Shown here: piece after piece, positions 1-37,770 of the stretch | Position numbering within the stretch: the stretch's first letter is position 1 | Layout of the letters: the number at the start of each line of letters is the position of its first letter | Origin: a virus | Reading direction: 5' to 3' (one strand) | UHGV virus genome: UHGV-1359486 | Length of the DNA: 37,770 bases | Notes under the pieces: generated by a model | The model's input: the letters and a program-made list of their open reading frames with translations, nothing else | Databases searched by the model: none | Told to the model about the DNA's origin: nothing | Position numbers and translations under genes: made by a program

Positions 1-1055
1 TGCACGACAAATTAAAGGCCGAACAATGGCGAATTGAGCAGGTAGGGGACTTCCCGGACTATACCTATGAGGAAGCCTGCCTGCGGTGGCTTGAGGAAAA
101 AGCAGATAAAAAATCGATAGAGGATGATAAGAACTTTATCACTTTCTGGCTTGAGTACTTCGAGGGTGTCCGGCTGAAGGATATAACCGAGAATGCCATT
201 TACAAGATCATCAGTAAGATGACAAACAAGCATGCTGAAAACTGCTGGAGAAGGAAAGCTGACACAGCAAAAAGGAAGGGAAAGGAGGTGCCGCTGTTTA
301 CATCGAAGCCTGTCACTACGGCTACAAAGGCGCGATACCTTTCTTTCATTAAGGCGCTACTCAGAGCGGCAGAAAGAGAATGGAAGTGGATAGAAAAGTC
401 ACCTGTGATAAAAATCCCATCTATTCGTGATCGGAGAGTCCGGTGGCTTGAGCCTGTCGAGGCGAAAAGACTGATTGATGAATGTCCTGAGCCATTAAAG
501 TCAGTCGTCAGGTTCGCTCTGTCAACCGGCCTGCGTCGTTCGAACATACTTAACCTTGAGTGGCAGCAGATAGACATGCAGCGGAAAGTGGCATGGATTT
601 ACCCTGAAGACAGTAAATCAGGTAAAGCGATCGGTGTAGCCCTGAACGATACCGCATGCAGGGTTTTGCGCAGCCAGATTGGTCGCCATCACAAATGGGT
701 ATTTGTCCACACTGATCCGTCATACAGGAATGACGGAACACCGGTTGCGGCAGTAAGAAAGATGAGGCCGGATTCTAATACAGCATGGAGAGCAGCATTA
801 AAAAGAGCCGGTATCGATGATTTCCGTTTCCATGACCTGAGACACACCTGGGCAAGCTGGCTGATCCAGTCTGGCGTTCCGCTTTCAGTGTTACAGGAAA
901 TGGGCGGGTGGGAGTCGATAGAAATGGTGCGCAGATATGCCCATCTGGCACCAAATCATCTTACCGAACATGCGAAGCAAATAGATGCCATTTTTGACAG
1001 TTACGTCCCAAATACGTCCCAAGGTGAAAAACTGGCATCGGGAGATAATCACTAA
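1..1055 (+). CDS. int: Tyrosine integrase, 3' part (continues from 37662..37770)
   Basis: Open from position 3 without start; C-terminal catalytic motifs HDLRHTWAS and MVRRYAHL (R...HxxR...Y); close to P22 Int as recalled. Confidence 0.9.
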
Positions 1056-1070
1056 GTCTTTGATAAGTAA

Positions 1071-1120
1071 TGGTGCCGGATACCGGATTCGAACTGGTGA
1101 CCTTTTCATTACGAAACCGA
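1071..1120 (-). other. attP core: 3' portion of a tRNA gene (anticodon-loop-like TTCGTAA, T-arm GGTTCGAATCC, acceptor 3' strand, CCA); no D-arm/5' half present
   Basis: Reverse complement reads ...TTCGTAATGAAAAGGTCACCAGTTCGAATCCGGTATCCGGCACCA, 16 nt after int stop; loop suggests anticodon CGU (tRNA-Thr), the site used by P22-family integrases. Confidence 0.6.
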
Positions 1121-1292
1121 AGATTTATTAAAATACAACACGTTACACCGCATCTTTTCTCGCTCTCACGTACCAAGATGCATAAAGTTACCCGCTGATA
1201 CGCAAGCATGCAAAATGTTCCGCGTCCCAAACTCGTCCCAATACCCCTTCTCCTGCTATACTCCCATCATCACCCACCACTCCGAATCTAAC

Positions 1293-1517
1293 ATGCACAA
1301 TATAGCCAACCTCCCACAAGACGAAAAAGACAAAATTAATGCCGATTTAGCCGCATCCGGTATCGCGTACAAAGAAAGACTCGGACTGCCGTATGATCTG
1401 TACGAAACAGAAAACCAGCAGCCCGAGCATTTACGCCCGTACTTCAGAGAGAGGCTGGAGCACTACAGGGAGATCGGGAAAAGGCTTCCGCGTGGGTTCG
1501 AGTATGAGAAGGAGTGA
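1293..1517 (+). CDS. Hypothetical small protein (74 aa) next to attP; start uncertain (track ORF 1215..1517)
   Basis: ORF only; no convincing Shine-Dalgarno. Confidence 0.3.
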   Translation: MHNIANLPQDEKDKINADLAASGIAYKERLGLPYDLYETENQQPEHLRPYFRERLEHYREIGKRLPRGFEYEKE

Positions 1518-1598
1518 TCATGTCACGTTCATGCTGACCTATCTTTACAGGAATGGTAACATGGTGTCATATATCTTGGTTTTTTTTGGACTATTTTA

Positions 1599-2663
1599 AT
1601 GATAACAAAAGAACAGAAAATTGACTGCATAAATTATGCAAAAGCAATAGGAATAATTGCGGTTGTTATTGGTCATTATAAAAATGACATGTTCGATGTA
1701 TTCAAACCTTATATGTATCATATGCCTTTATTTTTCTTTATTGGTGGCATTTTACATAACGATAAAAGAAGCATTACAAATAGCATTCTAACCACCATAA
1801 AAAAACATCATTTTTATATAGTGGTTAATTATATACTAATTGGGATATTTATAATTGCAGTAAATAACTCATTTGGAACGTCATTGAGAAACCCATTTGA
1901 TGAATCAATCATTGGAACGATAAAGTATGCGGTGACATGGAATTTCCATTCCAATACGCTGTTTTTGGTTGCATGGTTTTTGTTTGCATACTCTTTAATA
2001 TTTGTTTTATTTTCAGTGATGATTAACAAAATAACAAAAGGTAAATTACCTATATTTCTAATTTCAATTTTTCTTGGTGTTATTGGTTACTACGTGGCGG
2101 TTGAGATGTATGCTAAAAGTGAATTGTTTTATCTTAACTTATTAAGTCAGGTTTTGGTTGGGTCAATGTTTTATGGCATAGGAGTATCAATAAAGGATAG
2201 GTTTTTTTCATTGCTCAACCCATTCGCCTTTGTTGTTATATTAATGGCAATACTGACATTGGTTAAACTTGATTATATAGGAACGATAGGAATGTCGTGG
2301 AGTAATTACAATAAAGGGTTGTTTAACCTATTGTTTACACCAGTGGCATGTATTTATTGTGTATTTTTTGTTTCTTACTCATTATCAAAATCAATCGAAT
2401 TCAAGACACTATTGCTCATCGGAATGAATACAAAATCAATAATGTCATATCACTTAGCGGCATTTGTTATATTAGATATATTTTTCAGTTACATTGGGAA
2501 GTATGAAATATCTAACATAAGCGCATTGAATCATTTCAATACATACAAGGTATGGGTTATTTACGTTTTATTTTCAATATTCGCCTCAATCTATTGCGAG
2601 AAGATATTTATACATCTGAAAGATAAGTCGCTGCTAATCGCAAAAAGAAAACTATTGGATTAA
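1599..2663 (+). CDS. Acyltransferase family 3 integral membrane protein (O-antigen acetyltransferase-like; probable lysogenic conversion gene)
   Basis: 354 aa, about 10 predicted TM helices, N-terminal motif INYAKAIGIIAVVIGHY typical of acyltransferase_3; very AT-rich; same position as oac in Sf6-type phages. Confidence 0.6.
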   Translation: MITKEQKIDCINYAKAIGIIAVVIGHYKNDMFDVFKPYMYHMPLFFFIGGILHNDKRSITNSILTTIKKHHFYIVVNYILIGIFIIAVNNSFGTSLRNPFDESIIGTIKYAVTWNFHSNTLFLVAWFLFAYSLIFVLFSVMINKITKGKLPIFLISIFLGVIGYYVAVEMYAKSELFYLNLLSQVLVGSMFYGIGVSIKDRFFSLLNPFAFVVILMAILTLVKLDYIGTIGMSWSNYNKGLFNLLFTPVACIYCVFFVSYSLSKSIEFKTLLLIGMNTKSIMSYHLAAFVILDIFFSYIGKYEISNISALNHFNTYKVWVIYVLFSIFASIYCEKIFIHLKDKSLLIAKRKLLD

Positions 2664-2684
2664 GGGGCTGACGCCCCTTTTTCT
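2663..2684 (+). terminator. Rho-independent terminator between convergent acyltransferase and tailspike genes
   Basis: GGGGC-TGAC-GCCCC hairpin followed by TTTTT. Confidence 0.5.
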
Positions 2685-2689
2685 TTAAA

Positions 2690-4621
2690 TTAGATGCATA
2701 TAATTTCAATAAAAAACATCATTCCTGATGTTAATTCATTTGGTTTTACTTTATTACCACTTGTATCAATTAAGTTAAAGTAAACCTCTCCTGACCCAGC
2801 TGATGAGTTGTTGTAAAATGGAGCCAGTGAAATTCCGTTTGCGTTGTTGCAACTGGTACACATCACATATGGGCGTTGATACTTAGTGTATCCAGGCATA
2901 AATTTGACCTTAAAGGCGTATGGATCGCCAGGAACGCTTTCTGCAGAATAAACTCCTGACGCAATATAGAATGAATTATCTACAACGATACCTGACCCGC
3001 CCTGACTAACAAGGCACCCAATTCTCCTGTTTAGTGAGGCGACACTTCCCTCTGACTTGCGCCACTGGTATGAGTTATTTCTTGAAATGACTGGTGTCGC
3101 CATATTTACATATTTAAGTGGTATGTTTCCGCTAATATCATTATCGCCAGCATCAACCCCTTTTATTGTTATTATATTATCTTGCTTCTCAGGATATCCG
3201 GCATAGTCCCAACAGAAAAAATCAATTCTATTTTGCCCTGCACCATCAATAAATAGAGAGCTAACGGCATCACCTCCCCACTGCTGTACATAGTCACATT
3301 GAATTTCAGCTATTTGTGTGTTGTATGGATATGCATCCGTAGTTATAGGGACGCACTTGATGGTTATGCCATGCAAAGCCCCCTCAACCCTTATGTTTCT
3401 AAAAATACATGACGTTATCCATGATCCACCATCTGAACCCGCTGTGCCTTCCGCTGCAACATCCTCCTTTTTAGGCTGCACGGCGAGTACCTGTAATGCA
3501 TACTCACCAAACCCTAAAGTCAGGTCAGTGAACTTCCCCCAACAAATGCTATTCCATCTGCGGCGGTCGTCAACATACTGGCCTCCGTCCTTGCTTAAAT
3601 CAGCACGAAGCATGAGTGAAGTACCGGTCTTGTCTTTCGAGCAACCAACCAGGTTAAGGTTACTGATCGTTATGTTGCGGAGGTTATTTTTACCGATAAC
3701 CAATGCAACAGAATGATTCCATTCTGTTAGGTCACTATCGACGGCTATTCTCGCCTTATTACCATGCCCTTCTGTGCTGAATTCAATATTGTCATTTTCA
3801 AACACAAACCAATCGTTACGTAGTGAGCGGTTAATTAACTGAGCTCCGCCAGAAAAACGGAAGTTTTTCTTAACCTTGACCTGGCTGTTGCAATCAAATG
3901 ACATTTTAGGGATCAGGATGGTGTTTACTGCTGCAATTTCCTGAAGGCCACCCAGAATACTTCCGATATCAGTATTCTCCTGAGCGCCAACAGAAAGGAT
4001 ATCAGCGCCGTTTGTAACATCCAATGTTGCAGTCAGTCCGTTATCCAGGATGACGTTTACCAGCGTGTCTGGCTGATTATTTGTGATTGCATAAATGCCC
4101 TCACCACCATCACCAGGAGAGTAATATCCGCGAGTTTTGACCGTAGCCCCAAGTGGAAGTGATGTATCCGCTACCATTGCAGCGACATTATCGAAGACGC
4201 GGAGATAGTTTTCAGTCAGGCCACCTATCATTTTATATCCATCGTCCCCGCCTAACTCCCCCCTTATCCTTACATCAAATTGATCAGGGTCATACTTCAA
4301 AACATTAGGATAATAGAACTGCTGAGCTCCGTATGAATCATACACCGCCATAGAATGGCCTTGTATGGTAACGAACTTCGCAATCTGCCCGTTATATACC
4401 GGATAGCCAGCTTGGTTAATAATCAGAGGCTGAGTTGCGGGAATGTGCGTTCCATCTTCGTTTTCAAGATACACCTGAATTTGGTTTTCCGGTATGGTGG
4501 GATCGGTGTCAATTTTCCCGATGAAGATTTTCCCGTTACTCGCCGCCTGGAATTTGCGTGCAAGCGTGAACAACTGCGAAGGCATGCTCACTACAACATT
4601 AGGAATAATTTGTTCTGACAT
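2690..4621 (-). CDS. Tailspike protein (P22 gp9-type N-terminal head-binding domain + divergent beta-helix receptor-binding domain)
   Basis: N-terminus [13 protein letters not shown]...[12 protein letters not shown]...[10 protein letters not shown] matches P22-family tailspike head-binding domain; ATG at 4619-4621 with GGAG 6 nt upstream (track ORF starts at TTG 4633). Confidence 0.85.
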
Positions 4622-4689
4622 TGCTTTCTCCAAGCGTGAGTAGTCGCATCAGACTATGATGTGATTTTTTAATTTAATAGGAGTGTGAT

Positions 4690-4788
4690 ATGAACAATAA
4701 CAACTACGATGCAGACGAATTTGCGTCACTAATAATCAAGGTTGCTATTGCTTTTGCGGTAATAACATTTTTAATTAAATATATTTAG
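4690..4788 (+). CDS. Micro-ORF, 32-aa hydrophobic peptide (MNNNNYDADEFASLIIKVAIAFAVITFLIKYI)
   Basis: AGGAG 6 nt upstream of ATG; in the 172-bp gap between gp16 and tailspike, antisense to late genes. Confidence 0.3.
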   Translation: MNNNNYDADEFASLIIKVAIAFAVITFLIKYI

Positions 4789-4805
4789 CCATCCGTGGCT
4801 CATGT

Positions 4806-6917
4806 TCACTTGGACTTTTCTCCCTGCATCACTGCAGTGGTGGCCTGTGATATCTGAGAGATAAGGCGATCATATGCTGTGCTACCCTTTGGGGTGTTCG
4901 CCAACCTAAGCATCATGTTACGTATCGGCTTGCTTTCATATACTCTAGCAAGCCCCCCATAAGTGGCAAACGCGGCAGTTAAAGCACCGCCATTCCCCAG
5001 CACGTCAGCTGCCACTCCCGTCGGTATACCAACCTGCAAAAGCTCCTGCCCGGTAGGGGTAACCGTGCCAGCTCTGGATGCCCTTTGTGTCTGCTCAAGG
5101 TATTTTTTCAGCCCATTCAGATATTGCTTCTCGTTACCTTTAAACAGGATACCTGTCTGCGCTGAAAGCCGGTTTATTTCATTCAGGAACTTCTCCGGAC
5201 TGCCGCCTGATTTCTCATAGGCTTTGCCGATAACAGACGCTCTTGCCGCATTCCTTCCGCGGCTGTCGAGTGATCTGTATAGTTGCTGAACCTCACTTTT
5301 CTTATTACTGAAAAGGAGGTTGTTAGCAACTTCCGGCGTGAGTTCGCCTTTCTGCAGAACGGATTTCAGGCGCGTATTATTCACCACCTGAGCCTCATGA
5401 GCGTATGCCGCATTCGCCTGGCGATAACGATCTGCCACTCTGGCACCGAGGTTATCAGACACAGACTGATTGATATCTTTTGACATAGCGTCATATACAC
5501 GGTTAACCGCCCCTTGAGACTGAGAAGGCCACACCATGCGGTCACCTTTCACATCCTGTCTGAACTGCGTTCTCAGGTCTCTCATCAGGCTAAAATCAGC
5601 GCCTTTCACCAACTCATCACGATAAGTCTGTAATTTATTGATGGTTTGAGTGTCAGCCGCGCCGCCAAGCCGCGCCAGTCGACTCATTTCATTATCGATA
5701 GCTGTGATGGCTTGTGTCGGGTTTATGGTGCCTACCGACTGCATTGCGGAGTCTACTTCAGACATGCGCTTACCTGCCGCCTGTTTAACCTTGCTGGTCT
5801 GTCTCTGAAGGCTCTGAACCACTTCATCAGGTGATGGAGCGGCAAAGCTTTCTGAGTATTCCTGAATCAGTTTGCTCCTTGCTTCCTGCTGATTTCTGCG
5901 TAGTGAGCCAGTGCCGGTAACGGGTATTTTCTCAGCCAGTGCCTGAGCTGAACGACCAGAGAATGTGCCTGGCTGAACAGCATCAGTGGTCATCAGCGGT
6001 GCGTTATTAGCATCGGCAAACTTAACTGCCTCTGCCGCCTCCGGTGACATCTTTCCTTTTATTGCCCGAGCCGCAGCGCCGACAATATTTTCAAATGCCT
6101 TACCGCCGGTGCCTAGAACACCAGATAATCCAACCTGAAGCGGGTCAATATCAGTTCCGCCCATGTAACTTGTGGTGCCCTGAATTAACGCATCCGTACC
6201 GGCTGCGCGAAGACCAGCGCTGACCAATCCGCCTGCACGTCCAGCCGGTGTATATGATGCTGCCAGAGCCGCGCCAGATGCCACATCCTCGGGAGATAGG
6301 CCGGGTTTGTTAAGGGAATACCTTCTTTCAGGTAAAGAAACTATTTTTTCACCATTCTCCCCATCAATCACCACTCCGCCGCTTTCTTTTGCCACCCTTT
6401 CTGCCATTTCTGCGAGCTCTGGTATCCATCCCATTTCAACAACTCGTTTATTCGCAGGCAGGGTAACAATAGCGTTTCCTTTCACATCATAGGAAATTGT
6501 CGCCCCCATGTTTTTCAGCATGATTTCCTGATCCTGCTGATTACCCATCATCTGAGCCCAGGCAACTTTGGCGGCATCTTTTGTCATGGACTTCATTTCT
6601 GGCGCATCAGATATTGATGGAAGGTTTTCAATTTCTGGTGTCATGCGGCTCTCGCCGGTAACCATGTCTTTCACATTAGCCCAAAATCCTTCCGGCTGCT
6701 GCGCTTCCGGCTGCTGCACCGGAGCAGGCTGCTGCTCTTGCTGCACTGTCTCAACCGGATATGCAGTGTAAAACTGCTGCCTTGCCTCATTCACAGCTTC
6801 ACCCGCCCGCGGGGCAACAACGTCATTAAAGTATTGCTCCTGCGCTTCAGCTCTTTGCTGAGGTGAAAGAGCTTGATATTGCTGAGAGGCAATAACGTCT
6901 TTCCATGCCTTAGCCAT
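4806..6917 (-). CDS. Ejection (internal virion) protein, P22 gp16-like
   Basis: 703 aa; last of the 7-20-16 ejection-protein trio by synteny; start overlaps gp20 stop by 1 nt. Confidence 0.75.
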   Translation of the reverse strand: MAKAWKDVIASQQYQALSPQQRAEAQEQYFNDVVAPRAGEAVNEARQQFYTAYPVETVQQEQQPAPVQQPEAQQPEGFWANVKDMVTGESRMTPEIENLPSISDAPEMKSMTKDAAKVAWAQMMGNQQDQEIMLKNMGATISYDVKGNAIVTLPANKRVVEMGWIPELAEMAERVAKESGGVVIDGENGEKIVSLPERRYSLNKPGLSPEDVASGAALAASYTPAGRAGGLVSAGLRAAGTDALIQGTTSYMGGTDIDPLQVGLSGVLGTGGKAFENIVGAAARAIKGKMSPEAAEAVKFADANNAPLMTTDAVQPGTFSGRSAQALAEKIPVTGTGSLRRNQQEARSKLIQEYSESFAAPSPDEVVQSLQRQTSKVKQAAGKRMSEVDSAMQSVGTINPTQAITAIDNEMSRLARLGGAADTQTINKLQTYRDELVKGADFSLMRDLRTQFRQDVKGDRMVWPSQSQGAVNRVYDAMSKDINQSVSDNLGARVADRYRQANAAYAHEAQVVNNTRLKSVLQKGELTPEVANNLLFSNKKSEVQQLYRSLDSRGRNAARASVIGKAYEKSGGSPEKFLNEINRLSAQTGILFKGNEKQYLNGLKKYLEQTQRASRAGTVTPTGQELLQVGIPTGVAADVLGNGGALTAAFATYGGLARVYESKPIRNMMLRLANTPKGSTAYDRLISQISQATTAVMQGEKSK

Positions 6918-8305
6918 TAATCACCCCATAATGATGAATATCCGGATTGCTGCTGAGCCGGTTGCTGTTTTGATGACGGCTTACTACCACCGACATCCGC
7001 GTTGTATTGCTGGTTATAGTTGTTGGTGTATTCCTGAATTTCCATCAGAGACTGCTTCATGGCATCCGGGCTTGAGTAGTCCATCTGCGGCATACCCTGG
7101 AAATACATTTTTGCCTCTGCCACGGTGTTAATACCACTCGCCCCCATATCGCGAGCGGCCGCAATACCCTGGTTCTGCATTCTCCCCTGTACGCGCTGGG
7201 CGGCGGTATAAAACTGACGCTGTTCTTTGCCGTTCCACCGGCTGCGGTAATCAGCACCCACCGCCGGAGCACCAACACCGCCGGAAACGCCCGTCATGAA
7301 GTCCAGTTGTTCAGGATCAGCATTGAGAATGGCATCGATGTCTTTCTTCATGGCATAGTTGGTTGCACTCGCTGATGAGCTTGCAGGAGCTGCTATCGAG
7401 TTCGCTGGCACTCGCACGGTGTTGCCGTTATTGTCTATCCCTTCGTAATATGCGTTGGCTCCGGATCCGTGAACCTTGCCAACAATCCCGACAGTGCGGC
7501 CATCAGAGAGCTGAACAGTTCGCTCCCCCTCTCCGCCACCGGAAGACATTGACCGCTGCATAGCCATATCCTGTCCGCGGCGGGTAGTTGATGCTGATAT
7601 ATCCTGACCACGTCTCGCTGTTGCCGCGCTGATATCCTGACCACGGCGGGTGGTTTCGGCAGAAAGCCGGTTACCTTCTGCGGTAATGTCCTGCCCTCGC
7701 ATGGTTACTTTGCGATTCTCTTTATCGCCAATAACATCAAAGTATTTTTCAGGAGTGAGCGCACTCATGCCGATGGTGTCAGCCAACTCAACTGCACCTT
7801 TCGGGTCAGCCTTAGCCAGGCGCTGCGCTTCTTTCGGGTCAATACCGAGACGCATCAGTTCAGCCGCGTTTTTGGCAACAAACTGATCACCTGTTCCGGC
7901 ATTAACTGCCATGCGAAAGTTTGCGGCCACATTACCGAGTGATTCGCGGGTGTCAGCGGAGATTCCTTCCATGCCTTTCCCGATCTGCTCATTCATTTCG
8001 GGATACTCAGCAAAGAGTTGGCGCATAGATGCAGTATCACCGGCAGCGCGGGCTGTTCCATATTTCTGGAAAAACTCCTGCTGTCTCTGTGCCTGCTGGT
8101 CAGCCTGGTACATTTGAGCGACCCCATACAGTCCCTGCAATCCCTGCAATACAGGGTTATTGGCACCTGAACTCTGAATATCATTATTTTCCCGGATGAG
8201 AGACAGTGCTGTGTTTGCGTCAGTTGCGCGGGGCGCGTTGCTATTCACCCCGCCAATTCCGCCGAGAAGACTTCCGGCAATGCCGCCCTGATTCCATGTT
8301 GCCAT
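6917..8305 (-). CDS. Ejection protein, P22 gp20-like
   Basis: 462 aa, Gly/Ala/Gln-rich with internal RRGQDIS repeats; synteny. Confidence 0.75.
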   Translation of the reverse strand: MATWNQGGIAGSLLGGIGGVNSNAPRATDANTALSLIRENNDIQSSGANNPVLQGLQGLYGVAQMYQADQQAQRQQEFFQKYGTARAAGDTASMRQLFAEYPEMNEQIGKGMEGISADTRESLGNVAANFRMAVNAGTGDQFVAKNAAELMRLGIDPKEAQRLAKADPKGAVELADTIGMSALTPEKYFDVIGDKENRKVTMRGQDITAEGNRLSAETTRRGQDISAATARRGQDISASTTRRGQDMAMQRSMSSGGGEGERTVQLSDGRTVGIVGKVHGSGANAYYEGIDNNGNTVRVPANSIAAPASSSASATNYAMKKDIDAILNADPEQLDFMTGVSGGVGAPAVGADYRSRWNGKEQRQFYTAAQRVQGRMQNQGIAAARDMGASGINTVAEAKMYFQGMPQMDYSSPDAMKQSLMEIQEYTNNYNQQYNADVGGSKPSSKQQPAQQQSGYSSLWGD

Positions 8306-8314
8306 AACTCCCCC

Positions 8315-9007
8315 TTAAAACAGACTGCCGAGTAACCCAAGGCCGGCACCAATACCGGCACCCCACGGAGTCGAAGCGCCAATAGCGCTAGCAATACCGC
8401 CGCCCAACATAGCCCCTGATGCACCTCCGCTGATTGCCTGCTGGAAACCAGACGGGCGATTAGCATTCGCTGCCGCCAGTGCTGCCTGCTGCTGATAAAG
8501 AGAGCCCATATTGTTGGCGTAGTTCTGCCCGGCGTTGGCCTGCCCCTGTAATGCACCGAGGCCGATATTTGCCAGATTCTGAGCGCTGTTCATCTGATCA
8601 CCAAGCCATGACTGACCGAGAGTAGGGGCAATTGCTGCGAGTTGGTTCGCAGTTGCTGTAGACCCAAGCCCACCCGTCGCTTCAGCTGCATTCAGAGCCT
8701 GATAGCGAGACTGGTCAGCCTGCCTCTTGTACATGTCTGAGCCATAGAAACCCTGCAGCGCCTTATCCTGACCTTCAAGTGTTGACAACCCCTGCATCTG
8801 AGTAATGTACTGCTGTGCTAATGGCGTGAATGGAGCAAGGTTTGTCATAATCCGGTTGAATTGAGCGTCCTGCAAATCGGCGGAATGCCTCATTGCATCA
8901 GCCTGAGCGCCTGCGCCATTATCGCCGCCACCCTTACCGCCTTTTTCAGGGAACAGAGGTTCTTCACCGGCAATCTTTCGTGCCAGTTTAAAAATATATC
9001 CGGACAT
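8315..9007 (-). CDS. Ejection protein, P22 gp7-like
   Basis: 230 aa with Gly/Ala-rich C-terminus; synteny and size match P22 gp7. Confidence 0.75.
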   Translation of the reverse strand: MSGYIFKLARKIAGEEPLFPEKGGKGGGDNGAGAQADAMRHSADLQDAQFNRIMTNLAPFTPLAQQYITQMQGLSTLEGQDKALQGFYGSDMYKRQADQSRYQALNAAEATGGLGSTATANQLAAIAPTLGQSWLGDQMNSAQNLANIGLGALQGQANAGQNYANNMGSLYQQQAALAAANANRPSGFQQAISGGASGAMLGGGIASAIGASTPWGAGIGAGLGLLGSLF

Positions 9008-9009
9008 AA

Positions 9010-9471
9010 TTATCTCCGCTGATTACCGAGGAATTCGGTTAATTCTTCACGCGTTGCTGAGTAGAAAGTGACGTCATCAACGCCTTTGAAATACTTTCTG
9101 ATGGTGCCAACACGGCCAAGTCCGATACTTGCGCAGTACATCTGGCCGTGCCGGAATTTACGCGCTGCAAATGATGTCACGCACTGGACGTAAGTTGATG
9201 AGAGGATGAGCTGCCAGAATGCCAGGCCGATATCCTTGCTGAACCCCCTGACCTCTGGTAGGTACATAGCATGACACTCGAACGTCATCGGCTGCACTTC
9301 TTCGTAATACACGATGCCGCCGAACTGCCCGTGCACGTCAACCTCAAAATGTCTGCGTTCCGGTTTATAATCGAACCCGTCCCCGTTGTTACTCCCGGCA
9401 ATAATGTCAGGGTGGTTACCAACGGCCTCAATCAGGTCGATATTCCTCGTTGGTTTGAATGTGATCATCAT
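9010..9471 (-). CDS. P22 gp14-like virion assembly/ejection-associated protein
   Basis: 153 aa; position between tail needle and gp7; ATGA overlap with upstream gene. Confidence 0.65.
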
Positions 9472-10334
9472 TGCTCCGCAATAATTTTTATGGTCGTGGC
9501 GGTGAACGCAGCGCCATTTGCCTGAATAGTTAGCGTGCTGCCGTTTGTGGCAAGGAAGCCGCCTTTATCTACGCTGAAGAATGTCGCCAGGAGAATATTA
9601 TCCGTAGTGGTAGCTACGTTTCTGCTAGCGACCAACGTGTCAGGTACAGCGCCGGAGAAAGTTAGCTGCATAGACCGGTTTGTAGTACCTCCAGGATAAC
9701 TACCGATAAGTGCCAATTTGAAATTGAGCGTTTTGCTCTCGTTAAAAACGACCATCTTATTGTTAATGGTGTCAAAAAACGGAGCCAGAGTACCTGATGT
9801 CGGAGTAAGTGACTTAAGCATGGTAACTAGGTTAGTCGGCGTCGTTGGTATTACCTGTGATATGCCGGTATAAACAACCTCTGATTTCTTGCGTGTCGTG
9901 GCATACTCAAGAGCTGCAATCCTACCTTCATGGCTTACCAGTGCCGCTTCATTAGCGGTTATGCGCGTTTCGTGGTCATCCAATTCAGCTTCAATGTCGA
10001 TAACCTTATCCAGAAGGTAATCTACATCATCGCGCAGTATGTCGATCTTCCCTTCTGCTGTTGTCAGTCGTACATCAAGAAGCTGAATTGCATTGGTGTT
10101 AGCGGTAATCCTACCTTCATGGTCTGCGAGCACTACATCCTGCTCATCATTTTTAACCTGCGCATCATATGCCCCCTGACCTGCCTCATTTGCTTTTCCT
10201 GTCACTCTGGTGAAGTCCAGTGACTGAGACAGCACATACATCCGGTAAGCAGGAGAAAACACGACAGGGAGAGACGCAGCATTAATTCCGACCGCAGTCA
10301 CTGCGATGGGGTCTTTTAAACTTTCATCAGCCAT
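9468..10334 (-). CDS. Tail needle (P22 gp26-like) with extended C-terminal knob domain
   Basis: N-terminal [22 protein letters not shown]...ADHE..RI coiled-coil as in P22 gp26; 288 aa versus about 233 in P22. Confidence 0.85.
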
Positions 10335-11752
10335 TATTCCGCCCTTACTGTCAGGTCAGACAGTGTTACCGGCGCTTTGGTTATTACCCTGATTTTGAAC
10401 CCGACATTTTTGCGGATACGGCCAATACGCTTCCAGATAATGCGCTGGTCATAACGGAACGGTGCATTCTGAGAAATCATCTGCTCGCGGCCATAATTAA
10501 TACCGTCAGTGGTGACCGACAGGAATAACCGGTCAGCAATCTGAGCGACACCGGTCGATGCCTCAAGCTCAAGGTCAAACAGCCTGGCGTTATCGGCTTT
10601 AATCAGTGGGGTGTACAGCAGGTGCTCTGCCTGCGCGTCATACTGCGATGAGGCATTGAACACCAGGCGACCAACAACCGGCTGCTTTTTGTCACCGACG
10701 GTTATCTGATTACCTTCATACATAAAATCAACTGCCCGGTGCGGCTCATCAAACAGGCCGGTTTTCAGCACAGCCCATTGCTGGCCGTTCTGGCTTGCTG
10801 CCGCGTCGAATACCAGTACATGTCGTGGAAGGTGAATGATTAGCAGCTCGTGAGAGTCAAACCGTACCGACTCCATGATGCCGCCGGATAATTCATCTGC
10901 GGTGTAACCGCGCAGTATCTTCTCGATGGTTGCCGTGGCGATAGATTTAACCTGACCGGAGTCAACCAGATAAACAGACGGTGCACCGCTGGCCGGATGG
11001 CTGATGATAGCGAACGCATCCATGTAGTTGCATTTGCAGAATGTTCCGGCAATGCCCTTACTGACCATATATGACGGGTTAGCCATATAAAGCGCTGCGC
11101 CGACAGTGGTCGAACCGGTAAGTGTGAAATACTCAATCGTGGAAGCGCCGAAGCACACAATGAAGTCACGCCACACGCCGAGGCCGATAATGCCGTCAGG
11201 CTGCGATTCAGCGCGATACTGTCCGCTGTATTTGTCGGGATGAGATTCATCTTCAAGGTCTGAAATGAAAAAGCTGTCAGTGCCTGCTTTCGACCACACA
11301 TACCGGCCTTTAACCCTGGCAACATCACTCGCCTCACCCAACTCATACTGGATATATCCGGTATCTACAGGCCAGTTGGTGATCGTCTTCTCTCCTCCGT
11401 CATAGCGATACTGCGTTATTTTTCCGCCGGACAATACAGCCTGACTGGTTGCACTGTATGCCATTGATACGCGGGATTTGCCGGACACGCTGCCGATAAC
11501 ACTGTCACCGCGATACAGCTTGCCGCCGAGAACACGATATACAGCATTCTTCGCGGTGTTGTACTGGACGCCACGCGACACTCCGTCAGCATCACGAAGC
11601 TTTTCGACTCCGGGAAATGACCGCATATAACCGGCAGCATTCAGGACTTCTTTCGGAGTTGCCAGCATATTCACCGGCAGGGAGTCGACATAATCAGCAG
11701 TCCTGAAATCTTTCGAAAGCCCCCTAGATATCGGAACCTGAATCTTCGGCAT
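10334..11752 (-). CDS. Tail accessory factor, P22 gp10-like
   Basis: 472 aa, same length and position as P22 gp10. Confidence 0.8.
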
Positions 11753-12221
11753 TGTCTTTACTCCGGTGGAAGTATCGATACCCGTTCATCGTTGCCAGCC
11801 TGTTTCCTGAGCCAATCGGGAACCCGTTAGGGTAATGCGATCTGGCCTCTCTGGCCTTGCGCAATGAAACAGTGCGTAACAGACGCTCTTTGCCATAACG
11901 GGCAGTAGTGATGACCTTATCGAGTGGGGCAATCTGGTAATCTGGCGCAATTCGTAATGCGAGGTTGTAGATAACGGCGCTGATGGCTGCTTTGCTGATG
12001 CCGTGGTCGTCACCCTGATCAATCGGAGTGTCGTCTGGTGCAAATTTATAGCCGGTAATAATACCTTTGCCGTCCTCGTACCACTCAAACATCATTGCCT
12101 CAAGATCATTAACGCCATCCTCAAGAGACTGCGGTTCGATGTCTGTCAGTGTGGCATCAGAAGCAACTCCGATTTTACGAAGCGCCGCAACGACTAATTC
12201 ACCCTTCGTTAGTATCTGCAT
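11724..12221 (-). CDS. Tail accessory factor, P22 gp4-like
   Basis: 165 aa; position downstream of coat. Confidence 0.8.
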
Positions 12222-12429
12222 CTTTCACCGCCTTTTTTCGCTGGGTGCGCGGTTTCTTTTCTGGCTCTGGCTCTGGCTCTGGCTCTGTCAAAGTTTGAGT
12301 GTCTTCCGGGTGCATATACCATCCAGCATCGAGATAATTTTCAATTTCATCATCTTCAACCGTGATGATTTGCAGTTTCATGCCCCAGATTTTTACATTG
12401 CCATTGGCTTTATAAAGCATCGTGCTCAT
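12199..12429 (-). CDS. Small protein (76 aa) with EPEPEPEPE repeat between coat and gp4
   Basis: ATG at 12427-12429 with GGAGAT upstream; track ORF 12199..12612 extended by alternative start; contains the (GGCTCT)4 repeat. Confidence 0.45.
12261..12286. repeat. Perfect hexanucleotide tandem repeat (GGCTCT)x4
   Basis: Read directly; encodes Glu-Pro repeats on the minus strand. Confidence 0.9.
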
Positions 12430-12441
12430 TGGTATCTCCAA

Positions 12442-12464
12442 TAAAAAAGGGAGCCGAAGCTCCC
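12442..12464 (-). terminator. Rho-independent terminator/attenuator just downstream of coat gene
   Basis: Minus-strand GGGAGC-UUCG-GCUCCC hairpin followed by UUUUUU. Confidence 0.55.
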
Positions 12465-12481
12465 AATGTGACAACGAGGAT

Positions 12482-13774
12482 TTATTTCTGACCGGCCAGA
12501 CCAACACCAATCGCTTCAGGACGGACAGCGCATGCTGAATACCAGACAGCAATACGGCACAGGCCGGACAGCGTGCTGATATCACCCTGAGTGGCGAAGA
12601 TGCCGTTAACACCTACGCCCGGGATGCTGAATGACTGAGTTTTCATGCCAGCAAACAGCTCATGGGTTACCGGGATCGGCTGCGACAGAAGGCGGATTGA
12701 ATCATCAGCCCAGAACACGTTTGCCGTGGTGGTGGAAATGTTCAGAACGTTAATGGCCGCACCATCCGCGAGAGATGTGTTCACATTAGCGTATGCTTTT
12801 TCTTCCGCAGTCAGTGTGGTGTCATTCAGCGCTACAGGCTTCGGAGTGATCTCAATGTGAGTACCATCGATAACGCGGGTGATGGAGAATGTCGCATCAT
12901 CAGTCAGCACGTTTTTAGCCATCTGAGACAGGAACTTCACACCGGCGAATGAAACCTTATCTCCGCGCTTAAACCCTGTGGACGAGGACACCGTTACAGT
13001 GGCGACACGGTTATCAACGTTCTCCGGGTTACCGTCAGCATCAGTTGTGCCTGCTTCAGGCTTGAACTTCTGAGCGCCGGAAACAGTTACTCCGGTAGCA
13101 GTCGATGCGGTAACCGCCGGAAGCTTAGGTGAACGAAGGATTTCATCGAACCCCGCAATCTGGCGCTGGATAGTGCCGTTACGGTAAGCATCTTCAGGAA
13201 TGCGGCCGAAAATATCACCATCGACCAGGCTGCGCCCTGATTTGCGGTAATCATCCGGGTTCAGGAAATAACTGATCCCCATATCGCGGTTAAGCTCGCG
13301 GGAGAACATGAGGCGTTCTGCATCAGACACAAAGTCCCAGCCGCTCAGGCCGGTAGATGGGCCGATGTCGCGCTCATCATGAACAACAAGAGAGCCCATT
13401 TCAGTCGCCTGTTTGGCAATGGCCGTTTCAATGTTGTTTGCCAGCTTCTTAGCGGATGCCTGGATGCGGCGGCGGAATGACCGCTCGTCACGCAGCTCAT
13501 CAGCACGTAACTGGAAGAAATCGTTATCCGGAGTACCCATGTTGCATTTCACTGACAACTCAAGCACACCGGTCTGTTTGTTGGTTAAGTCCCAACCTGA
13601 CTGGGTAGGCGCTTCCTGCTCAACAGGCATCCACACAGTGTTTCCTGAACGCTGCATAGATTCAGCAGGTGGCGAGTACTTCGTGGTTTTCTGCGCCATC
13701 GGAGTGAGGTTTTCGACAGTTTCAATGATTTCGTCGATCGCATATGTAACTAACTGACCTTCTTTTAAAGTCAT
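12482..13774 (-). CDS. Major coat protein (P22 gp5 family)
   Basis: 430 aa; long collinear identity to P22 coat as recalled (PMAQK..., [27 protein letters not shown]). Confidence 0.95.
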
Positions 13775-14688
13775 TATTTAATTCCTTGTAATTTCGCCTT
13801 GATTTGGCGGTAAAGCGTTACGTTTCCGTCACTGGCTGCTTTCTCCATCTGCTTACGAAGTCCGGCAGCATTAGCTGCCGAAACATCTCCACTTAATGGT
13901 TCGTCAGCAGGCGGTGCGTCTGAGCGCTGTTTACCGCGTGGCGTGAGAGTTAATCGTTCAGATAAGCGTGTCAGCTCAATAAGTGCGGACTGCCCGTCCA
14001 TCGCCAGAAGCTGGCGGGTTTTCTCCGGGTTCGACCCCAGGTAATACATGACAGCTGCGGATTTCTCAGGGAACAGGCGCATGATGTCAGCGCCAACCTG
14101 CGGCGGAACCAACTGCATAAACGCATCTTCTTTATCCTGATAGTCAGGGATATTGAGCTTCTCCGCAGCGTCATAGTGTTTACGGGCAGCTTCCACATAC
14201 TGCGCTGACTGTTGGGTGTATTCCTGAGTCTTGCGCCCCTGCTCCGCTACCGCATTGCTTCGTGCGTCCATAGCCTTCATCTGCCAGTCACTGTTAGCCT
14301 GCTGGAAAGCGGCCAGTGCGCGATTCTGGTCAAAGTCATACTTGGCAAGCGATTCATCAGAGAAGAAATCGTTCGGATCAGGCTGCTTTGGTAACTCAGG
14401 ATTCACCCGTAAGTGCTCCGGCAATTCACCGCGTTTAACTGCCTCCATCTGCTGCTCAAGCTCACGCTGACGCTTGCGCTCAATGCGGCGACGGGCAAAT
14501 TCCGCGTTTGTTGCCGGGTCTTGTTTGGGTTTCCCCTCATCGTCTTTCAGTACAATGTCGAAGCCTTCATCCTGACCTGCATTGTCGTTGGCATTATCGA
14601 CAACTGAGCCATCTGCGGATGCCGCCGCCTGATCGCCGGACAGGGTTAATTCTTCAGTCTGGTTCTGAATTTCGGTGGTTGTGCTCAT
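13774..14688 (-). CDS. Scaffolding protein (P22 gp8 family)
   Basis: 304 aa; matches P22 scaffold through [29 protein letters not shown]...[15 protein letters not shown]. Confidence 0.9.
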
Positions 14689-14702
14689 GATATTTAACTC
14701 TC

Positions 14703-16790
14703 TTACATGGTTTGAGGTATCTCGGCTGGTGAGCCGGAAGGGGTGTTTTGTTGTTGCTGATCTGCAACCTTGTTCAGAAGTTCGATAGCTTTCATCACTG
14801 CGCCCTGCTGCAAGTCCTCGGCCTTAGCCAAGGTCAATGTAGTGTTTGCCTGTGATTCAAGTGCGTTATTCTGAGCAGTAAATGCTTTGATTTGTGTTTC
14901 CTGTGCCCTTGTCTGAGCGCTGACGAGCTCAGCCTCGGCTTTCTTCTGTTCTGCCATGGCTGCAACCATCATCGGGTCTTGTTTGCCCTGTTGCGCCTGC
15001 TGAGCCTCCATTAACCACTGCTGTTCTTCATCAGTCTCCGGCTTTTTCAGGCCGTTAACTATCAGCTCGCGGTTAGCGTAGTCGCGGATGTACTCAACGC
15101 CTTTACCCTCCATCATGTTGGCATAGGTCAGCATCATGACATTCCACATAGGATGCTCAGGCGGAACCTTGGTGATCAGGTCGCCTATCTCAGCGCGGGC
15201 TGCATCTTTCTGTGACTGGAAGGACGGGCCGACATCAGTGTAAGTTTCATACTTCCCACGGATATCGTTTTTAGTGACTACCTGCCCCTGCTGGAAGTCG
15301 ACAGACTGAGACATCAGCTCAACGTTGCTTTCATTACCATCTTCGGCAGTGGTGACAACGGTTCGCGTTGTGTCATAAATATCACTGGCGATTGACGCGT
15401 AAATCTCACCATCGCGACGCATGGCGATTGCCAGGTTATCCTGAAACACGTATGTCTCAAGGTCGATGCGGGAGTTAAGCTGATTGACGGTATCAAATGC
15501 CACCTGACCATTTGCGGCAGACGGGTCAACGCCGATACGAGCAACCTCTTTTGCTGCCTGTGTGGCGGCGTCAAGCATGCCGGCATCCGCGGGTGATATC
15601 TCCGGATTCTCCATATAGGAGACCGGCCCGGGTGGTAAATCATTGCCGCTCTCATCCGTTCTGTTCAGCAAATAGTAGGGGTAATCATCATCACCGCTGT
15701 ACATATGCTGATACCCATCTATCTGCTCGTCATAAAAGAACGGCTTTTTCTTCGGTGATTTTGCTACCGTATCAGCGCCCTTTGACAGGATGAAGTTACG
15801 CAGCCTCTGAGCATCTTTAGACAGGCGGACAACGCCCTCATACAACTCAGTATCATCGAAGAACGACCACTCGCCATACACAGGCACAATCGGGATATGC
15901 TCACCAGCAACCGGAATTCTGTCTTTCAGTATCGCCGTGCTGGTGATGATGGATTTGTACACCCTGCGGCGCTTAACTTTGCGTTCACCTGCCTTCTCGG
16001 CACCTTCAGCTGACAGGCGCTCAATGTGATCTTTAATCTCACTGGCGTAATAGCTCTGAAAGTCCATTACTGTCGGGTTGTAGTAGACGAATACCTTCTC
16101 GTTTTTCTCCTCAACCTCGTAGTGTTCGGCGACATAAATTGTTTTGCCGCTCGACCAGGTGAACAACCAGTCAGTGTTGGGCGACTGGAATGTCGGAACA
16201 TCGTCAGGATCTAACCCGTATTGCTCTGCGAATTCTTCCCACCCGTCAATATTGAGAGCGTGAATTATCGTGCAGCGCTTGGCATCAGATTTATCCATCT
16301 CCTTCGCGTTACAGTCCCATATCACATGAGTGCATGACTCATGGATGGGTTTGCGCCGGATAATTTGGTTATTGCTGGTCGGGTTATCGTCCTCATACTC
16401 GGTGACAATGCGCCAGGCACCGACACCGCATTCAATCTGCTCACGGACTGCCACGTTGACAGAAATCTTTGAGCTGTTATTGCGCATGTCTGTGCGGTAC
16501 ATCCCCATGAGGATGTCAGCAGCATCAGGAGAGGCTGTATCTTTCGGCCTGTACTGAACCTCTATCGGATTCTTGCGCATCTCAGCAACGAGCTTACGCA
16601 CCATAGGGCGCACGACATCAAACTGTCCGCGATACTGCAATGTGACATAGTTTTCTAACCAATCATCCCACTGTGAAACGCGACTGAAAAACAAATCATT
16701 CCTCGCCTCCGTTCGTGCTGCTTCAGACGCGGAGTAATCGAGGTCGAATTTGCGCAATATGCTATTCAGCCGCTCATTTTTATCGACCAT
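14703..16790 (-). CDS. Portal protein (P22 gp1 family)
   Basis: 695 aa; [35 protein letters not shown] as in P22 portal. Confidence 0.95.
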
Positions 16791-18289
16791 TAATGTCTCC
16801 TGATAGGCTTAATCGGGGCGGGAATTACTTTCTGTTTTGTCTTTTTGATATCGCGTAGTTGCTTGGCAAATCTGCGCATCATGTAGGCGTACCGGACAGC
16901 ATCCAGAACATCGTCGTTTGTCTTGGCGATCTTCCCGTTTTCATCGCGGTGATACAGCCTGAATTCTTCAAAGAACGGCTCGCAGGTATTAAATACGCGA
17001 AACCGGCCATCAAGCATCAGATCACGCAGCTCATTAATACCGGACTCAACCGAGTTACCGCCCTCAGCAAATGTCGCATGCTCTTTCAGCATTGCGAAAC
17101 CAGCGTCTGTATACTGCGCCTTTAACTGTTCACCACCGCCTTTTTCATGCTGATGTCCGTCATGAGGCCAAGCCACAGGTATTTTCTTCGCCCATGATTT
17201 AACAGCGCCCCATGCCTGAACAGCGGTGTTCTCTGACTTCTTCCAGACTCTGGCAAGATAAAAAACATCTTCGTCTTTATCCCACCACAGCTGAATGTGC
17301 GCCTGCGGGTGATCCCACCCGAAGTCTTGGCCGTCAATAATGTAAAAATGCTCAGGGCACTCAAACGGCTGACACTTAATTGTTTCTTCCGGAATCTGAT
17401 ATATGCGGCCGCTTCCCATTGTCGGAATACCACGAGCACGAGCCTCACGTTCATGTTCAGGGTATGAAGCGACAATCCTTTCTTTCTCATCGTCAGTGTA
17501 GTGATCGGCATCATAGATAGTCATGTTGACCACCTTCTGAGCCTTGGACGGGTTCTTCAGGAACTTTTCTACTACTGATGACATCCCCATAAGCGGGGTA
17601 AAAGTGAGGATGGAAAACTGGCCGTATTTGTTGGTACGGGTAAGCCCTTCGGCGTAAATGGAATATGGTGGCTCTTCATCGAACCAGACACCGTGTATTG
17701 TGTCCCCCTGCCATCTTGCGCGGCCTTGTGAATACGGCTTGAAGTAGCAGATAGACATGCCATCTTCAACACCATCAGCGTTGTGGTGACGGATAAGTAT
17801 GTGGTCGACAAGGTTCGGGTAAAACGGTGACTTCTTCCAGCTGATCACATCCTCTTTAGGAATAGAGCCGTACCCAATTTCGTTATTTTCTTCAACTCGA
17901 CCACAGAGAATACGCTGAGTGGTTTTTGTTACTGTCTCGTTTGTTTCGCCGCCAACCCACCACACGTTAGGCTCAAAAAACCGCTTACCGTTCCACTCGC
18001 CTTTCCATGCGCCATCTTCAGGATACCCTTTCGTGCCCGGATAACGCCCGGTAAGGTGAAATGCTACCTCTGCACCGCCTGTGTACGACTTACCAAGCTG
18101 GTTACCGGCCATAAAGCAGCGCTCAAAATACTCACTACCGGCATCAATAAACTCACGTTGCTTCGCATACGGAGAATATTCAAACAGTTGATGCGTCTTT
18201 CTGTATTCGTCTTCTTCTTCCAGCAATTCAAGCAGCTCGTATTGCTCGTCGTCGCTCAGGTTATCAAGTATCTGATCCAGATTTTCCAC
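16790..18289 (-). CDS. Terminase large subunit (P22 gp2 family)
   Basis: Walker A-like [12 protein letters not shown] at 18287-18289 with AAGGAG upstream gives 499 aa; alternative GTG at 18328 (track ORF). Confidence 0.85.
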
Positions 18290-18755
18290 GGTTGAATAAC
18301 TCCTTAATGCGAGAGCGGCGCTTGTCACGGTCTCCCTTGTCCGGAGTTACATCCTCGACCTCTTGGCGATCTTTGAGACCTAAATCACGTGCGATAATGT
18401 TTGCGTTAAGCAGGTCAGCGGCGGCACCGGAAAATTTCTGGTCATAGATGACTTTCTCTGCTCGCGTTGTGACTGCCATAAAATCTTCACGGGCGCGGTA
18501 CAATTGCCATGTGCTATCAGCTATATCCAGAAACAGGCAAAGCCCTGAGATTGTCATGGCTCTCATTTTAGCGATGGGTTCCTGTGTCACTTCGCCCTGA
18601 TAACTAAATGCTTTCATTTCCCACAGCGGGTTATCCTCTACCCACTGGAAATACTCACAGCATGCATTCCATAAATCATCAGGAGACTCGAACTTCGGGC
18701 TTCGCCCGTGACTGCTTCTAGCCTCCCAGAATCTGTTTCCTTTTGGTGCGGCCAT
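18264..18755 (-). CDS. Terminase small subunit (P22 gp3 family)
   Basis: 163 aa; [18 protein letters not shown]...[15 protein letters not shown]...[24 protein letters not shown] matches P22 gp3 as recalled. Confidence 0.9.
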
Positions 18756-18808
18756 ATATCCCCCTTAATCAATTATCCAGCCCACTCGGAAATGAGCTGT
18801 GTAATTGG

Positions 18809-19033
18809 CTATGCGAACAGGTCTAATGCTTCCTGTGCCTCTCTTGCTGCCTTTTGTGCTCTGGCAACAAACTGTGATTCGGTCTGGCATTTGTGGTAAG
18901 CATCTTTGAAGAGCTCAAACTTGAGCGCGTCGTCTTTAACAAACTCGATAGCGGCCTGAGCTGCGGCAGTGTCATTGCTCACCAGTCGCAGTAAGTCCAG
19001 ACGCATCTGATGTTGTGCTGTGATTTCTGTCAT
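18809..19033 (-). CDS. Hypothetical protein (74 aa; start uncertain, track ORF extends to 19117)
   Basis: ORF between lysis cassette and terminase; weak RBS. Confidence 0.35.
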   Translation of the reverse strand: MTEITAQHQMRLDLLRLVSNDTAAAQAAIEFVKDDALKFELFKDAYHKCQTESQFVARAQKAAREAQEALDLFA

Positions 19034-19231
19034 TTTTGCACCTGTAGTTTTTGAGATAAGTGTTCCGTCTCTCCGGTTGTCACGACCATGCCGCCAATGG
19101 TTGCCGTTCCCACACATGCGGATTACACATCCGTGGCTTCGTTGTTTTCGACTATCAGTGTGCGCTCGTCACGTGAGGATATGAGTCATTGCTAACACGC
19201 TATACCGCGACAACGCTGCGCAAAGTGCTGG

Positions 19232-19438
19232 TTATTTGGAGTCGTTTACGTAATGGGCTACCGTTTTACCGGCGCTGTTGATAATTTCGGCTTTATCGCC
19301 AGACTGCAATGTGAGGTCATCGCCGCAGTTATTATGGTCGGTGTAATTCAGCTTATACGCCCACGGTGACCACTGAATACCATAACCGGACTCAATGACT
19401 TCGTTACCTGATGCGGTGATTACTTTGATTGTGAACAT
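19232..19438 (-). CDS. Hypothetical protein (68 aa)
   Basis: ATG preceded by GGAG at 6 nt. Confidence 0.5.
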   Translation of the reverse strand: MFTIKVITASGNEVIESGYGIQWSPWAYKLNYTDHNNCGDDLTLQSGDKAEIINSAGKTVAHYVNDSK

Positions 19439-19582
19439 GATGATGCTCCGTTATTGAATTTTGTTCGCAACCATCATCACGCATCACTACGTTACTTTGG
19501 TCACTTCCGTCTGTTCCGGCATGTCAAGATAGTGATCACCTCCTATCAGAGAAGATCTATCTAACCTTGTCGGGGTTATTCG

Positions 19583-19609
19583 TAAAAAAGCCCCGCTAGT
19601 TAGCGAGGC
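19583..19609 (-). terminator. Candidate rho-independent terminator overlapping the 3' end of Rz
   Basis: Minus-strand 9-bp stem (one G-U pair) followed by UUUUUU. Confidence 0.35.
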
Positions 19610-20048
19610 ACTGAGTCTTTATGTAGTCATGGAGCCCACGAATTTGGGCATCCATTGTTTCAAGCTGCTTGCGGAGATGAAAATAATCCGGTTCAGCGTC
19701 TCTCGCCAGGGTGGCGGGTCTGCCATCATCCATGCTGGAGGTGGTATCGGTTCCGCTTTTGGGGCATTCAGCGCGGACGTACACCCGCTTGTTGCCAGAC
19801 TTAACAGCATCACGCAGGCTATCAATTTCAGTTTTGGCATTGGTTAACTCCTGCGTGTACATAGTGTCGAGTTCGTGAAGTGACTGAATGCGGGATTTGT
19901 AGCCTTTGTTGATGGCGACCTGCTCTGCAAACTGAGAGGAAAGCAGCTGATAGTTATCTTTCAAGCCACCATACAGATGCAGGAGAAGCAGCAGACTGAC
20001 AGCCAGTATTCCGCAAATGCCTAGCCATATCTTTGTTGCGGTGCTCAT
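19596..20048 (-). CDS. i-spanin (Rz-like)
   Basis: 150 aa, N-terminal TM helix then coiled-coil region; directly after endolysin. Confidence 0.8.
   Translation of the reverse strand: MSTATKIWLGICGILAVSLLLLLHLYGGLKDNYQLLSSQFAEQVAINKGYKSRIQSLHELDTMYTQELTNAKTEIDSLRDAVKSGNKRVYVRAECPKSGTDTTSSMDDGRPATLARDAEPDYFHLRKQLETMDAQIRGLHDYIKTQCLAN
19619..19840 (-). CDS. o-spanin (Rz1-like lipoprotein) embedded in the Rz gene in another frame
   Basis: Signal peptide with lipobox-like ATSGC, Pro-rich mature part; fully nested within Rz. Confidence 0.65.
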   Translation of the reverse strand: MPKLKLIACVMLLSLATSGCTSALNAPKAEPIPPPAWMMADPPPWRETLNRIIFISASSLKQWMPKFVGSMTT

Positions 20049-20049
20049 A

Positions 20050-20382
20050 TCACTTAACGCCGTTGTGTTCTAACGAGTAGTGATTGCCGTCATTGAACCT
20101 ACCGCCCCACGTACCCCCGATGGACTCCCAATATTCACCGAGTGGTTTGTGGTCACTTGATGCCGTCAGATATTTGCCATCTTTGAACAGGTTGAAATCA
20201 ACCGCCAGCCGCTGGGTATGCAGGCTGTTTTTAATTCCAGCGCCGGATTTGGCATTTAGTGCAGCCTGCTCCGGTGTTCGGTACGCCTCTGAGAACGTCA
20301 GATCATAGCCGTTGTCGTACGCGAAGATAATTAAGTCCGCAATCATGCGGGTAAACTTGCGTTGCTTTTCACCTAATGTCAT
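20050..20382 (-). CDS. Endolysin, peptidase M15-type (L-alanyl-D-glutamate/D-Ala-D-Ala peptidase family)
   Basis: 110 aa; SLHTQRLAVD (H-x6-D) and DGNHYSLEH zinc-ligand pattern; ATGA overlap with holin. Confidence 0.7.
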   Translation of the reverse strand: MTLGEKQRKFTRMIADLIIFAYDNGYDLTFSEAYRTPEQAALNAKSGAGIKNSLHTQRLAVDFNLFKDGKYLTASSDHKPLGEYWESIGGTWGGRFNDGNHYSLEHNGVK

Positions 20383-20687
20383 TTTTTACCGCCTGAGAAT
20401 TTTGACCAAAAGAAGTCCAGTGCAAAAGAACCCATAGCGCCACACATACCGGCAGCAAATACCGTGTAATAAAACGAAGCGTTGAGTTCCACAGAAAGAA
20501 GCCCACCCATCAGGCCGGAGAACCCGGAAACCATCATCTGCATGATTGCCCCCAGCCAGCTCCAGCGGTAGCCGTTGCGTTTGTTGTCAATAATGTACCG
20601 GGCTAAGCCACCGTAAAGGGATATGGCAAATATGACCCCCCATGCTGTACCGGTGACTTTCAGGTCTTTGTCATCCATCTTTGCCAT
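20379..20687 (-). CDS. Holin, three TM helices, dual-start motif MAKM
   Basis: 102 aa; three hydrophobic segments, charged C-terminus; strong RBS. Confidence 0.75.
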   Translation of the reverse strand: MAKMDDKDLKVTGTAWGVIFAISLYGGLARYIIDNKRNGYRWSWLGAIMQMMVSGFSGLMGGLLSVELNASFYYTVFAAGMCGAMGSFALDFFWSKFSGGKK

Positions 20688-20873
20688 ACCGCCCCCTTCC
20701 GGAGGATTTAGTTAATAGGGTGCCGCGCACAGTATCTCTGCGCTGATTACGTTTGTTTGTTCAGGATTCTGTGGCGGCGTGTTTGTTTATTAGTTGGATT
20801 GGATGCTGCATCGATGAATGAGTTATATTCAGCAATGCCGATTAATATCACCACCCACATAAAGCAGGTAAAA

Positions 20874-21332
20874 ATGACTGAAAATAAAGAAAGAGCGACT
20901 AAATATTATATCGAGATAGTTAAGCCAACTATCGATGAGTTTATGAATGACAAATGCAGTATTAGAAAAGGAATGCTGGCATCAATCACCATGAATCACA
21001 TAATTGATTACCTATATGACGACAGTTCAAAAAGCGATGGTTTCAGATTTTCGTCCTCTGAATGCGACGCTCTGAACACCATTAAAGATGTCTGCAATGC
21101 ATCTAAACACTGTGAGTTAACAAGAGGAAACCCATCAATAAAATCATCAGACCAAATAACACAAGATGATGTTCCAGGATTATTTTCCGCTCCGTTTGGA
21201 ACTGGTGGATTTCTTGAAGCAAGTTATGTTTTCGTTAAACTTAACGATGAAATTAATGGCGATAAATTCAAATGCTTGCCGAATATAATAAAAGAGGCCG
21301 AAGATTACTGGGATAAACGACTTCCGTCATAA
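20874..21332 (+). CDS. Moron: unknown protein antisense to the late operon (152 aa from ATG 20874; alternatives ATG 20814, TTG 20757)
   Basis: Uninterrupted ORF, AGGT 5 nt upstream of ATG, markedly AT-rich relative to flanks; no recognisable motif. Confidence 0.55.
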   Translation: MTENKERATKYYIEIVKPTIDEFMNDKCSIRKGMLASITMNHIIDYLYDDSSKSDGFRFSSSECDALNTIKDVCNASKHCELTRGNPSIKSSDQITQDDVPGLFSAPFGTGGFLEASYVFVKLNDEINGDKFKCLPNIIKEAEDYWDKRLPS

Positions 21333-21340
21333 AATCACAA

Positions 21341-21364
21341 AATAAAAAGCCCTCCGAAGAGGGC
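21341..21364 (-). terminator. tR'-like strong rho-independent terminator (hairpin shared with the end of the plus-strand moron)
   Basis: GCCCTC-CGAA-GAGGGC hairpin; minus strand followed by UUUUUAUUUU; about 165 nt downstream of PR'. Confidence 0.6.
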
Positions 21365-21509
21365 TGTTATGCATGCTTCGACACAAGGCCAGTTTCCCGC
21401 CGGTGTGCGCCGTTTACTTACTTCCTCGCTCTGCATTCTAAAAAGCCCCGCATTTGGCGAGGATTATAATTCAGGTTAAGCGACTTAAGAGTCATGTAGA
21501 TCAACTTAC

Positions 21510-21544
21510 CTGATAAGTATTGTCCATTTGGTCATTACTGTCAA
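21510..21544 (-). promoter_or_regulatory. Late promoter PR' (probable Q-utilisation region)
   Basis: Minus strand TTGACA - 17 nt - AATACT, overlapping the Q stop codon. Confidence 0.5.
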
Positions 21545-22044
21545 TAGCAAAGTTCAGTAATTTTGCGTACTTTACCCACACGTTTGCGACTGTTCATTAC
21601 ATTTCGCAGAGGTTCGTATAGCAACCACTGAGCCGCTTTGAGTTTTTCGTCAACCTCACGGCGACATGTCCGCATAGATGGAACCTTTATTTTCCCTCCT
21701 GAGCGCGTGTTCATTTTGCGTGGTTTTGCAACGCCGTGATAGTAAGATGCAATCGACAGCTTGGATGAGCCGTGAGCATAGTAACTGAGCAGTATTCCGT
21801 AAGCCTGTGTGTCAGTGGCGATAACTGAATCTACGACCTGAGAAATCAACATTCCGTCATCGTCATTGCACATTGGTCTTGTTGGGTTTTTATCCGGCTC
21901 TACAGTCTGCATGAACTTATAAATCATGTTGATCATGCGAATATCAATCCGGCCTGAATATACCCACGCACCCCACAGCTCAAGCCACTGGTTAAGCCAG
22001 TCATACTGCTCTTTGGTGAGTTCCTTTTCTCCGATATAGCTCAT
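21541..22044 (-). CDS. Late-gene antiterminator Q (P22 gp23-type)
   Basis: 167 aa; WGAW and CNDDDGMLI motifs recalled from P22-type Q; directly upstream of PR'. Confidence 0.7.
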   Translation of the reverse strand: MSYIGEKELTKEQYDWLNQWLELWGAWVYSGRIDIRMINMIYKFMQTVEPDKNPTRPMCNDDDGMLISQVVDSVIATDTQAYGILLSYYAHGSSKLSIASYYHGVAKPRKMNTRSGGKIKVPSMRTCRREVDEKLKAAQWLLYEPLRNVMNSRKRVGKVRKITELCY

Positions 22045-22244
22045 CTTACCTCCGGCAAAACAGTGTGTTTGTGGCAGTCGTACCTGGTGCTGAACGCCTT
22101 CCTCAGTAGCAACTCCCTGCTTTCGCCGACTTCCTGTCGAACCTTGAGATATCCGTCTCTTTTCTGTGTGACTACGTGGTGATGCTTTGTTTCACGCCTG
22201 AGCCACCTGGCTTCTTCGATTGCTGCCGCTATGTCTGTGAACAT
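22041..22244 (-). CDS. nin-region small protein (67 aa)
   Basis: ATGA-coupled to Q; overlaps NinG end. Confidence 0.5.
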   Translation of the reverse strand: MFTDIAAAIEEARWLRRETKHHHVVTQKRDGYLKVRQEVGESRELLLRKAFSTRYDCHKHTVLPEVR

Positions 22245-22828
22245 GATTTCAGCTCCTTCAGTTTCCGCCGGTACTCATCCCGGATCCGTTCGTAGTCCTC
22301 TCGTTTCCATTTCGGCAACTCATGCACACCCATCAGGCGGTCGAAGCGTTCCTGGCCGATTTTTTCAATCAGTGCCGGCCGGTAGTTTTCGATGTTTCCG
22401 GAGAGATGGTTATTACACGCGGAACATTGTTTATGTACGTTATCTTCATCAAATCGCAGTTCAGGCATTGCCTTTGTGGTTCGATAGTGCCCGGCGTGAT
22501 ACTGCCCTGCGTGGTGACGGCCGCAGCTGATGCACGGAAGGTCTTTATCCCGTTCACGGATGTATGCGTTGAATGCGGTCTGTGCTTGTTTTGCGAAATA
22601 TGAGAGGGGTTTTACTGCTAACTTGCGGATTTTGAGTTTGTCTTTTTCTTCACGTTTTTTCTGCTGCTGCTCCTTTTTTAGTTTGGCCTCGGCCTTTTCC
22701 CTTTCCCTGCTTCGTCGCTTTATTGCCAACTCAGCACCATGCTCCGGACAGCACCACCATTCGTTACTGAATTTCGGGTGAAACCATGCCCGGCATATCA
22801 GGCACTTTCGCCGAGATTGTTTTGCCAC
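22229..22828 (-). CDS. ninG: NinG/Rap recombination-associated nuclease
   Basis: 199 aa, GTG start; WFHP, CxxC pairs, DLPCISCG, AGHYRT, HKQCxxCN as in lambda NinG. Confidence 0.85.
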   Translation of the reverse strand: MAKQSRRKCLICRAWFHPKFSNEWWCCPEHGAELAIKRRSREREKAEAKLKKEQQQKKREEKDKLKIRKLAVKPLSYFAKQAQTAFNAYIRERDKDLPCISCGRHHAGQYHAGHYRTTKAMPELRFDEDNVHKQCSACNNHLSGNIENYRPALIEKIGQERFDRLMGVHELPKWKREDYERIRDEYRRKLKELKSCSQT

Positions 22829-22900
22829 ATTTCACCTCACGATAAACTGATGCCGATAGCCAGAACGAACAACACCCAGCACAATACGAACGGGATATAT

Positions 22901-23074
22901 TTACGCATCACCCTCTCCTTTGATTTTCTCAACCACTTCCAGATGCGGACATTCGCTGGCGCATTCTTCGCACACGCTGACCTCGTCCGGCTTCATGATT
23001 TCGTCACACATCGGGCACCTTGGGCGGAATAATTTATGTATTACGTCATTCCACTGCATCATTCTTTCACCCAT
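22901..23074 (-). CDS. Small zinc-ribbon protein (57 aa from ATG)
   Basis: CPMC...CEEC motif pairs. Confidence 0.4.
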   Translation of the reverse strand: MGERMMQWNDVIHKLFRPRCPMCDEIMKPDEVSVCEECASECPHLEVVEKIKGEGDA

Positions 23075-23084
23075 ATTGCTTTTC

Positions 23085-23510
23085 TTACCCACAGCGCACC
23101 TCCCGCAGCATTGCGTCCATTCTGGTTATGAGCGACCGTCCAAAATCCGGAGTGATGTGCGCCTTGCTGACCACCTTCCCGCAAAATTCAATGCGCTTTG
23201 GCGGCTCTTCAGGAATAACAACCTCCTGGATGACAGGCGCTTCCGGTTTGCTTCTTGATTCATTTCGGTGCTGATACAGACGGGTAACAGCATGCGGCGA
23301 TACCGCATATAACGGTGCCGGGTGTCCCTGTTTGCTGCGGATACTTCCTACTTTCACAAGGCATCCCATATTCACCATCTCCTTGGTGTATGGCCACATG
23401 TTTTCTTTTGACGAGCCGCAGCGCAGCGCTATCTCAGTGTTGGTGAGTTGGTCGATATCTCTGCATCGCCTGATGATTTCCACATATGTGCTGAATTGAT
23501 AATCTGTCAT
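23085..23510 (-). CDS. nin-region protein, possible HTH DNA-binding (141 aa)
   Basis: ATG at 23508-23510 with AGGA upstream. Confidence 0.5.
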   Translation of the reverse strand: MTDYQFSTYVEIIRRCRDIDQLTNTEIALRCGSSKENMWPYTKEMVNMGCLVKVGSIRSKQGHPAPLYAVSPHAVTRLYQHRNESRSKPEAPVIQEVVIPEEPPKRIEFCGKVVSKAHITPDFGRSLITRMDAMLREVRCG

Positions 23511-23704
23511 CGCCACATCCTGTTAACCATTGCTCGTGGTGTTGGTTTCAGATATTTGACCACCGGCAGATACACGGTGACGTCGAAATACTGAGGATTG
23601 ATATTCAGTGACTTCACCGGGTTATATCCTTTGCGCCTGTAGTGAGCACATAGGTTATCGGCTTCGTCATTGGTGAGAAGCTGGTGTATGTGCGGTTCTT
23701 TCAT
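23507..23704 (-). CDS. nin-region small protein (65 aa)
   Basis: ATGA translational coupling. Confidence 0.45.
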   Translation of the reverse strand: MKEPHIHQLLTNDEADNLCAHYRRKGYNPVKSLNINPQYFDVTVYLPVVKYLKPTPRAMVNRMWR

Positions 23705-23886
23705 GATCTCTGATTCTCCTTATCAATCACCTGCTGGCATATTGCCTGCGCCCTGTCACCAGCTATCAGCTCGCGTGTTTTTGCATGCAGCGCCCGCCTG
23801 GCCGGTAACAAAAATTCAGACCCATACCACACGCTGGCCGCAAACACCCTACTGGCGATAAATGCTATGTGTTGTGTTTCTGTCAT
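23701..23886 (-). CDS. nin-region small protein (61 aa)
   Basis: ORF with ATG; coupled to downstream gene. Confidence 0.45.
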   Translation of the reverse strand: MTETQHIAFIASRVFAASVWYGSEFLLPARRALHAKTRELIAGDRAQAICQQVIDKENQRS

Positions 23887-23897
23887 GCGTCCTGCTC

Positions 23898-24344
23898 CTA
23901 AAAAAATGACAGCAACCGGTTCTCAGTGATGTCACTGCACCCCCGGAAGATGTGCTTTAATGCGGCATTGACTATCGCGTGATAACAGCGTTCAAACTCG
24001 TCTGATTCCATATCGCCATACGCGAGGCTCTTAGCCTCTGTGCGGACACTTCCGTCCAACCTGACCGTTTGCTCATAGAAACCGGAAAGTATCGTCAGAT
24101 CCTTCCTGAAGCGGTCAAATTGGCTGTGCTCGTCCATATTCTCCAATCCGGCACGATTGCCGCACCAGTGGTCAAAGCAGAACTTGAAGAAGGCGAACAT
24201 TTTTCGGTGAAAGGATGGATTGCGGGAGAGTTTGATATTGAAGGCGTACATTTCGCCGTTCTTGAACTTTGTTAATCGCGGTAGGTCGTGCTCAAATGCC
24301 GGTACAAATACGCCGTTAGCGCCTTTGACCATGCTTATTTCCAT
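23898..24344 (-). CDS. nin-region protein of unknown function (148 aa)
   Basis: ORF with ATG. Confidence 0.5.
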   Translation of the reverse strand: MEISMVKGANGVFVPAFEHDLPRLTKFKNGEMYAFNIKLSRNPSFHRKMFAFFKFCFDHWCGNRAGLENMDEHSQFDRFRKDLTILSGFYEQTVRLDGSVRTEAKSLAYGDMESDEFERCYHAIVNAALKHIFRGCSDITENRLLSFF

Positions 24345-24352
24345 TTAGCCTC

Positions 24353-24727
24353 CTATTCCTCCGGCTCTATTCCTGTTTCAAAAAAGCTTAAACGCCCTTT
24401 CATCTGCACGAATGGCAACGTTCGGCTATCCGCCAGAACAAAACCTTTCTCGCCAAAGAACCACGGCGATTCACTTTGTTCCACGCAGTCGGTGATTGTG
24501 GTTACCCCGACAATTCCGCCGGTTTCAAACTCCCAACGGCACGGCATCTTAATCCCGAGACGGCAGGCAATAGCATGCGCAGCATTGTAGTCACTCCACT
24601 TTACTCCCTGCGATGCATGAACAAGAACCTGACCGCGATACTTCGTGCGCCAGCTGCGGTTTTCAATGTCTTTATGCCCGCTGACGATCAGCCACGCCCA
24701 CGGCTGTCTGATTGATATTGCTTTCAT
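24353..24727 (-). CDS. ASCH-domain protein
   Basis: N-terminal KAISIRQPWAWLIVSGHKDIENR typical of ASCH/PUA-like domain. Confidence 0.6.
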   Translation of the reverse strand: MKAISIRQPWAWLIVSGHKDIENRSWRTKYRGQVLVHASQGVKWSDYNAAHAIACRLGIKMPCRWEFETGGIVGVTTITDCVEQSESPWFFGEKGFVLADSRTLPFVQMKGRLSFFETGIEPEE

Positions 24728-24921
24728 CACTCCTCCGGTGGTTGTGGCAGTGGCATCCAGTGGGTTACATTGCCGATTATGTGATTAAAAAAACCAGATC
24801 GGTGAATAAATTCTGATTCAGTAAAAAAGCAATCGATCACCCACCCATCTTTATCTCTAACCATCACATTCGTGTATCGGCCAGGCATTCTTTCCGAGCA
24901 CTTAATCCATTCCATCTTCAT
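24727..24921 (-). CDS. nin-region small protein (DUF551-like C-terminus THWMPLPQPP)
   Basis: 64 aa; motif recalled from prophage DUF551 proteins. Confidence 0.45.
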   Translation of the reverse strand: MKMEWIKCSERMPGRYTNVMVRDKDGWVIDCFFTESEFIHRSGFFNHIIGNVTHWMPLPQPPEE

Positions 24922-25111
24922 CTCCTTTTGGCGGTGTCTGGTACGGCAGTCTGCTGCGAACTCCGGTCATGTAGGCGCGGTACAATCTTCTAATTTCATC
25001 GTGTGCATAAGTCCAATGACCGTCCTGCTTCTCTATCCTGAAGAACAGAATAAATTCGACCGGGCGTATCAACTCACCAGCACACCACTTTTCAAAATCC
25101 GTTGGTTTCAT
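24902..25111 (-). CDS. nin-region small protein (69 aa)
   Basis: ORF with ATG. Confidence 0.45.
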   Translation of the reverse strand: MKPTDFEKWCAGELIRPVEFILFFRIEKQDGHWTYAHDEIRRLYRAYMTGVRSRLPYQTPPKGDEDGMD

Positions 25112-25113
25112 AA

Positions 25114-25251
25114 TCAGGATTCCTCCTCGCCATTCACCGCGGCAATAAGTTTTTCAAACAAGCGGTCTTCAACTTCTCCGCCGAATCCCTCCTCGAAAAG
25201 CCGCTCCAGTAACTCGATAACGAGAGTCTGTTCTTCTTTGGTTAATTCCAT
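25114..25251 (-). CDS. Small acidic protein (45 aa)
   Basis: Hand-translated MELTKEEQTLVIELLERLFEEGFGGEVEDRLFEKLIAAVNGEEES; AAGGA upstream; below track cut-off. Confidence 0.35.
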   Translation of the reverse strand: MELTKEEQTLVIELLERLFEEGFGGEVEDRLFEKLIAAVNGEEES

Positions 25252-25338
25252 AATCAAAAGTCCTTCTGTCTTGGGTTATGCCGCGCCGGTGGTTCGGCAC
25301 GCTGATAAATCCCAGGACACTTCCCCCGCAGGAAGCAT

Positions 25339-25605
25339 CTACCGGATATTAATGTTTGATTTTTTACTTGCTACCTGTATGAAATAACGCAATAAATCGA
25401 CTGTCATCCATTGCTTTTCTGTGAGGTGGTATACCCATGAAATCAGTTTCTCTGCTGTATTGCAGACCTCAATATTGATTTCATAATTATTAATTTCGTC
25501 GTCACTTAGACGAAAAACGAAGTAGTTACCTTCAACTGTTAAAATCTTGCTCAATTCTTCGTATTTGGCTTTAACTTCACCGGTATCCATTTGTTTTAAA
25601 CTCAT
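25339..25605 (-). CDS. Hypothetical protein (88 aa) downstream of helicase
   Basis: ATGA overlap with helicase stop. Confidence 0.5.
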
Positions 25606-26969
25606 ACATCTGCTCCTTTAAATCTGCGTTGTGCTGGCTGGCTGCTCTGCTGACAGATATTTGCGGCCATAGCCTGGTCCGTATCGAGAAAGTGCCCGTC
25701 TTTGAATAGCTGATACACGGTCCCTAATTTCCCGAATCGGTTCTTTGTTACGATAATTTCAGCATAGTTCGCTGCGGGGGAGTTCTCATTATACACGCCG
25801 TCCCGGTACAGCATGATGATGGCATCCGCATCCTGCTCAACGCTTCCTGAATCGCGAAGGTCAGCATTCGTCGGGCGCTTGTTTGGGCGTTTTTCCACAT
25901 CACGGGATAACTGGCTGAGAGAGATAACCGGGGTCCGCAGGTCCTTAGCCATTGCTTTCAGGCTTGCTGAAATGTGACCAATAGCCAGGTCATTACGCTC
26001 TGCCTTTGGTTTTTCAATCAGGCCGAGGTAGTCGACAAGGATAAGAGATAAATTCGGATTGGCCCGCTTGTGCCGACCTGATATCGCACGGATTTGTTCG
26101 ACCGTTAATTTACTGGCATCGACAACCCAAACATCGAGATCCACTATGCGGCCCATGCCGACGGTAACCTTTGTCCAGTCTTCCTGGTCCATCTTCGCCG
26201 GATTACGCAGGGATGAAACCGGCATGCTTGCGGCCCCTGCAATCTGACGCTCGATAATCTGCTGAGAGTCCATTTCCATTGAGAAAATCAAAACGCCTTT
26301 CTTCTGGCTGGTCCCGCGAATGGTCTGTGAAGCAACGCCTTTGGTTATTCTCAGCGCCAGCTCTGTCTTACCCATGCCGGGCCGGGCCGCAACAATAACC
26401 AGGTCAACAGGGTTTATCCCGCCAGTAATATCATCAAGGTCCGGGATGCCGGTTTTCAGCGTGTCAGATTCATAGCCATTCTGGACCCGCTTTTCAAGCA
26501 TCTGCGCGTAGTCTTCGGCTATTTCCTTCAGGTGAACGGGCCGGATCTCATCCTGCGGGGCCCGGATTTCAGATGCCTTTGCCAGAAACTGGTCCATTGC
26601 TTCAGTCGCTGCGTCGACGGTCCCGTGTTCGATTTGTCCGCGCACAGAGTCCATCAGCTCAATCATCTTCCGGCGGCAGTGAAGGTCCACAACCATCTTC
26701 GCGTAGCCTTTCAGGTTGGCGGCGCTCGGACAGTTTTTCGCGGCCTCCATCACGTTGCTGAACTGATCACCCATTTCCTCGGCAACCATCAGAACGTCAA
26801 TCAGGCCACGGGCCTTCGCCTGCTTCCTGATAACCTCATAGGTCCTGCGGCAAAATCCGGACCCGAAGAATTCAGGCTCCATCGTGGCGAGAACATCACT
26901 GGCATCCTGTGTTAACCCGCTAATCAGCAGGCCACCGATAACACTCGATTCAACTTCAAAATTAATCAC
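25602..26969 (-). CDS. Replicative DNA helicase, DnaB family (P22 gene 12 analogue)
   Basis: GTG 2 nt after O stop with GGGAGG RBS; Walker A ARPGMGKT; DnaB N-terminal motif; track ORF 25602..27125 extends upstream in frame. Confidence 0.85.
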
Positions 26970-26971
26970 GA

Positions 26972-27808
26972 CTACCTCCCTGTGAGACTTGGTTTTCCTT
27001 CGCGGACCGCTGTGAGCGTGTCTTCCTTCAGCAGATATTCGATGTCGGCCGTCCATCCGCGATCGCCTTCCCCGAAGTAAAATGGCTTGGCCATCCTGAC
27101 GAAAGCCCTGACATAGGCCCGCCATCCGTCGACGTTTGGAGTTGCCAGTTTCGGTATTATTTTCTTCAGGTCACGCTTTCGCTTCTCAGTGACATCGATG
27201 GCGTGAGGCAGGCGATCACCAACTTCCTCGTTGTAGGCAATGAGATATTCGTCGTAATTGATTTTCACTGCCCGGCGCTTTTTAGGTTTAACCAACCCTT
27301 CCGTTTCACCCCCAACGGGGGTATGGGGGTTAGTTTCTTTCTTTTCTTTTGTAATAGTTTCTTTTGTGTGACTCTGTTTTGGTGACAACGCTGTCACCGT
27401 TTTGGTGACACTTTTTGTCACTGTTTTGGTGACATTGTCACCAGAGTAGTTACACCCCGTTATTTCCCACTCACTCACGTTCTTGTTTGGCCCGATTCTC
27501 GGTCCATCCATAACGACTACACGCATTGCTATCAGCTCGTTTTTCGCCTTGTTAACTTTCTGACGTGGCAGGTTGGTCAGTTCGCTTAACTGGCTGTCAG
27601 CAATGCGGTCCGACTTCTTGCCAAAGCCGTAAGTTTTCCGGCAAATGGCGTGTGCTACCTTGGCCTGATTTTTTGTTAAGTCGGCGCCTATCAGGGCCTC
27701 ATACAGAGCATTTGCAAGTCTGGTGTACCCATCATCAAGATCTGCCACCGTTGGCCTCTCTTGCCGTCGTGCGGCTCCAAAGTGAGCGTATGCAACGTTA
27801 CTGTTCAT
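26972..27808 (-). CDS. Replication initiator O (lambda O / P22 gp18 family)
   Basis: N-terminal domain [30 protein letters not shown]...[11 protein letters not shown] matches lambda O; ATG at 27806-27808 with GGAGG. Confidence 0.85.
27331..27442. repeat. Replication origin: AT-rich tract plus three dyad-symmetric iterons (GGTGACA..TGTCAC) at 27381, 27404, 27428
   Basis: Read directly: GGTGACAACGCTGTCACC, GGTGACACTTTTTGTCAC, GGTGACATTGTCACC each preceded by TGTTTT/CGTTTT, about 23-bp period, inside the O gene. Confidence 0.7.
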
Positions 27809-27968
27809 GCCGTTTACCTCCGGTGATTTCCTGTCGGTGTTCAAGGCGTAATTTCGCATCATCAAATGCCGCCCTGAGTGCCTTTGCTCCCTGCTCCGTT
27901 ACGGCTCTCGCCTCACGTTCCCGCATGATGTTTTTGTGCACAGCGCTGTAATTAAACCGTTGTTTCAT
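27798..27968 (-). CDS. Possible small basic protein (56 aa) between cII and O
   Basis: Hand-translated ORF, weak RBS; stop overlaps O start. Confidence 0.25.
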   Translation of the reverse strand: MKQRFNYSAVHKNIMREREARAVTEQGAKALRAAFDDAKLRLEHRQEITGGKRHEQ

Positions 27969-27994
27969 GTATAATTACTCCAGTGTGTGATTTA

Positions 27995-28321
27995 CTAATG
28001 CGCCTCTGCTGCTCCAACAGCCGGGGCGTTTTCTTTTGTTCTCATCAGAGAGAGTTCGCCGATCTGCTTCCACAGAAACCGGTACTCTTCCTCGCTGATT
28101 TTCTTCTCGCCTGGCAAAACAAAATCTGTGATACCGGCTGCGGCCAATGTCTCGCATATCTCCGGTAACTTTTCTGTTCTGCGTAAGACTGTTGAATCGT
28201 GTACACCGAGCAGTTTTGCAACCACTGTCTGTGTGGTACTTCTCAGTGCCTGATGAGCAGTTGCCATCAGATGATTTGACACAAACCGGTTAAACGATTT
28301 GCGTGGATTTGCATTTTCCAT
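27995..28321 (-). CDS. CII-like transcriptional activator
   Basis: 108 aa with HTH (TQTVVAKLLGVHDSTVLRR); between cro and O. Confidence 0.65.
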   Translation of the reverse strand: MENANPRKSFNRFVSNHLMATAHQALRSTTQTVVAKLLGVHDSTVLRRTEKLPEICETLAAAGITDFVLPGEKKISEEEYRFLWKQIGELSLMRTKENAPAVGAAEAH

Positions 28322-28391
28322 TTGTTAAATTCCTTTTGACGTAGTTAATCCGTTGCTCACTTCCTGTGAGGTGCTTGCTGTGTTGAAAAAT

Positions 28392-28434
28392 GTTCCAGCA
28401 CATATCCGGAACGGGCTAAATTGTGTAAAGAGCG
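28392..28434 (-). promoter_or_regulatory. nutR-like site: boxA CGCTCTTTACACAA + hairpin with loop AUAUGUG and U-run
   Basis: Read on minus strand between cro and cII. Confidence 0.45.
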
Positions 28435-28443
28435 GTGCTGATT

Positions 28444-28644
28444 TTATTTTTTGCCTTGTTGTAGCCACGCCGCGCTACATTTCAGGGCTTTTGATAATTC
28501 AAAAATGAATCGTGGGCGCTTAGTTGAACCAGACTCAATCGCCTGGATAGATTGCTGCTTAATGCCAACAAGCTCAGCGAGTTGAGACTGAGTCAGATTC
28601 AACTCACAACGCCGAGCTTTTACACGTTGAGAGATGGTTTCCAT
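28444..28644 (-). CDS. cro: Cro-like repressor
   Basis: 66 aa XRE-type HTH (LTQSQLAELVGIKQQSIQAIESG); divergent from cI across operator region. Confidence 0.8.
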   Translation of the reverse strand: METISQRVKARRCELNLTQSQLAELVGIKQQSIQAIESGSTKRPRFIFELSKALKCSAAWLQQGKK

Positions 28645-28661
28645 ACTTTCTTATCTCCTTT

Positions 28662-28724
28662 ATACAGTTTTATCTGTATTTAATAACAGATACACCTGTT
28701 TGTCAAATACAGTTTTTATTGTGA
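28662..28724. promoter_or_regulatory. OR operator region: three 18-bp sites (28662-28679 ATACAGTTTTATCTGTAT; 28684-28701; 28707-28724) with PR (-35 TTGACA, -10 TTAAAT on minus strand)
   Basis: Inverted-repeat half-sites ACAG/CTGT read directly between cro and cI. Confidence 0.7.
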
Positions 28725-28752
28725 AAATCCCTTTATTACAGGGGGTGGAAAA

Positions 28753-29385
28753 ATGAGTCTTGCCAGCAGAGTAAAAAGTCGTCGCCTTGCGCTCGAAATG
28801 ACACAAACAGAGGCAGCAGAAAAAGCAGGAATTAAACAGCAGTCGTGGGCGTCTATTGAAGATGGTAAGACTGTTAAACCTCGTAATATAATTGCGATTG
28901 GCGCTGCATTGCAGTGCGACCCAGGGTGGCTGATGACGGGAGATAATATTCAGCCAATCAGCGAGGTAAATACACGGAAGATACCTCTAATTAGTTACGT
29001 ACAGGCGGGAAACTTGGCTGAAAGCATACCGATCAGTGATTGTGACGGGTCTTTTGAGTACGTTCTTACCGATCAGGACTTATCTCATAATGCGTTCGCC
29101 CTTCGTATTGAAGGTGATTCAATGGAGCCTGATTTTAAAACCGGCGATGTAGTGATTATCGATCCTGAGATAGAGCCGCATCCAGGTGAGTTTGTTGTCG
29201 CGTCTAATGGCGAGCAAGAGGCAACATTCAAGAAATACAGGCCTACCCATGTCATGATTAATGGTGACCAGCACTACGAGTTAGTCCCACTCAATGACGA
29301 CTATCCAGTGCTCGATAGCGAGAAAATCAATCTCCGGATAATCGGTACAATGGTAGAGCACCGAATTTACCGAAGAAAAAGGTAA
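28753..29385 (+). CDS. cI: CI-type repressor (HTH + S24 LexA-like autopeptidase domain)
   Basis: 210 aa; N-terminal HTH; GDSMEP (Ser) and FKKY (Lys) catalytic dyad context. Confidence 0.9.
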   Translation: MSLASRVKSRRLALEMTQTEAAEKAGIKQQSWASIEDGKTVKPRNIIAIGAALQCDPGWLMTGDNIQPISEVNTRKIPLISYVQAGNLAESIPISDCDGSFEYVLTDQDLSHNAFALRIEGDSMEPDFKTGDVVIIDPEIEPHPGEFVVASNGEQEATFKKYRPTHVMINGDQHYELVPLNDDYPVLDSEKINLRIIGTMVEHRIYRRKR

Positions 29386-29398
29386 CACGCATTTAAAC

Positions 29399-29422
29399 CA
29401 ACCCGCTTCGGCGGGTTTTTTT
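29399..29422 (+). terminator. Rho-independent terminator after cI
   Basis: CCCGC-TTCG-GCGGG followed by TTTTTTT. Confidence 0.65.
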
Positions 29423-29471
29423 GTATCTAAATTCCAATGAAAATCACCCGATTACAGTTTCATCGATAAAA

Positions 29472-29515
29472 ATACAGTTTTACCTGTTGACCAAATACAG
29501 TTTTACCTGTATCTT
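29472..29515 (+). promoter_or_regulatory. OL/PL: two operator sites (29472-29489, 29495-29512) overlapping -35 TTGACC and -10 TATCTT
   Basis: Same 18-bp operator family as OR (ATACAGTTTTACCTGT). Confidence 0.65.
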
Positions 29516-29555
29516 TTAATCATCAACGGCACGGAGCCAAAGATAAAACGGACTT

Positions 29556-29600
29556 AGCTCTTTTACAATCGGGAACCTGATCTGAATAAGAGTCAGATCA
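29556..29600 (+). promoter_or_regulatory. nutL-like site: boxA-like AGCTCTTTTACAA + 8-bp stem hairpin with loop AUAAGAG
   Basis: Read directly downstream of PL; loop resembles nutR hairpin loop. Confidence 0.45.
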
Positions 29601-29842
29601 CCACTGAGTGGTTTTTGGGATTGGTGAATGCCGGGTGCTGACCGGCAAGTGTAAGACCTAATGGGTGGTAGATATCGCTGGCTGTAGTCGGTTGAGTAAG
29701 CGCGTTGCAAGCCAGCACCGACCCAATAAACGACATGCGAAACCTTCGCCCCGGTGAAACTCCGGTGTCAACTAGCATGGCGCATAGACAAGCAGGAAAT
29801 CAGCACCTGCCACCAATCACCAAAAATTACTCAGGAGGCAAT

Positions 29843-30142
29843 ATGGCAACAATTACTGTTATTCCAAAGAAAGACAACGCGAAGAGCCGCCGGCTAGCAA
29901 AGCAAATGGCGTTCTGGGACAGAAAGCGTGAGGAGTATGCAGCGATGCCTAAAAGCCGCTCAGTGGAGGAGATTTTTGATTCAGTATTTGCGCCAGCGAA
30001 AGAAGAACGTCCGGCGCTGACACTGAAACCAACACAGTATTACCCGTCCGGTGATAACTGCTGCCTGCCTAAAGTGGCAATTTTCAGCGGGGTTAAGGTC
30101 AAGCAGCCGAAAGGTGATTTCGGGATTACAGTGCGAGCATAA
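29843..30142 (+). CDS. N-like antiterminator (99 aa)
   Basis: AGGAGG RBS; N-terminal Arg-rich motif KSRRLAKQMAFWDRKRE resembling lambda N ARM; first gene after PL/nutL. Confidence 0.6.
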   Translation: MATITVIPKKDNAKSRRLAKQMAFWDRKREEYAAMPKSRSVEEIFDSVFAPAKEERPALTLKPTQYYPSGDNCCLPKVAIFSGVKVKQPKGDFGITVRA

Positions 30143-30536
30143 CCTGATGGGCTGTGTGAGCGCAGATATTTTTATGTACCAACACCAGAACAGGCGCTAA
30201 ATCGGTCGCGTCAGGAATTAATAAAGTACCGTCAGCACCGGAGGATTTATGTAGAAGAAAAAGCGGGCAGACCGCAGCTGCATAGCGACAATGGTTAGGT
30301 AGTGACTACCCCCTGAGTAGCCTGATGGCTAGCCTGTGTAGCGACGGGTCAAGGTTTTTTATATCAAAAATAGCTCTGGTAAAGCAGCGGGAGCGCCAAG
30401 CCCGCACCAGTCATTAGCTGCCGATGGGCATGCAACCTCAAGGGCATGAGCGAGGCCACTGCGAGAGTGTGGCAACTAATCACAGCCCATTCGGTGAGTG
30501 GGCTATGGTGAGTTGATTAATAGATAGGAGATAGAG

Positions 30537-30725
30537 ATGGATATTACGATTTTGTGCTCATCTGCTGATTGCAGTTCAGGGGTTGGAATAATGGAGGTAA
30601 AGGTCATCGATGTGGCTGATATTTCAATTCCAGAAGAATACCAAAATGAAGTGCTCAGAACCGCTATTAGTGAAGAAAATATAATTAAATACCTTAAAAG
30701 TCAGGGTTATTTAGTTACTTGTTAA
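30537..30725 (+). CDS. Hypothetical protein (62 aa)
   Basis: AGGAG RBS. Confidence 0.5.
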   Translation: MDITILCSSADCSSGVGIMEVKVIDVADISIPEEYQNEVLRTAISEENIIKYLKSQGYLVTC

Positions 30726-30738
30726 TAACGGAGGGAGT

Positions 30739-30948
30739 ATGACAGATAAAACAGGTGGAGCCGCGTTTCCGGCAAGTGGTCACCCAGGGAAACAGCACTT
30801 ATCGCAGGAAGGAATGACGCTGCGGGATTATTTCGCAGCAAAGGCTATGGCATCAGTCCCGTTAGCTTTAGATAGTAATGAGCAACAATTAATAGCCAAT
30901 GCTGCTTATGCACAGGCAGACGCAATGCTCAGAGCAATGGAGAAATAA
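30739..30948 (+). CDS. Hypothetical protein (69 aa)
   Basis: GGAGGGA RBS. Confidence 0.5.
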   Translation: MTDKTGGAAFPASGHPGKQHLSQEGMTLRDYFAAKAMASVPLALDSNEQQLIANAAYAQADAMLRAMEK

Positions 30949-30950
30949 CA

Positions 30951-31337
30951 ATGTCAGGACACCCACACGCTGACCTTATGGCTAAGGCAGCAGAGATAGC
31001 GAAGACGGATCAGTATTGGCAGCGGCACTTTGAGGAAAAATTTCACAGTACGGATAAGTGGAATCCAATGTCAGATGTGTTCTTTCAAACACACAGAGAA
31101 TATCGGCTAAAGCCCAGCTTCATAGACATTAACGGGCATCAGGTTCCGGAGCCGGTGCGGGAGCCTCTGGAAGACGACCAAGAGTACTGGATAGCGGACA
31201 TTCGATATGCGGTATCTGTTTTTAATTGGGAGAATAATGACGCTGACAATCGCTGGCTTGAACGCGGCATCATTCATCTAACCAAAGAAGCCGCAGAAGC
31301 CCACTCAGCCGCCCTGCTCTCTTTCACACAGAAGTAA
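30951..31337 (+). CDS. Hypothetical protein (128 aa)
   Basis: GGAGAA RBS. Confidence 0.5.
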   Translation: MSGHPHADLMAKAAEIAKTDQYWQRHFEEKFHSTDKWNPMSDVFFQTHREYRLKPSFIDINGHQVPEPVREPLEDDQEYWIADIRYAVSVFNWENNDADNRWLERGIIHLTKEAAEAHSAALLSFTQK

Positions 31338-31377
31338 CCCACCCTATCCAACCTCGGGATATCAGCAGGTAAACAAC

Positions 31378-31509
31378 ATGAACATGCTTAAACAGCAGGA
31401 GCATCGCTACAAGCTTTGTAGTGAGAGTTTCGCACGTAAAAAATCAGGCTTAAAGCCGGTGTTAATTACATTTCTGGCGCTGACAGTTGTTCTGTTGTTC
31501 GCCAGATGA
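31378..31509 (+). CDS. Small C-terminally anchored membrane peptide (43 aa)
   Basis: Hand-translated MNMLKQQEHRYKLCSESFARKKSGLKPVLITFLALTVVLLFAR; below track cut-off. Confidence 0.35.
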   Translation: MNMLKQQEHRYKLCSESFARKKSGLKPVLITFLALTVVLLFAR

Positions 31510-31518
31510 GGGGGATTT

Positions 31519-31764
31519 ATGCAGATAACTTGCGACCACTTCAGCGTTTCCGGAAGAACCGGTGAGCCGGTAATCACTACCCACGGACGGGTATTTATCA
31601 ACGGACTTGATTCTGAGGCTATAAGAAATAGCGATGCCGATATACAGGAGTTAGTCGGCAACTGGCTGCGGAGTATGGATGAGCAATCAGCGGTTGAGAC
31701 GCTACGGAAAGCAGGGTTCGACATGGACGTTATCGCACAACTTGCAAGGAGGAGCGCAGCATGA
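31519..31764 (+). CDS. Hypothetical protein (81 aa)
   Basis: GAGGGGG RBS; ATGA-coupled to next gene. Confidence 0.5.
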   Translation: MQITCDHFSVSGRTGEPVITTHGRVFINGLDSEAIRNSDADIQELVGNWLRSMDEQSAVETLRKAGFDMDVIAQLARRSAA

Positions 31765-31991
31765 ACGCATACGCAGCACAGGATGCTCAGGAAGAGCGAC
31801 GGCTGGAGCATGCAGCATGGCAGGATGCCGTGGACATGGAAGTTAGCGAACTGGCAACGGATGCTTTTAATAAACTCCCTCAGCGCCTTCTGGATGAAGT
31901 AAGCGAGGACCTGCAAGAGGCGATATGGAAATCACTTTTTGACGTTATTGGCAATATCAGGAGTTCGTATGCAGCCAGGTATCTACGATGA
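31761..31991 (+). CDS. Acidic helical protein (76 aa) immediately upstream of the recombination nuclease
   Basis: AGGAGG RBS; acidic composition. Confidence 0.5.
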   Translation: MNAYAAQDAQEERRLEHAAWQDAVDMEVSELATDAFNKLPQRLLDEVSEDLQEAIWKSLFDVIGNIRSSYAARYLR

Positions 31992-32787
31992 CATCAGCAA
32001 TGATGACTATCACAACGGCCCCGGGATAAGTAAATCGCAGCTGGACCTTATCGAACAATCACCGGCTGACTTTATCTGGCAACGGAATGCCCCGGTGGAT
32101 GAGGAAAAAATAAAGGCTCTGGATTTCGGGACCGCTGTTCACTGCCTTTTGCTTGAGCCTGATGAGTTCAATAACCGGTACAGGATAGGGCCGGAAGTAA
32201 ACAGACGCACATCCGCAGGGAAGCAGGAAGAAAAGGAATTCTTCGAAATGTGCGAAAAAGAAGGAATCACGCCAATCACCCATGACGACAACAGGAAGTT
32301 GATGATCATGCGGGATAGTGCCATGGCCCACCCTATCGCCAAATGGTGCCTTGAAGCTGAAGGAAAAGCCGAGAGCAGCATTTACTGGAATGACAAGGAA
32401 ACGGACATTCTTTGCCGGTGCAGGCCGGACAAACTGATAGGACAACACGGATGGATTGTCGATGTGAAAAGCACCGCGGACATGTCCCGCTTCGAACGCG
32501 CTTTTTACGATATGCGCTATCACGTTCAGGACGCGTTTTACTCAGACGGATATAAGGACCTGTCCGGAGAGTTACCGGTGTTCGTATTTCTCGCGGTCAG
32601 CACAACAATCGACTGCGGAAGATATCCGGTCCGTGTATTCATTATGGATGATGTGGCAAAGGATGCCGGACGGTCCGCATACAAACAAAATCTCAGAACA
32701 TACACCGAGTGCATTAAAACGGATGAATGGCCCGGTCTGAGAACACTATCACTGCCACGCTACGCAAAGGAACTGAGAAATGAGTAA
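31969..32787 (+). CDS. RecE-type exonuclease (nuclease domain only; PD-(D/E)XK)
   Basis: GIYDDISNDDYHNGPGISKSQL, SSIYWND, CRCRPDKL, GWIVDVKSTAD, YHVQDAFYSDGY match the C-terminal nuclease domain of E. coli RecE as recalled. Confidence 0.8.
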   Translation: MQPGIYDDISNDDYHNGPGISKSQLDLIEQSPADFIWQRNAPVDEEKIKALDFGTAVHCLLLEPDEFNNRYRIGPEVNRRTSAGKQEEKEFFEMCEKEGITPITHDDNRKLMIMRDSAMAHPIAKWCLEAEGKAESSIYWNDKETDILCRCRPDKLIGQHGWIVDVKSTADMSRFERAFYDMRYHVQDAFYSDGYKDLSGELPVFVFLAVSTTIDCGRYPVRVFIMDDVAKDAGRSAYKQNLRTYTECIKTDEWPGLRTLSLPRYAKELRNE

Positions 32788-33589
32788 CCCACCAATCGCA
32801 CAGGCGGACCTGCAAAAAGCACAAGGGACCGCGGTTAAAGAAAAAACAAAAGACCAGCAGCTAATCCAGTTCATAAACCAGCCAGGCATGAAAGCTCAAC
32901 TAGCAGCCGCCCTGCCGAGGCATATAACACCGGACCGCATGATCAGGATTGTCACCACCGAGATACGGAAAACTCCATCACTGGCAACCTGTGACATGCA
33001 AAGCTTTATCGGCGCTGTTGTTCAGTGCTCGCAACTTGGCCTTGAGCCAGGTAACGCATTGGGCCACGCCTACCTCCTTCCGTTCGGCAATGGTAAAGCG
33101 GCATCAGGGCAATCAAATATTCAGTTAATTATCGGATATCGCGGCATGATCGACCTCGCCCGCCGATCCGGTCAAATTATCAGTATATCGGCCCGCACTG
33201 TGCGCGAAGGTGACAGTTTTCATTTTGAATATGGCTTAAACGAGGACCTTACACACGTACCCGGCGAAAATGACTCGGGCCCAATCACCCACGTTTATGC
33301 AGTGGCCCGCCTGAAAGAAGGTGGTGTTCAGTTTGAGGTTATGTCTTTCTCTCAGATTGAGAAGGTCCGCGATTCAAGCAAGGCCGGTAAAAATGGTCCA
33401 TGGGTATCTCACTGGGAAGAAATGGCGAAAAAGACCGTCATCCGCCGCCTGTTCAAATATCTGCCGGTATCTATCGAGATGCAGAGGGCCGTCATTCTGG
33501 ATGAAAAAGCAGAGGCCAACGTGGACCAGGAGCATGCATCTATTTTTGAAGGTGAGTACGAAACTGTATCGCCGGAATCCGCGGGGTAA
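32780..33589 (+). CDS. recT: RecT-family single-strand annealing protein
   Basis: 269 aa; LLPFG, IGYRGMIDLARRSG motifs; coupled downstream of the nuclease. Confidence 0.85.
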   Translation: MSNPPIAQADLQKAQGTAVKEKTKDQQLIQFINQPGMKAQLAAALPRHITPDRMIRIVTTEIRKTPSLATCDMQSFIGAVVQCSQLGLEPGNALGHAYLLPFGNGKAASGQSNIQLIIGYRGMIDLARRSGQIISISARTVREGDSFHFEYGLNEDLTHVPGENDSGPITHVYAVARLKEGGVQFEVMSFSQIEKVRDSSKAGKNGPWVSHWEEMAKKTVIRRLFKYLPVSIEMQRAVILDEKAEANVDQEHASIFEGEYETVSPESAG

Positions 33590-33591
33590 TT

Positions 33592-33852
33592 ATGGGCGAC
33601 ATGGGCGATATATTCCGCGCAATGCGTGAAGATGCCAAAGAACGTAAGCAGCAGCGATTAAAAGAAAATACAGGGAAGTTATCAGGAATTGATATTCCGT
33701 TTACAAAGGATGGAAGCGGAACAATTCATTTTTCAACACCAGCCGGAAAAGTTCTGTTTTACCCCACCACAAATAAAATTCAGCACAAGCAAAAGGTCAC
33801 ACGCGGCAATCTGGAAAAGGCTGTCTCGCTGGCTAAAAGTCTTGGTGCATAA
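33592..33852 (+). CDS. Hypothetical protein (86 aa)
   Basis: ORF with ATG. Confidence 0.5.
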   Translation: MGDMGDIFRAMREDAKERKQQRLKENTGKLSGIDIPFTKDGSGTIHFSTPAGKVLFYPTTNKIQHKQKVTRGNLEKAVSLAKSLGA

Positions 33853-33859
33853 CCCCACC

Positions 33860-33878
33860 GTTTCAGGATGAAGCGTAA
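33860..33878. repeat. 19-bp direct repeat GTTTCAGGATGAAGCGTAA, copy 1
   Basis: Identical copy at 34129-34147. Confidence 0.9.
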
Positions 33879-34140
33879 GCCAGAGGAAACAATCATGTGC
33901 ATACAGGAAATGAATGTACGGGTTTACTTTGCCCCTACCAGAAACCGCCGGTATTTCAGCAAGGATGCTGCGATAAAGGCAGAGGTAAAGGCGCGAATAT
34001 TCATGAAATACCCGTTTGAGAGGCCCGAATCCGATACGGGATATCCGGGATATTACATATCAGAAGACAGGCCTGAATTTTATCGCAGAGCGGTGAGATA
34101 TCTGACCTATCTGATTAAAAAGCAAATGGTTTCAGGATGA
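33868..34140 (+). CDS. Hypothetical protein (90 aa; alternative start ATG 33896) flanked by 19-bp direct repeats
   Basis: ORF begins and ends inside the two repeat copies. Confidence 0.45.
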   Translation: MKRKPEETIMCIQEMNVRVYFAPTRNRRYFSKDAAIKAEVKARIFMKYPFERPESDTGYPGYYISEDRPEFYRRAVRYLTYLIKKQMVSG

Positions 34141-34147
34141 AGCGTAA
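34129..34147. repeat. 19-bp direct repeat GTTTCAGGATGAAGCGTAA, copy 2
   Basis: Identical to 33860-33878. Confidence 0.9.
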
Positions 34148-34171
34148 TGCAGGGATGCTGAGGAAATAACA

Positions 34172-34963
34172 ATGACTGCTTACTATAACGAAATCGACCC
34201 GTTCGCTGCTCAGTGGTTACGGAATCTCATTGCTGCCGGCCATATAGCGCCGGGTGTAGTGGACGAAAGGAGTATTGAAGATGTCACACCAGATGATTTA
34301 CGCGGATTCACACAATGCCACTTCTTCGCCGGTATCGGGGTGTGGTCACTCGCACTGCGCCGTGCAGGATGGCCGGATGATAAACAAGTCTGGTCAGGAA
34401 GTTGTCCGTGCCAGCCTTTCAGCGCGGCAGGCAAAGGAAATGGGTTTGCTGACGAGCGGCACCTTTGGCCTGCATTCTTCCACCTCATCAGCGAGTGCAA
34501 ACCTGGCGTTATCTTTGGTGAACAGGTTGCAAGCAAAGACGGCCTCGGGTGGCTCGACCTTGTTCAAACTGACTTGGAAGCAACGAACTACGCCGTCGCC
34601 GCGGTCGATTTATGCGCTGCGGGCTTCGGTGCGCCGCATATCAGACAGCGATTGTTCTGGGTGGGCAACGCCAACAACCAGGGAATGGAAGGAATGCGGG
34701 GATGTGAGTCAGTCATTCTTCCGGAAGGACGGGAAGATGCGAAACGACACGCTATACCGCCAGCTATGGCTGCACATGTTTGGGATGGATGGCAGGCCGT
34801 CACGGGAGCAGATAAAAAATCTCGAATGCTGCCACCTGACTTTGGCGAGAGAACTGATGATGCTGCCGGTAGAGTTGGAAAACTCCGCGCCTACGGAAAT
34901 GCCATCGTCGCGCCGGTCGCGGAAGAATTTATAAGGGCTTATATGCTGATAACAGAGGAATGA
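34172..34963 (+). CDS. DNA (cytosine-5)-methyltransferase-like protein, orphan, short target-recognition region
   Basis: 263 aa; motif I FFAGIGV, motif IV SCPCQPFSAAGK, ENV-like FGEQV, QRL, motif X YGNAIV; no adjacent nuclease gene. Confidence 0.6.
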   Translation: MTAYYNEIDPFAAQWLRNLIAAGHIAPGVVDERSIEDVTPDDLRGFTQCHFFAGIGVWSLALRRAGWPDDKQVWSGSCPCQPFSAAGKGNGFADERHLWPAFFHLISECKPGVIFGEQVASKDGLGWLDLVQTDLEATNYAVAAVDLCAAGFGAPHIRQRLFWVGNANNQGMEGMRGCESVILPEGREDAKRHAIPPAMAAHVWDGWQAVTGADKKSRMLPPDFGERTDDAAGRVGKLRAYGNAIVAPVAEEFIRAYMLITEE

Positions 34964-34968
34964 ATATG
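34953..34968. repeat. 16-bp direct repeat CAGAGGAATGAATATG, copy 1 (second copy 35240-35255)
   Basis: Read directly; each copy supplies RBS and MNM start of the following gene. Confidence 0.9.
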
Positions 34969-35232
34969 TCGCGGCCAATCGACTTAATAGCAGATATCAC
35001 GGATGAGTATATCGCTAGGCATTTTGAAGGGACGAACTACGGGCACACCAACTATCGGGACATCGTTGGCAAAGGATGTCTGAATGCTATGGCCGGATAT
35101 CACAACGGATATACCACACAGTGCATATTGATAAAAATGGGGCTGACCACAGAGAAATTACGGCTGACAAAGCGCGGTCGTGAATTTCTGTTCTGGCATT
35201 TTAACTATCAACCGGTTAATGGGCGGAAATAA
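34960..35232 (+). CDS. Hypothetical protein (90 aa)
   Basis: ATGA-coupled to methyltransferase. Confidence 0.5.
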   Translation: MNMSRPIDLIADITDEYIARHFEGTNYGHTNYRDIVGKGCLNAMAGYHNGYTTQCILIKMGLTTEKLRLTKRGREFLFWHFNYQPVNGRK

Positions 35233-35239
35233 TTCATCG

Positions 35240-35255
35240 CAGAGGAATGAATATG
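35240..35255. repeat. 16-bp direct repeat CAGAGGAATGAATATG, copy 2
   Basis: Identical to 34953-34968. Confidence 0.9.
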
Positions 35256-35537
35256 GCAATAGTTCAGTATTACGTTGCGTGTAAAAAAGATGAAGACCCG
35301 GCATCCGTCACTGAGATTTTTCGCTGTGAATTATCAGACGACCATAATTTCAGTGCTGATGATGACGACTTCGAATTTTGTATAGAAACATGCGCAGAAG
35401 ATTTTCACGACAGATGCGACGGGTGGGAGCGTCATTGGCCTTTATTATTCATGCTGTGGATTGATGGGAAATATATCGGCATGTTTGAAGTTGAACGCGA
35501 ATATGAGCCAACATTTTCAGCCAACAAAGTTAATTAA
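35247..35537 (+). CDS. Acidic hypothetical protein (96 aa)
   Basis: D/E-rich (SDDHNFSADDDDFEF). Confidence 0.5.
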   Translation: MNMAIVQYYVACKKDEDPASVTEIFRCELSDDHNFSADDDDFEFCIETCAEDFHDRCDGWERHWPLLFMLWIDGKYIGMFEVEREYEPTFSANKVN

Positions 35538-35555
35538 GCAGATTCAGGAGGGGTG

Positions 35556-35849
35556 ATGGATAGTAATAATATAGAATTTTTACAGCCAGATGATTTAAAT
35601 AATCTGAAACGGTTCAATGAAAATTGCGAAGATAGTCAAGATTACGACGTACCAAAAGAAAAAATGCACCGCATGGCTAAATTGGGAGTTGTGCGTCGTC
35701 ACAGTAGAAACTATTACAGCATAACATCATTCGGAATGTATTTACTTAATCAAGGTGACGAACTATATAAATTGCCACTTAAAACGCAGTCTGATTACGA
35801 TGCAGAATTCCGATTTAATTTAGCCAATAAAATTCGAGGCTCATCATGA
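35556..35849 (+). CDS. Hypothetical protein (97 aa from ATG; track starts at GTG 35553)
   Basis: AGGAGG RBS; AT-rich. Confidence 0.5.
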   Translation: MDSNNIEFLQPDDLNNLKRFNENCEDSQDYDVPKEKMHRMAKLGVVRRHSRNYYSITSFGMYLLNQGDELYKLPLKTQSDYDAEFRFNLANKIRGSS

Positions 35850-36139
35850 TGGGTATATCACGACAGCAGTTTGAGGAATACATTAAATTGCATACCGACT
35901 CAGCAGGGCTGGAGCTGAAATTAAAAAAAGCAAATAACGGATTAAATTACGCTAACCGGGATGTCGATTTAATGTGGATTGGCTGGCAGGCATCGCGTGA
36001 AATCTTAACTGTTGAATTGCCTTTATCTCTTCACGTAAGAGCCTATGACTATTACACGGACGGCTATAACAGTGGCGTGGATTACTGTGAAGTTATATTG
36101 GAATCTGCGGGAATAAAAGTAATAAGAACCGACCAATAA
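35846..36139 (+). CDS. Hypothetical protein (97 aa)
   Basis: ATGA coupling. Confidence 0.5.
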   Translation: MMGISRQQFEEYIKLHTDSAGLELKLKKANNGLNYANRDVDLMWIGWQASREILTVELPLSLHVRAYDYYTDGYNSGVDYCEVILESAGIKVIRTDQ

Positions 36140-36306
36140 AATCATCGGGGAATAACAATGACAATCGGATTTGTATTACTACTGGTAATGCACGGTGCTG
36201 CTGTGCCTGTTACCGATGATATTTATACGCTCGAGGAATGTGAGAGCCGCGCAGTGCAGGTAATGGCTGTGCGGAATGTTGAATTAGTGTGTGCGGAGGT
36301 TTTCAG

Positions 36307-36675
36307 ATGAGACAAATTAAAATAAGCTCTGGCGCGTGGCAAAAAGATTTAGAAATGGTTGTCACTGTTATCGATGAAGATAAATTTAAAACTCAGTGTG
36401 AGCAAGTTAATAAATTTTATTGTGACGCAGAGTATAGAGCTAAGAAACACGGAAGCCATGAAAAAGCGGGGTTCGCCATGTTCTGCGCTGAGTGTTTTCA
36501 ACAAATGGCATTCAATAACTTTAAAGACGAAGAATGGCTGACTGAGCAATTCGACTGGTCTAAAGATAAAGGAATTGAAGGGTATCCTTCGTTAGATGAT
36601 ATGGGCATTCGAATCGATGAAATTGAGCCATGGTTTATTGATTACGACGAAATGGAAATTACAGGATGGTGTTAA
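36307..36675 (+). CDS. Hypothetical protein (122 aa from ATG; track 36289)
   Basis: GGAGG RBS 8 nt upstream. Confidence 0.5.
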   Translation: MRQIKISSGAWQKDLEMVVTVIDEDKFKTQCEQVNKFYCDAEYRAKKHGSHEKAGFAMFCAECFQQMAFNNFKDEEWLTEQFDWSKDKGIEGYPSLDDMGIRIDEIEPWFIDYDEMEITGWC

Positions 36676-37056
36676 ATGAACAAATATAGTGACAAATCAG
36701 ACTTTGAGATTAATAAGGCTGTGGCTGTTAATATTAATGGCACTGACTCTGTTTTAGAAAAGTTCGGTAGAATATATATCAGTGATGGCGATAGAGGTGC
36801 GATGGTGAGCTTCTCCCCATGCAACAACCCAGCGGACGCATGGCCTATTATTTTAAAAAACAGAATCAGCATTATCATTCCAGGGAATGAATATAGTGAT
36901 GGTTACAGCACTCCATTTGCTGCAAGTGGATTTGATGATGTTTCTCATATAACCAGAAATACATATTATACAGATGAGGAATCATTCAATCAAAACCCAC
37001 TACGCGCAGCAATGGAAGTATTCCTGATGATGAAAGAGGCGGAGAATGGTAAATAG
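36676..37056 (+). CDS. Hypothetical protein (126 aa)
   Basis: ORF with ATG. Confidence 0.5.
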   Translation: MNKYSDKSDFEINKAVAVNINGTDSVLEKFGRIYISDGDRGAMVSFSPCNNPADAWPIILKNRISIIIPGNEYSDGYSTPFAASGFDDVSHITRNTYYTDEESFNQNPLRAAMEVFLMMKEAENGK

Positions 37057-37228
37057 TTACCACTGCGAAGCATGCAACAAGCCACTTAATGAGGATGAGC
37101 TGCTTTATTATGGATTCACCTGTGAAAAATGTGAACGTCATTTCATTACTGAGCATGAAGGAAATAAATTCAAAACCGCAATATCGCTCATCAGGCTCTA
37201 TTTCAGAAAGGTAATTTACTCAGCGTAG
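37046..37228 (+). CDS. Small zinc-ribbon protein (60 aa)
   Basis: CEAC...CEKC motif pairs. Confidence 0.45.
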   Translation: MVNSYHCEACNKPLNEDELLYYGFTCEKCERHFITEHEGNKFKTAISLIRLYFRKVIYSA

Positions 37229-37235
37229 GTGACCA

Positions 37236-37445
37236 ATGACACCACAGGAAGCAGAGAACGGACGCAGACGAATAGCAAGGGAATGCCTGAAGGAATTAAT
37301 GCAGTACACATCAGACGAACAACACACCGCAATACTCGACAAATACACACCGAAATTCAAACCACTTAATCACCTGCGCTTTCCGGCAAAGAGAGTGCTC
37401 GGGTATTACGTGCGTACGTTACAGAAGGAGATGAAGGATGGATAA
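37236..37445 (+). CDS. Hypothetical protein (69 aa)
   Basis: ORF ends overlapping xis start. Confidence 0.45.
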   Translation: MTPQEAENGRRRIARECLKELMQYTSDEQHTAILDKYTPKFKPLNHLRFPAKRVLGYYVRTLQKEMKDG

Positions 37446-37770
37446 AGTCACGATGACACGCGACGAGGCTGCTAAATTTATCGGCGTAAGCCCTGATACG
37501 CTTACGTCATGGTGCCGCGCCGGACGCATTTCGTATCAGCGGAAAGACCCGTTCAAAAAGAAGTCACCCTATCTGTTTACAGAGTCAGCCTGCCTTGCGG
37601 CACTGAGCAATCCGATCAACACTATCGCCGAGAGCGAGATTGATGTGAAAGGAGATCACAAATGTCAATCTTCAAACGTGGTAACTCTTGGTATTGCGAC
37701 TTCGCGACACCTGGCGGCAAGAGAATTAAAAAGTCGCTTGGTACGTCCGACCGGAAGCAAGCCCAGGAGC
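37438..37770 (+). CDS. xis: Excisionase, 5' 111 codons (frame closes at window positions 13-15)
   Basis: GAAGGAG RBS; HTH-like [41 protein letters not shown] resembles P22 Xis; overlaps int start. Confidence 0.7.
37662..37770 (+). CDS. int: Tyrosine integrase, 5' part (continues at 1..1055)
   Basis: [48 protein letters not shown] continues in frame into window position 1. Confidence 0.9.

Follow-up and report, generated by a model that had tools for sequence, protein, structure and literature searches.

The 37,770-bp sequence of virus genome UHGV-1359486 (the window, that is, the whole stretch of DNA that was analysed) begins and ends inside an integrase gene. This raises the question of whether it is a complete phage genome written as a circular permutation, as the original prediction held, or a prophage cut from a chromosome, a unit of a multimer or a falsely closed contig. 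Almost certainly, the window is a single unit length of a circular genome map, opened at an arbitrary place within int, and belongs to a temperate P22-like podophage of Morganella morganii. The coordinates of its features are listed in Table 1.

Table 1. Features of the window, with strand and supporting evidence
Feature	Position	Strand	Evidence or remarks
int, remainder	1..1055	+	Core-binding and catalytic domains; stop at 1053-1055
xis, 3' end	1..15	+	Last 4 codons and TAA; frame differs from int
attP P arm	1004..1022	+	Two CGTCCCAA repeats 11 nt apart, candidate arm-type Int sites, within the 3' end of int
attP core	1071..1115	-	3'-terminal 45 nt of host thrW (tRNA-Thr(CGU)), from the anticodon loop to CCA
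attP P' arm	1116..1251	+	Two further CGTCCCAA repeats at 1223-1241
DNA polymerase III theta-like gene (HolE/phage P1 Hot type)	1293..1517	+	PF06440, 2.6e-25
Acyl_transf_3 membrane acyltransferase	1599..2663	+	PF01757, 5.5e-14; GC 33-39%
Tailspike, P22-type head-binding N-terminal domain	2690..4621	-	PF09008, 3.4e-65, residues 8-118
Ejection proteins (gp16-, gp20- and gp7-like) and gp14-like protein	4806..9471	-	phrog_770, 917, 598, 651; P22 tblastn
Tail needle (gp26-like), gp10-like and gp4-like head-completion proteins	9468..12221	-	phrog_1030, 578, 637; P22 tblastn
Coat, scaffold, portal, large terminase (16790-18289), small terminase (18264-18755)	12482..18755	-	Identity to P22: 71, 81, 60, 85 and 82%, respectively
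Putative pac-equivalent position in small terminase gene	18467..18488	-	Alignment with P22 gene 3
Lysis cassette: holin, endolysin, Rz-like spanin	19596..20687	-	phrog_785, 1768, 13
Q-like late antiterminator and nin region (NinG, NinB, small ORFs)	21541..24344	-	phrog_943, 171, 319
DnaB-type helicase	25602-26971	-	phrog_19, 345 (replication genes, 25602..27808); P22 gp12, 65%
O-like initiator	26972-27808	-	P22 gp18, 51%
Immunity region	27995..30142		cII-like (-), cro-like (-), cI 28753-29385 (+), N-like 29843-30142 (+)
OR and OL	28686-28716 and 29474-29504		In immunity region; 31-nt repeat flanking cI
Early-left operon	31969..37445	+	RecE-type exonuclease, RecT, DNA methyltransferase (34172-34963), DUF2528, NinX-like, small ORFs
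xis, 5' part	37438..37770	+	First 111 codons; phrog_2907 excisionase, PF12728 HTH_17
int, 5' part	37662..37770	+	First 36 codons and 1 nt; N-terminal arm-binding part

The end-to-start junction

Joining the end of the window to its start and translating across the junction gives a full-length integrase (Int) of 387 amino acids plus stop (388 codons) and a full-length excisionase (Xis) of 115 amino acids, which closes with TGC ACG ACA AAT TAA at positions 1-15. The int ATG at 37662 is preceded by a GGAG ribosome-binding site, and xis starts with ATG at 37438; every position originally proposed for the two genes holds. The genes overlap by 124 nt, exactly as in the P22 RefSeq record (xis 22393-22743, int 21353-22516).

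The predicted P22-like nature of Int was borne out by an end-to-end, gap-free alignment with P22 Int (387 to 387 residues, 68% identity), in which the junction falls within ELHDKLKAE, a block identical in P22 Int. The matches of the joined Int to PF00589 (residues 185-355, E 4e-45), phrog_10426 and phrog_1 are each a single stretch, the latter two covering the junction, and the N-terminus aligns with P22 Int and phrog_10426. Int is a tyrosine integrase of the lambda family, P22 Int subgroup, with the conserved Arg, His-x-x-Arg and Tyr motifs; its catalytic motifs GLRRSN, HDLRHTW and VRRYAHL are the same as those of P22 Int. The joined Xis matches the excisionase family phrog_2907 over 1-115 of 117 positions and aligns with P22 Xis (116 amino acids) over 1-116 at 40.5% identity.

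The ends also join seamlessly when judged against eight other sequences. Five integrated relatives (L002-L005 and L088) are base-for-base continuous across 37770->1 (e.g., L002 8125->8126), and read-derived contigs from three Logan runs (SRR5677784, SRR5677787 and SRR5677835) cross the junction at 100% identity; these runs are possibly the source of the window itself, in which case their contigs are not independent of it. Together with the homology of the joined Int and Xis to P22, these sequences show that the read-through across the ends is not a matter of chance. No terminal repeat was found: the first and last 300 nt have no 12-mer in common and no direct repeat links the ends, so no assembler overlap has been left over. 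The breakpoint in int lies ~1 kb from attP and ~18.5 kb from the pac-equivalent region and, since it matches neither, is an arbitrary opening by the assembler.

Gene content and host

The prediction that the window holds a whole phage genome is likewise confirmed by its gene set. The virion, lysis, late-control, replication, immunity, recombination and integration functions of P22 are all present in P22 order, with no module duplicated and none missing. By tblastn, 23 P22 proteins are colinear on the window, and PHROG matches span all modules of a P22-type temperate podophage. Thirteen of the P22 proteins belong to the virion-assembly cluster (small and large terminase, portal, scaffold, coat, gp4, gp10, gp26, gp14, gp7, gp20, gp16 and tailspike), and all match in order from small terminase to tailspike at 37-85% identity. 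The genome thus carries the virion cluster of P22-like temperate podophages, and its tailspike has the P22 head-binding domain.

The minus strand carries the genes of the right part of the immunity region, replication, nin, Q, lysis, terminase, head, ejection and tailspike. The plus strand carries cI, N and the recombination genes, the early-left operon running into xis and int, followed by attP and two accessory genes, for theta and the acyltransferase, that would be expressed from the prophage. This is the map of a lambdoid phage in P22 order. With 37.8 kb, the genome is small for a member of the P22-like group, a point that weighs against the main reading. A 97-nt tRNA-Gly reported by ARAGORN within recT was rejected because no Rfam family reached its gathering score anywhere in the window.

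The host is Morganella morganii; Int is 99% identical to that of M. morganii Mm1 and 98% identical to that of M. morganii MMsCG. Exact copies of the cI and small terminase proteins occur in 147 and 72 blocks of the public collection, respectively, and the exact tailspike product is carried by one Logan contig (L100). The exact acyltransferase, portal and RecT proteins have no public record. In exact searches, 40-mers of the tailspike and of ORF 20757-21332 were absent from IMG/VR, and a 40-mer of the acyltransferase was absent from the JGI metagenomes.

The attachment site and rival explanations

An attP, and not attL and attR, was predicted, and an intact attP indeed lies inside the window, away from its ends and with phage DNA on both sides of the core. 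The similarity to the integrated relatives ends at window position 1115 in all five. A tRNA-Thr(cgt) gene, of which the core is the 3' 45 nt, spans this breakpoint in four of them (L002-L005). Identity with a thrW-downstream flank reaches beyond the core to 1057, and the attL flank of another contig (L091), which represents the host-core-P' junction, is the same as window 1057-1070. This contig was reached through a look-up of the theta protein; an exact search of IMG/VR with the 45-nt core gave one copy per contig. An IMG/VR contig (L084) starts exactly at 1116 and has 1116-1511 in common with the window at 95%. All four copies of the CGTCCCAA octamer in the window fall within attP, two per arm (1.14 expected window-wide), and they are candidate binding sites of Int. 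The region is colinear with the attP region of P22. Phages P22, ST104 and ST64T integrate at thrW (PMC2629481), and the window attP is of this type: it lies directly downstream of int and carries a 3' portion of tRNA-Thr(CGU) from which integration would restore a whole tRNA gene.

These results bear on the alternatives. If the window were an integrated prophage cut from a bacterial chromosome, with attL and attR or host DNA at its edges, it would start and end at the core, with host DNA beyond it at both ends and int intact at one. Close relatives of its int-xis-attP cassette do sit integrated at thrW in Morganella genomes; in the window, however, the core is internal, the ends bisect int and rejoin seamlessly, and the only host DNA seen is the 45-nt tRNA fragment, in keeping with the predicted lack of host flanks. 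The probability of this explanation is practically negligible. It is also highly improbable that a short repeat led the assembler to close a linear contig that was incomplete or chimeric. The mosaic lambdoid phages of Morganella share many near-identical modules (e.g., cI and small terminase) that are able to mislead assemblers, but here the ends meet within one gene, which aligns to P22 Int without gaps and is uninterrupted in the eight other sequences, and the P22-colinear gene set is complete. Moreover, contigs from five runs, including SRR5677834 and SRR5677844, match the window at 100% over 157-2654, 2620-12286 and 36101-1671, the first two intervals being those covered by SRR5677834 and SRR5677844.

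A unit cut in silico from a head-to-tail multimer would have a sequence identical to that of the window. P22-type phages replicate via concatemers, and a tandem double lysogen carries an attP-like junction between its copies. As far as the circular map goes, such a unit is the same object; a tandem lysogen, however, needs host junction contigs, none of which surfaced in the look-up with the exact Int, and the Logan contigs of three runs pass straight through attP. A multimeric origin is therefore improbable, if somewhat less so than false closure. A phage-plasmid lifestyle was set aside because the phage has a full set of int, xis and attP, its close relatives occur as integrated prophages, and the PHROG and domain annotations of the window include no gene for partition or plasmid replication.

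The preferred reading, an arbitrarily opened circular map, is consistent with a P22-type life cycle. By homology with P22, Int would act together with host IHF to recombine the attP core and the 3' part of thrW, restoring the tRNA gene, and Xis would direct excision. Terminase would begin at pac in the small terminase gene, although only 14 of the 22 nt of the pac-equivalent 22-mer are the same as in P22 pac, and the heads would be filled by a headful mechanism; virion DNA would therefore be terminally redundant and circularly permuted. Reads of circles, concatemers or virions would all give a closed-circle assembly, and the window sequence fits an excised circle, a concatemer or headful-packaged permuted virion DNA equally well.

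Relationship to known phages and accessory genes

P22 (Lederbergvirus P22, NC_002371) has the same order of virion, lysis, replication and integration genes, and its attP likewise lies directly downstream of int with the 3' part of thrW. Its RefSeq record is also a circle opened in a gene, as the gene 3 CDS crosses the start of the record. In contrast, P22 infects Salmonella and shows only ~25% one-way nucleotide similarity to the window, which lacks the P22 immI region (mnt/arc/ant) and sieA. RecE-type exonuclease and RecT replace erf/abc of P22, the theta gene and the acyltransferase replace gtrABC, Q, cI, cro and N are of other types, and the endolysin is a small M15-type peptidase, unlike that of P22.

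Two P22-like phages of Morganellaceae, the Proteus phages vB_PmiP_Brookers (OL539469) and vB_BPM-V3 (PQ539422), gave the best nucleotide matches for terminase and portal (~78%). The Int of vB_BPM-V3 is 73% identical to that of the window, and in Brookers a theta gene is located between those for tailspike and integrase. However, int of Brookers is oriented differently relative to theta, Brookers carries a tRNA-Met gene and has ~22% one-way nucleotide similarity to the window, and the early regions and the receptor-binding part of the tailspike differ. The ICTV genus criterion is ~70% nucleotide identity over the whole genome; the rough one-way similarities of 0.25 to P22 and 0.22 to Brookers would place the phage outside Lederbergvirus.

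Among M. morganii prophages (e.g., Mm1, NZ_VKKS01000001; MMsCG; IMG/VR UViG_2619619210_000007), the cassette of int, xis, P arm and core is 95-99% identical and located at thrW. Structural genes of Morganella prophages are up to 91% identical to those of the window (L090), and public assemblies contain exact matches to its cI, small terminase and theta proteins. Unlike the window, these prophages are integrated, with host DNA beyond window position 1115, and are P22-like and lambda-like mosaics with other early genes, conversion genes (gtrABC) or tail types. No integrated copy of the exact phage was found; the integrated relatives share only the int-xis-attP cassette and mosaic pieces, and none corresponds to the window over its full length. 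The phage collection searched held no high-identity match (best megablast coverage of any record, 25% at 74%); the phage is therefore an undescribed, but ordinary, member of the well-known P22-like group.

The theta-like gene is an accessory gene (moron) adjoining attP, and its 74-amino-acid product was found exactly in 15 public contigs. The acyltransferase gene is a candidate O-antigen acetylase or serotype-converting gene for lysogenic conversion; the same slot holds gtrABC in P22 and in two relatives (L089 and L090). Shigella phage Sf6, with a genome in the 38-39 kb range, has the O-antigen-modifying gene oac between attP and tailspike. This arrangement, common to the small serotype-converting P22-like phages Sf6 and HK620, is also that of the window, and the tailspike N-terminus of the Escherichia coli phage HK620 (38,297 bp; 38.3 kb) is ~76% identical at the nucleotide level. 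Their integrases, attachment sites (argW in Sf6) and hosts differ from those of the window, and neither phage is known to carry a theta gene. The sole low-GC stretch of the window (1001-3000, 33-39% GC) holds the accessory conversion genes next to attP; it was rejected as a host flank, as the genes also sit within the prophages of relatives.

Across prophages whose tails differ, and even where the tRNA attachment site is another one, the block from the P' arm to theta (1252-1559) retains 96-98% identity. A benefit to the host from a phage-supplied Pol III theta has previously been proposed for Hot of phage P1. It may tentatively be suggested that with the window an undescribed P22-like species of M. 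morganii phages (by the nucleotide criterion, probably a genus) has its first complete genome and that this block is a mobile cassette, expressed from prophages and retained because it benefits the lysogen, a proposal that is, taken together, rather doubtful.

The result is otherwise ordinary, since it is routine to record temperate phages with headful packaging as circles opened at an arbitrary point. Annotation should treat the window as a circle; on a linear map, int and xis disappear into two truncated ORFs at its edges, and the phage could be mislabelled as integrase-less or as a fragment. Now that both the host and the attP core, which is the 3' part of thrW, are known, prophage boundaries become predictable in clinical Morganella genomes.

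Integrase and excisionase genes at the window ends

To read across the ends, the terminal 400 nt of the window were placed ahead of its initial 1100 nt and the result was translated. The int gene starts with an ATG at 37662, 8 nt downstream of a GGAG, and its frame, comprising 36 codons and one base at the window end, continues from base 1 to the stop at 1053-1055 to give a product of 387 aa (388 codons including the stop). The xis gene starts with an ATG at 37438, contains exactly 111 codons up to the window end and finishes at positions 1-15 (TGC ACG ACA AAT TAA), giving a product of 115 aa. All coordinates of the original prediction for these two wrapping genes proved correct on this translation.

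In a Pfam scan the joined Int matches PF00589 (Phage_integrase, 4.1e-45); among the PHROG integrase families it matches phrog_10426 over residues 1-192 and phrog_1 over residues 5-377. The junction falls at residue 36/37, and each integrase-family match is one unbroken stretch that covers it. P22 Int and the joined Int (387 residues each) align over their full length without gaps at 68% identity, which bears out the description of the enzyme as P22 Int-like. The block ELHDKLKAE, identical in both proteins, contains the junction, and the catalytic motifs GLRRSN, HDLRHTW and RRYAHL are the same as those of P22. The joined Xis covers 1-115 of the 117 positions of phrog_2907 (excisionase) and matches P22 Xis over 1-116. 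The 124-nt overlap of xis and int seems suspect at first sight; RefSeq places P22 xis at 22393-22743 and P22 int at 21353-22516, which gives an identical 124-nt overlap. The end-to-start junction is real, with chance read-through ruled out.

The proposed circular permutation holds, as the window ends rejoin in eight other contiguous sequences. Five are integrated relatives, namely three IMG/VR contigs (L002, L003 and L088) and two M. morganii genomes (L004 and L005), in which the alignment over 37770→1 is unbroken with no bases gained or lost (8125→8126 in L002). Three are Logan contigs, which are assemblies of public sequencing runs and were retrieved by exact-protein look-up. Each of these contigs matches the window at 100% identity through the junction: L094 (SRR5677835) from 36866 to 1671, L097 (SRR5677784) from 36101 to 1586 and L098 (SRR5677787) from 36903 to 1300. 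They in effect serve as the proposed check for reads spanning the end-to-start junction, although the runs may be the window's own source. The Logan contigs L095 (SRR5677834) and L100 (SRR5677844) are 100% identical to window 157-2654 and 2620-12286, respectively. False circularisation, in which an assembler would have closed an incomplete or chimeric contig, is contradicted by the eight sequences that run unbroken through the junction and by a gene set fully colinear with that of P22; the exact contigs extend from 36101 through the junction to 12286, with window 12287-36100 outside them. No 12-mer shared between the first and last 300 nt and no direct repeat connecting the window ends was found. 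GC skew tracks the direction of transcription and is unbroken over the junction.

Attachment site, host and adjoining genes

The alignments of the five integrated relatives all stop at window 1115, and a minus-strand tRNA-Thr(cgt) gene called by ARAGORN spans the equivalent point in L002-L005, so window 1071-1115 corresponds to the 3' 45 nt of thrW. This att core starts in the anticodon loop of thrW and reaches its CCA. Past 1115, host DNA follows in the integrated relatives and further phage DNA in the window. The IMG/VR contig L084 begins exactly at 1116 and shares 1116-1511 with the window at 95%. The reciprocal junction is found in L091, a sequence composed of a host gene, a terminator, the core and then the P' arm of another phage; its host flank equals window 1057-1070, so the shared stretch may be 59 nt. 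Four copies of the octamer CGTCCCAA are present (~1.1 expected window-wide), all of them in attP, with a P-arm pair at 1004-1022, 11 nt apart within the int 3' end, and a P'-arm pair at 1223-1241. Arm-type Int sites are arranged in this way, and Int would be predicted to bind here. The entire attP region is colinear with that of P22, and thrW is the reported integration target of P22, ST64T and ST104 (PMC2629481).

The window had been proposed to carry attP rather than attL/attR, and the core is indeed intact and internal, with phage DNA on both sides. An integrated prophage is excluded by this intact internal attP and by the splitting of int by the window ends. A single unit cut from a concatemer or tandem lysogen is indistinguishable by sequence from an excised circle and is the same object as regards the map.

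The Int of M. morganii Mm1 and MMsCG is 99% and 98% identical to the window Int, respectively. Exact copies of the cI repressor and small terminase proteins recur in 147 and 72 blocks of the public assembly collection, respectively. Together, the near-identical Int and these recurrent proteins identify Morganella morganii as the host. The genes around the exact cI and small terminase vary case by case, illustrating heavy mosaicism among Morganella lambdoid prophages.

A Pol III theta (HolE/P1 Hot-like) gene is located at 1293-1517, always immediately after the P' arm. With its upstream region it forms a block (1252-1559) that is 96-98% identical in prophages with differing tail types and seems to behave as a shared accessory-gene cassette. 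The same cassette adjoins the 3' end of another tRNA gene (TGGTACGCCCTACAGGATTCGAACCTGTGACC...) at ~9750-9800 in the relatives L089/L090, which suggests that it has moved between phages of different integration specificity. A 354-aa Acyl_transf_3 membrane protein (1599-2663, GC 33-39%) occupies the slot of gtrABC in P22 and L089/L090. It has no PHROG match and no identical protein on record, and it is a candidate O-antigen acetylase and serotype-conversion gene.

Gene map

The map is based on PHROG and Pfam scans of open reading frames and on tblastn of P22 proteins, 23 of 53 of which were matched in the window. Every essential function of the P22-type map is present and none is duplicated; this complete gene set, colinear with P22, sustains the claim of a whole genome.

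Features of the P22-type map of the window
Feature	Position	Strand
Tailspike with P22 head-binding domain	2690-4621	-
Ejection proteins, gp16-, gp20- and gp7-like	4806-9007	-
gp14-like protein	9010-9471	-
Tail needle	9468-10334	-
gp10- and gp4-like proteins	10334-12221	-
Coat	12482-13774	-
Scaffold	13774-14688	-
Portal	14703-16790	-
Large terminase	16790-18289	-
Small terminase	18264-18755	-
Spanin, endolysin, holin	19596-20687	-
Q-like antiterminator	21541-22044	-
NinG; NinB; plus small nin ORFs	22229-22828; 23898-24344	-
DnaB-type helicase	25602-26971	-
O-like replication initiator	26972-27808	-
cII-like; cro-like	27995-28321; 28444-28644	-
cI	28753-29385	+
N-like antiterminator	29843-30142	+
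RecE-type exonuclease	31969-32787	+
RecT	32780-33589	+
DNA methyltransferase	34172-34963	+
DUF2528, NinX-like, small ORFs	36289-37445	+
xis then int	from 37438, both wrapping to window start	+

A 31-nt direct repeat (81% identical) lies on either side of cI at 28686-28716 and 29474-29504; the copies look operator-like and sit where the OR and OL operators would be expected. A 191-aa ORF (20757-21332, plus strand), which sits between the holin and Q genes in the opposite orientation to its neighbours, matches phrog_33893 (unknown function) and, weakly, DUF5868, and is likely an accessory gene. No ORF of at least 45 aa is present in 30143-30536, the ~390 nt 3' of the N-like gene. A 97-nt tRNA-Gly(tcc) called by ARAGORN inside recT (32908-33004, minus strand) is probably a false positive, because no Rfam family reached its gathering score anywhere in the window.

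Opening point and relation to known phages

By homology with P22, Int would recombine attP with thrW, restoring the tRNA gene, excision would be directed by Xis, and terminase would begin at pac within the small-terminase gene and proceed by headful packaging. As headful packaging would make virion DNA circularly permuted and terminally redundant, any read set would close to a circle. The distance from the opening point is ~1 kb to the att core and ~18.5 kb to the position equivalent to pac (18467-18488), which matches P22 pac at only 14/22 nt. The opening point is unrelated to integration or packaging and simply marks where an assembler or depositor opened the circle. The RefSeq entry for P22 is also opened within a gene (gene 3), the CDS of which crosses the record start.

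The most that any phage record covers of the first 25 kb is 25%, at ~74% identity, and the early region matches phage records in short pieces only. A rough one-way nucleotide comparison gives a similarity of 0.25 with P22 and 0.22 with the Proteus phage Brookers; by this measure the phage, although P22-like in architecture, appears to fall short of the Lederbergvirus nucleotide criterion. The observation that int and xis wrap around the window ends is confirmed and its interpretation is supported. A circular map opened within a gene is a routine way of recording such a genome; the group is already known, and the phage itself is new.

Follow-up and report, generated by a model that had tools for sequence, protein, structure and literature searches.

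Just past the stop codon of the integrase gene int, the viral genome analysed here (the window, 37,770 nt) carries on its minus strand a stretch that reads like the 3' part of a tRNA gene, which raises the question of whether this is the core of a phage attachment site, attP, and if so which bacterial gene it targets. The best answer, the probability of which is put at about 0.94, is that window ~1000-1245 is the attP of a temperate P22-like Morganella phage, integrating via a 45-bp tRNA-Thr(CGU) core. Integration at the 3' ends of tRNA genes in a way that restores the gene was known as early as the 1980s. As it is long known and has been catalogued thousands of times (PMC4383910), there is conceptually nothing new at this locus: the feature is an ordinary, well-understood textbook arrangement, the P22 arrangement in a different host. 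What is gained is the assignment of the host genus Morganella to a P22-like phage that otherwise had no placement (its nucleotide identity to members of the phage collection does not exceed about 78%), together with an exact integration site, which aids the calling of prophage boundaries and the design of integrating vectors for Morganella.

The tRNA fragment downstream of int

Read on the minus strand, window 1115..1071 gives the 45 nt TTCGTAATGAAAAGGTCACCAGTTCGAATCCGGTATCCGGCACCA. Counting back from the CCA end, the anticodon loop is TTCGTAA with the anticodon CGT (Thr), and after it come TGAAA (anticodon stem, 3' side), AGGTC (variable loop), ACCAG-TTCGAAT-CCGGT (T-arm), ATCCGGC (acceptor stem, 3' side), the discriminator base A and finally CCA. 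The int stop codon occupies 1053-1055 and is separated from the core by 15 nt, in agreement with an earlier note on this DNA that had the fragment starting at the sixteenth base past the stop; the TTCGTAA loop with its CGU anticodon, also pointed out there, can be read directly from the minus strand. The T-arm string quoted in that note, GGTTCGAATCC, is absent, one base having been misquoted for AGTTCGAATCC, and the span of 1063-1125 that it gave was rightly located and slightly too wide, the identity block being 1071-1115. A 32-mer of the fragment occurs once in the window with 0 occurrences expected, and all 45 of the 45 bases match a real tRNA-Thr(CGU) gene; the fragment is far beyond chance.

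The 5' half, the D-arm, the 5' strand of the acceptor stem and the 5' strand of the anticodon stem are all absent beside the fragment, and the 31 nt upstream bear no resemblance to the 5' half of the host tRNA. ARAGORN calls no tRNA at this position, and Rfam finds none either locally (E<=10) or in the whole window at the gathering score, returning only a chance match to mir-29 (E = 3.7); the lack of an Rfam tRNA match is consistent with a fragment rather than a full tRNA. The absence of a D-arm and 5' half, which had been noticed from the letters alone, is therefore upheld. With the anticodon loop, T-arm and CCA end intact, the minus strand might be thought to encode a functional phage tRNA or tRNA-like RNA, but this is scarcely credible given the missing strands and the negative ARAGORN and Rfam searches, and the tRNA-equivalent 76 nt fold no better than shuffled sequences (z = 0.32), whereas the host tRNA folds its acceptor and anticodon stems. 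Elsewhere in the window, ARAGORN reports a 97-nt 'tRNA-Gly(tcc)' at 32908-33004 (minus strand), inside a 269-aa ORF at 32780-33589 (plus strand); as there is no Rfam tRNA in the window at the gathering score, this is most likely a false positive.

On the plus strand the same segment presents one terminator-like site, a stem at 1081-1099 followed by ACCTTTTCAT, and the complement of the T-arm could act as an intrinsic terminator of int, besides or instead of being an attP core. This seems unlikely, since a single site is to be set against 0.9 expected in shuffled sequences, the stem is weak (6 pairs, 3 of them G-C) with a short T run, and a terminator would leave both the exact identity to the host tRNA and the prophage junctions described below unexplained.

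The Morganella tRNA gene and the prophage junctions

The 45-mer is identical at 45/45 positions to the 3' part of the tRNA-Thr(CGU) gene of Morganella morganii, so that the search for a bacterial tRNA sharing this 3' segment, which had been proposed as a check, gives a clear match. Identity sets in with the opening base of the anticodon loop (tRNA position 32), and the preceding base is T in the phage and A in the host. Identity blocks that start in the anticodon-loop region are the class A of Islander (PMC4383910), and the window fragment falls into this class. Among the GTDB species representatives (100,044 bacterial and archaeal species) the exact 45-mer is confined to Morganella, where it is found at 5 places in 4 records named Morganella morganii; it is also present in 6 IMG/VR prophage contigs, in full tRNA-Thr(CGT) genes. 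At 10 of these 11 places (L001-L007 and L009-L011) the 45-mer forms the end of a whole tRNA-Thr(CGU) gene, in which it follows GCCGGATTAGCTCAGTTGGCAGAGCAGTTCA. Upstream of the host gene are genes for a beta-eliminating lyase and a Trp/Tyr permease. A search of 5,426 E. coli genomes gave no copy of the 45-mer and no match to window 1040-1240.

In five lysogens (L002, L003, L006, L007 and L010), with an Int 98-99% identical to that of the window, the int-side junction runs from the 5' half of the host tRNA through the 45-mer into the int-side arm of the window. Homology to the window, as seen with blastn, spans xis and int in all five and ends exactly at 1115, where the host 5' half begins, and ARAGORN calls an intact tRNA-Thr at each of these junctions. 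The suggestion that the fragment is a phage copy of a tRNA 3' end that restores the host tRNA is thereby supported. The far end of a prophage is visible in the lysogen Mm1 (L008, on the same scaffold as L007), where the other arm of the window, 1116-1537, leads into a further copy of the 45-mer that stands alone and draws no tRNA call from ARAGORN. The bases flanking the two copies differ on either side, which sets the length of the direct repeat at exactly 45 bp. An intact tRNA at one end of a prophage and a displaced fragment at the other are seen together in this one lysogen only, and the segment, for whose duplication at prophage ends the earlier note had suggested looking, is thus seen at five int-side junctions and, in Mm1, at both ends. 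The two 45-mers of Mm1 (NZ_VKKS01000001.1, 705,600-760,000) are 54.3 kb apart, compared with 37.8 kb for the window; the prophage may be a larger mosaic, or the interval may include an element in tandem or gaps in the scaffold. The possibility that L008 marks the start of a complete second tandem element was rejected, as a short remnant of an int 3' end is followed there by chromosomal genes. In the IMG/VR prophage contigs no second copy of the core was found, not even its 27-nt 3' piece, so the far ends of these prophages were not recovered, and a scan of viral contigs for the P arm joined to the core gave nothing.

This locus often carries decayed int and tRNA-adjacent remnants (L009, L011, L008 and L017), and the window fragment could be imagined to be an inert scar with no role in integration, either a phage tRNA gene in decay or host DNA carried off when a prophage excised imprecisely. 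This is largely refuted by the five lysogen junctions, which fall exactly at the edge of the fragment, window 1115, and the 45/45 identity to the host leaves no sign of decay. The fragment is also placed between conserved arm repeats, in the same position as the core of the P22 attP, and the phage arms are separated at the two prophage ends in Mm1. A scar is therefore very improbable, and the reading of the fragment as the attP core is retained.

No truly unoccupied attB was seen, the tRNA being followed at each Morganella site examined by a prophage or a remnant of int. In L009 the remnant is ~75 nt of int 3' end, diverged in sequence, and in L017 it measures 26 nt. L011 was considered as an unoccupied attB and rejected, as the 112 nt after its tRNA match the interior of int (window 924-813, 84% identity).

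Layout of the attachment site and its surroundings

A tyrosine integrase gene adjoins the attP (Table 1). The product of the int ORF, assembled on the rotated genome, matches Pfam Phage_integrase (4e-45) and is 69% identical to the phage L/P22-type Int over 386 aa in a gapless alignment; it can be assigned on sequence grounds to the P22/DLP12 Int group. Xis matches Pfam HTH_17 (1.3e-6) and is 41% identical to the Xis of phage L/P22 over its full length (E = 4e-26).

Table 1. Positions of the integrase module and of the attP elements in the window
Feature	Position	Strand	Remarks
int 5' part	37662..37770	+	first 36 codons and first base of codon 37
int 3' part, tyrosine integrase	1..1055	+	387 aa in total; gene wraps around the circular genome
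xis	37438..37770, continuing to window base 15	+	115 aa; overlaps the int start by ~120 nt
P' arm, tandem arm-type pair TTGGGACGTATTTGGGACG	1004..1022	-	inside the int 3' end; predicted Int-binding repeats
IHF-consensus box TATCAAAGACTTA, H'-like, candidate	1053..1065	-	between the core and the P' arm sites; overlaps the int stop
attP common core	1071..1115	-	45-nt copy of Morganella tRNA-Thr(CGU) positions 32-76, anticodon CGU through CCA
Putative core-type Int sites and strand-exchange region ATGAAAAGGTCACCAGTTCGAAT	1087..1109	-	by homology to the 23-bp P22 attP site
Degenerate third arm-type site TTGGTACGTGAGAGCG	1161..1176	-	aligns with TGGGACGTGTGAGCG of the P22-type attP (phage L); putative function
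P arm, tandem arm-type pair TTGGGACGAGTTTGGGACG	1223..1241	-	also present in the Mm1 far junction L008

The motif TTGGGACG occurs four times in the 37.8-kb window, all within 1004-1241, and the paired pattern twice where 0 occurrences are expected. Homologous pairs of the form TGGGAC(A/G)TATTTGGGAC are present in the attP of phage L and in that of the Proteus phage, and the P' arm pair is kept in the lysogens. The third site is one base off the GGGAC motif. The IHF consensus WATCAANNNNTTR is matched at 2 places in the window, this box being one of them, and such a count is by itself no more than chance would give; the attP of phage L and that of the Proteus phage both have ATCAAANACTTA unchanged at the corresponding position. 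Within the core, ATGAAAAGGTCACCAGTTCGAAT aligns with ATGCGAAGGTCGTAGGTTCGACT, annotated as the 'P22 attP site' of phage L (PMC8022706). The bases AAGGTC and GTTCGA are conserved between the two 23-bp sites while the centre differs, which is the pattern expected of core-type sites around an overlap. From this we infer that the 23-bp site may be read as 8+7+8 bp, and the exchange point would probably be the GTCACCA segment (window ~1095-1101, minus strand) at the boundary of the variable loop and the T-stem; the core is invariant in every copy seen, with no polymorphism marking the exchange point. In a three-way alignment of the window, phage L and Proteus phage vB_BPM-V3 the same attP blocks are found in all, and with Int, Xis, arm repeats and an IHF-like box the predicted anatomy of the lambda/P22 type appears complete.

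Following the paradigm of lambda and P22, the N-terminal domain of Int would presumably bind the TTGGGACG repeats on both sides and its core-binding domain the core, such that Int would bridge the arm-type and core-type sites, with IHF bending the DNA at the conserved box beside the core. Strands would then be exchanged between attP and the identical 45 bp of the chromosome. Since the exchange would take place inside the 45-bp identity, the tRNA gene would be rebuilt unchanged: the 31 nt at the host 5' end and the 45-bp core would together form the gene at the int end, and a bare 45-bp copy would stay at the other end of the prophage. Xis would be expected to direct the reverse reaction.

The window is the circularly permuted genome of a P22-like podovirus. 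The portal, terminase, coat and ejection proteins and the tailspike, with its P22 head-binding domain, are encoded at 73-78% nucleotide identity to Lederbergvirus-like phages. In a nucleotide search of the phage collection the att region has no close relative, int alone being matched at 73-83% identity. A contig from an independent sequencing run (L020) covers window 36866-37770 and then 1-1671 at 100% identity, spanning the circular join, and the stretch from int through attP to the theta-like gene is found at 100% identity in four contigs from independent runs, L020 included. The continuity of L020 across the join, together with the three further runs, indicates that the order int, tRNA fragment, accessory genes and tailspike is a genuine unintegrated attP configuration.

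Adjoining attP, a gene at 1293-1517 (plus strand) encodes a 74-aa homologue of DNA polymerase III theta (PF06440, E = 2.6e-25); a longer ORF for it starts at 1215 and overlaps the P-arm repeats. The identical theta protein recurs in L015-L024, where several different integrases and host junctions are its neighbours, and the annotation of Proteus phage vB_BPM-V3 puts a theta gene at the equivalent position. In the related P22-like contig L018 (194-1594) this theta-like gene is separated by 12 nt from the end of a different 387-aa integrase, of the Arm-DNA-bind_3 type, and the tRNA-Thr core is missing; here the int/att module has been swapped and the neighbouring gene retained. The theta gene seems to be a mobile accessory gene that moves together with att regions. 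Between attP and the tailspike, a gene at 1599-2663 (plus strand) encodes a membrane acyltransferase (Acyl_transf_3) and lies in a stretch of 33-39% GC, compared with ~49% for the rest of the genome. It occupies the position at which P22 and phage L have gtrABC, and relatives (L015-L017) have gtrA/B/glucosyltransferase genes or other acyltransferases there. It is probably a lysogenic-conversion gene that modifies the O-antigen.

Related integrases and known systems

Other integrases are found at the same tRNA gene. A second type, a 355-aa ORF with 54% identity to the window Int, has exactly the same 45-bp core (L004 4338-4500; L005; L017 9700-9900; L008 3434-3560) and different arm repeats (CGTGCCAT-type), for example GCGTGCCATATTCGTGCCAT instead of TTGGGACG. 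L017 is a far junction of this second type, with its own arm, the 45-mer and host DNA, and in Mm1 a short second-type remnant forms the host-side flank of the window-type prophage. A third, P4-like integrase, with Arm-DNA-bind_3, Phage_int_M and Phage_integrase domains (L001 7448-8617, minus strand), lies ~170 nt downstream of the same tRNA (L001 8787-8862) in another Morganella prophage contig. The presence of three integrase types at one tRNA-Thr gene marks it as an integration hotspot. This, and the occurrence of thrW-type, argU-type and window cores within one Int group, is a modest added value of the analysis.

With identities of 68-72%, the window Int stands roughly as far from the thrW-type as from the argU-type enzymes, and the 13/46 positions at which its core differs from that of P22 fall mainly within the presumed overlap and at the outer positions of the core. 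It may be that the window Int represents a third specificity branch of the P22/DLP12 group, part of a natural series with the second-type and P4-like integrases at the same tRNA, a proposal for which the odds seem evenly balanced. If true, this would provide a natural series for the independent evolution of core and arm specificity in tyrosine integrases.

In lambda, the paradigm, the tyrosine integrase has arm-type sites distinct from its core-type sites, with pairs of arm sites on both sides, an IHF box beside the core, and Xis. The window shares with it the arm pairs flanking the core, a candidate IHF box by the core and Xis, whereas the attB of lambda is intergenic rather than a tRNA gene, its core is 15 bp and the sequences are unrelated. 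Among genomic islands, restoration of the tRNA and a displaced fragment left behind are likewise described, and Islander contains 3,760 islands that have a 3' tDNA fragment, with 2,083 assigned to the anticodon-centred class (PMC4383910).

The Int of the DLP12 / epsilon34 type integrates into argU, tRNA-Arg(UCU). For epsilon34 the same logic, a tRNA 3' fragment directly past int and restoration of the gene, applies to argU, with an Int ~30% different from that of P22 (PMC2629481). Integrases of the DLP12 type, including those of Escherichia phage PhiR29_1 and Proteus phage vB_BPM-V3, are 70-72% identical to the window Int, slightly closer than the Int of P22 (68-69%). The argU-type attP has the same layout and GGGAC arm repeats, but its tRNA fragment is of the Arg(UCU) rather than the Thr(CGU) type. 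Since equally close integrases (70-72%) adjoin Arg(UCU)-type fragments, the target is not predictable from Int similarity alone.

The P22 / phage L / ST64T module integrates into thrW of Salmonella, a tRNA-Thr(CGU) gene and so the same isoacceptor as that of the window. The Int of phage L, 387 aa long and annotated in its record as 98% identical to P22 Int, is collinear with the window Int, and its xis overlaps the start of int as in the window. The phage L record also has a 'tRNA-like fragment' on the opposite strand, ~15 nt past the int stop, again as in the window, and in both the identity block runs from the anticodon loop to CCA, over 45 bp in the window and 46 nt in phage L. The phage L stretch of 46 nt presumably matches the 3' end of E. 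coli thrW. GGGAC-type arm pairs on both sides, a single third site and the ATCAAANACTTA box are common to the two, as are, beyond attP, the tailspike and genes for O-antigen modification, the latter probable in the window. In phage L, the tRNA-like fragment just past int rebuilds thrW upon integration (PMC8022706). The collinear Int, the homologous Xis and the arm repeats and IHF box at homologous positions all point to a P22-type module in the window.

The differences lie in the sequences that are recognised and in the host. Only 33/46 bases of the window core are in common with the P22/thrW core, so the window does not have the core sequence of P22 or the specificity that goes with it, and the full tRNAs of Morganella and thrW have 58/76 in common. 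The arm consensus is GGGACG in the window compared with mostly GGGACA in the P22 type, and the arm-binding and core-binding regions of Int are the least conserved with respect to the P22 type (~60% identity). The host is Morganella for the window and Salmonella for P22. In E. coli and Salmonella, thrW is found in the proA-thrW context, unlike the surroundings of the Morganella tRNA. The expectation of a 'tRNA-Thr(CGU) target, as for P22' thus holds for the isoacceptor, Int, Xis and the layout of attP, with the qualification that the host and the core are different. Taken with the lack of any match in E. coli, the divergence of the core indicates that the window carries not the P22 attP but a separate specificity variant that works like P22.

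Follow-up and report, generated by a model that had tools for sequence, protein, structure and literature searches.

Several temperate phages, among them Sf6, P22, epsilon15, D3 and BTP1, acetylate or glucosylate the O-antigen of their host, which changes the serotype of the lysogen and excludes the phage itself. In P22 and phage L the module responsible is gtrABC, three genes acting through bactoprenol-linked glucose, and the gene order is int, attP (within a tRNA-Thr fragment), conversion module and tailspike. In the Shigella phage Sf6 the same slot is occupied by oac, which lies beside int, is convergent with the tailspike gene and shares a terminator with it, and whose product (Oac, or OacA) is an AT3-only protein. 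OafA and OafB (the latter family II GtrC, carried by Salmonella prophage BTP1) also have the AT3 domain, with a catalytic His in the first transmembrane helix (TMH1) and an acetyl-CoA pore, joined to a fused periplasmic SGNH domain. Sf6 Oac and BTP1 OafB each block the cognate tailspike through O-acetylation (PMC9558356), the rhamnose acetylation by OafB protecting against the tailspike of BTP1. The chromosomal counterpart is WbaK (orf17.4), the O-antigen galactose 6-O-acetyltransferase of Salmonella enterica group E1 (O:3,10), an AT3-only protein of ~350 aa whose very low GC gene is co-oriented at the end of the O-antigen cluster.

We analyzed a 37,770-nt stretch of UHGV virus genome UHGV-1359486 (the window), which is from a P22-like Morganella phage and has an acyltransferase gene between attP and the tailspike gene. 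The explanation we favor, and consider reasonably probable, is that this ORF (1599-2663) encodes a stand-alone WbaK-like AT3 O-antigen O-acetyltransferase, a lysogenic-conversion cargo that masks the phage's own receptor. Such a function would in itself be an ordinary kind of lysogenic conversion. The O-antigen variation of Morganella morganii, an opportunistic pathogen, has been little mapped, and if our explanation is right, this would be a first candidate serotype-converting gene for that species.

Gene order and the attP side

The window begins inside a tyrosine integrase gene, the 3′ part of which (1-1055, + strand; longest ORF 219-1055) matches PF00589 (E 3.5e-45) and is ~70% identical in DNA sequence to int of P22, L and ST64T. 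The first-pass annotation had placed attP upstream of the acyltransferase gene, and the attP region is indeed there (1070-1112, − strand), recognized by reading of the sequence and by homology to phage L. It consists of a 3′ fragment of a tRNA-Thr(CGU)-like gene that starts at ~1070 and reads ...TTCGTAATGAAAAGGTCACCAGTTCGAATCCGGTATCCGGCACCA on the minus strand, ARAGORN finding no complete tRNA at this place. By homology, ~1087-1109 corresponds to the P22 attP core annotated in phage L, the phage L annotation under the aligned stretch being "tRNA-like fragment / P22 attP site", and the attP stretch is identical to the prophage/host junction of M. morganii locus L001. From int and attP the order continues with a theta-subunit gene, the AT3 gene and, on the opposite strand, the tailspike gene, and in the M. 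morganii chromosome the module adjoins host genes. The acyltransferase gene thus lies at the prophage end, with attP/int on one side and the tailspike gene on the other, and, as the first-pass annotation had claimed, in the position of the serotype-converting genes of P22-like (Lederbergvirus-type) phages, that is, the slot of gtrABC in phage L and P22 and of oac in Sf6. The predicted function is also of the same class as that of GtrABC, O-antigen decoration by a temperate phage, although chemistry and proteins are unrelated and a single, presumably acyl-CoA-dependent enzyme would take the place of the three gtr products. Rfam at the gathering threshold gave no match anywhere in the window, and a megablast search with 1000-2800 found none in phages or in 5,426 E. 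coli genomes.

The whole of 1141-2689 had earlier been described as an AT-rich island. That description holds from ~1520, and the AT-rich part extends as far as ~3000, inside the 3′ end of the tailspike gene, but 1141-1520 is not AT-rich (51% GC over 1201-1500), so that the bounds given were too wide, and a gene inside them (1293-1517, + strand; GC 0.498) had been overlooked. Its 74-aa product is a homolog of the DNA polymerase III theta subunit (HolE/HOT-like; PF06440 E 2.6e-25, NF008207 E 3e-23, phrog_1105 E 1.5e-23), and a 74-aa theta gene is also called in L001, the dN/dS between the two being 0.07. Do the theta and acyltransferase genes form one module? We reject this, because each occurs without the other and their GC and dS differ: in Proteus phage vB_BPM-V3 theta adjoins int without any acyltransferase, and L010, a Morganella prophage with another backbone, has the acyltransferase gene and no theta. 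The theta gene would be independent cargo, tied to the int/attP module.

The acyltransferase gene and its relatives in O-antigen clusters

The ORF at 1599-2663 (+ strand; 354 aa) is intact and, at GC 0.297 versus 0.48 for the window, far more AT-rich than the backbone, both as described before. It is essentially the lowest-GC 1065-nt stretch among 36,706 positions (z = -4.0), the minimum of 0.294 lying at 1557. Could this mark a recent acquisition? We reject that interpretation, since low GC is a trait of the whole subfamily, the homologous gene being 9-23 GC points under its flanks in 25 of 25 loci, chromosomal O-antigen clusters included; low GC is therefore no sign of recent import into the phage.

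The presumed promoter and translation start lie in a conserved upstream region (1501-1598, + strand) that forms the left end of the minimal stretch shared between three phage backbones, in all of which ~1526-1598 is 100% identical. Expression probably begins within these fully conserved ~90 nt, where no site passed a sigma-70 scan and where TTTACA (1544-1549)-N17-TCATAT is a weak candidate promoter found by eye. Phase variation of the Dam/OxyR type, as in gtr, is unsupported: the conserved region has a single GATC (1516), unlike the GATC cluster of gtr. Transcription would stop at 2662-2689 (+ strand), where a terminator scan and RNA folding identified a GC-rich hairpin (2662-2680; dG -15.8 kcal/mol, z -3.7) followed by a T-run. 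On the minus strand the hairpin (dG -13.6) has no U-run and, because the T-run is on the plus strand only, it is for the acyltransferase gene that the structure forms a canonical intrinsic terminator. The earlier suggestion that this gene and the tailspike gene converge through a shared hairpin is thus correct as to arrangement, the two being 26 nt apart with the hairpin at the gap; on the tailspike side the hairpin lacks a U-tract.

Absence of a match to PF01757 (Acyl_transf_3) had been named in advance as grounds for rejecting the AT3 assignment, and the match is clear (E 5.5e-14; 52.4 bits, where the cut-off is 31; residues 9-332, positions 2-323 of the 326 in the profile). The 118 listed homologs for which a Pfam domain had been precomputed all carry it too. 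The closest characterized relatives, at 37% identity, are probable WbaK proteins of Salmonella group E1 (with P0130, 37% over 315 aa, E 3e-61). Relatives of 35-37% identity (E 1e-42 to 1e-61) are encoded between wbaP and gnd in Salmonella and Citrobacter O-antigen clusters, in the orders AT3-gnd-ugd-wzz-his (locus L081) and wzy-GT-GT-manC-manB-wbaP-AT3-gnd (locus L084), so that the gene is homologous to the AT3 gene that, in the Salmonella O:3,10 cluster, follows wbaP on the gnd side. The serovars with Salmonella relatives are Anatum, Muenster, Give, Uganda, Amsterdam, Weltevreden and Eko, and both location and serovar range match those of the O:3,10 O-acetyltransferase WbaK (PMC3715488, PMC6712391, PMC9558356). 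It is from gene position and serovar distribution that the Salmonella homologs are identified as probable WbaK. The window protein resembles WbaK in being AT3-only, of similar length and encoded by very low GC DNA, and has in common with the Salmonella WbaK-like cluster the motifs K-X10-H, HMPLFFFIGG, WF and MSYH; unlike wbaK, its gene is carried by a phage and faces a tailspike gene tail-to-tail.

A tblastn search of 50,697 phage records, Sf6 included, with the acyltransferase and with its E. coli homolog P0027 returned nothing; PHROGs gave no family at E 0.01 or better, and NCBIfam gave none. Because it is absent from these deposited phage genomes and from PHROGs, the WbaK-like branch appears, as far as sequence searches reach, limited to prophages and O-antigen clusters. 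A link between the phage branch and the chromosomal WbaK-type acetylases would point to gene flow connecting prophages with O-antigen loci. PADLOC likewise assigned no defense-system family at E 0.01 or better to the acyltransferase or to the theta homolog.

The tailspike and the likely acceptor

The tailspike gene (2690-4633, − strand) has two parts. The P22-type head-binding (particle attachment) N-terminal domain (4226-4633, − strand) matches PF09008 (E 3.4e-65, residues 8-118), with PDB matches to the Sf6 and P22 tailspike N-domains, and is part of the phage backbone; translation likely starts at the ATG at 4621 (MSEQII...) rather than at the TTG at 4633. The receptor-binding domain (RBD), the C-terminal ~525 aa (2690-4225, − strand), is co-inherited with the acyltransferase. 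It has no Pfam match, its AF2 model is all-beta and of low confidence (pLDDT 54), and it is 39% identical to the tail spike of the lytic Enterobacter phage EcP1. That the tailspike might be an SGNH esterase paired against the acetylase is unsupported, there being no GDS(L)-type motif in it and the low-confidence model being all-beta.

The acyltransferase probably acetylates the sugar coat that this tailspike recognizes. By analogy with Sf6 Oac, serotype conversion and exclusion of the phage's own endoglycosidase tailspike are predicted: the acetylated O-antigen would go to the cell surface and would be a poorer substrate or ligand for a tailspike with the RBD encoded tail-to-tail with the acyltransferase gene. 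The lysogen would then change serotype and would adsorb its own phage type, and others with the same RBD, less well. The acetyl donor, the O-antigen as acceptor and the effect on tailspike and superinfection are what we infer, and the earlier proposal that the gene modifies host LPS is supported, on sequence grounds, by the relatives in O-antigen clusters and by the co-inheritance with the RBD.

Is the acceptor necessarily O-antigen? WecH modifies enterobacterial common antigen, and the same chemistry could be directed at another surface glycan, recognized by the tailspike or unrelated to it, such as capsule/K-antigen, enterobacterial common antigen or secreted exopolysaccharide, although we think this unlikely. 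AT3 proteins act on many glycans (PMC9558356), and acetyltransferases carried by Klebsiella prophages show an association with capsule type (PMC13123978). As the tailspike RBD has no family assignment and a poor model, its substrate could be capsule or another exopolysaccharide, and its best PHROG, phrog_8280, is labeled "colanic acid degradation", although that label is an annotation and not a test. Against this, the relatives whose chromosomal context is informative all lie in O-antigen (galF-gnd) clusters, beside wbaP, wzy and wzz, and none of seven sampled contexts is in a capsule or enterobacterial common antigen locus.

Co-inheritance of the acyltransferase and the receptor-binding domain

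The association with the RBD extends beyond the P22-like backbone. The stretch 1034-4225 is 96.9% identical to an M. morganii prophage with a sipho-type tail, and a third backbone matches 1501-4243 with 96.1% identity, the match to L010 starting at ~1501. Both matches end at the junction of tailspike adaptor and RBD (~4225-4243); over 525 aa the RBD is 96% identical to that of L001 and 95% to that of L010, and the N-termini are unrelated. Thus Morganella prophages of two other adaptor types share, at 96-97% identity, ~2.7 kb comprising the acyltransferase gene and the RBD, and a second lineage has the same pattern of co-inheritance over three adaptor types. More broadly, the acyltransferase gene is 3′-to-3′ with a tailspike or tail-fiber gene in 23 of 24 viral (IMG/VR) loci, spanning four receptor-binding-protein architectures, and in four of five prophage contexts.

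These observations are evidence for joint exchange of a receptor-modifying gene and a tailspike RBD across phage morphotypes, which matters for predicting host range and the phage resistance of lysogens and, through such prediction, for the choice of therapeutic phages and for tailspike engineering. We raise more tentatively, as a possibility, that acyltransferase and RBD constitute a selected "recognise-and-mask" cassette that moves whole between virion architectures. Its unit might be the ~2.7 kb of promoter region, acyltransferase, terminator and RBD, the head-binding domain lying outside it, and it might move between the P22-type podovirus, a sipho-type phage with Tail_spike_N and a phrog_1640-type adaptor, with analogous pairings beside P2-type tail fibers and each acyltransferase fitted to the glycan for which its partner domain is specific. 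If this were true, a new host-recognition domain would arrive together with the means to hide that receptor in the lysogen, and the pairings would be usable for predicting receptor chemistry.

Part of the adjacency to the tailspike could be due to the late-operon end being a permissive place for insertion. Taken further, the O-antigen would be modified for a benefit other than self-exclusion (protection against other phages or altered immune recognition, or a change neutral to the cognate tailspike) and the linkage would be hitch-hiking at a permissive cargo site, meaning here the late-operon end, adjoining a terminator. Moron-type cargo does commonly gather at operon ends and near att sites, the divergence of acyltransferase and RBD is weakly correlated overall (Spearman 0.23 over 210 pairs), a Providencia prophage (L009) has the gene apart from any tail gene, and in L033 an amidase gene lies downstream of it. 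We nevertheless judge this account improbable. Adjacency is maintained over the four architectures, epsilon15-like layouts place the gene between the lysis genes and the tailspike, far from int/att, and whenever the acyltransferases of a pair are at least 60% identical (11 pairs), the RBD is likewise shared at no less than 60%, different adaptors included. Self-exclusion, moreover, has experimental precedent in Sf6 and BTP1 (PMC9558356).

Fold, motifs and acyl chemistry

The earlier description of a multi-pass membrane protein is borne out by an AF2 model (pLDDT 92.5) with ten transmembrane helices (4-25, 41-51, 59-92, 124-144, 150-174, 177-198, 208-223, 240-265, 269-298 and 319-353), an additional loop helix (104-113) and concurring hydropathy peaks. 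The model has the transmembrane acyltransferase (TmAT) fold, solved TmAT structures matching it well above other membrane folds and the ninth helix being broken. Sequence identity to the solved human HGSNAT and fungal GWT1 is 11-12%, and these eukaryotic proteins differ in having extra domains and heparan sulfate and GPI inositol as acceptors. A PDB sequence search found nothing even at E 10, and Foldseek against BFVD viral models gave only noise.

AT3 proteins are defined by a catalytic TMH1 His (His25 of OafB) within an R-X10-H motif (PMC9833829). In the window protein, H26, which closes helix 4-25 at the periplasmic end and is invariant in 39 homologs, is preceded by K15 at exactly this spacing, so that the basic character is kept and the literal motif is not. 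The K15 column holds K, Q, R or S across the subfamily, with K also in the homolog from an O-antigen cluster, and Arg/Lys alternation is accepted at this TMH1 position (PMC12423673). The RXXR motif on the cytoplasmic face of TMH3 is absent; K68-K69-H70-H71, at the cytoplasmic start of helix 59-92, aligns there with R73/R75/R76 of Oac (by hhalign, at a probability of 6.8%, and model topology), and the subfamily consensus is K-K-H/Q, without an Arg pair. As this deviation is subfamily-wide and includes chromosomal O-antigen-cluster enzymes, it speaks for a distinct branch more than against AT3 membership, which follows from the HMM match and the fold. The protein is accordingly AT3-only and Lys-based, unlike the Arg-based OafA and OafB with their SGNH domains, and is on a different branch of PF01757 from Oac and the related OacB/C/D. 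We reject the idea that it is an Oac ortholog: the BLASTP alignment (E 0.12) is not colinear and profile comparison gave a weak N-terminal match only, and with no detectable pairwise homology the two have the same position but are not of the same family branch.

With this architecture, cytoplasmic acetyl-CoA would enter the central pore of the ten-helix bundle, its phosphates would be held on the cytoplasmic side by K15 (TMH1) and K68/K69 (start of TMH3), and the acetyl group would be offered to the invariant His26. Transfer of another acyl group (succinyl or a longer chain), or dependence on a separate periplasmic partner, seems to us very unlikely. The clan includes succinyltransferases (OpgC branch) and long-chain acyltransferases (GWT1) (PMC12423673), GWT1 is among the structural matches, and the basic pore residues depart from the OafA/OafB-type consensus, but the nearest characterized relative by inference, WbaK, is an O-acetyltransferase. 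As to a partner, the AT3-only Oac and WbaK work without fused SGNH domains (PMC9558356), and no conserved partner gene is found beside the acyltransferase gene. That the gene is an inactive relic, having K15 and KKHH in place of the "absolutely conserved" Arg of R-X10-H and of RXXR, is scarcely credible, as the same substitutions occur throughout the subfamily, Salmonella O-antigen-cluster proteins included (K in "MDYVKAFGMIFVLVGH", "IKKQ"), Lys is an accepted alternative in TMH1, all three backbones have an intact ORF, with a dN/dS of ~0.25 and no invariant residue changed, and the gene's cluster of 26 members is spread over many M. morganii assemblies.

A WbaK-like acyltransferase

The Pfam Acyl_transf_3 profile matches the 354-aa product of the gene at 1599-2663 (+) end to end and over threshold, so the acyltransferase-3 (AT3; PF01757) signature reported by the first-pass annotation is present; profile searches of NCBIfam, PHROGs and PADLOC with the same protein gave no match. 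Its nearest relative is a Morganella morganii protein (97% identity), those that follow are at most 53% identical, and its 90% cluster holds 26 members, every named one of which is M. morganii. The closest protein and the named cluster members thus identify Morganella as the host. A search of 50,697 deposited phage genomes with the acyltransferase and its E. coli homolog found no relative, and Sf6 Oac has no detectable pairwise similarity to it.

Two large chromosomal clusters of homologs, in Salmonella and Citrobacter, are 35-37% identical to the acyltransferase, a full-length member of the Salmonella cluster giving 37% over 315 residues (E 3e-61). The Salmonella gene lies directly upstream of gnd-ugd-wzz-his, the Citrobacter order is wzy-GT-GT-manC-manB-wbaP-AT3-gnd-ugd-wzz, and the Salmonella serovars are Anatum, Muenster, Give, Uganda and Amsterdam, all O:3,10, together with Weltevreden and Eko. 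The O-acetyltransferase gene of the O:3,10 antigen, wbaK, sits "after wbaP" in the Salmonella group E1 cluster and downstream of wbaP in Eko strains (PMC3715488, PMC6712391, PMC9558356). From gene position and serovars set against this literature we infer that the Salmonella homologs are WbaK, and on sequence we place the phage enzyme in the WbaK-like rather than the Oac branch.

Invariant in the family alignment are H26, H41, M42, F45, F46, G50, Y73, F122, W126, F127, Y131, G195, Y237, M282 and H285. H26, at the end of TMH1, is the equivalent of His25 of OafB, which is essential (PMC9833829). Eleven residues before it stands a lysine (K15) instead of the arginine of the R-X10-H motif, and K68-K69-H70-H71 align with R73/R75/R76 of Sf6 Oac, in an alignment of low probability with which the topology is consistent. 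Could such deviations reflect gene decay? They are common to the whole subfamily, proteins of chromosomal O-antigen clusters included, and so mark a branch rather than decay. Against two relatives at 96-97% identity the gene has a dN/dS of ~0.25, that is, purifying selection, and its differences from them cluster in the cytoplasmic C-terminal tail.

The conversion slot and its base composition

The left end of the window falls within a tyrosine integrase gene (ORF 219-1055; PF00589, E 3.5e-45). Directly past its stop, from ~1070, the minus strand carries the 3' fragment of a tRNA gene, reading ...TTCGTAATGAAAAGGTCACCAGTTCGAATCCGGTATCCGGCACCA with a CGU (Thr) anticodon loop, in which ARAGORN found no complete tRNA. 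The int/attP regions of P22-group phages align with the window up to 1115, and since the "tRNA-like fragment" and "P22 attP site" annotations of the phage L record fall under this stretch, the attP core can be placed by homology at about 1087-1109. Beyond it come a 74-aa homolog of the DNA polymerase III theta subunit (1293-1517, +; PF06440 E 2.6e-25, NF008207, phrog_1105), the acyltransferase gene, a GC-rich hairpin with a T-run (2662-2689, +; dG -15.8 kcal/mol, z -3.7) and, on the opposite strand, the tailspike gene (2690-4633, -), with a PF09008 head-binding domain (E 3.4e-65) and PDB matches to the N-domains of the Sf6 and P22 tailspikes. The mechanical tailspike ORF begins with TTG at 4633 (MEKAMSEQ...); comparison with P22-type tailspikes suggests ATG 4621 as the true start. 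The gene was thus correctly described as convergent with the tailspike across a hairpin and as occupying the position of serotype-converting genes in P22-like phages, a slot filled by gtrABC in P22 and L and by oac in Sf6. The remaining window is a P22-like late region, including ejection proteins, whose identity to P22-like phages of Salmonella is only ~74%.

An AT-rich island had been proposed at 1141-2689. The AT-richness of the gene itself is real: its GC content is 0.297 (GC3 0.31) relative to 0.48 for the window, and essentially no other stretch of gene length is lower (z -4.0). The left boundary is wrong, because bases 1201-1500 are 51% GC and part of the overlooked theta gene (GC 0.498). 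Neither can low GC be taken as a sign of recent import, since at all 25 of 25 homolog loci, Salmonella and Citrobacter chromosomal O-antigen clusters included, the gene lies 9-23 GC points under its surroundings.

Co-inheritance with the receptor-binding domain

An M. morganii chromosome (L001) holds a prophage with tail genes of siphovirus type (tape measure, DUF1833, NlpC/P60, a Tail_spike_N adaptor), at the end of which lie the same theta gene, acyltransferase and convergent tailspike, with host-looking genes beyond. This locus and window 1034-4225 are 96.9% identical, the identity beginning at the att core and ending within the tailspike gene at the junction of adaptor and receptor-binding domain (RBD); the C-terminal 525 residues of the two tailspikes are 96% identical and their N-termini unrelated. 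Synonymous divergence across the block is uneven (theta 0.33, acyltransferase 0.08, RBD 0.10), which suggests that its pieces were exchanged separately and that it is a mosaic in its own right. A 40.7-kb IMG/VR contig (L010) shares window 1501-4243 only (96.1%), which takes in the acyltransferase with ~100 nt of preceding DNA, the terminator and the RBD, and neither theta nor att; here the RBD is joined to a phrog_1640-type adaptor with a weak match to the T7 tail-fibre N-domain. The ~75-90 nt before the start codon (window 1526-1598) are 100% identical in the three backbones, whereas the coding sequence differs by 3-4%. This stretch may be a promoter or regulatory element; no sigma-70 consensus site was detected in the upstream region.

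Among 24 viral-contig loci with full-length subfamily members, several of them near-duplicates, 23 have a receptor-binding protein gene as the next one downstream, in the opposite orientation; in L033, the one exception, an amidase follows instead. The adaptors are of the sipho Tail_spike_N, P22 head-binding, phrog_1640/beta-helix, tail-collar fibre and P2-like tail fibre (with assembly chaperone) types, the classification being weaker for L026 and the split genes of L015 and L031. At 21 loci, every pair whose acyltransferases are at least 60% identical reaches at least 60% in the receptor-binding part too, and one such lineage (L019/L020, L024 and L030) spans three adaptor types. Prophages of Hafnia, Proteus and E. 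coli share the tail-to-tail arrangement, and the Providencia prophage differs. In the E. coli and L016 type the acyltransferase lies between lysis genes and tailspike, which ties it to the receptor-binding gene and not to the att site. That RBDs are exchanged between phage genera is well established (PMC10408124); the sources consulted do not describe a receptor-modifying gene moving together with the RBD, and the consistent, mobile pairing of the two is an added point of interest. The sole isolated phage with a related RBD, lytic Enterobacter phage EcP1 (39% identity), has no adjoining acyltransferase.

In L015 (4992-6047) the acyltransferase is split into 181 and 164 aa, likely by a frameshift (pseudogene) or sequencing error, and the near-identical L031 copy (4992-6047) is intact (351 aa); in both, the downstream tailspike is seemingly split into a 394-aa adaptor protein and a separate 428-aa protein. 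In the Providencia alcalifaciens prophage (L009, 5537-5767), the only one without tail-gene adjacency, the acyltransferase is flanked by the small terminase and a DUF551/RusA region, and a gene of the Acb2/Tad1-hairpin kind (anti-CBASS/Thoeris sponge-like) is close by.

Theta is cargo in its own right: it is not AT-rich, has diverged much more from L001 than the acyltransferase, stands beside int without an acyltransferase in Proteus phage vB_BPM-V3, and is missing from L010. Its dN/dS of 0.07 indicates strong purifying selection. This HolE/phage P1 HOT-like gene, in the P' arm beside attP, is the outermost prophage gene, and it is found again beside int in phages and prophages of Proteus.

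Proposed function

What would such an enzyme do for the phage? In AT3/TmAT enzymes a pore admits acyl-CoA from the cytoplasmic side, and the acyl group is presented to the TMH1 histidine at the outer face (PMC9833829, PMC12423673). Together with the WbaK-type homology, the main evidence for an O-antigen sugar as acceptor, this makes an acetyl-CoA-dependent O-acetyltransferase acting on an O-antigen sugar most likely. Given the conversion slot and the co-inheritance with the RBD, the most economical function would be masking of the receptor that the phage itself uses, on its lysogens, leading to serotype conversion and superinfection exclusion, as demonstrated experimentally for Sf6 Oac and BTP1 OafB (PMC9558356). 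We infer, rather than observe, the acceptor glycan, the acetylated position and the promoter. A capsule or other exopolysaccharide is possible as receptor and acceptor, because the RBD has no family match in the Pfam search and is poorly modelled (all-beta, pLDDT 54); it is the WbaK-type homology that favors the O-antigen. As far as computation allows, the acyltransferase is supported as a further prophage-encoded O-antigen-modifying AT3 enzyme, of a known kind.

Other features of the window

A 97-nt tRNA-Gly(UCC) called by ARAGORN at 32908-33004 (-) is probably a false positive, because it lies inside ORF 32780-33589 and has no Rfam support, a scan of the whole window at the gathering threshold having given no match. 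GATC is under-represented about two-fold in the whole window (76 sites relative to 162 +/- 12 in 100 dinucleotide-preserving shuffles, every one of which exceeded the observed count), and this scarcity may reflect avoidance of GATC-specific restriction or of a Dam-related system. Milder AT-rich patches at ~20750-21350, ~35420-35980 and ~36300-37000 (400-nt GC 0.35-0.37) may mark additional accessory genes (morons) or regulatory DNA.

Follow-up and report, generated by a model that had tools for sequence, protein, structure and literature searches.

The tailspike gene of the viral DNA analysed here (37,770 nt in its entirety, referred to as the window) encodes a mosaic protein, in which a virion anchor of the P22/Sf6 type is followed, after a 15-codon linker, by a receptor-binding body of a sequence family with no significant similarity to the P22 and Sf6 endorhamnosidases, and the DNA of this body, together with the acyltransferase gene beside it, recurs nearly unchanged in Morganella morganii prophages whose tailspikes have other anchors. 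Probably, this is the tailspike of a Lederbergvirus-type Morganella phage, made up of an anchor and an acquired body block, directed at O-antigen, and accompanied by an acyltransferase that excludes phages with this body. The architecture of the protein is read with high confidence; O-antigen glycanase activity of the body and exclusion mediated by the acyltransferase are proposed with moderate confidence. The features of the locus are listed in Table 1.

Table 1. Features of the tailspike locus and the adjoining DNA as far as the att core, in order of position in the window.
Feature	Position	Strand	Basis
Exchanged block (tailspike body, acyltransferase, theta-like gene, att core)	1034..4230	.	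DNA identity to L001 and L003
Probable attP core, ~71 nt	1045..1115	-	Similar to a tRNA 3' half, with a further 26 nt; overlap with the final codons of int
DNA polymerase III theta (HolE)-like gene	1293..1517	+	PF06440, E=2.6e-25; within the block shared with L001
AT3-family membrane acyltransferase, 354 aa	1599..2663	+	PF01757, E=5.5e-14, residues 9-332
GC-rich hairpin AAGGGGC-TGAC-GCCCCTT, probable bidirectional terminator	2662..2679	.	Terminator scan and sequence; lies between two convergent stop codons
Tailspike gene, 643 aa	2690..4621	-	Open reading frame list; stop codon 2690-2692
C-terminal all-beta domain of the body (predicted), codons ~532-643	2693..3028	-	Strands E417-527, model numbering
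N-terminal cap and right-handed parallel beta-helix of the body (predicted), codons ~132-520	3062..4228	-	
Linker and recombination junction, codons 117-131	4229..4273	-	Without DNA homology to either parental type
P22/Sf6-type head-binding (virion anchor) domain, codons 1-116	4274..4621	-	PF09008 match

DNA identity to sequenced assemblies indicates that the host of the phage is Morganella, most likely M. morganii. Positions 4870..13651 are 86-95% identical to P22-like prophage genes of M. morganii whose Pfam labels are P22_gp7, Inj_translocase, Phage_P22_gp16, P22_Tail-4 and P22_CoatProtein. A megablast search of 50,697 phage records with the tailspike gene returned no match, and among 5,426 E. 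coli genomes a single one gave a match, at 77% identity, restricted to part of the N-terminal domain; these results rule out a coliphage or a Salmonella phage. With Morganella as the host, the contrast of anchor and body with P22 spans host genera, and is not that of another Salmonella serogroup. Elsewhere in the genome, ~34172..34692 (+ strand) matches DNA methyltransferase genes from the Edwardsiella phages eiAU and eiAU-183 at ~80% DNA identity and Klebsiella and Salmonella phages at ~78%, within an early region that otherwise matches weakly, and probably represents a horizontally acquired methyltransferase.

The open reading frame of the tyrosine integrase (387 aa) runs across the ends of the window (37662..37770 joined to 1..1055, + strand), so that the window appears to be a closed, complete phage genome of 37,770 bp; the integrase is thus not truncated, and the 278-aa frame at 219..1055 is simply what is left of it when it is read from an internal ATG. 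The putative attP core has a TTCGTAA loop, a T-arm and CCA, the loop suggesting Thr-CGT, but it is called as a tRNA by neither ARAGORN nor Rfam, only the 3' half being present. ARAGORN places a 97-nt tRNA-Gly(tcc) at 32908..33004 (- strand), inside the open reading frame 32780..33589, where its odd length and location suggest a false positive. The att core is found in identical form where two siphovirus-type prophages and one P22-like prophage of M. morganii adjoin the chromosome (L001, 13590-13621; L006, 13529-13560; L010, 11303-11334), next to a GDSL-lipase gene. On the far side of the core, the three loci have bacterial flanking DNA in common, and the window runs on into int. Because the cores at the junctions are identical, the window phage and these three prophages apparently use the same att site.

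Translation of the tailspike probably starts at the ATG at 4621, which is preceded by a GGAG ribosome-binding site and gives an N-terminus that begins like those of the homologues; a TTG farther upstream (4633) is an unlikely start. The tailspike is encoded after the gp7, gp20 and gp16 ejection-protein genes of a P22-like late operon, at a distance of only ~185 nt (4622..4805) from the gp16 homologue. The immI region is absent from this interval, as it is in Sf6, and is present there in two Morganella P22-like prophages, L005 and L006, with arc/mnt/antirepressor content and, in L005, a Rap1a-domain gene as well.

The first-pass annotation had assigned roughly the first 110 residues to the P22 head-binding domain, and this assignment is borne out by a match of Pfam PF09008 (Head_binding) to residues 4-114 (E=3.4e-65). 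The anchor is 78% identical to that of Sf6 gp14 by BLASTP (87/111, residues 5-115) and 63% identical to that of P22 gp9 (72/114). When all PDB chains were searched by sequence, the matches to the tailspike were confined to residues 4-124, with Sf6 gp14 at the top (7sg7, E=3e-56). In a large protein search, dozens of tailspikes from Morganella, Proteus and Providencia proved to be 90-96% identical over the N-terminal 120 residues and to have other bodies (for example P0054, P0059, P0071, P0085 and P0095). The other regions of anchor-sharing tailspikes include, by Pfam, GDPD, SGNH/GDSL esterase, SASA sialate-O-acetylesterase-like and PF03372 (endonuclease/exonuclease/phosphatase) domains and several types of beta-helix, a rich and largely uncharacterised repertoire of tailspikes in the Morganellaceae.

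Past the anchor, the resemblance to P22 and Sf6 ends. The P22 gp9 chains in the PDB search (2xc1 and 8tvr, E~1e-42) align over residues 5-118 only, so that identity to gp9 does not run the full length or reach its catalytic domain, and BLASTP with Sf6 gp14 finds nothing significant past residue 115; by sequence, the protein is therefore placed outside the P22 and Sf6 endorhamnosidase families, in keeping with the earlier proposal of a body unlike the P22 endorhamnosidase. The body had no significant match among PDB chains, either on its own or in the form of a 25-sequence profile (TRAIL, the best match of the profile, was dismissed as a relative at an insignificant E=0.28). Residues 116-643 matched no Pfam family up to E=5, including beta-helix and pectate-lyase-type families such as PF12708 and PF13229; the body likewise had no match in NCBIfam and none by sequence to a glycoside hydrolase or lyase family, and PHROGs gave only marginal matches (E~5e-4 to 1e-3) over the first ~70 residues of the query. 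Among 50,697 phage genomes, the only relative of the body is gp63 of Enterobacter phage EcP1 (39% identity). A HMMER scan of 1.84 billion cluster representatives recovered just three full-length 50%-identity clusters, plus fragments, and ~350 weaker matches that span only the first 100-200 residues of the body. The family is essentially limited to prophages of Morganellaceae and the one N4-like Enterobacter phage; the body is 94-95% identical in protein to P0001-P0004 and 37-65% identical to the other members. A literature search on Morganella tailspikes found no characterisation of this family.

Structure prediction (monomer model) gives the body the fold of a right-handed parallel beta-helix, with confident modelling on either side of the linker. 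The composition of residues 117-643 is moderately rich in Gly (10.8%), Asn (8.0%) and Ser (7.6%), and thus the Gly/Asn/Ser-rich beta-helix anticipated in the first-pass annotation agrees with composition and predicted fold alike, just as domain-wise searching of the body detected no similarity to the endorhamnosidase. The body belongs to a narrow, unnamed and uncharacterised sequence family and has, according to the model, the right-handed parallel beta-helix typical of tailspikes. A second tier of modularity is evident within it: residues 131-310 are ~90% conserved among the Morganella subtypes, identity drops to 25-65% over residues 311-643, and the C-terminal all-beta domain is the part that diverges most between subtypes. 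One member (P0005) departs from the window's body in residues 431-550 alone. The alignment of 25 sequences of the family contains 80 invariant columns, and Asp or Glu is invariant in nine columns and nearly invariant in seven more, despite divergence to 37% identity; the invariant acidic columns (D171, D218, D270, E275, D295, D345, D472, D490 and E639 in the numbering of the whole protein) are compatible with a conserved active site.

At the DNA level, the homology of the anchor to the M. morganii P22-like prophages L005 and L006 (89-90% identity) extends from codon 114-116 back to a point 27 nt before the start codon, and it restarts at the gp16 homologue (86-95%, save for one 66% segment in L006). 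Homology to the foreign body begins at codon 131-133, which places the crossover in codons 117-131. The domain mosaic therefore has its junction at the usual swap point of the family, as the earlier reading had supposed. The linker, modelled at low pLDDT, is similar to the E(V)RFRGEL..DG linker found in other head-binding spikes, and leads into the motif DG[FY]x[LM][IV]GGLTENY, with which the body opens on all three of its anchors.

The other two anchors belong to M. morganii proteins of 666 and 738 residues, which have the same body, at 94-95% protein identity, and N-termini unrelated to the anchor of the window. The 666-aa protein has a siphovirus-type anchor (PF18668, Tail_spike_N), 55% identical to siphophage spikes such as that of vB_EcoS Sa179lw, and its gene comes after a tail module of tape-measure, DUF1833 and NlpC/P60 genes. 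The anchor of the 738-aa protein contains a T7-tail-fibre N-terminal domain, and its identity to the tailspike anchors of epsilon15 and phiV10 is 53-54%. Positions 1034..4225 of the window are 96.2% identical in DNA to a siphovirus-type prophage locus (L001), and positions 1501..4230 are 96.9% identical to an epsilon15-type locus (L003). By 150-nt blocks, the acyltransferase gene is in most cases 99-100% identical to its counterpart after this body in L001 and L003, and the spike body ranges from 82% to 99%. Patches of low identity at the 3' end of the acyltransferase gene with the intergenic hairpin (2534..2683, 85% versus L001) and at the 5' end of the body (3751..4230, 82-91% versus L003) indicate further small-scale mosaicism within the shared block.

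The particular combination of anchor and body in the window has so far been seen once: among 5.8 billion clusters there is no full-length match to the tailspike above 67% identity (the best relative being a Xenorhabdus protein at that value), and an exact 40-nt search for the junction in IMG/VR and GTDB representative genomes did not find the chimera elsewhere. Such rarity would suit a defective prophage in which recombination left behind a decayed or non-functional frame, an explanation that is nevertheless very improbable, given that the open reading frame is intact and retains its ribosome-binding site and terminator, that the junction keeps the register and the motif of functional-looking homologues on three anchors, that the structural model is confident to both sides of the linker, and that the two ends of the genome join up, with the 387-aa integrase intact and the P22-like gene set complete.

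The acyltransferase gene is convergent with the tailspike gene and lies 26 bases past its stop codon, across the hairpin (Sf6 has an annotated terminator at the equivalent position), in a stretch of low GC content (33-39%, versus ~50% for the genome), and its translation is visibly rich in hydrophobic residues. It is probably an O-antigen acyltransferase for lysogenic conversion, a substrate inferred from position and family, not from similarity to a characterised Oac: in BLASTP it is not detectably similar to the Oac of Sf6 (E=0.12) or phiV10 (E=5), so that it has no more in common with these proteins, as far as sequence comparison detects, than the Pfam family, and tblastn of 50,697 phage records gave no match. 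Between this gene and attP is the theta-like gene; four other Morganella prophages, belonging to two types (L001, L005, L009 and L010), have a 74-aa homologue at the equivalent place near att.

A module for O-antigen modification lies immediately downstream of the body in four of the five body subtypes examined. The 95% identical subtype has the same AT3 gene next to it in all three anchor contexts, and a gtrA-gtrB-gtrC-type operon comes next in Xenorhabdus (65% identical body) and in two Morganella subtypes (59% and 43% identical); the 61% identical subtype (P0012, with an epsilon15-type anchor) has no adjoining modification gene. Both gtrABC and AT3 genes count among the classic modules with which temperate phages convert O-antigen, and their movement from one phage type to another is known (PMC2629481). 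These genes beside the bodies, the Sf6-like gene order, and the oac precedent of Sf6 and phiV10 point indirectly to O-antigen as the receptor of the tailspike, with a specificity that would differ from that of P22, as the first-pass annotation had also concluded. According to their annotation, the oac products of Sf6 and phiV10 acetylate O-antigen of the host and serve in superinfection immunity, and the tailspike-oac arrangement of those phages, with its shared gene order, suggests that the acyltransferase of the window protects lysogens likewise.

The following course of events would account for the locus. Residues 1-116 would dock the spike, presumably a trimer, onto the tail hub as in P22 and Sf6, and the linker (117-131) would connect this anchor to the beta-helix and C-terminal beta domain (132-643). 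The body would bind a surface polysaccharide of Morganella, most probably O-antigen, bringing the virion to the outer membrane, and, as a putative glycanase, would probably cleave the polysaccharide that it binds. In the lysogen, the acyltransferase would probably acylate the same polysaccharide and so block the adsorption of phages that have this body, like Oac of Sf6 and phiV10. It is unlikely that the body is instead an adhesin that binds without cleaving, or that its receptor is other than O-antigen (capsule or another exopolysaccharide), considering the AT3 and gtrABC modules that adjoin most of the subtypes, the conservation of acidic columns noted above, and the fact that the characterised P22-type spikes (P22, Sf6 and HK620) are all endoglycosidases (PMC2629481).

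The body appears to be foreign to the phage lineage of the window and to have come within a block of ~3.2 kb (body, AT3 gene, theta-like gene and att core) that is 96-100% identical in siphovirus-anchored and epsilon15-anchored M. morganii prophages. Hypothetically, one crossover occurred in the conserved linker motif and the other at or near the shared att core, a route suggested by the interval from spike linker to att core that the window shares with L001. A more tentative proposal, which has something short of an even chance of being correct, is that the body and its surface-modifying gene make up a single mobile "recognise-and-exclude" cassette, distributed across P22-, epsilon15- and siphovirus-type virions in Morganella. 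The cassette would recombine on one side at the ..DG[FY]x[LM][IV]GGLTENY linker motif and on the other at the att core, the latter in phages with a tRNA-associated att site in common. If so, prophages competing for one attB could undergo integrase-mediated or homologous exchange, and host range and superinfection exclusion would be swapped in one step.

The body and the acyltransferase may alternatively be uncoupled neighbours that occupy conventional slots (the end of the late operon and the moron slot beside attP), the shared block reflecting recent common ancestry of prophage right arms. This explanation is rather doubtful, but it has points in its favour: P22-like and epsilon15-like phages by default have a conversion gene after the tailspike (PMC2629481), exchange of a whole arm between phages with a common att core, such as L001 and the window, would carry the theta-like gene along, and one body subtype lacks any conversion gene. 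Against it, the epsilon15-type L003 has the body and the AT3 gene at an internal location, flanked by unrelated DNA and lysis genes instead of attP, with homology that stops ~100 nt past the start of the AT3 gene, and the body subtype and the kind of modification module vary together.

Modular tailspikes are a textbook route by which phages change host range, and the mosaic as such is an expected example of the swapping of host-recognition modules. What the locus adds is modestly new: a beta-helix body family that has neither a Pfam model nor a solved relative, its very recent distribution over three anchors in one species, and evidence that a surface-modification gene was transferred along with it. 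With a body at ~95% identity on three anchors within one species and breakpoints inside a linker of 15 codons, the locus amounts to an unusually clean natural experiment. The phage receptors of Morganella, an emerging opportunistic pathogen, are poorly charted, and the pair of body and acyltransferase could serve in Morganella O-antigen typing or in the engineering of phages and depolymerases.

A conserved head-binding domain of ~115 residues joined to unrelated bodies has been described for P22, epsilon34, Sf6 and HK620 (PMC2629481), and in E. coli phages anchors track phage taxonomy and bodies track host serotype (PMC10408124). By its anchor, genomic position and predicted fold, the tailspike of the window is a member of the P22-type class. 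Its locus is identical to that of Sf6 in gene order (gp16 homologue, tailspike without an intervening immI region, terminator, convergent AT3-type O-acetyltransferase, attP and int), and the protein is similar to Sf6 gp14 in its head-binding domain and in having a beta-helix body, but the endorhamnosidase body of Sf6 has no sequence similarity to that of the window, its Oac likewise gives no detectable BLASTP match to the window's acyltransferase, and the window differs further in its theta-like gene between acyltransferase and attP and in its host genus, Morganella. With P22 it shares the N-terminal domain, the swap point after ...KYDPDQ(F/Y), and the placement of the tailspike gene after the ejection-protein genes; in contrast, gp9 has no similarity to the window's protein beyond residue 118, and P22 has gtrABC instead of an AT3 gene and an immI region upstream of gene 9.

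phiV10 resembles the window in its convergent oac gene just downstream of the tailspike, and the Uetakevirus anchors (phiV10 and epsilon15) resemble that of the 738-aa Morganella protein, but the anchor of the window is P22-type, not epsilon15-type, and the bodies and acyltransferases are unrelated in sequence. EcP1 gp63 (Schitoviridae) aligns with 96% of the window's body and is its best structural match in BFVD (E=7e-39); EcP1, however, is lytic and N4-like, and gp63 has an anchor of the PF18668 type and an uncharacterised function. The solved tailspike depolymerases CBA120 TSP2 and Acinetobacter phage Fri1 gp49 match the predicted fold at just 11-13% sequence identity and share no sequence family with the body, for which reason catalytic residues are not transferable from them.

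The classical example of one body on three morphotypes is the triad of P22, 9NA and Det7. The Morganella tailspikes resemble this triad, and the exchange of receptor-binding domains in E. coli phages, in that one receptor-binding body is found on the anchors of several virion types. In comparison with the triad, the copies related to the window are 95% identical in protein and 96-97% identical in DNA within one host species, and the exchanged Morganella block also includes the adjoining surface-modification gene.

Follow-up and report, generated by a model that had tools for sequence, protein, structure and literature searches.

In a temperate phage of the P22-like (Lederbergvirus-type) group, the gene for the gp16-type ejection protein and that for the tailspike were found to be separated by a gap with a short plus-strand ORF that, with a probability of roughly 80%, is a genuine small-protein gene maintained by selection. 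The ORF is located at positions 4690–4788 (stop codon included) of UHGV virus genome UHGV-1359486, the whole 37,770-nucleotide stretch of DNA analysed here and referred to as the window. Comparison with related prophages established that its product belongs to an existing and conserved peptide family with a fixed synteny. The more specific reading, in which this P22-like temperate phage carries a real, translated gene for a 32-residue peptide predicted to span the inner membrane once, is one that we consider reasonably probable, leaving aside the exclusion role that is discussed further below.

The late genes of the window are encoded on the minus strand and include gp7 (8315–9007), gp20 (6917–8305), a gp16-type ejection (DNA transfer) protein gene (4806–6917; 703 aa, with PF26808, Phage_P22_gp16, in its homologues) and the tailspike gene (2690–4621), which is the analogue of P22 gene 9 and specifies a P22 head-binding domain (PF09008). 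An AT-rich acyltransferase gene, a HolE/theta-like gene and the integrase gene are on the plus strand. The closest deposited phages were only 74–78% identical. The best genome match of gp16 was to Morganella morganii strain Mm1 (92% amino-acid identity), and the host of the phage is therefore most likely M. morganii.

Because the Pfam Head_binding profile (E = 3e-65, residues 4–114) starts at residue 4 of the tailspike and the spacing in relatives agrees, the true start of the tailspike gene was assigned to ATG 4621, with its ribosome-binding site GGAGAA (4626–4631 in plus-strand numbering) 5 nt upstream. The resulting distance of 68 nt between the tailspike ATG and the peptide ATG is the same in the gene calls of eight relatives, and the conserved tailspike start motif CATTGCTTTCTCCAAGCGTGAG is present in 41 IMG/VR contigs. 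The intergenic space between gp16 and tailspike consequently spans 4622–4805 and measures 184 bp. The preliminary description of this DNA had rightly pointed to a short gap, but its size of 172 bp (4634–4805) followed from wrongly taking TTG 4633 as the tailspike start.

Within this gap, the peptide gene (referred to as the short form) extends from ATG to TAG and encodes the 32-aa product MNNNNYDADEFASLIIKVAIAFAVITFLIKYI. A Shine-Dalgarno sequence, AGGAG (4679–4683, plus strand), could be read from the sequence 6 nt before the ATG, and the in-frame stops TAA TAG directly 5′ of the ORF imply that its reading frame cannot be longer. The peptide TAG (4786–4788) and the gp16 stop (4806–4808) converge with 17 nt from stop to stop, and the gene is complementary to the late operon transcript over its whole length. 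The GC content of the ORF is 29.3%, compared with 51% for gp16, 43% for the tailspike gene and 48% for the whole window. The ORF listing revealed no further ORF in 4622–4805, and neither this listing nor an Rfam scan placed mnt, arc, ant, sieA or sar in the slot of the window, the Rfam scan of 4400–5000 yielding sub-threshold noise only. Translation and reading of the sequence thus confirmed what had been described beforehand, namely a plus-strand ORF of 32 codons with an AGGAG ribosome-binding site, this antisense micro-ORF being the only gene-like object at the position that immI occupies in P22 (between gene 16 and gene 9). However, an ATG-to-stop ORF of at least 32 aa emerged in 16% of the shuffles of the 184-bp gap (0.7% if a Shine-Dalgarno pentamer was also demanded), so that the ORF by itself is weak evidence and the comparative data have to carry the case.

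These comparative data revealed the peptide family as restricted to P22-like prophages of Morganella and Providencia, where it occurs on more than 150 contigs and has three length forms of 32, 40–41 and 42 aa. A cluster look-up returned 7 short-form, 14 long-form and 2 Providencia variants, with the exact window peptide recorded on 53 contigs, and a HMMER profile search of 1.84 billion representative proteins identified, as its only genuine matches, the window peptide itself and a Providencia homologue of 42 aa (MSINNMKKEDKKNSDFAADELATFIIRVAIACAIVTLIIKFV). A third match of this search (P0002; 1,644 aa, E = 8e-10) was discarded as spurious, being a repeat protein with the chance motif 'IGNT.Y.A.E.AS'. 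With the long form the window peptide shares 81% identity, and with the Providencia form 48%; it matches the family profile with E = 2e-18 and conforms to the family core (D/E)(E/D)(F/L)A(S/T)(L/F)II(K/R)VAIA(F/C)A(V/I)(I/V)T(F/L)(L/I)IK(Y/F)(I/V)-stop. Substitutions among the variants are mostly conservative (I/V, V/I, A/S, V/L and K/R), the positions that are invariant across the family include E10, A19-I-A21, T26, I29 and K30, and position 17, within the hydrophobic stretch, is always Lys or Arg.

In databases, the family occurs as unnamed hypothetical proteins only, as illustrated by the RefSeq label 'hypothetical protein' for WP_282101112.1 (M. morganii) and WP_272688554.1 (Providencia), and we found neither a paper describing it nor a published name. 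In kind, it is a prophage moron-type small membrane protein. Searches of Pfam, PHROGs, NCBIfam, PADLOC and PDB sequences gave no match to the peptide family. When the long and Providencia forms were compared by tblastn with 50,697 phage genomes, among them P22, the outcome was either no match or noise in Bacillus phages. Nucleotide searches with the junction against phages and E. coli genomes matched only the tailspike head-binding region and left the ORF unmatched.

The genomic context of the family was examined in IMG/VR, where a search by gp16 yielded five loci. One of these (L003; gp16 98% identical) carries the identical ORF, and another (L007; gp16 83%) carries a 41-aa version (MMEKKTSKKIGNTDYAAEEFASLIIKVAIAFAVITFLIKYI) as the final gene of an antisense operon mnt-lipoprotein-peptide, in which mnt corresponds to PF11423 plus PF03869 and the lipoprotein to phrog_6067. 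A gp16-based scan restricted to one genome per species produced 3 loci only, a set too small for estimating dN/dS broadly and without bias. In all peptide-bearing loci (30 or more), the peptide gene is the final plus-strand gene before gp16 and the 17-nt stop-to-stop spacing to gp16 is constant, the window conforming to this spacing. The upstream context varies, with the peptide gene standing alone (the window, L003, L010–L017 and L040), following a lipoprotein gene only, with a TATAAT promoter (L027), following mnt-lipoprotein (L007 and L024–L039), following a 115-aa Arc-family gene (L018–L019 and L023), or forming part of a complete immI in which mnt, two further genes and the peptide gene face arc-ant (L020–L022). 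In relatives with such neighbours, the peptide gene closes the mnt-side transcription unit, at a distance of 12–15 nt from the gene before it. All forms retain a Shine-Dalgarno sequence in spite of unrelated upstream DNA: AGGAG or AGGTG for the short, AAGGCGG for the long and GAGGTGA for the Providencia form. Comparison of this junction with related phages, which the preliminary description had proposed as a check on the ORF, therefore found it to be conserved in relatives.

For a survey of the slot itself, independent of its content, IMG/VR was scanned by the tailspike start motif, which provided 35 evaluable slots. Their lengths range from 112 to 2,864 bp, marking the slot as a hypervariable insertion site. 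Ten of the 35 are empty (112–113 bp) and hold hairpin 2 (see below) together with a strong bidirectional terminator, five carry a gene for a 98-aa membrane protein in late orientation, and most of the remaining ones begin with mnt. The peptide gene is present in only 2 of the 35 sampled slots, and is therefore dispensable for the phage. The earlier view of the slot as 'collapsed' is not borne out by this survey: with respect to the empty relatives, the window would represent an addition, and when set against relatives with mnt-lipoprotein-peptide or a full immI, it would be a minimal version.

The slot gene adjacent to gp16 nearly always encodes an envelope protein. In one locus (L067) this is a 195-aa SieA homologue with the motif FNRYPGEAKGFNK, and in others it is the phrog_6067 lipoprotein or a single-TM protein of 76, 84, 124 or 312–313 aa; in P22, sieA takes the gp16-adjacent position, 22 nt from gene 16. 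In P22-like phages of Morganellaceae, the gene 16 / gene 9 junction emerges from the survey as a hot spot where envelope-acting accessory genes are found. We also considered whether the peptide might be a C-terminal anchor that became detached from larger tail-anchored proteins such as those in two of these loci (L004, 124 aa; L006, 313 aa), and rejected this, as BLASTP yielded no alignment. Likewise, a 218–225-aa Providencia protein encoded upstream of the peptide was considered as a type C SieA and dismissed, since it is without the SieA motif; it is a coiled-coil protein with one TM segment.

Because most loci were fetched by exact protein identity, within-form variation among them is biased towards synonymous changes, and unbiased comparisons are confined to L003, L007 and L040 and to those between forms. 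The L040 locus is an M. morganii copy (peptide MNNKEYDADEFASLIIKVAIAFAVMTFLIKHI) that was fetched through gp16 and is thus independent of the peptide query. Between the window and L040, 14 of the 96 positions differ, 12 of them at third codon positions; at the nucleotide level, nine of the changes are synonymous and five non-synonymous (dS 0.62, dN 0.074, dN/dS 0.12, binomial p = 5e-4). Among the nine N-terminal codons that are specific to the short form, the same pair displays 6 synonymous and 2 non-synonymous codon changes, showing that purifying selection, as read from these codon changes, covers the short form-specific part as well. Between the Morganella and Providencia forms, pS amounts to 0.8 (synonymous sites being saturated) and pN to 0.21. 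The counts behind these tests are small (14 and 31 substitutions). These substitution patterns, together with the retained Shine-Dalgarno motif, lead us to the conclusion that translation of the frame takes place and that purifying selection acts on it, also in its stand-alone form. Where the preliminary description had wavered between a remnant and a genuine small membrane peptide, the existence of the family, the dN/dS of about 0.12, the codon periodicity and the Shine-Dalgarno sequence favour the latter and speak against the former.

Next to the ORF, the interval contains two hairpins. Hairpin 2 (4642–4672, plus strand) consists of a 10-bp stem-loop (4642–4666) followed by TTTTTT, and resembles a terminator on the plus strand; seen from the minus strand, it is located just 5′ of the tailspike ribosome-binding site. 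The preliminary description had missed this stem-loop. Its plus-strand RNA folds with –11.5 kcal/mol (z = –4.5) and, because of G-U pairs, is much more stable than the minus-strand counterpart (–5.2 kcal/mol). Among 45 distinct sequences, a stem-loop is present at this position in every slot type without mnt and displays compensatory differences (CACCAG/CTGGTG versus CATCA/TGATG). As its position is kept across slot types, hairpin 2 belongs to the tailspike-proximal boundary of the slot and not to the peptide gene. Hairpin 1 (4787–4800; AGCCATCCGTGGCT) is a 5-bp stem between the converging peptide and gp16 stops, with a folding energy of –6 kcal/mol (z = –0.5) and no T-run on the plus strand. 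It was considered as a conserved bidirectional terminator and rejected, being weak, uncompensated in its stem variants among relatives and absent from the Providencia loci, and is probably not a functional terminator.

The search for expression signals bears on the best surviving alternative, which we nevertheless regard as unlikely. In this alternative, the window copy would be a silent remnant, the 3′ cistron surviving from an mnt-side operon that has otherwise decayed. It would no longer be expressed, and its frame would still be intact only through recent deletion or through linkage to the gp16 end. Consistent with this, no sigma-70 promoter was found on the plus strand upstream of the ORF by consensus scan (which may miss weak or activator-dependent promoters), while the copy of relatives sits behind mnt and a lipoprotein gene with a recognisable promoter. 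Moreover, the terminator-like hairpin 2 lies directly upstream, and the distance of about 12 nt between its T-run and the peptide Shine-Dalgarno sequence counts against expression of the window copy. The 3′ 75 nt of the gene are also about 96% identical to the long form, and make up one mosaic block with the 3′ end of gp16. On the other hand, a start codon of its own and a strong AGGAG/AGGTG Shine-Dalgarno sequence distinguish the short form, which is found with at least six tailspike lengths and with differing O-antigen conversion genes, and is thus both old and widespread. Despite differing at 14 of 96 positions, two short-form copies have an intact frame with a dN/dS of 0.12, the codons specific to this form included, and the cluster members include one read-through variant only, on a 1-kb contig. 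It is because of this selection signal that we disfavour the remnant.

Concerning the promoter search, the sole –10-like hexamer upstream of the ORF that emerged from manual reading is TATGAT (4655–4660, plus strand). It lies inside the descending arm of hairpin 2 without a –35 partner, while in relatives the same TATGAT forms the –10 of a promoter-like TTGTGA-17-TATGAT upstream of mnt; a promoter role for it in the window is speculative. Read-through from the acyltransferase gene as a source of plus-strand transcription is ruled out by a strong terminator at 2662–2685, and an antisense promoter in the first tailspike codons was rejected as not conserved, L040 having TTGTCA-19-TGgTATAAT and the window AATAAT only. 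No minus-strand promoter was found inside 4622–4805.

A second alternative, to which we give marginally less credit than to the remnant, holds that the peptide is an accessory subunit, acting as partner or anchor of an envelope protein encoded upstream (the phrog_6067 lipoprotein or the 219-aa coiled-coil TM protein), and that it has been orphaned in the window. Its gene does lie directly 3′ of an envelope protein gene, in the same operon, in most loci. However, the upstream partner varies (a lipoprotein, a coiled-coil TM protein, an Arc-family DNA-binding protein or none at all), which makes a dedicated partnership unlikely and disfavours the orphan subunit, and the stand-alone form is still under purifying selection.

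The peptide product was examined by prediction. Residues 11–29 (FASLIIKVAIAFAVITFLI) constitute a predicted TM segment and the best 19-residue window, whose mean Kyte-Doolittle value of 2.56 substantiates the hydrophobic C-terminal half noted earlier. An AF2 model built from the family alignment shows a single helix over residues 4–31 (mean pLDDT 86). With its polar end N-terminal and its TM segment C-terminal, the product is shown by these predictions as a single-helix hydrophobic membrane peptide.

Such a small, hydrophobic and helical product might in turn suggest a type I toxin-like peptide that damages the membrane and serves prophage addiction or abortive infection under the control of an antisense RNA, the latter being either the complementary late transcript or an unseen sRNA. 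The late transcript indeed overlaps the entire gene, the upstream hairpin could limit expression, and in the plus-strand fold CUCC (4628–4631) pairs with the GGAG of the Shine-Dalgarno sequence. However, this sequestering fold is not significant (z = –1.7), and the scans revealed no Rfam sRNA family, antisense promoter or matching toxin family. Furthermore, the arrangement of an N-terminal polar end and a C-terminal TM segment is unlike that of Hok, TisB, Ldr and Ibs, and in relatives the gene, equipped with a good Shine-Dalgarno sequence, simply comes last in an operon that would be expressed in lysogens, which is atypical for strongly toxic peptides. Because of this operonic organisation, we consider a toxin improbable, and somewhat more so than the orphan subunit.

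We consider it very improbable, in view of the selection signal and of the codon phase in which the substitutions fall, that the block is instead a cis-acting element of the late transcript or the DNA (a terminator, processing site or recombination boundary) with an incidental ORF. In favour of such an element, the region is located within the late operon, a strong bidirectional terminator plus hairpin 2 is present in related empty slots, and hairpin 2 is conserved across slot types without mnt. Against it, the substitutions follow the plus-strand codon phase (12 of 14 at third positions) with a synonymous excess, the Providencia form retains 48% protein identity despite saturated synonymous sites, and no alternative ORF or significant structure was found over 4690–4788.

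Returning to the reading of the ORF as a genuine gene, the slot between gene 16 and gene 9 would hold the peptide gene as an AT-rich accessory gene of the 'moron' type, which runs against the late operon as do P22 sieA and mnt. The mnt-side unit of relatives would be expressed in lysogens, and the window retains the peptide gene of that unit alone with a strong ribosome-binding site of its own. We infer that the peptide may be produced in lysogens and inserted in the inner membrane. There it might engage in helix-helix contacts, for which Lys/Arg17 and the Ala19-x-Ala21-x-Ala23 face provide a candidate surface. Its most likely role would then be interference with envelope events of superinfecting phages, SieA-like by position. 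Such an exclusion function, taking place at the level of the envelope, is suggested by analogy and is put forward tentatively. Slightly more doubtful still is the idea that the 32-residue helix alone is a self-sufficient exclusion factor that, from the inner membrane, jams the gp16/gp20 ejection conduit with which P22-like phages enter, or a host partner of this conduit, which would explain why the peptide is the sole piece of the slot that has been kept.

The passage of the P22 gp7/gp20/gp16 conduit through the inner membrane, and the way in which prophage proteins like SieA block it, is an open question (PMC10883804). If expressed and active, the peptide would offer a minimal and tractable handle on this crossing and on SieA-type blocking, and a self-sufficient exclusion helix would, if true, be the smallest exclusion factor known. 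If without phenotype, it would be one more unannotated moron ORF.

Of the known systems, SieA of P22 is the one to which the peptide gene compares by position, since both are situated between gene 16 and gene 9 and converge on gene 16, with a stop-to-stop distance to gene 16 of 22 nt for P22 sieA and 17 nt for the window peptide. Both are also prophage accessory genes for a membrane protein, as far as this is predicted for the peptide. However, SieA proteins measure 160–210 aa and have 3–4 TM helices and a cytoplasmic FxRYPxEAxxFNK motif (Leavitt et al. 2024, PMC10883804), whereas the peptide has 32 aa and one helix, is without this motif and has no detectable similarity to SieA. Moreover, SieA has a mapped promoter and a demonstrated phenotype, both of which set it apart from the peptide. 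The slot is identical to that of P22 immI, and relatives carry mnt (PF11423 plus PF03869) and, in some cases, arc/ant; in contrast to P22, the window is without mnt, arc, ant and sar, and P22 in turn is without a homologue of the peptide.

HK97 gp15, a YebO-family protein whose gene has its own promoter and terminator (Cumby et al. 2012; PMC3594210), is likewise a small inner-membrane protein encoded by AT-rich extra DNA inside the late (virion) operon, and the idea that it blocks genome injection served as the model for the function proposed here. The peptide gene differs in its antisense orientation relative to the late operon and in that no promoter was found for it. In Pfam, PHROGs and NCBIfam, nothing beyond noise linked the peptide to YebO at E <= 1, and it displayed no sequence or motif similarity to SieA, HK97 gp15/YebO or defence families. 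Morons have been defined as extra DNA, with a differing composition and its own promoter and terminator, between genes that lie next to each other in related phages, and as expressed from the repressed prophage (Juhala/Hendrix, PMC3594210). The window indeed has extra DNA (184 bp versus 112–113 bp in the ten empty relatives) of differing GC content (29.3% versus 51% in gp16), the acyltransferase gene being likewise AT-rich, while an own promoter was not revealed by consensus scans.

The type I toxins Hok, TisB, Ldr and Ibs resemble the peptide as hydrophobic helices of about 30 aa for which a complementary transcript is possible, and differ from it in that the peptide gene is operonic in relatives and has a strong Shine-Dalgarno sequence, with no dedicated antisense sRNA found. 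Finally, bacteria possess small membrane proteins of less than 50 aa, such as AcrZ, MgtS, MgrB and SgrT of the Hemm/Storz literature, which are chromosomally encoded and use a single TM helix to modulate a larger membrane protein that is known as their partner. In contrast, the peptide is phage-borne, with no homology to these proteins and no known partner. It is like them in its size and in being of a kind that is often missed by annotation, and thereby adds a conserved protein of less than 50 aa to a class that annotation pipelines often miss or leave unnamed.

A mosaic boundary lies within the peptide gene, as judged from the comparison of window positions 4720–4860 with positions 7035–7180 of L007, a related locus that encodes the long form. 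When short- and long-form phages are compared, identity is ~96% across the last 75 nt of the ORF and the gp16 3′ end but only ~57% across the 5′ codons of the peptide gene, and the gp16 proteins of these phages share an overall identity of only 83%. A Logan contig 1,017 bp long encodes, in a single instance, a read-through variant of 55 aa (P0007), where a Tyr codon replaces the TAG stop and Lys replaces Thr26; this variant could be a rare disrupted allele or the result of a sequencing error. One database entry for the exact peptide carries the organism label Mycobacterium tuberculosis (L012; GCA_900121015.1, FPPU01000035.1; protein SGD85067.1). Its contig, however, has the typical make-up of a Morganella-type P22-like prophage region, and the GCA_900121015.1 assembly is probably contaminated or mislabelled.

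The gp16–tailspike slot holds other genes in related phages. Many Morganella prophages (L007, 7247–8057; L024–L039) carry mnt without arc or ant, and Mnt therefore has no antirepressor to control there. In these loci, mnt (encoding Arc and Repressor_Mnt domains) comes first in the operon; a lipoprotein gene (phrog_6067, 159 aa) and the peptide gene follow. It is preceded by a TTGTGA-17-TATGAT sequence resembling a promoter and by a CACG..CGTG palindrome. In Providencia immI regions, a gene immediately upstream of the peptide gene (at 4139–4795 in L020 and 2408–3085 in L021) encodes a coiled-coil protein of 218–225 aa (phrog_5820) that bears a single C-terminal TM segment and a tail rich in Gln and Pro; this protein is not SieA. 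Another insertion type, with slots of 455–456 bp (L047, L051, L054, L071 and L082), harbours a gene in late-gene orientation whose 98-aa product has two or three hydrophobic segments.

All mnt-less slot types share a stem-loop (hairpin 2; window 4642–4666) that lies 5′ of the tailspike ribosome-binding site, always at the same spacing, with counterparts at the equivalent position in L004, L006, L018–L021, L027, L041 and L046–L082. The stems show covariation (CACCAG/CTGGTG, CATCA/TGATG). The hairpin has greater stability as RNA of the strand antisense to tailspike, where a T-rich tract follows it. The mnt-bearing slots have a weaker inverted repeat (CACGG..CCGTG) at this position.

Elsewhere in the window, a fragment between the integrase gene and a theta-like gene (1072–1100), probably the att core, matches in reverse complement a tRNA 3′ end including CCA (TGGTGCCGGATACCGGATTCGAACTGGTGACC). 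The integrase ORF is apparently cut at the window start, and the arrangement (integrase, att, conversion genes, tailspike) corresponds to the unintegrated (attP) permutation. The DNA polymerase III theta (HolE-like) gene (1215–1517) is followed by an Acyl_transf_3 gene of 29.7% GC (1599–2663), whose 354-aa product is probably an O-antigen acetylase, and then by a strong terminator (2662–2685); in relatives, gtrABC or other acyltransferases occupy this location. A tRNA-Gly (TCC) was predicted within the phage early region (32908–33004, minus strand).

Finally, a number of relatives (L041, L046, L050 and L053, among others) have empty gp16–tailspike slots of 112–113 bp. The gp16–tailspike gap of the window lacks a late-direction terminator of the type found in these empty slots, where a strong bidirectional intrinsic terminator (AAAAAAACCGCAATTAAGCGGTG..TTTTT) separates gp16 from tailspike. 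This bidirectional terminator is reminiscent of the terminator annotated upstream of gene 9 in P22.

Follow-up and report, generated by a model that had tools for sequence, protein, structure and literature searches.

Gene organization of the terminase locus

The window, that is, the whole stretch of 37,770 nucleotides analysed here (UHGV virus genome UHGV-1359486), carries on its minus strand a small terminase gene (TerS) of the P22 gp3 type, followed by a large terminase gene (TerL) of the P22 gp2 type. The TerS gene (18264..18755, (-)) is an ORF of 163 aa that opens with ATG at 18755 and closes with TGA at 18266-18264. The TerL gene (16790..18289, (-)) encodes 499 aa from its best-supported start and closes with TAA at 16792-16790. 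The longest ORF in the TerL frame begins farther 5', at a GTG at 18328, and runs to the same TAA, giving 512 aa and a 65-nt overlap with TerS. When TerL is read from the GTG at 18289, the overlap is 26 nt (18264..18289, (-)), with TerL in the +1 frame relative to TerS. The preliminary description of this locus had set the ORF from GTG 18328, with its 65-nt overlap, beside the alternative GTG 18289, with AAGGAG 10 nt upstream, a 26-nt overlap and a 499-aa product, and every one of these figures was correct.

TerS matched the Pfam family GP3_package (PF16677, E 8e-31), and its residues 1-160 could be aligned with the P22 gp3 nonamer structure 3p9a (E 2e-89). TerL matched Terminase_6N (E 1e-41) and Terminase_6C (E 2e-33), showing the N-terminal ATPase domain and the C-terminal RNase H-like nuclease domain of a P22 gp2-type protein, and the P22 nuclease-domain structure 4dkw aligned to it with an E value of 1e-131. 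Read from 18289, TerL has the same length as P22 gp2 (499 aa), and the two proteins align end to end without a gap, with 422 of 495 residues identical (85%). In addition, a deposited 33-residue peptide named 'Terminase, large subunit' (PDB 6vi1/6xmi; 6vi1_M) matched residues 3-33 of the window TerL with its residues 2-32, and its residue 1 coincides in the alignment with the P22-type TerL start. Since the TerS sequence is exactly that of a named Morganella morganii DNA-packaging protein that occurs on contigs of chromosome size, the window is, judged from sequence, a P22-like prophage of M. morganii.

At the 3' end of TerL, the stop codon and the ATG of the portal gene have one base in common within TAATG (16788..16792, (-)), as in P22 gene 2/gene 1, and an AGGAGA lies a few bases 5' of this junction. 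An Rfam scan of the window returned no family at gathering score. ARAGORN called a 97-nt tRNA-Gly(tcc) at 32908-33004 (-), within the plus-strand ORF 32780-33589; this call is probably a false positive, because no Rfam tRNA match was obtained at threshold.

On the other side of TerS, a 150-aa ORF (19596-20048, (-)) is located 3' of holin/endolysin-like ORFs, and its size and position match those of the Phage_lysis Pfam genes of related M. morganii loci. A 73-aa ORF (19619-19840, (-)) lies inside it in another frame and begins MPKLKLIACVMLLSLATSGC, a lipoprotein-type signal. Taken together, the two ORFs look like an embedded Rz/Rz1 spanin pair. Among eight M. morganii loci with identical TerS (L088-L095), the lysis cassette 5' of TerS is mosaic, with holins of Phage_holin_3_1 or 3_3 and endolysins of CHAP, Peptidase_M15_3 or Peptidase_M15_4, and the TerS-TerL-portal block is constant.

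Candidate start codons of TerL and their Shine-Dalgarno sequences

The P22-type start, GTG 18289 (18287..18289, (-)), lies 13 codons 3' of GTG 18328 and in frame with it. Its Shine-Dalgarno (SD) sequence, AAGGAG (18300..18305, (-)), is made up of the Lys-Glu codons (AAG GAG) of the TerS tail motif RIKELF and is separated from the GTG by a 10-nt spacer (TTATTCAACC). The anti-SD pairing for this start amounts to -8.7 kcal/mol at a spacer of 9-10 nt. The upstream GTG (18326..18328, (-)) derives from the wobble T of a TerS Arg codon, CGT (18329-18327). Given that the ORF is open from 18328, TerL of the Morganella/Proteus clade might be made wholly or partly from this codon, as a 512-aa protein with a 13-residue extension and maybe as a second isoform. 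The SD-like GGGAG in front of it has an anti-SD pairing of -8.4 kcal/mol, similar to that for 18289, but the spacer is just 2-3 nt. A spacer of this length is too short for efficient initiation, whereas about 10 nt is close to the longest spacing that still works efficiently. The SD geometry favours 18289 over 18328.

Two CTG codons farther 3', at 18280 and 18259, are without SD pairing, the value for CTG 18280 being -3.3 kcal/mol. Taken from one sequence alone, a second in-frame GTG together with a single AAGGAG hexamer is statistically unremarkable. What goes beyond chance is the conservation of the GTG and the upstream hexamer across relatives.

Conservation of the TerL start among relatives

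The TerS/TerL junction was compared across 88 loci, comprising 80 viral contigs, phage records and the window, with 35 distinct junctions. A GTG at the position homologous to 18289 was kept in 88/88 loci and in all 35 distinct junctions, and AAGGAG, CAGGAG or AAAGAG stood 10 nt 5' of it in every locus. In an alignment of seven sequences (window, P22, L, MG40, Dewey, Brookers and BPM-V3), AAGGAG was invariant, and GTG 18289 coincided with the annotated start of gene 2 in P22 (AF217253 and BK000583), phage L and MG40. The preliminary description had called the TerL start ambiguous and had proposed an alignment with P22 gp2 as a check. The ambiguity exists when the sequence is read by itself, and it is present in public annotation as well, but the comparison with relatives resolves it: the alignment places the start at GTG 18289, which corresponds to the P22 gene 2 start and which, alone among the candidates, is conserved throughout the family.

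The GTG homologous to 18328 was confined to the Morganella/Proteus clade of the window, where its retention in 20/20 loci, including all nine distinct clade junctions, is a point in favour of the 512-aa product. It is missing in the other 68 of the 88 loci, however, and outside the clade the codon at this position is GCG or GAG. No in-frame ATG, GTG or TTG was found 5' of the homologous TerL start in 68/88 loci, and in six (L024, L025, L027, L043, L064 and L081) an in-frame stop occurs 1-5 codons 5' of the GTG, inside the would-be extension. In P22 itself, the segment from the in-frame TGA to the accepted gene 2 start holds no ATG, GTG or TTG.

The origin of the upstream GTG can be traced to a single base. 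It spans two TerS codons, taking GT from the Arg codon and the final G from the codon behind it; the window and the Proteus phages have CGT as this Arg codon, and P22, L, MG40 and Dewey have CGC, which gives GCG in the TerL frame. The 13-codon extension thus exists because a silent third base, CGT rather than CGC, spells GTG in the TerL frame.

The same start position was found in two distant relatives, from Serratia and Vibrio fluvialis, in which TerS belongs to Pfam Terminase_2 and TerL begins within the 3' end of TerS. The Serratia relative has AAGGAG, 10 nt and GTG, with a TAA two codons 5'; the Vibrio fluvialis relative has CAGGAG, 7 nt and ATG, with an in-frame TAA immediately 5'. Since the start position is shared even with these two, the N-terminus of TerL is constant, give or take one residue, throughout the family.

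A further feature of these two loci concerns TerS. The TerS body is of the Terminase_2 type and the proteins have 186-190 aa; in the region compared with 18264-18340 of the window (L096 541-660 in Serratia and L097 541-660 in Vibrio fluvialis), the last ~20 residues carry the same motif, R[SA]RI[KQ]ELL..G, in which the SD is embedded and TerL begins. When the TerS body is exchanged, its tail, together with the SD and the N-terminus of TerL, seems to move along with TerL as one module.

Substitution pattern of the 13-codon extension

The coding status of the extension (18290..18328, (-)) was assessed from the substitutions in its 39 nt. Ten of the 15 variable columns were third positions of TerS codons; the TerL frame reads these as second positions. 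When codons differing from those of the window were counted, the amino acid was altered in 27/159 in the TerS frame vs 140/164 in the TerL frame. Within the window clade, where the upstream GTG is present, none of 12 differing codons was non-silent in the TerS frame and all 12 were non-silent in the TerL frame, with changes such as Ala to Asp, Glu or Val. This substitution pattern is that of the TerS-only sequence farther 5'. Judged by it, the 13 extra codons are coding sequence of TerS only and not of TerL, which makes the 512-aa reading an artefact of choosing the longest ORF.

A TerL made wholly or partly from GTG 18328 is accordingly hard to reconcile with the clade's own codon differences. 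Neither the protein collection nor any of the 8 M. morganii gene calls contains the 512-aa product, which would, moreover, lengthen the very segment that is homologous to the TerS-binding N-terminus of P22 TerL. The open frame, the retained GTG and the pairing of GGGAG speak for such a start, which is nevertheless very unlikely. A more specific version, in which GTG 18328 and its close GGGAG would permit low-level initiation and yield a minor 512-aa isoform with altered binding to the TerS tail, acting as a clade-specific regulator of terminase assembly, is slightly less probable still.

TerL starts in public annotation

This gene family is annotated with no fewer than five TerL starts, counting that of the program-made ORF track. 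The GTG 18289 type is the start of the 499-aa TerL in P22, L, MG40, Dewey and 5/8 M. morganii loci, and of a 498-aa TerL in Brookers and in Providencia protein P0015. The 512-aa version from GTG 18328, the longest ORF, occurs in the first-stage ORF track only. The exact 499-aa TerL was found in a collection of 15 billion proteins, and the exact 512-, 496-, 489- and 440-aa versions were absent from that collection. Among the eight M. morganii loci with identical TerS, 499 aa was called in five and 512 aa in none; agreement between gene callers, which share heuristics, does not count as independent evidence.

Some M. morganii and P. mirabilis annotations start TerL three codons later, at CTG 18280 (18278..18280, (-)), with a product of 496 or 495 aa that begins 'MDQILDNL'. 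This start is used for P0012 and P0014 and was called in 2/8 M. morganii loci. CTG is, however, a rare initiator codon, AAGGAG is 19 nt away from this one, and the local anti-SD pairing is the weak -3.3 kcal/mol given above. Moreover, the homologous Leu in the P22 group is codon 3 of the annotated gene, and the GTG three codons 5' is conserved universally. A 496-aa TerL from CTG 18280 is therefore highly improbable.

A start past the TerS stop would remove the overlap altogether. The annotation of Proteus phage BPM-V3 uses such a codon, the CTG at 18257-18259 (-) that gives 488 aa, and one of the eight M. morganii gene calls uses an internal ATG that gives a 440-aa protein beginning 'MAGNQ'. 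Neither codon has an SD, and both starts remove some or all of the conserved N-terminal segment homologous to residues 1-58 of P22 TerL, to which TerS binds; the 440-aa form begins ~12 residues ahead of the Pfam ATPase-domain match. An overlap-free start has next to no likelihood.

For annotation, 16790..18289 (499 aa) is the recommended call in place of the 512-aa longest ORF. The CTG starts (496/495 and 488 aa) and the internal ATG start (440 aa) in public records are unsupported by the comparison, and such truncated starts shorten or eliminate the counterpart of the N-terminal region through which P22 TerL binds TerS. This correction is relevant for cloning or modelling P22-type terminases, and it implies no new biology.

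The pac homologue and the putative subunit-binding segments

The preliminary description had supposed that the overlap may be functionally dense, on the grounds that the pac site of P22-type phages lies inside the small terminase gene. P22 pac occupies positions 4..25 of BK000583 (GAAGATTTATCTGAAGTCGTTA), where gene 2 starts from 203. Its homologue in the window is the 22-mer GAAGATTTTATGGCAGTCACAA (18467..18488, (-)), which is identical to P22 at 14 of 22 positions and lies outside the overlap. It is located 178-199 nt upstream of the TerL start (18488..18467), the same distance as that between P22 pac and gene 2, and a pac site within the TerS/TerL overlap was rejected on this ground. In P22, the cutting zone is reported to span ~120 bp around pac (PMC11226127); a zone of this type around the window homologue would end before 18328.

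Of the 12-bp pac core, AAGATTTATCTG, 8/12 positions are matched in the window homologue, which falls short of the published pseudo-pac pattern (PMC11226127). The TerS residues encoded at the pac homologue differ as well, being EDFMAVT in the window and EDLSEVV in P22. The eight mismatches in the 22-mer, together with these altered TerS residues, suggest that the pac specificity is plausibly different from that of P22.

In P22, TerS residues 140-162 bind TerL, and TerL residues 1-58 are the minimal TerS-binding domain (PMC9611059). The corresponding segments in the window are TerS residues 140-163 (18267..18338, (-)), homologous to the TerL-binding tail in the 3p9a alignment, and TerL residues 1-58 (18116..18289, (-)), homologous to the minimal TerS-binding domain; by homology, both would have the same function. 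The overlap proper encodes the most variable residues of both proteins, namely the last 5-6 residues of TerS and residues 3-6 of TerL. The idea of a dense junction thus holds on the present analysis, with the SD inside TerS codons and the neighbouring subunit-binding segments, both already described, as the reasons for it, whereas pac drops out as a reason.

Proposed translation of TerL

The homology of the start, its conservation, the stops in relatives and the substitution pattern are direct observations. With these in hand, we infer that translation of TerL begins at GTG 18289 and yields 499 aa, matching the annotation of P22 gp2, with a probability of about 0.93. Ribosomes would bind AAGGAG, which the conserved TerS tail R-S-R-I-K-E-L-F supplies through its Lys-Glu codons, and would initiate at GTG 18289, where 26 nt of TerS still remain, reading TerL in the +1 frame.

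Both the start codon and the SD of TerL are situated inside the TerS coding sequence, the layout of a coupled overlapping gene pair, and at the TAATG of the TerL/portal junction the downstream start and SD are likewise within the upstream gene. From the TerS/TerL overlap and the TAATG together, the operon can be seen as one probably built for coupled translation, and the overlap arrangement would couple the expression of the two terminase subunits. The weak GTG start and the long spacer may keep TerL output below that of TerS, which would agree with the P22 assemblies reported as TerS9:TerL2-5.

As a possible basis for coupling, a hairpin (18350-18343 with 18303-18296) that would hide the SD until translation of TerS was predicted in the window, and it was rejected. 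It scored no better than shuffled sequences (z -0.98), there was no covariation or compensatory change in it, and its central pair was broken in 17/22 relatives.

Comparison with P22 and the Proteus phages

The closest phage records are those of the Proteus phages vB_PmiP_Brookers (OL539469) and vB_BPM-V3 (PQ539422), which are P22-like, of the Lederbergvirus type, and share 80-83% DNA identity with the window across TerS and TerL. From the upstream GTG through the 26-nt overlap, their junction is that of the window save for two bases that are silent in TerS. TerL has 498 aa in these phages. The annotations of the two conflict, with GTG as the TerL start in Brookers and the CTG after the TerS stop in BPM-V3.

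P22 gene 3 and gene 2 stand in the same order as in the window, with TerS followed by TerL and the portal gene. As in the window, the P22 TerL gene has its GTG inside the TerS 3' end and is read in the +1 frame, with AAGGAG from Lys-Glu codons 10 nt upstream. The differences between the two are small. The window clade carries a 3-nt insertion that makes its overlap 26 nt long, compared with 23 nt for the P22 group; the TerL N-terminus reads M-E-N-L-D-Q in the window and M-E-L-D-A in P22, and the TerS tail reads KSGSDT in a protein of 163 aa compared with TGRDS in one of 162 aa. The window has the extra in-frame upstream GTG from its silent CGT, which P22 lacks. The segments homologous to the P22 TerS(140-162):TerL(1-58) pair are conserved in the window and are encoded by adjacent and partly overlapping DNA, and their binding to each other may be expected by homology. 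Collectively, the TerL gene start is the ordinary and already known arrangement of P22 gene 3 and gene 2, here in a Morganella prophage.

What the first reader, a model, noticed from the sequence alone, without database searches (positions are those of the whole stretch)
19596..20687. Lysis cassette: dual-start holin, M15-peptidase endolysin, embedded Rz1
The holin begins MAKM, the arrangement that gives holin/antiholin dual starts in lambda S. The endolysin is a 110-aa M15 metallopeptidase type, not the lysozyme I recall for P22 gene 19. The Rz1 lipoprotein frame lies wholly inside Rz. Holin and endolysin are ATGA-coupled.
Basis: partly seen in the sequence, partly recalled or inferred. Interest (0 to 1): 0.3.

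Follow-up and report, generated by a model that had tools for sequence, protein, structure and literature searches.

The report
Ordinary lambdoid phage lysis cassette

Summary
The holin is 20687-20379 (102 aa, Pfam PF16083 LydA-type, starts MAKM). The endolysin is 20382-20050 (110 aa, Peptidase_M15_4, ATGA overlap with the holin stop). Rz is 20048-19596 and Rz1 is 19840-19619, wholly embedded in the +1 frame with a lipobox Cys20.

The endolysin models confidently (pLDDT 90.8) as a LAS/M15 zinc-peptidase fold. Its closest solved structures are L-Ala-D-Glu endolysins (Ply500, LysECD7, ChiX, EndoT5). It has no N-terminal hydrophobic segment, so it needs a canonical large-hole holin. P22 gp19 is a PF00959 lysozyme, unrelated to it.

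The dual-start reading gains support. Met1...Met is kept in every relative examined (MAKM, MTRM, MARM, MAKRM, MKRM, MRM, MAKHM; MAQM lacks the basic residue). Every leader also has a small hairpin pairing the Shine-Dalgarno with an upstream CCUCC-like arm, as in lambda's sdi; loops vary freely and one compensatory swap is seen.

None of this is new in kind. ST64T/PS3-type P22-like phages already carry a PF16083 dual-start holin with an M15-like lysin. Proteus phage Brookers has a 97% identical endolysin. Identical holins sit beside three different endolysins in public prophages. Two-product expression and bond specificity remain untested. Low interest.

The parts
21541..22044 (-). Q-like late antiterminator gene (167 aa) upstream of the cassette
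   Evidence: PF06530 Phage_antitermQ E=1.2e-22; phrog_943 E=8.6e-80
21516..21544 (-). Candidate late promoter (pR'-like): TTGACA, 17-nt spacer, AATACT. It overlaps the Q stop codon.
   Evidence: Consensus scan, 10 of 12 matches. This is a position analogy with lambda pR', not a tested function.
21438..21462 (-). First intrinsic terminator downstream of the promoter (tR'-like): CCUCGCCAAAUGCGGGG followed by CUUUUU
   Evidence: Terminator scan; sequence read
21340..21365 (-). Second intrinsic terminator: AGCCCUCUUCGGAGGGCU followed by UUUUAUUUU
   Evidence: Terminator scan
20727..20743 (-). Conserved leader hairpin of unknown role, about 40 nt upstream of the holin start
   Evidence: Six-base-pair stem in the fold. 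The same position in L002-L006 has a different but still self-complementary sequence.
20692..20705 (-). sdi-like hairpin CCUCC-GGAA-GGGGG that pairs the Shine-Dalgarno purine run; its 3' end lies 4 nt before AUG1
   Evidence: Local fold of -7.4 kcal/mol. An equivalent hairpin occurs in the eight other hand-picked leaders including lambda and in 29 of the 30 distinct IMG/VR leaders; the exception, L071, was anchored on an upstream in-frame ATG. Loops are variable, and L077/L088 show a compensatory swap. Lambda's sdi was read.
20379..20687 (-). Holin gene, 102 aa, with Met1 codon at 20687-20685 and Met4 codon at 20678-20676 (putative antiholin and holin starts)
   Evidence: PF16083 E=8e-25. Three hydrophobic segments, loop 1 net +3 and C-tail net +3. 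The dual-start motif is conserved in relatives.
20050..20382 (-). Endolysin, 110 aa: soluble single-domain LAS/M15 zinc peptidase with H55-x6-D62 and D98-x2-H101
   Evidence: PF13539 at 30.5 bits against a cut-off of 25. Invariant residues. AF2 pLDDT 90.8. Foldseek best match 2vo9, E=4.8e-5. Maximum hydropathy 0.74, so no SAR or signal segment. 97% identical to Brookers gp72.
19596..20048 (-). Rz (inner-membrane spanin), 150 aa, with an N-terminal TMD and periplasmic Cys95 and Cys147
   Evidence: PF03245 E=3e-25. 43% identical to lambda Rz, with both Cys aligned. TMD at residues 3-30.
19619..19840 (-). Rz1 (outer-membrane lipoprotein spanin), 73 aa, embedded in the +1 frame; lipobox LATSG|C20; proline-rich mature part
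   Evidence: PF06085 E=8.5e-10. 50% identical to lambda Rz1. Embedded +1-frame lipobox ORFs are found in all relatives.
19590..19609 (-). Terminator-like hairpin plus U-run overlapping the Rz stop codon, at the end of the cassette
   Evidence: Eight-base-pair stem, 6 of them GC, followed by UUUUUU

Best explanation
This is a canonical lambdoid holin-endolysin-spanin lysis cassette of a P22-like temperate phage or prophage of Morganellaceae. It is transcribed on the minus strand as the first genes of the Q-antiterminated late operon.

Proposed mechanism:
1. RNA polymerase starting at the promoter that overlaps the end of the Q gene is terminated at two intrinsic terminators unless modified by Q (inferred from layout).
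2. The holin mRNA has its Shine-Dalgarno sequence locked in a 5-bp hairpin. Two AUGs lie 4 and 13 nt downstream of it. By analogy with lambda S and P22 gene 13, ribosomes partition between them. This would give a 102-aa form carrying an extra Lys3 (antiholin-like) and a 99-aa form (the active holin) (inferred).
3. The holin is a three-TMD, N-out/C-in membrane protein of the LydA family. It accumulates and then triggers to form large, non-specific holes (inferred). Supporting this, the endolysin has no export signal, and the identical holin serves three unrelated endolysins in other prophages.
4. The 110-aa endolysin is translationally coupled to the holin through the ATGA overlap. It is a minimal LAS-fold zinc peptidase (H55, D62 and H101 as ligands, D98 as catalytic base). 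It cuts the peptide stem of peptidoglycan, most likely the L-Ala-D-Glu bond (fold shown, bond inferred).
5. Rz (inner-membrane anchored) and the embedded lipoprotein Rz1 form a two-component spanin that disrupts the outer membrane by fusion (by homology to lambda).
For: Gene calls and overlaps are.

Endolysin. 4489 homologs were found and the best-ranked ones listed are almost all 110 aa; the catalytic motif is invariant. The AF2 model has pLDDT 90.8. Foldseek matches Ply500, LysECD7, VanY, LysB4, ChiX and EndoT5. There is no hydrophobic N-terminus.

Holin. It is 47% identical to gp13 of ST64T, PS3 and L. Serratia phage Eta's homolog is annotated 'possible dual start motif'.

Dual start. The motif and an SD-sequestering hairpin occur in the window, 7 characterised-phage or prophage relatives and lambda. 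They recur in 29 of 30 distinct leaders from 80 IMG/VR loci; the exception (L071) was anchored on an upstream in-frame ATG. Loop sequences vary and L077/L088 carry a compensatory CCG/CGG to CGC/GCG swap. Control leaders in the window average -3.2 kcal/mol and 14% reach -6 or lower, against -6.1 to -12.1 for the holin leaders. For lambda, the S105:S107 ratio is set by a stem-loop that includes the RBS (PMC3369941), and the antiholin carries an extra positive N-terminal residue (PMC9636201). P22 genes 13 and 13' are annotated with starts 9 nt apart, the same spacing as here.

Spanins. Rz and Rz1 are 43% and 50% identical to lambda's, with Cys and lipobox conserved.

Late-operon layout.

Module swapping. 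The identical holin is paired with three endolysin types. The spanin pair is replaced in Morganella morganii Mm1.
Against: No expression data exist, so two holin products are not shown.

Relatives P0122 and P0123 and loci L002-L006 start MAQM, with no basic residue between the Mets. The charge-based antiholin logic cannot hold for them.

SD spacing (4 nt to AUG1, 13 nt to AUG4) may favour Met1 alone.

The window's own hairpin is only marginally better than its shuffles (z=-1.3), and the 3' arm is constrained anyway by being the SD.

The fold search cannot distinguish an L-Ala-D-Glu endopeptidase from a VanY-like DD- or LD-carboxypeptidase or endopeptidase specificity.

The promoter and terminators are consensus matches only.
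Confidence: 0.88

Rival explanations
1. The cassette is as described, but the holin gene makes one product only. Met4 would then be just a conserved residue, or Met1 a mis-called start, and the hairpin would simply throttle holin translation. There would be no antiholin, and timing would be set by holin level alone.
For: MAQM variants lack the basic residue needed for lambda-type antiholin behaviour. The SD-AUG1 spacing of 4 nt is near-optimal while 13-16 nt to the second AUG is poor. Some database entries of the family start at the second Met, for example P0134 and P0137 with MQDKES.
Against: The second Met is retained at 1-3 residues from Met1 in all sub-clades at 43-49% identity, while the rest of the N-terminal tail diverges. 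A basic residue lies between the Mets in 7 of 8 motif variants. The layout of hairpin plus two AUGs matches lambda, where both starts are used despite 6 and 12 nt spacing.
Confidence: 0.3
2. It is a pinholin with a SAR endolysin: the holin makes only small depolarising holes, and the endolysin is exported by Sec and released from the membrane.
For: Small holins of about 100 aa occur in such systems. No direct evidence for this was found here.
Against: The endolysin has no hydrophobic N-terminal segment; its maximum 17-residue hydropathy is 0.74, against 1.4 or more for the TMDs. Its N-terminus is a confidently modelled amphipathic helix. The holin has three hydrophobic segments rather than the two of pinholins. 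The identical holin serves three unrelated lysins.
Confidence: 0.03
3. The 110-aa M15 protein is not the endolysin. It would be a VanY-like carboxypeptidase or accessory wall-remodelling enzyme, with the true lysin encoded elsewhere.
For: The Pfam model name is D-Ala-D-Ala carboxypeptidase, and VanY and LdcB are among the structural matches.
Against: It occupies the endolysin slot between holin and Rz, with overlapping stop and start codons. 321 phage genomes carry full-length homologs, many annotated as endolysin. The top structural matches are bona fide endolysins. ORFs flanking the cassette from 16.8 to 23.5 kb were scanned against Pfam and none hit another muralytic family; the rest of the window was not scanned.
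Confidence: 0.04

Closest known systems
Lambda SRRzRz1 and P22 13-19-15-Rz1 lysis cassettes
   Same: The gene order is the same: holin, endolysin, Rz with Rz1 embedded in the +1 frame. The cassette sits downstream of Q, a late promoter and terminators. The holin starts with a dual-start motif; P22's 13 and 13' starts are 9 nt apart, as here. An RBS-containing hairpin lies upstream, as in lambda's sdi. Rz and Rz1 are 43% and 50% identical to lambda's.
   Different: The holin belongs to another Pfam family (PF16083, not PF05106). The endolysin is a zinc peptidase, not a transglycosylase (lambda R) or lysozyme (P22 gp19, PF00959). Rz1 lacks lambda's Cys29 and is 13 aa longer. An antisense AT-rich ORF interrupts the late leader.
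ST64T / PS3 / phage L type lysis cassette of P22-like phages (gp13, gp19, gp15)
   Same: The holin is PF16083, 47% identical, with dual start MAKRM and an SD hairpin. The endolysin is an M15-like peptidase with the H-x6-D and D-x2-H motifs. Rz and Rz1 are embedded.
   Different: ST64T gp19 is 132 aa and is not alignable by BLASTP with the 110-aa enzyme. Its PF13539 score of 23.6 bits falls below the cut-off of 25 bits.
Proteus phage vB_PmiP_Brookers (Lederbergvirus) gp71-gp73
   Same: The endolysin is 97% identical, at 110 aa, and annotated as an M15 family peptidase. An Rz-type spanin follows it. The phage backbone is P22-like.
   Different: The Brookers holin is unrelated (16% identity), and an extra membrane protein gene precedes it.
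Small globular L-Ala-D-Glu endolysins of Gram-negative phages (EndoT5 2MXZ, LysECD7 8Q2G, KP27) and Ply500 EAD (2VO9)
   Same: They share the LAS fold and the zinc-ligand motif, and are single-domain soluble lysins (for the H/D alignment to 2VO9; PMC12686013 for the 131-aa KP27 enzyme, abstract listed).
   Different: Sequence identity is only 18-24%. The window enzyme is 15-27 residues shorter than the free-standing enzymes among the solved chains matched (LysECD7 125, ChiX 133, EndoT5 137 residues). Bond specificity was not determined.

Membership tests
Pfam PF16083 Phage_holin_3_3 (LydA-type holins, holin superfamily III) | HMM score above the gathering threshold | tested here: met
   87.2 bits against a cut-off of 28.4, covering profile positions 2-78 of 78
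Class I canonical holin (lambda S105 paradigm) | Three TMDs with N-out/C-in topology | tested here: met
   By prediction only: hydrophobic segments at about 17-34, 48-64 and 76-92; loop 1 net +3, loop 2 net -1, C-tail net +3
Class I canonical holin (lambda S105 paradigm) | Releases a soluble cytoplasmic endolysin through large non-specific holes | tested here: inconclusive
   Indirect only: the endolysin lacks any signal or SAR segment, and the identical holin is paired with three unrelated lysins. Hole size is not testable here.
Lambda S / P22 gp13 sequence family (PF05106) | HMM match to Phage_holin_3_1 | tested here: not met
   The window holin's only Pfam hit is PF16083, whereas lambda S hits PF05106
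Dual-start holin/antiholin genes | Two in-frame start codons separated by one or more Lys/Arg, ahead of TMD1 | tested here: met
   M1-A-K-M4. The motif is conserved as MTRM, MARM, MAKRM, MKRM, MRM and MAKHM in relatives; the exception is MAQM.
Dual-start holin/antiholin genes | RNA structure at the RBS partitioning initiation (lambda sdi) | tested here: met
   The structure is present and conserved; its regulatory effect was not tested
Dual-start holin/antiholin genes | Two polypeptides made, with opposing function | not testable with these tools
   Needs toeprinting, a Western blot or start-codon mutants
Peptidase M15 / LAS zinc metallopeptidases | HMM above threshold, plus the H-x(3-6)-D and D-x-x-H zinc/catalytic motifs | tested here: met
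   PF13539 at 30.5 bits against a cut-off of 25. H55, D62, D98 and H101 are invariant in 23 sequences.
Peptidase M15 / LAS zinc metallopeptidases | LAS fold | tested here: met
   AF2 pLDDT 90.8. Foldseek probability of about 1.0 to 2vo9, 8q2g, 5hnm, 5opz, 2mxz and ShhN.
L-alanyl-D-glutamate endopeptidase endolysins | Cleavage of the L-Ala-D-iGlu bond | not testable with these tools
   Only inferred, because the best structural neighbours have this activity
Glycoside-hydrolase endolysins (P22 gp19 lysozyme, lambda R) | Match to PF00959 or another GH family | tested here: not met
   No GH Pfam hit. No BLASTP alignment to P22 gp19, which is PF00959.
Two-component spanin Rz/Rz1, embedded architecture | i-spanin with an N-terminal TMD and coiled-coil periplasmic domain (PF03245) | tested here: met
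   E=3e-25. TMD at residues 3-30. 43% identical to lambda Rz, with Cys95 and Cys147 aligned to lambda's two Rz cysteines (residues 99 and 152 in the alignment).
Two-component spanin Rz/Rz1, embedded architecture | o-spanin lipoprotein gene entirely inside the i-spanin gene in the +1 frame, with a lipobox Cys and no Asp at +2 | tested here: met
   Rz1 at 19840-19619 lies inside Rz at 20048-19596. The lipobox is LATSG-C20, followed by T and S. PF06085 E=8.5e-10. Lipid processing itself is not testable.
Pinholin / SAR-endolysin systems | Endolysin with an N-terminal signal-anchor-release TMD | tested here: not met
   Maximum 17-residue hydropathy is 0.74; no hydrophobic N-terminus

The most novel reading that the evidence does not exclude
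The dual start together with the SD-sequestering (sdi-like) hairpin may be a conserved, functional timing device across the whole enterobacterial branch of PF16083 holins. That would be either shared ancestry with lambda S within holin superfamily III or convergence on the same design. The MAQM variants would be natural 'charge-less' alleles, allowing a test of whether the extra basic residue is really what makes an antiholin.
Probability: 0.45. Interest if true: 0.35.

Novelty: new member of a known kind. Interest (0 to 1): 0.17.

Why it matters
It matters little beyond annotation. It confirms a textbook lambdoid lysis cassette in a Morganellaceae P22-like prophage and illustrates gene-by-gene module exchange: one holin is paired with three lysins, and the spanin pair is swapped cleanly.

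Two points are modestly useful. First, the 110-aa M15 enzyme is a very compact endolysin scaffold with thousands of natural variants, of possible interest for enzybiotic engineering. Second, the conserved sdi-like hairpin with its dual start offers a second, sequence-unrelated holin family in which to test the lambda model of lysis timing.

Tried and rejected
- Megablast of the cassette against the phage and E. coli collections found nothing. The more sensitive blastn, tblastn and protein searches were needed.
- phmmer of the endolysin against PDB sequences gave no hit. A 23-sequence profile gave only a weak hit to 2VO9, E=0.21, below a spurious designed-repeat hit. The fold search was decisive instead.
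- NCBIfam gave no hit for any of the four proteins.
- Folding 121 nt around the holin start showed no globally significant structure (z=+0.36). Only the local SD hairpin is meaningful.
- One consensus structure for all holin leaders could not be written, because the two clades pair the SD in different registers. No formal pair-count test was therefore run, and the covariation is reported from the per-sequence folds.
- Rfam found nothing in the window or in the leader.
- PADLOC found nothing for the antisense ORF or the two small ORFs downstream of Rz.
- The literature search for 'sdi' returned mostly irrelevant papers. The lambda stem-loop statement was taken from PMC3369941.
- The pinholin/SAR and 'not the endolysin' readings were rejected, as set out under the rival explanations.
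Full report
**Observation.** ORF listing and direct reading of the sequence confirm four genes, all on the minus strand.
- Holin: 20687-20379, 102 aa, starting MAKMDDKDLK.
- Endolysin: 20382-20050, 110 aa.
- Rz: 20048-19596, 150 aa.
- Rz1: 19840-19619, 73 aa. It starts 208 nt into Rz, so it is in the +1 frame, and it ends 23 nt before the Rz stop, so it is wholly embedded.

The holin stop and endolysin start overlap as ATGA (+ strand 20379-20382 is tcat). The endolysin stop and Rz start are separated by one base.

**Family assignments.** Pfam gives the following:

| Protein | Pfam family | Score |
|---|---|---|
| Holin | PF16083 Phage_holin_3_3 (LydA type) | E=8e-25 |
| Endolysin | PF13539 Peptidase_M15_4 | 30.5 bits, cut-off 25 |
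| Rz | PF03245 | E=3e-25 |
| Rz1 | PF06085 | E=8.5e-10 |

PHROGs agrees on all four. NCBIfam has no model for any of them.

**Genomic setting.** The window is a P22-like (Lederbergvirus-like) genome.
- The terminase, portal and coat module is 74-78% nucleotide-identical to Salmonella, Escherichia and Proteus P22-like phages.
- gp3-type small terminase, DUF2560 and NinG genes flank the cassette.
- An exact 38-mer from the holin/endolysin junction occurs in Morganella morganii strain Mm1. That prophage is 94-96% identical on both sides of the spanin genes.
- The closest endolysin homologs are from Proteus, Providencia, Moellerella and Morganella.

Upstream on the same strand lie a Q-type antiterminator (22044-21541; PF06530, phrog_943) and a strong sigma-70 consensus match (TTGACA-17-AATACT, 21544-21516) overlapping the Q stop. 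Two intrinsic terminators follow at 21462-21446 and 21365-21348. This is the lambda pR'/tR' layout, inferred here from position only. Between the second terminator and the holin sits an antisense, AT-rich ORF (20871-21332, + strand). Its GC content is 36-39% against about 49% for its surroundings, and its function is unknown. A further terminator-like hairpin overlaps the Rz stop (19609-19590).

**Endolysin.** The word-indexed search found 4489 homologs; the best-ranked ones listed are almost all exactly 110 aa.
- In a 23-sequence alignment, E32, R35, S53, H55, D62, D98 and H101 are invariant. This gives the LAS signature H-x6-D ... D-x2-H.
- Sequence searches of the PDB were essentially blind.
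- The AlphaFold model is confident (pLDDT 90.8, pTM 0.82).
- Foldseek places it in the LAS/M15 fold. The best matches are the Ply500 catalytic domain (2VO9, E=4.8e-5), LysECD7 (8Q2G), VanY (5HNM), LysB4, ChiX (5OPZ) and EndoT5 (2MXZ).
- Most of these are L-Ala-D-Glu endopeptidases, so that bond is the best guess, but it remains an inference.
- The protein has no hydrophobic N-terminus (maximum 17-residue hydropathy 0.74). It is therefore a soluble cytoplasmic lysin that depends on a hole-forming holin.

An M15-type lysin is nevertheless not unusual in this phage group:
- Proteus phage Brookers gp72 is 97% identical.
- 321 phage genomes carry full-length homologs.
- ST64T/PS3-type gp19 is a different M15-like peptidase.

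**Holin and the dual start.** Hydropathy shows three hydrophobic segments. The first loop has net charge +3 and the C-tail +3. This predicts N-out/C-in class I topology, like lambda S105. By sequence it is not a lambda S family member (PF05106) but a PF16083 protein.

Its phage relatives include the following:
- gp13 of ST64T, PS3, L and ST160, at 47% identity.
- The holin of Serratia phage Eta, whose GenBank note already reads 'possible dual start motif'.
- Several Klebsiella prophage holins.

All examined relatives keep two Met codons close together at the N-terminus: MAKM, MTRM, MARM, MAKRM, MKRM, MRM and MAKHM. The exception is MAQM, which has no basic residue. More distant PF16083 proteins lack the motif.

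Starting at Met1 adds Lys3 and changes the net charge of the N-terminal tail from -1 to 0. That is the lambda S107/S105 logic, in which the antiholin carries an extra positive residue (PMC9636201).

**An sdi-like hairpin.** Immediately upstream of AUG1 the mRNA reads CCUCC-GGAA-GGGGG-CGGU-AUG (20705-20685). The Shine-Dalgarno purines form the 3' arm of a 5-bp hairpin of -7.4 kcal/mol. Lambda S has the same design, CCCCUUAUUGGGGGUAAGAC-AUG-AAG-AUG. There, the stem-loop including the RBS sets the S105:S107 ratio (PMC3369941).

Evidence that the hairpin is conserved:
- The window, seven other hand-picked leaders and lambda all fold into such a hairpin, at -6.1 to -12.1 kcal/mol. The 30-nt leaders of 57 long ORFs in the window average -3.2, and 14% reach -6 or lower.
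- Eighty IMG/VR loci yielded 30 distinct leaders, and 29 show the hairpin. The exception, L071, was anchored on an upstream in-frame ATG.
- In one clade the arms CCUCC/GG(A/G)GG stay fixed while the loop varies (GGAA, AACA, AGAAA, AAAAA, ACUAA).
- In the MAKRM clade the arms CACCCCG/CGG-AGGUG stay fixed while seven different loops occur.
- L077 and L088 carry a double compensatory swap, CCG/CGG to CGC/GCG.

This pattern fits selection on structure. The caveats are as follows:
- The 3' arm is constrained anyway by being the SD.
- The window's own hairpin is only z=-1.3 against shuffles.
- No single consensus structure could be written across clades.
- SD spacing is 4 nt to AUG1 and 13 nt to AUG4, against 6 and 12 nt in lambda.

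Production of two products remains an inference.

**Spanins.** Rz has an N-terminal TMD (residues 3-30). It is 43% identical to lambda Rz over the periplasmic domain, and both periplasmic cysteines are conserved: Cys95 and Cys147 align with lambda's Cys99 and Cys152. Rz1 is 50% identical to lambda Rz1. Its lipobox is LATSG-C20, Thr is at +2, and it has the PPPAW...PPPW proline-rich core. It lacks lambda's Cys29 and has a longer C-terminus. Embedded +1-frame lipobox ORFs of 55-73 aa are present in every relative examined.

**Mosaicism.**
- The 100% identical holin is followed in different IMG/VR prophages by three unrelated lysins: an ST64T-gp19-like enzyme, a 134-aa type as in Salmonella phage MS2 LVA, and the 110-aa M15 enzyme (L022: Q 99%, holin 100%, lysin 99%, Rz 84%).
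- Holin relatives at 86% identity keep the holin-M15 pair, including the 4-nt overlap, but are followed by either Rz-type or LysB/LysC-type spanins.
- The Morganella Mm1 prophage swaps only the spanin pair.
- Brookers shares the lysin and Rz but has an unrelated holin.

This endolysin-agnostic behaviour is what a non-specific large-hole holin would be expected to show.

**Verdict.** The cassette is a new but ordinary member of well-known families. The only mildly new point is that the lambda-style combination of dual start and RBS hairpin is conserved across this second holin family. Rfam holds no matching RNA family. Interest is low.

Noticed in passing
window 20871-21332 (+): An AT-rich 153-aa ORF (GC 36-39% against about 49% around it) lies antisense inside the late-operon leader, between the terminators downstream of the Q gene and the holin. 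It matches phrog_33893 (unknown function) and has no PADLOC hit. Its only homologs are hypothetical proteins of Morganella, Moellerella and Acinetobacter. It is a moron-like insertion that late transcription must read through in antisense.
   Followed up: partly
window 20727-20743 (-): A second small hairpin (GCGCAG-AGAUA-CUGUGC) lies about 40 nt upstream of the holin start. Relatives L002-L006 have a different but still self-complementary sequence (UCACA...UGUGA) at the same position. Its function is unknown.
   Followed up: partly
L015-L023 (IMG/VR prophages), holin at 1501-1806: Nine public viral contigs encode a holin 100% identical to the window's. Downstream they carry three unrelated endolysin types, and only L022 has the 110-aa M15 enzyme.
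   Followed up: yes
L014 (Morganella morganii Mm1, NZ_VKKS01000001) 552-1680: This prophage is 94-96% identical to the window on both sides, but Rz/Rz1 are replaced exactly at the endolysin stop by an unrelated embedded spanin pair. That pair is a 164-aa i-spanin and an 85-aa lipoprotein with lipobox LTAC, neither with a Pfam hit.
   Followed up: partly
window 32908-33004 (-): ARAGORN calls a 97-nt tRNA-Gly(UCC), but Rfam finds no tRNA at gathering threshold anywhere in the window. It is probably a false positive.
   Followed up: partly
window 18809-19117 (-) and 19232-19438 (-): Two small ORFs lie between Rz and the small terminase gene: a DUF2560 protein (E=7e-39) and a 68-aa protein of phrog_3909. 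The 68-aa ORF is also present in the Morganella Mm1 prophage (L014 1693-1899). The function of both is unknown.
   Followed up: no
window 20050-20211 (-), C-terminal half of the endolysin: This 160-nt stretch is 75-79% nucleotide-identical to endolysin genes of very different phages of Aeromonas, Pseudomonas and Stenotrophomonas; further Vibrio phage matches were counted but not listed. That is unusually strong DNA-level conservation of the GGxWGGRFxDGNH motif region.
   Followed up: no

Follow-up and report, generated by a model that had tools for sequence, protein, structure and literature searches.

A few accessory sites in temperate phages house a large part of the bacterial immune repertoire that is still unknown. 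Following the usage of Hendrix and colleagues, extra transcription units in a phage operon are called morons, and antisense cargo of this kind between the antiterminator gene Q and the holin gene is an already known architecture: the nmpC/lc porin gene (DLP12, PA-2) and gogA (Gifsy-1) occupy the same slot as the gene described here, each as a single opposite-strand gene between the Q region and the holin. Their products are an outer-membrane porin (nmpC/lc) and a type III effector protease (gogA), whereas the product of the moron in this study is an unrelated cytoplasmic protein. The Tai paper deals with another site.

Another system suitable for comparison is HepS (STM14_3211) of the Salmonella prophage Gifsy-1, a solo HEPN abortive-infection protein whose gene occupies an accessory site of the prophage (PMC13043305). 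HepS has no partner, is constitutively expressed and is inactive by default, being non-toxic before it is triggered; its trigger is a phage tail-tip protein that binds via a beta-sheet, after which tRNA anticodon loops are cut (PMC13043305). The HepS motif is R100-x4-H105, and the presence of RX4-6H was the inclusion criterion for the HepS family (PMC13043305). Solo HEPN proteins of the HepS type are stand-alone, shorter than 250 aa and often prophage-borne, have no conserved partner and show H-dependent anti-phage activity (PMC13043305). The HEPN superfamily as a whole is defined by the Rx4-6H motif (PMC3710099).

In this study we analysed a viral genome of 37,770 nucleotides (UHGV-1359486; the window), in which a 152-aa ORF at 20874..21332 on the plus strand, hereafter the moron gene, is oriented antisense and separates the late terminator hairpin from the holin. 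The structural genes of the window share about 75% DNA identity with those of P22-like phages and the close relatives of the moron gene are found in Morganella morganii and Moellerella wisconsensis, which implies that the window is a P22-like prophage from a host of the Morganella type. All surrounding late genes are on the minus strand. Upstream of the moron position in the direction of late transcription are NinG (22828..22229) and the antiterminator Q (21541..22044; PF06530, E = 1e-22), and downstream of it is the lysis cassette, consisting of a LydA-type holin as its gene 1 (20379..20687; PF16083, E = 8e-25), an M15_4 endolysin (20382..20050) and Rz (20048..19596). The ORF nested within Rz at 19840..19619 shows a lipobox-like N-terminus and was read as Rz1. 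The promoter scan placed a late promoter candidate PR' (TTGACA-17-AATACT, 10/12 matches) at 21516..21544 on the minus strand, overlapping the end of Q. The late leader contains a first hairpin (CCUCGCC-AAAUG-CGGGG, then CUUUUUAGAA; 21446..21462, minus strand) that was terminator-like in the scan, and the tR' hairpin (AGCCCUC-UUCG-GAGGGCU, then UUUUUAUUUUG; 21338..21365, minus strand) that was supported by both the terminator scan and the folds; in the terminator scan this tR' hairpin, the second of the late leader (21365..21348, minus strand), was followed by TTTTTATTTTG. The first hairpin marks the boundary between a Q-specific module and a shared segment, and in loci with other Q types the similarity to the window stops at 21439-21448. 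A 36-aa ORF called by some gene finders at 21369..21479 lies within the late leader and was left without support, and Rfam gave no match in the whole window.

The original prediction of an antisense, AT-rich single gene situated exactly between tR' and the holin was confirmed in its anatomy by the ORF, the scans and the flanking families. It had also claimed that late transcription must read through this gene antisense. The promoter scan detected no promoter-like site on the minus strand between 21340 and 20688, that is, between tR' and the holin, and late transcripts must therefore cross the moron gene in the antisense direction, as proposed.

To delimit the inserted unit, we compared the junctions among 80 viral contigs encoding this Q family, and the moron gene was present in two of the 80 loci. 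In the closest of these loci, L036 and L038, from which it is missing, the Q DNA is 97% identical and the holin is near-identical (94.6-99% at the nucleotide level). Homology of these loci to the window extends over 22062..21344 and then resumes from 20780 on, and in place of 20781..21343 they carry about 299 bp of unrelated DNA with no credible ORF. Since the match resumes outside these limits, the inserted unit, comprising the upstream blocks, the RBS and the ORF, is about 563 bp long (20781..21343). Other loci differ again at the moron position, where one (L045) has just about 157 bp and two (L041 and L044) have a small sense ORF of another kind. At its left junction the moron borders on a 75-nt holin-leader element (20706..20780, minus strand), which is 98-100% identical 5' of several different holin genes and folds into a long-range stem (MFE -30.2, z = -3.1). 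In the loci that share the moron gene, the similarity to the window covers about 20690..21440 and is lost where the neighbouring genes change. The same cassette adjoins three holin Pfam families and three endolysin types (M15_4, CHAP and lysozyme) in Morganella and Moellerella, and the genes 5' of it differ between loci, some having a Q of one or the other of two families and others an N6/N4 methylase. Such an insertion/replacement polymorphism with sharp junctions means that the moron status is shown rather than just inferred, and 20781..21343 is almost certainly a real, horizontally acquired single-gene moron.

The open frame on the plus strand extends over 20757..21332 with the stop codon at 21330-21332, and it has possible starts at TTG 20757, ATG 20814 and ATG 20874, giving ORF versions of 191, 173 or 152 aa, respectively. 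In three relatives a 1-nt indel lies between the upstream (20814-type) ATG and the 20874-type ATG, in the Moellerella copy the frame is closed by a TAG seven codons 5' of the latter, and the profile match to the protein family phrog_33893 starts at the N-terminus of the 152-aa version. These observations support ATG 20874 as the start. The 191-aa and 173-aa versions were rejected because the upstream extension is unconserved among the relatives; thus, of the two lengths originally proposed, 152 aa stood, whereas the alternative of 173 aa from ATG 20814 was contradicted by the indels and the in-frame TAG. The predicted RBS of its own was found as well, as a Shine-Dalgarno-like GCAGGT at 20864..20869 (plus strand), whose AGG is located 5 nt before ATG 20874 and is kept in all relatives. 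The GC content of the moron ORF is 0.359 (GC3 0.31), which corresponds to the 3.4th percentile among segments of the same size, in comparison to 0.48 for the window, 0.495 for the holin, 0.456 for Q and about 0.50 for the lysis genes. This agrees with the expectation of a gene clearly more AT-rich than both flanks (0.36 versus 0.48-0.50).

Annotations of this ORF and its relatives never go beyond "hypothetical protein", and it could be argued that it is a chance frame in an AT-rich spacer and no gene. However, the longest ORF observed is 191 codons, in comparison to a mean of 66 and a maximum of 159 codons among 2000 dinucleotide-preserving shuffles of 20688..21340, and only 0.05% of the shuffles reached at least 152 codons (p ~0.0005). 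Moreover, the seven close homologues, which are 77-94% identical at the protein level, are all intact, and the pairwise dN/dS among close relatives is 0.18-0.33 at a dS of 0.33-0.45; frame disruption, which had been named as a refuting outcome for the original prediction, was seen in none of them. Judged by these substitution ratios, the moron gene is under purifying selection. Together with the depth of the family and the confident predicted fold that are described below, the shuffles and the dN/dS values already refute a chance ORF, the probability of which we regard as negligible.

The DNA upstream of the gene contains three invariant blocks on the plus strand: GTTGGATT at 20793-20800, the -10-like TATATTC at 20824-20830, and GATTAATATCA at 20840-20850, which contains TAATAT. 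All three are unchanged across the six copies that were aligned, even in the one from Moellerella, which is 78% identical. A sigma-70 consensus scan of 20793..20850 gave no site, and no good -35 element was present beside the -10-like hexamers. Judging by sequence conservation, 20793..20850 is a candidate promoter/leader region from which the gene is likely to be transcribed on its own. At the other end, the stop codon is located 15 nt from the tR' hairpin. This hairpin has a U-tract for the minus strand only, while the plus-strand side reads GUUAUGCAUGCUU, and the terminator scan called no plus-strand terminator there. The hairpin (21348..21365) and the first five Ts belong to the phage backbone and are kept in relatives without the moron. 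Thus, the moron has no terminator of its own, and the hairpin at its end is the backbone tR'. The original prediction that the gene ends at a hairpin serving both strands held as far as the sharing of the hairpin is concerned, whereas a bidirectional terminator is at odds with the single U-tract.

The moron protein matches phrog_33893 (PHROGs v4, "unknown function") over residues 9-150 with E = 2.8e-24, and all 50 of 50 diverse family members match the same profile over its full length (best E 1e-115). phrog_33893 is thus the family itself, showing no difference from the moron protein and carrying no functional information. A profile search of 1.84 billion representatives collected 359 clusters at 50% identity (E <= 1e-3), almost all of them stand-alone proteins of 140-170 aa, and identities of 25-40% are kept across hundreds of clusters in contrasting settings and orientations. 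In the 50-member alignment H79 is invariant, and conservation reaches 90% or more at P18, R31, A36, D45 and K78; a G-x-F-x-A-P-F-G loop comes after the core motif D-V-[AC]-[ND]-A-[ST]-K-H. All 50 members are named "hypothetical protein" in their sources. The Pfam, NCBIfam and PADLOC scans of the moron protein and its 50 relatives gave no significant match, and this includes the PADLOC-DB v2 defence models. Sequence searches of the PDB with two profiles matched no chain, and Pfam found no additional domains in 10 longer, fused-looking members. A literature search on the phrog_33893 identifier or on Morganella P22-like morons retrieved nothing specific. Weak matches to DUF5868, NAD-kinase and PDC-S05 were discarded since they lie in the untranslated part of the 191-aa version or far below the cut-off, the PDC-S05 matches being located in that untranslated upstream stretch. 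The protein family is therefore catalogued yet uncharacterised and lies outside every curated domain and defence library searched. This agrees with the earlier remark that no motif is recognisable in the protein, as Pfam, NCBIfam, PADLOC and PDB were all null and the sole family found is one of unknown function; a confident match to a housekeeping or structural family, likewise named beforehand as a refuting outcome, did not appear in the Pfam, NCBIfam and PDB searches either. Neither a hydrophobic segment nor a signal peptide is present in the sequence of the moron protein, which is soluble. Its pI is 4.9, and the family median of 5.9 (range 4.7-8.9) ruled out reading the family as extremely acidic DNA mimics.

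The members of the family were found in diverse mobile settings. In Morganella and Moellerella lambdoid prophages the gene is antisense and directly 5' of the holin; in a P2-like prophage it lies at the end of the element, after ogr; in an HP1/P2-like prophage it follows the tail-fibre cluster; and in an Acinetobacter oleivorans prophage it is antisense inside an operon. Another member is carried by an Acinetobacter phage-plasmid, for which there are two kinds of deposit, a 74.6-kb "phage" and a ParA plasmid of 75 kb. Other relatives adjoin integrases, transposases, a PIN toxin, a KAP NTPase or Fic. There are also chromosomal singletons, located after arsRBC (Dickeya) or between nrdA and polA (Methylobacter), and more chromosomal relatives beside TctC or aldehyde dehydrogenase. 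None of the more than 20 family loci examined shared a neighbour gene. A scan of a genome collection with a family sub-alignment yielded 10 loci, one of 50,697 GenBank phage records contained a family member, and megablast of the moron locus against these 50,697 phages and 5,426 E. coli genomes gave no match. Among the neighbours at 16 diverse loci, five of 83 proteins matched defence models (Cas6, SoFic, PDC-S49, PDC-S04 and mad2), a raw count without a genome baseline, and the signal of a defence-gene neighbourhood is weak, although suggestive.

The structure prediction that had been recommended for this protein gave a confident bundle model, but no significant Foldseek match. AlphaFold2 with the family alignment reached a pLDDT of 86.8 and a pTM of 0.81, with four helices (residues 2-25, 30-54, 65-78 and 135-149), the second of them kinked, and three short strands (95-97, 119-123 and 131-134); the predicted fold is a four-helix bundle with a beta-containing insert of about 55 residues. 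Foldseek searches against the PDB and BFVD returned nothing significant. The non-significant matches gave hints of a HEPN-like fold (the C-terminal domains of KNTase, ANT(4') and LinB, three HepT toxins, AF0298, YutE, four Las1 entries, Csm6, ST0689, HI0074 and TTHA0636), interspersed with HPt domains and generic or designed bundles. In the model R31 begins helix 2 and K78-H79 end helix 3. If the bundle is antiparallel, R31 and K78-H79 would be expected to share one end of it.

The defining motif of the HEPN superfamily (HepT/DUF86 toxins, the KNTase C-terminal domain, HI0074, Las1 and Csm6; PMC3710099) is Rx4-6H, and phrog_33893 is without it: in the family alignment the positions 4-6 residues before H79 are V/A, C/A and N/D, and no Rx4-6H precedes this histidine. 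Position 71, eight residues before H79 and thus at R-x7-H spacing, is K in the moron protein and variable in the family. The conserved residues R31, D45 and K78-H79 are on different helices, unlike the canonical HEPN set. The moron protein and the 50 members matched no HEPN family in Pfam, NCBIfam or PDB, and hhalign against the sequence of kanamycin nucleotidyltransferase (KNTase) gave a probability of 0.1. The HEPN-MNT toxin-antitoxin systems have an adjacent MNT nucleotidyltransferase antitoxin; in the window the moron gene has no co-oriented gene beside it, and no MNT partner was seen among the Pfam-annotated neighbours of the relatives. The predicted structure is compatible with a HEPN-like scaffold carrying a noncanonical set of conserved polar residues, and homology to HEPN is possible; nevertheless, we consider a HEPN-like nuclease mechanism of the moron protein unlikely.

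In terms of gene organisation phrog_33893 resembles HepS, being stand-alone and 140-170 aa long, having no conserved partner and including many members on prophages. It differs from the HepS family, with which it was compared through the description of HepS, in being without RX4-6H. None of the seven candidates for HepS in the LT2 Gifsy-1 record had Rx4-6H near residue 100. Since the motif is missing and there is no similarity to solved structures, the statement that the moron protein is a HepS is unsupported, and that it works like HepS is a hypothesis. The moron is a further case of a known kind of locus, and it may possibly be a motif-less variant of solo HEPN defence.

We tentatively propose that the moron protein is a lysogen-expressed, cytoplasmic anti-phage factor. 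The support for an exclusion or defence role is circumstantial and consists of the accessory sites, the lack of a partner, the HEPN-like hints and the defence neighbours. Under prophage repression, the gene would be transcribed from its own promoter in the upstream blocks (TATATT/TAATAT), and the protein would act in the lysogen as a stand-alone cytoplasmic exclusion or abortive-infection factor that stays inactive until an infecting phage supplies a trigger. The R31/K78-H79 polar cluster on the HEPN-like scaffold might then bind or cut RNA or a nucleotide, with the solo HEPN protein HepS of Gifsy-1 serving as the model for this action. Upon prophage induction, Q-antiterminated RNA polymerase would pass tR' and cross the moron gene antisense, and convergent transcription together with the fully complementary RNA could turn the gene off during the lytic growth of its own phage. 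Expression mainly in the lysogen is, in our opinion, rather probable. If the whole scheme is true, the silencing by Q-antiterminated read-through would amount to a built-in self-immunity without an immunity protein. The more specific idea that phrog_33893 comprises new partner-less prophage abortive-infection effectors, in which R31 and K78-H79 on a HEPN-like bundle replace Rx4-6H, the beta insert is the trigger sensor and antisense read-through silences the gene in the phage's own cycle, is speculative and in its entirety quite improbable. An anti-phage role is also opposed by the absence of a consensus sigma-70 promoter in the upstream scan, of a PADLOC match and of a HEPN motif or Pfam family, and by the several relatives that are chromosomal singletons beside housekeeping or metabolic genes.

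A rival reading is that the product is an accessory factor of the lysogen, for instance a nucleotide- or protein-binding helical bundle, that does not act on phages but on host physiology, stress or regulation, i.e., lysogenic conversion in a broad sense. We find this somewhat unlikely. The signal peptide and membrane segments are absent, so the moron product is not a surface-conversion protein; the contexts tie the family to no single pathway, and its recurrence at the accessory sites of unrelated temperate phages fits inter-phage conflict better. Alternatively, the protein could serve the phage itself in counter-defence or host takeover, for example by sequestering a signalling nucleotide or inhibiting a host nuclease, in the course of infection or all the time, as may be suggested by a small, soluble and mildly acidic phage protein (pI 4.9, family median 5.9) that has no partner, occurs on several phage types including a phage-plasmid and has a conserved basic cluster that could bind a nucleotide. 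However, the gene opposes the late operon and has no early promoter nearby, and the lytic transcription of the phage would therefore silence it instead of expressing it. The chromosomal singletons and the presence of a member in just one of 50,697 sequenced phage isolates also argue against this role, which makes it improbable.

It is also conceivable that the moron acts mainly in cis and that its protein is secondary: transcription of the convergent unit would continue back through the late leader and PR' as far as the 3' end of Q, and would damp leaky late (holin) expression in the lysogen. The plus strand indeed lacks a U-tract or terminator call after the hairpin, and in Morganellaceae the unit is always directly 5' of the holin. 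Nevertheless, the protein is under purifying selection, its 25-40% identity is kept in hundreds of clusters in different settings and orientations, and close relatives of the phage do without the unit, all of which makes a predominantly cis-acting element highly unlikely.

Whichever function it has, the moron offers a minimal test case, as the cassette measures 563 bp, its junctions are defined and natural isogenic "empty" relatives exist. Its family of about 360 clusters on several types of temperate elements provides R31, D45, K78 and H79 as a set of residues that can be mutated on a confident model. Should the moron prove to be a defence gene, it would add a HEPN-like family without the canonical motif and exemplify self-immunity achieved through transcriptional architecture. 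Otherwise, it can be placed beside nmpC and gogA in support of the view that cargo is generally accommodated in the gap between Q and the holin. In this lineage antisense cargo at the site is uncommon. An antisense ORF of at least 100 aa was present at the Q-holin site in eight of 73 loci; two of these eight ORFs were the moron gene, a further two encoded an IS200-like transposase, and the majority of the rest seem to be shadows of a small sense ORF with which they overlap.

Upstream of the holin gene, the window carries a 75-nt element on the minus strand in late-sense orientation (20706..20780; ACGCCGCCACAGAATCC...GCGCGGCACCCTATTAACTAAAT). In related prophages this element was 98-100% identical immediately 5' of several different holin genes, and its conservation exceeded that of the surrounding genes. 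On the late RNA the element was predicted to fold into a long-range stem (MFE -30.2, z = -3.1). It may represent a recombination junction, or an RNA element in the leader of the holin gene.

The gap between the antiterminator gene Q and the holin gene was occupied by other cargo in some of the related prophages. An antisense IS200-like transposase gene (MKNETNIRRGRHCVFLMHVHLVF...) was observed at this site in L079 and L080, located 350-920 bp downstream of Q. A different small cargo was present in sense orientation in L041 (4205-4441) and L044 (4451-4687), where the 78-aa ORF encodes a basic, Cys-rich product (MRSKAIRRHHEKRLKSKRSKYYNAGH...CGCWMCANHRK). In Gifsy-1 (L118, NC_010392) the effector gene gogA (31917..32603) lies antisense and immediately 5' of the holin gene, which is the same architecture as that of the moron gene at 20874..21332.

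The only sequenced "phage" with a member of phrog_33893, the protein family of this moron, was Acinetobacter vB_IME_Ab2712 (L001, 3974-4462), the record of which is labelled Schitoviridae and unverified. The region containing the family member was matched by a plasmid from A. baumannii (75 kb; NZ_CP110465.1, L116 4974-5462) that equals the "phage" in size and encodes ParA and a serine recombinase. This implies that vB_IME_Ab2712 is probably a phage-plasmid and not a virulent N4-like phage. In Dickeya oryzae (L034, 4830..7495), a phrog_33893 member was found 35 bp 3' of arsR-arsB-arsC, co-oriented with these genes in an operon-like arrangement.

The window also contains a second moron, a plus-strand gene for an Acyl_transf_3 protein (1599..2663), in the interval between the integrase gene (219..1055, plus strand) and the tailspike gene (2690..4633, minus strand). 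P22-like phages classically carry their O-antigen acetylase conversion gene between the integrase and tailspike genes, and the second moron occupies this same slot. It was more AT-rich than the moron next to the holin gene, with a GC content as low as 0.27.

In the early region of the prophage, ARAGORN called a tRNA-Gly(UCC) on the minus strand (32908..33004) with the unusual length of 97 nt; in the Rfam scan of the window no tRNA match reached the gathering score. The right-hand end of the window includes another stretch of low GC content (35163..37200; GC 0.36-0.39), which spans several small plus-strand ORFs.
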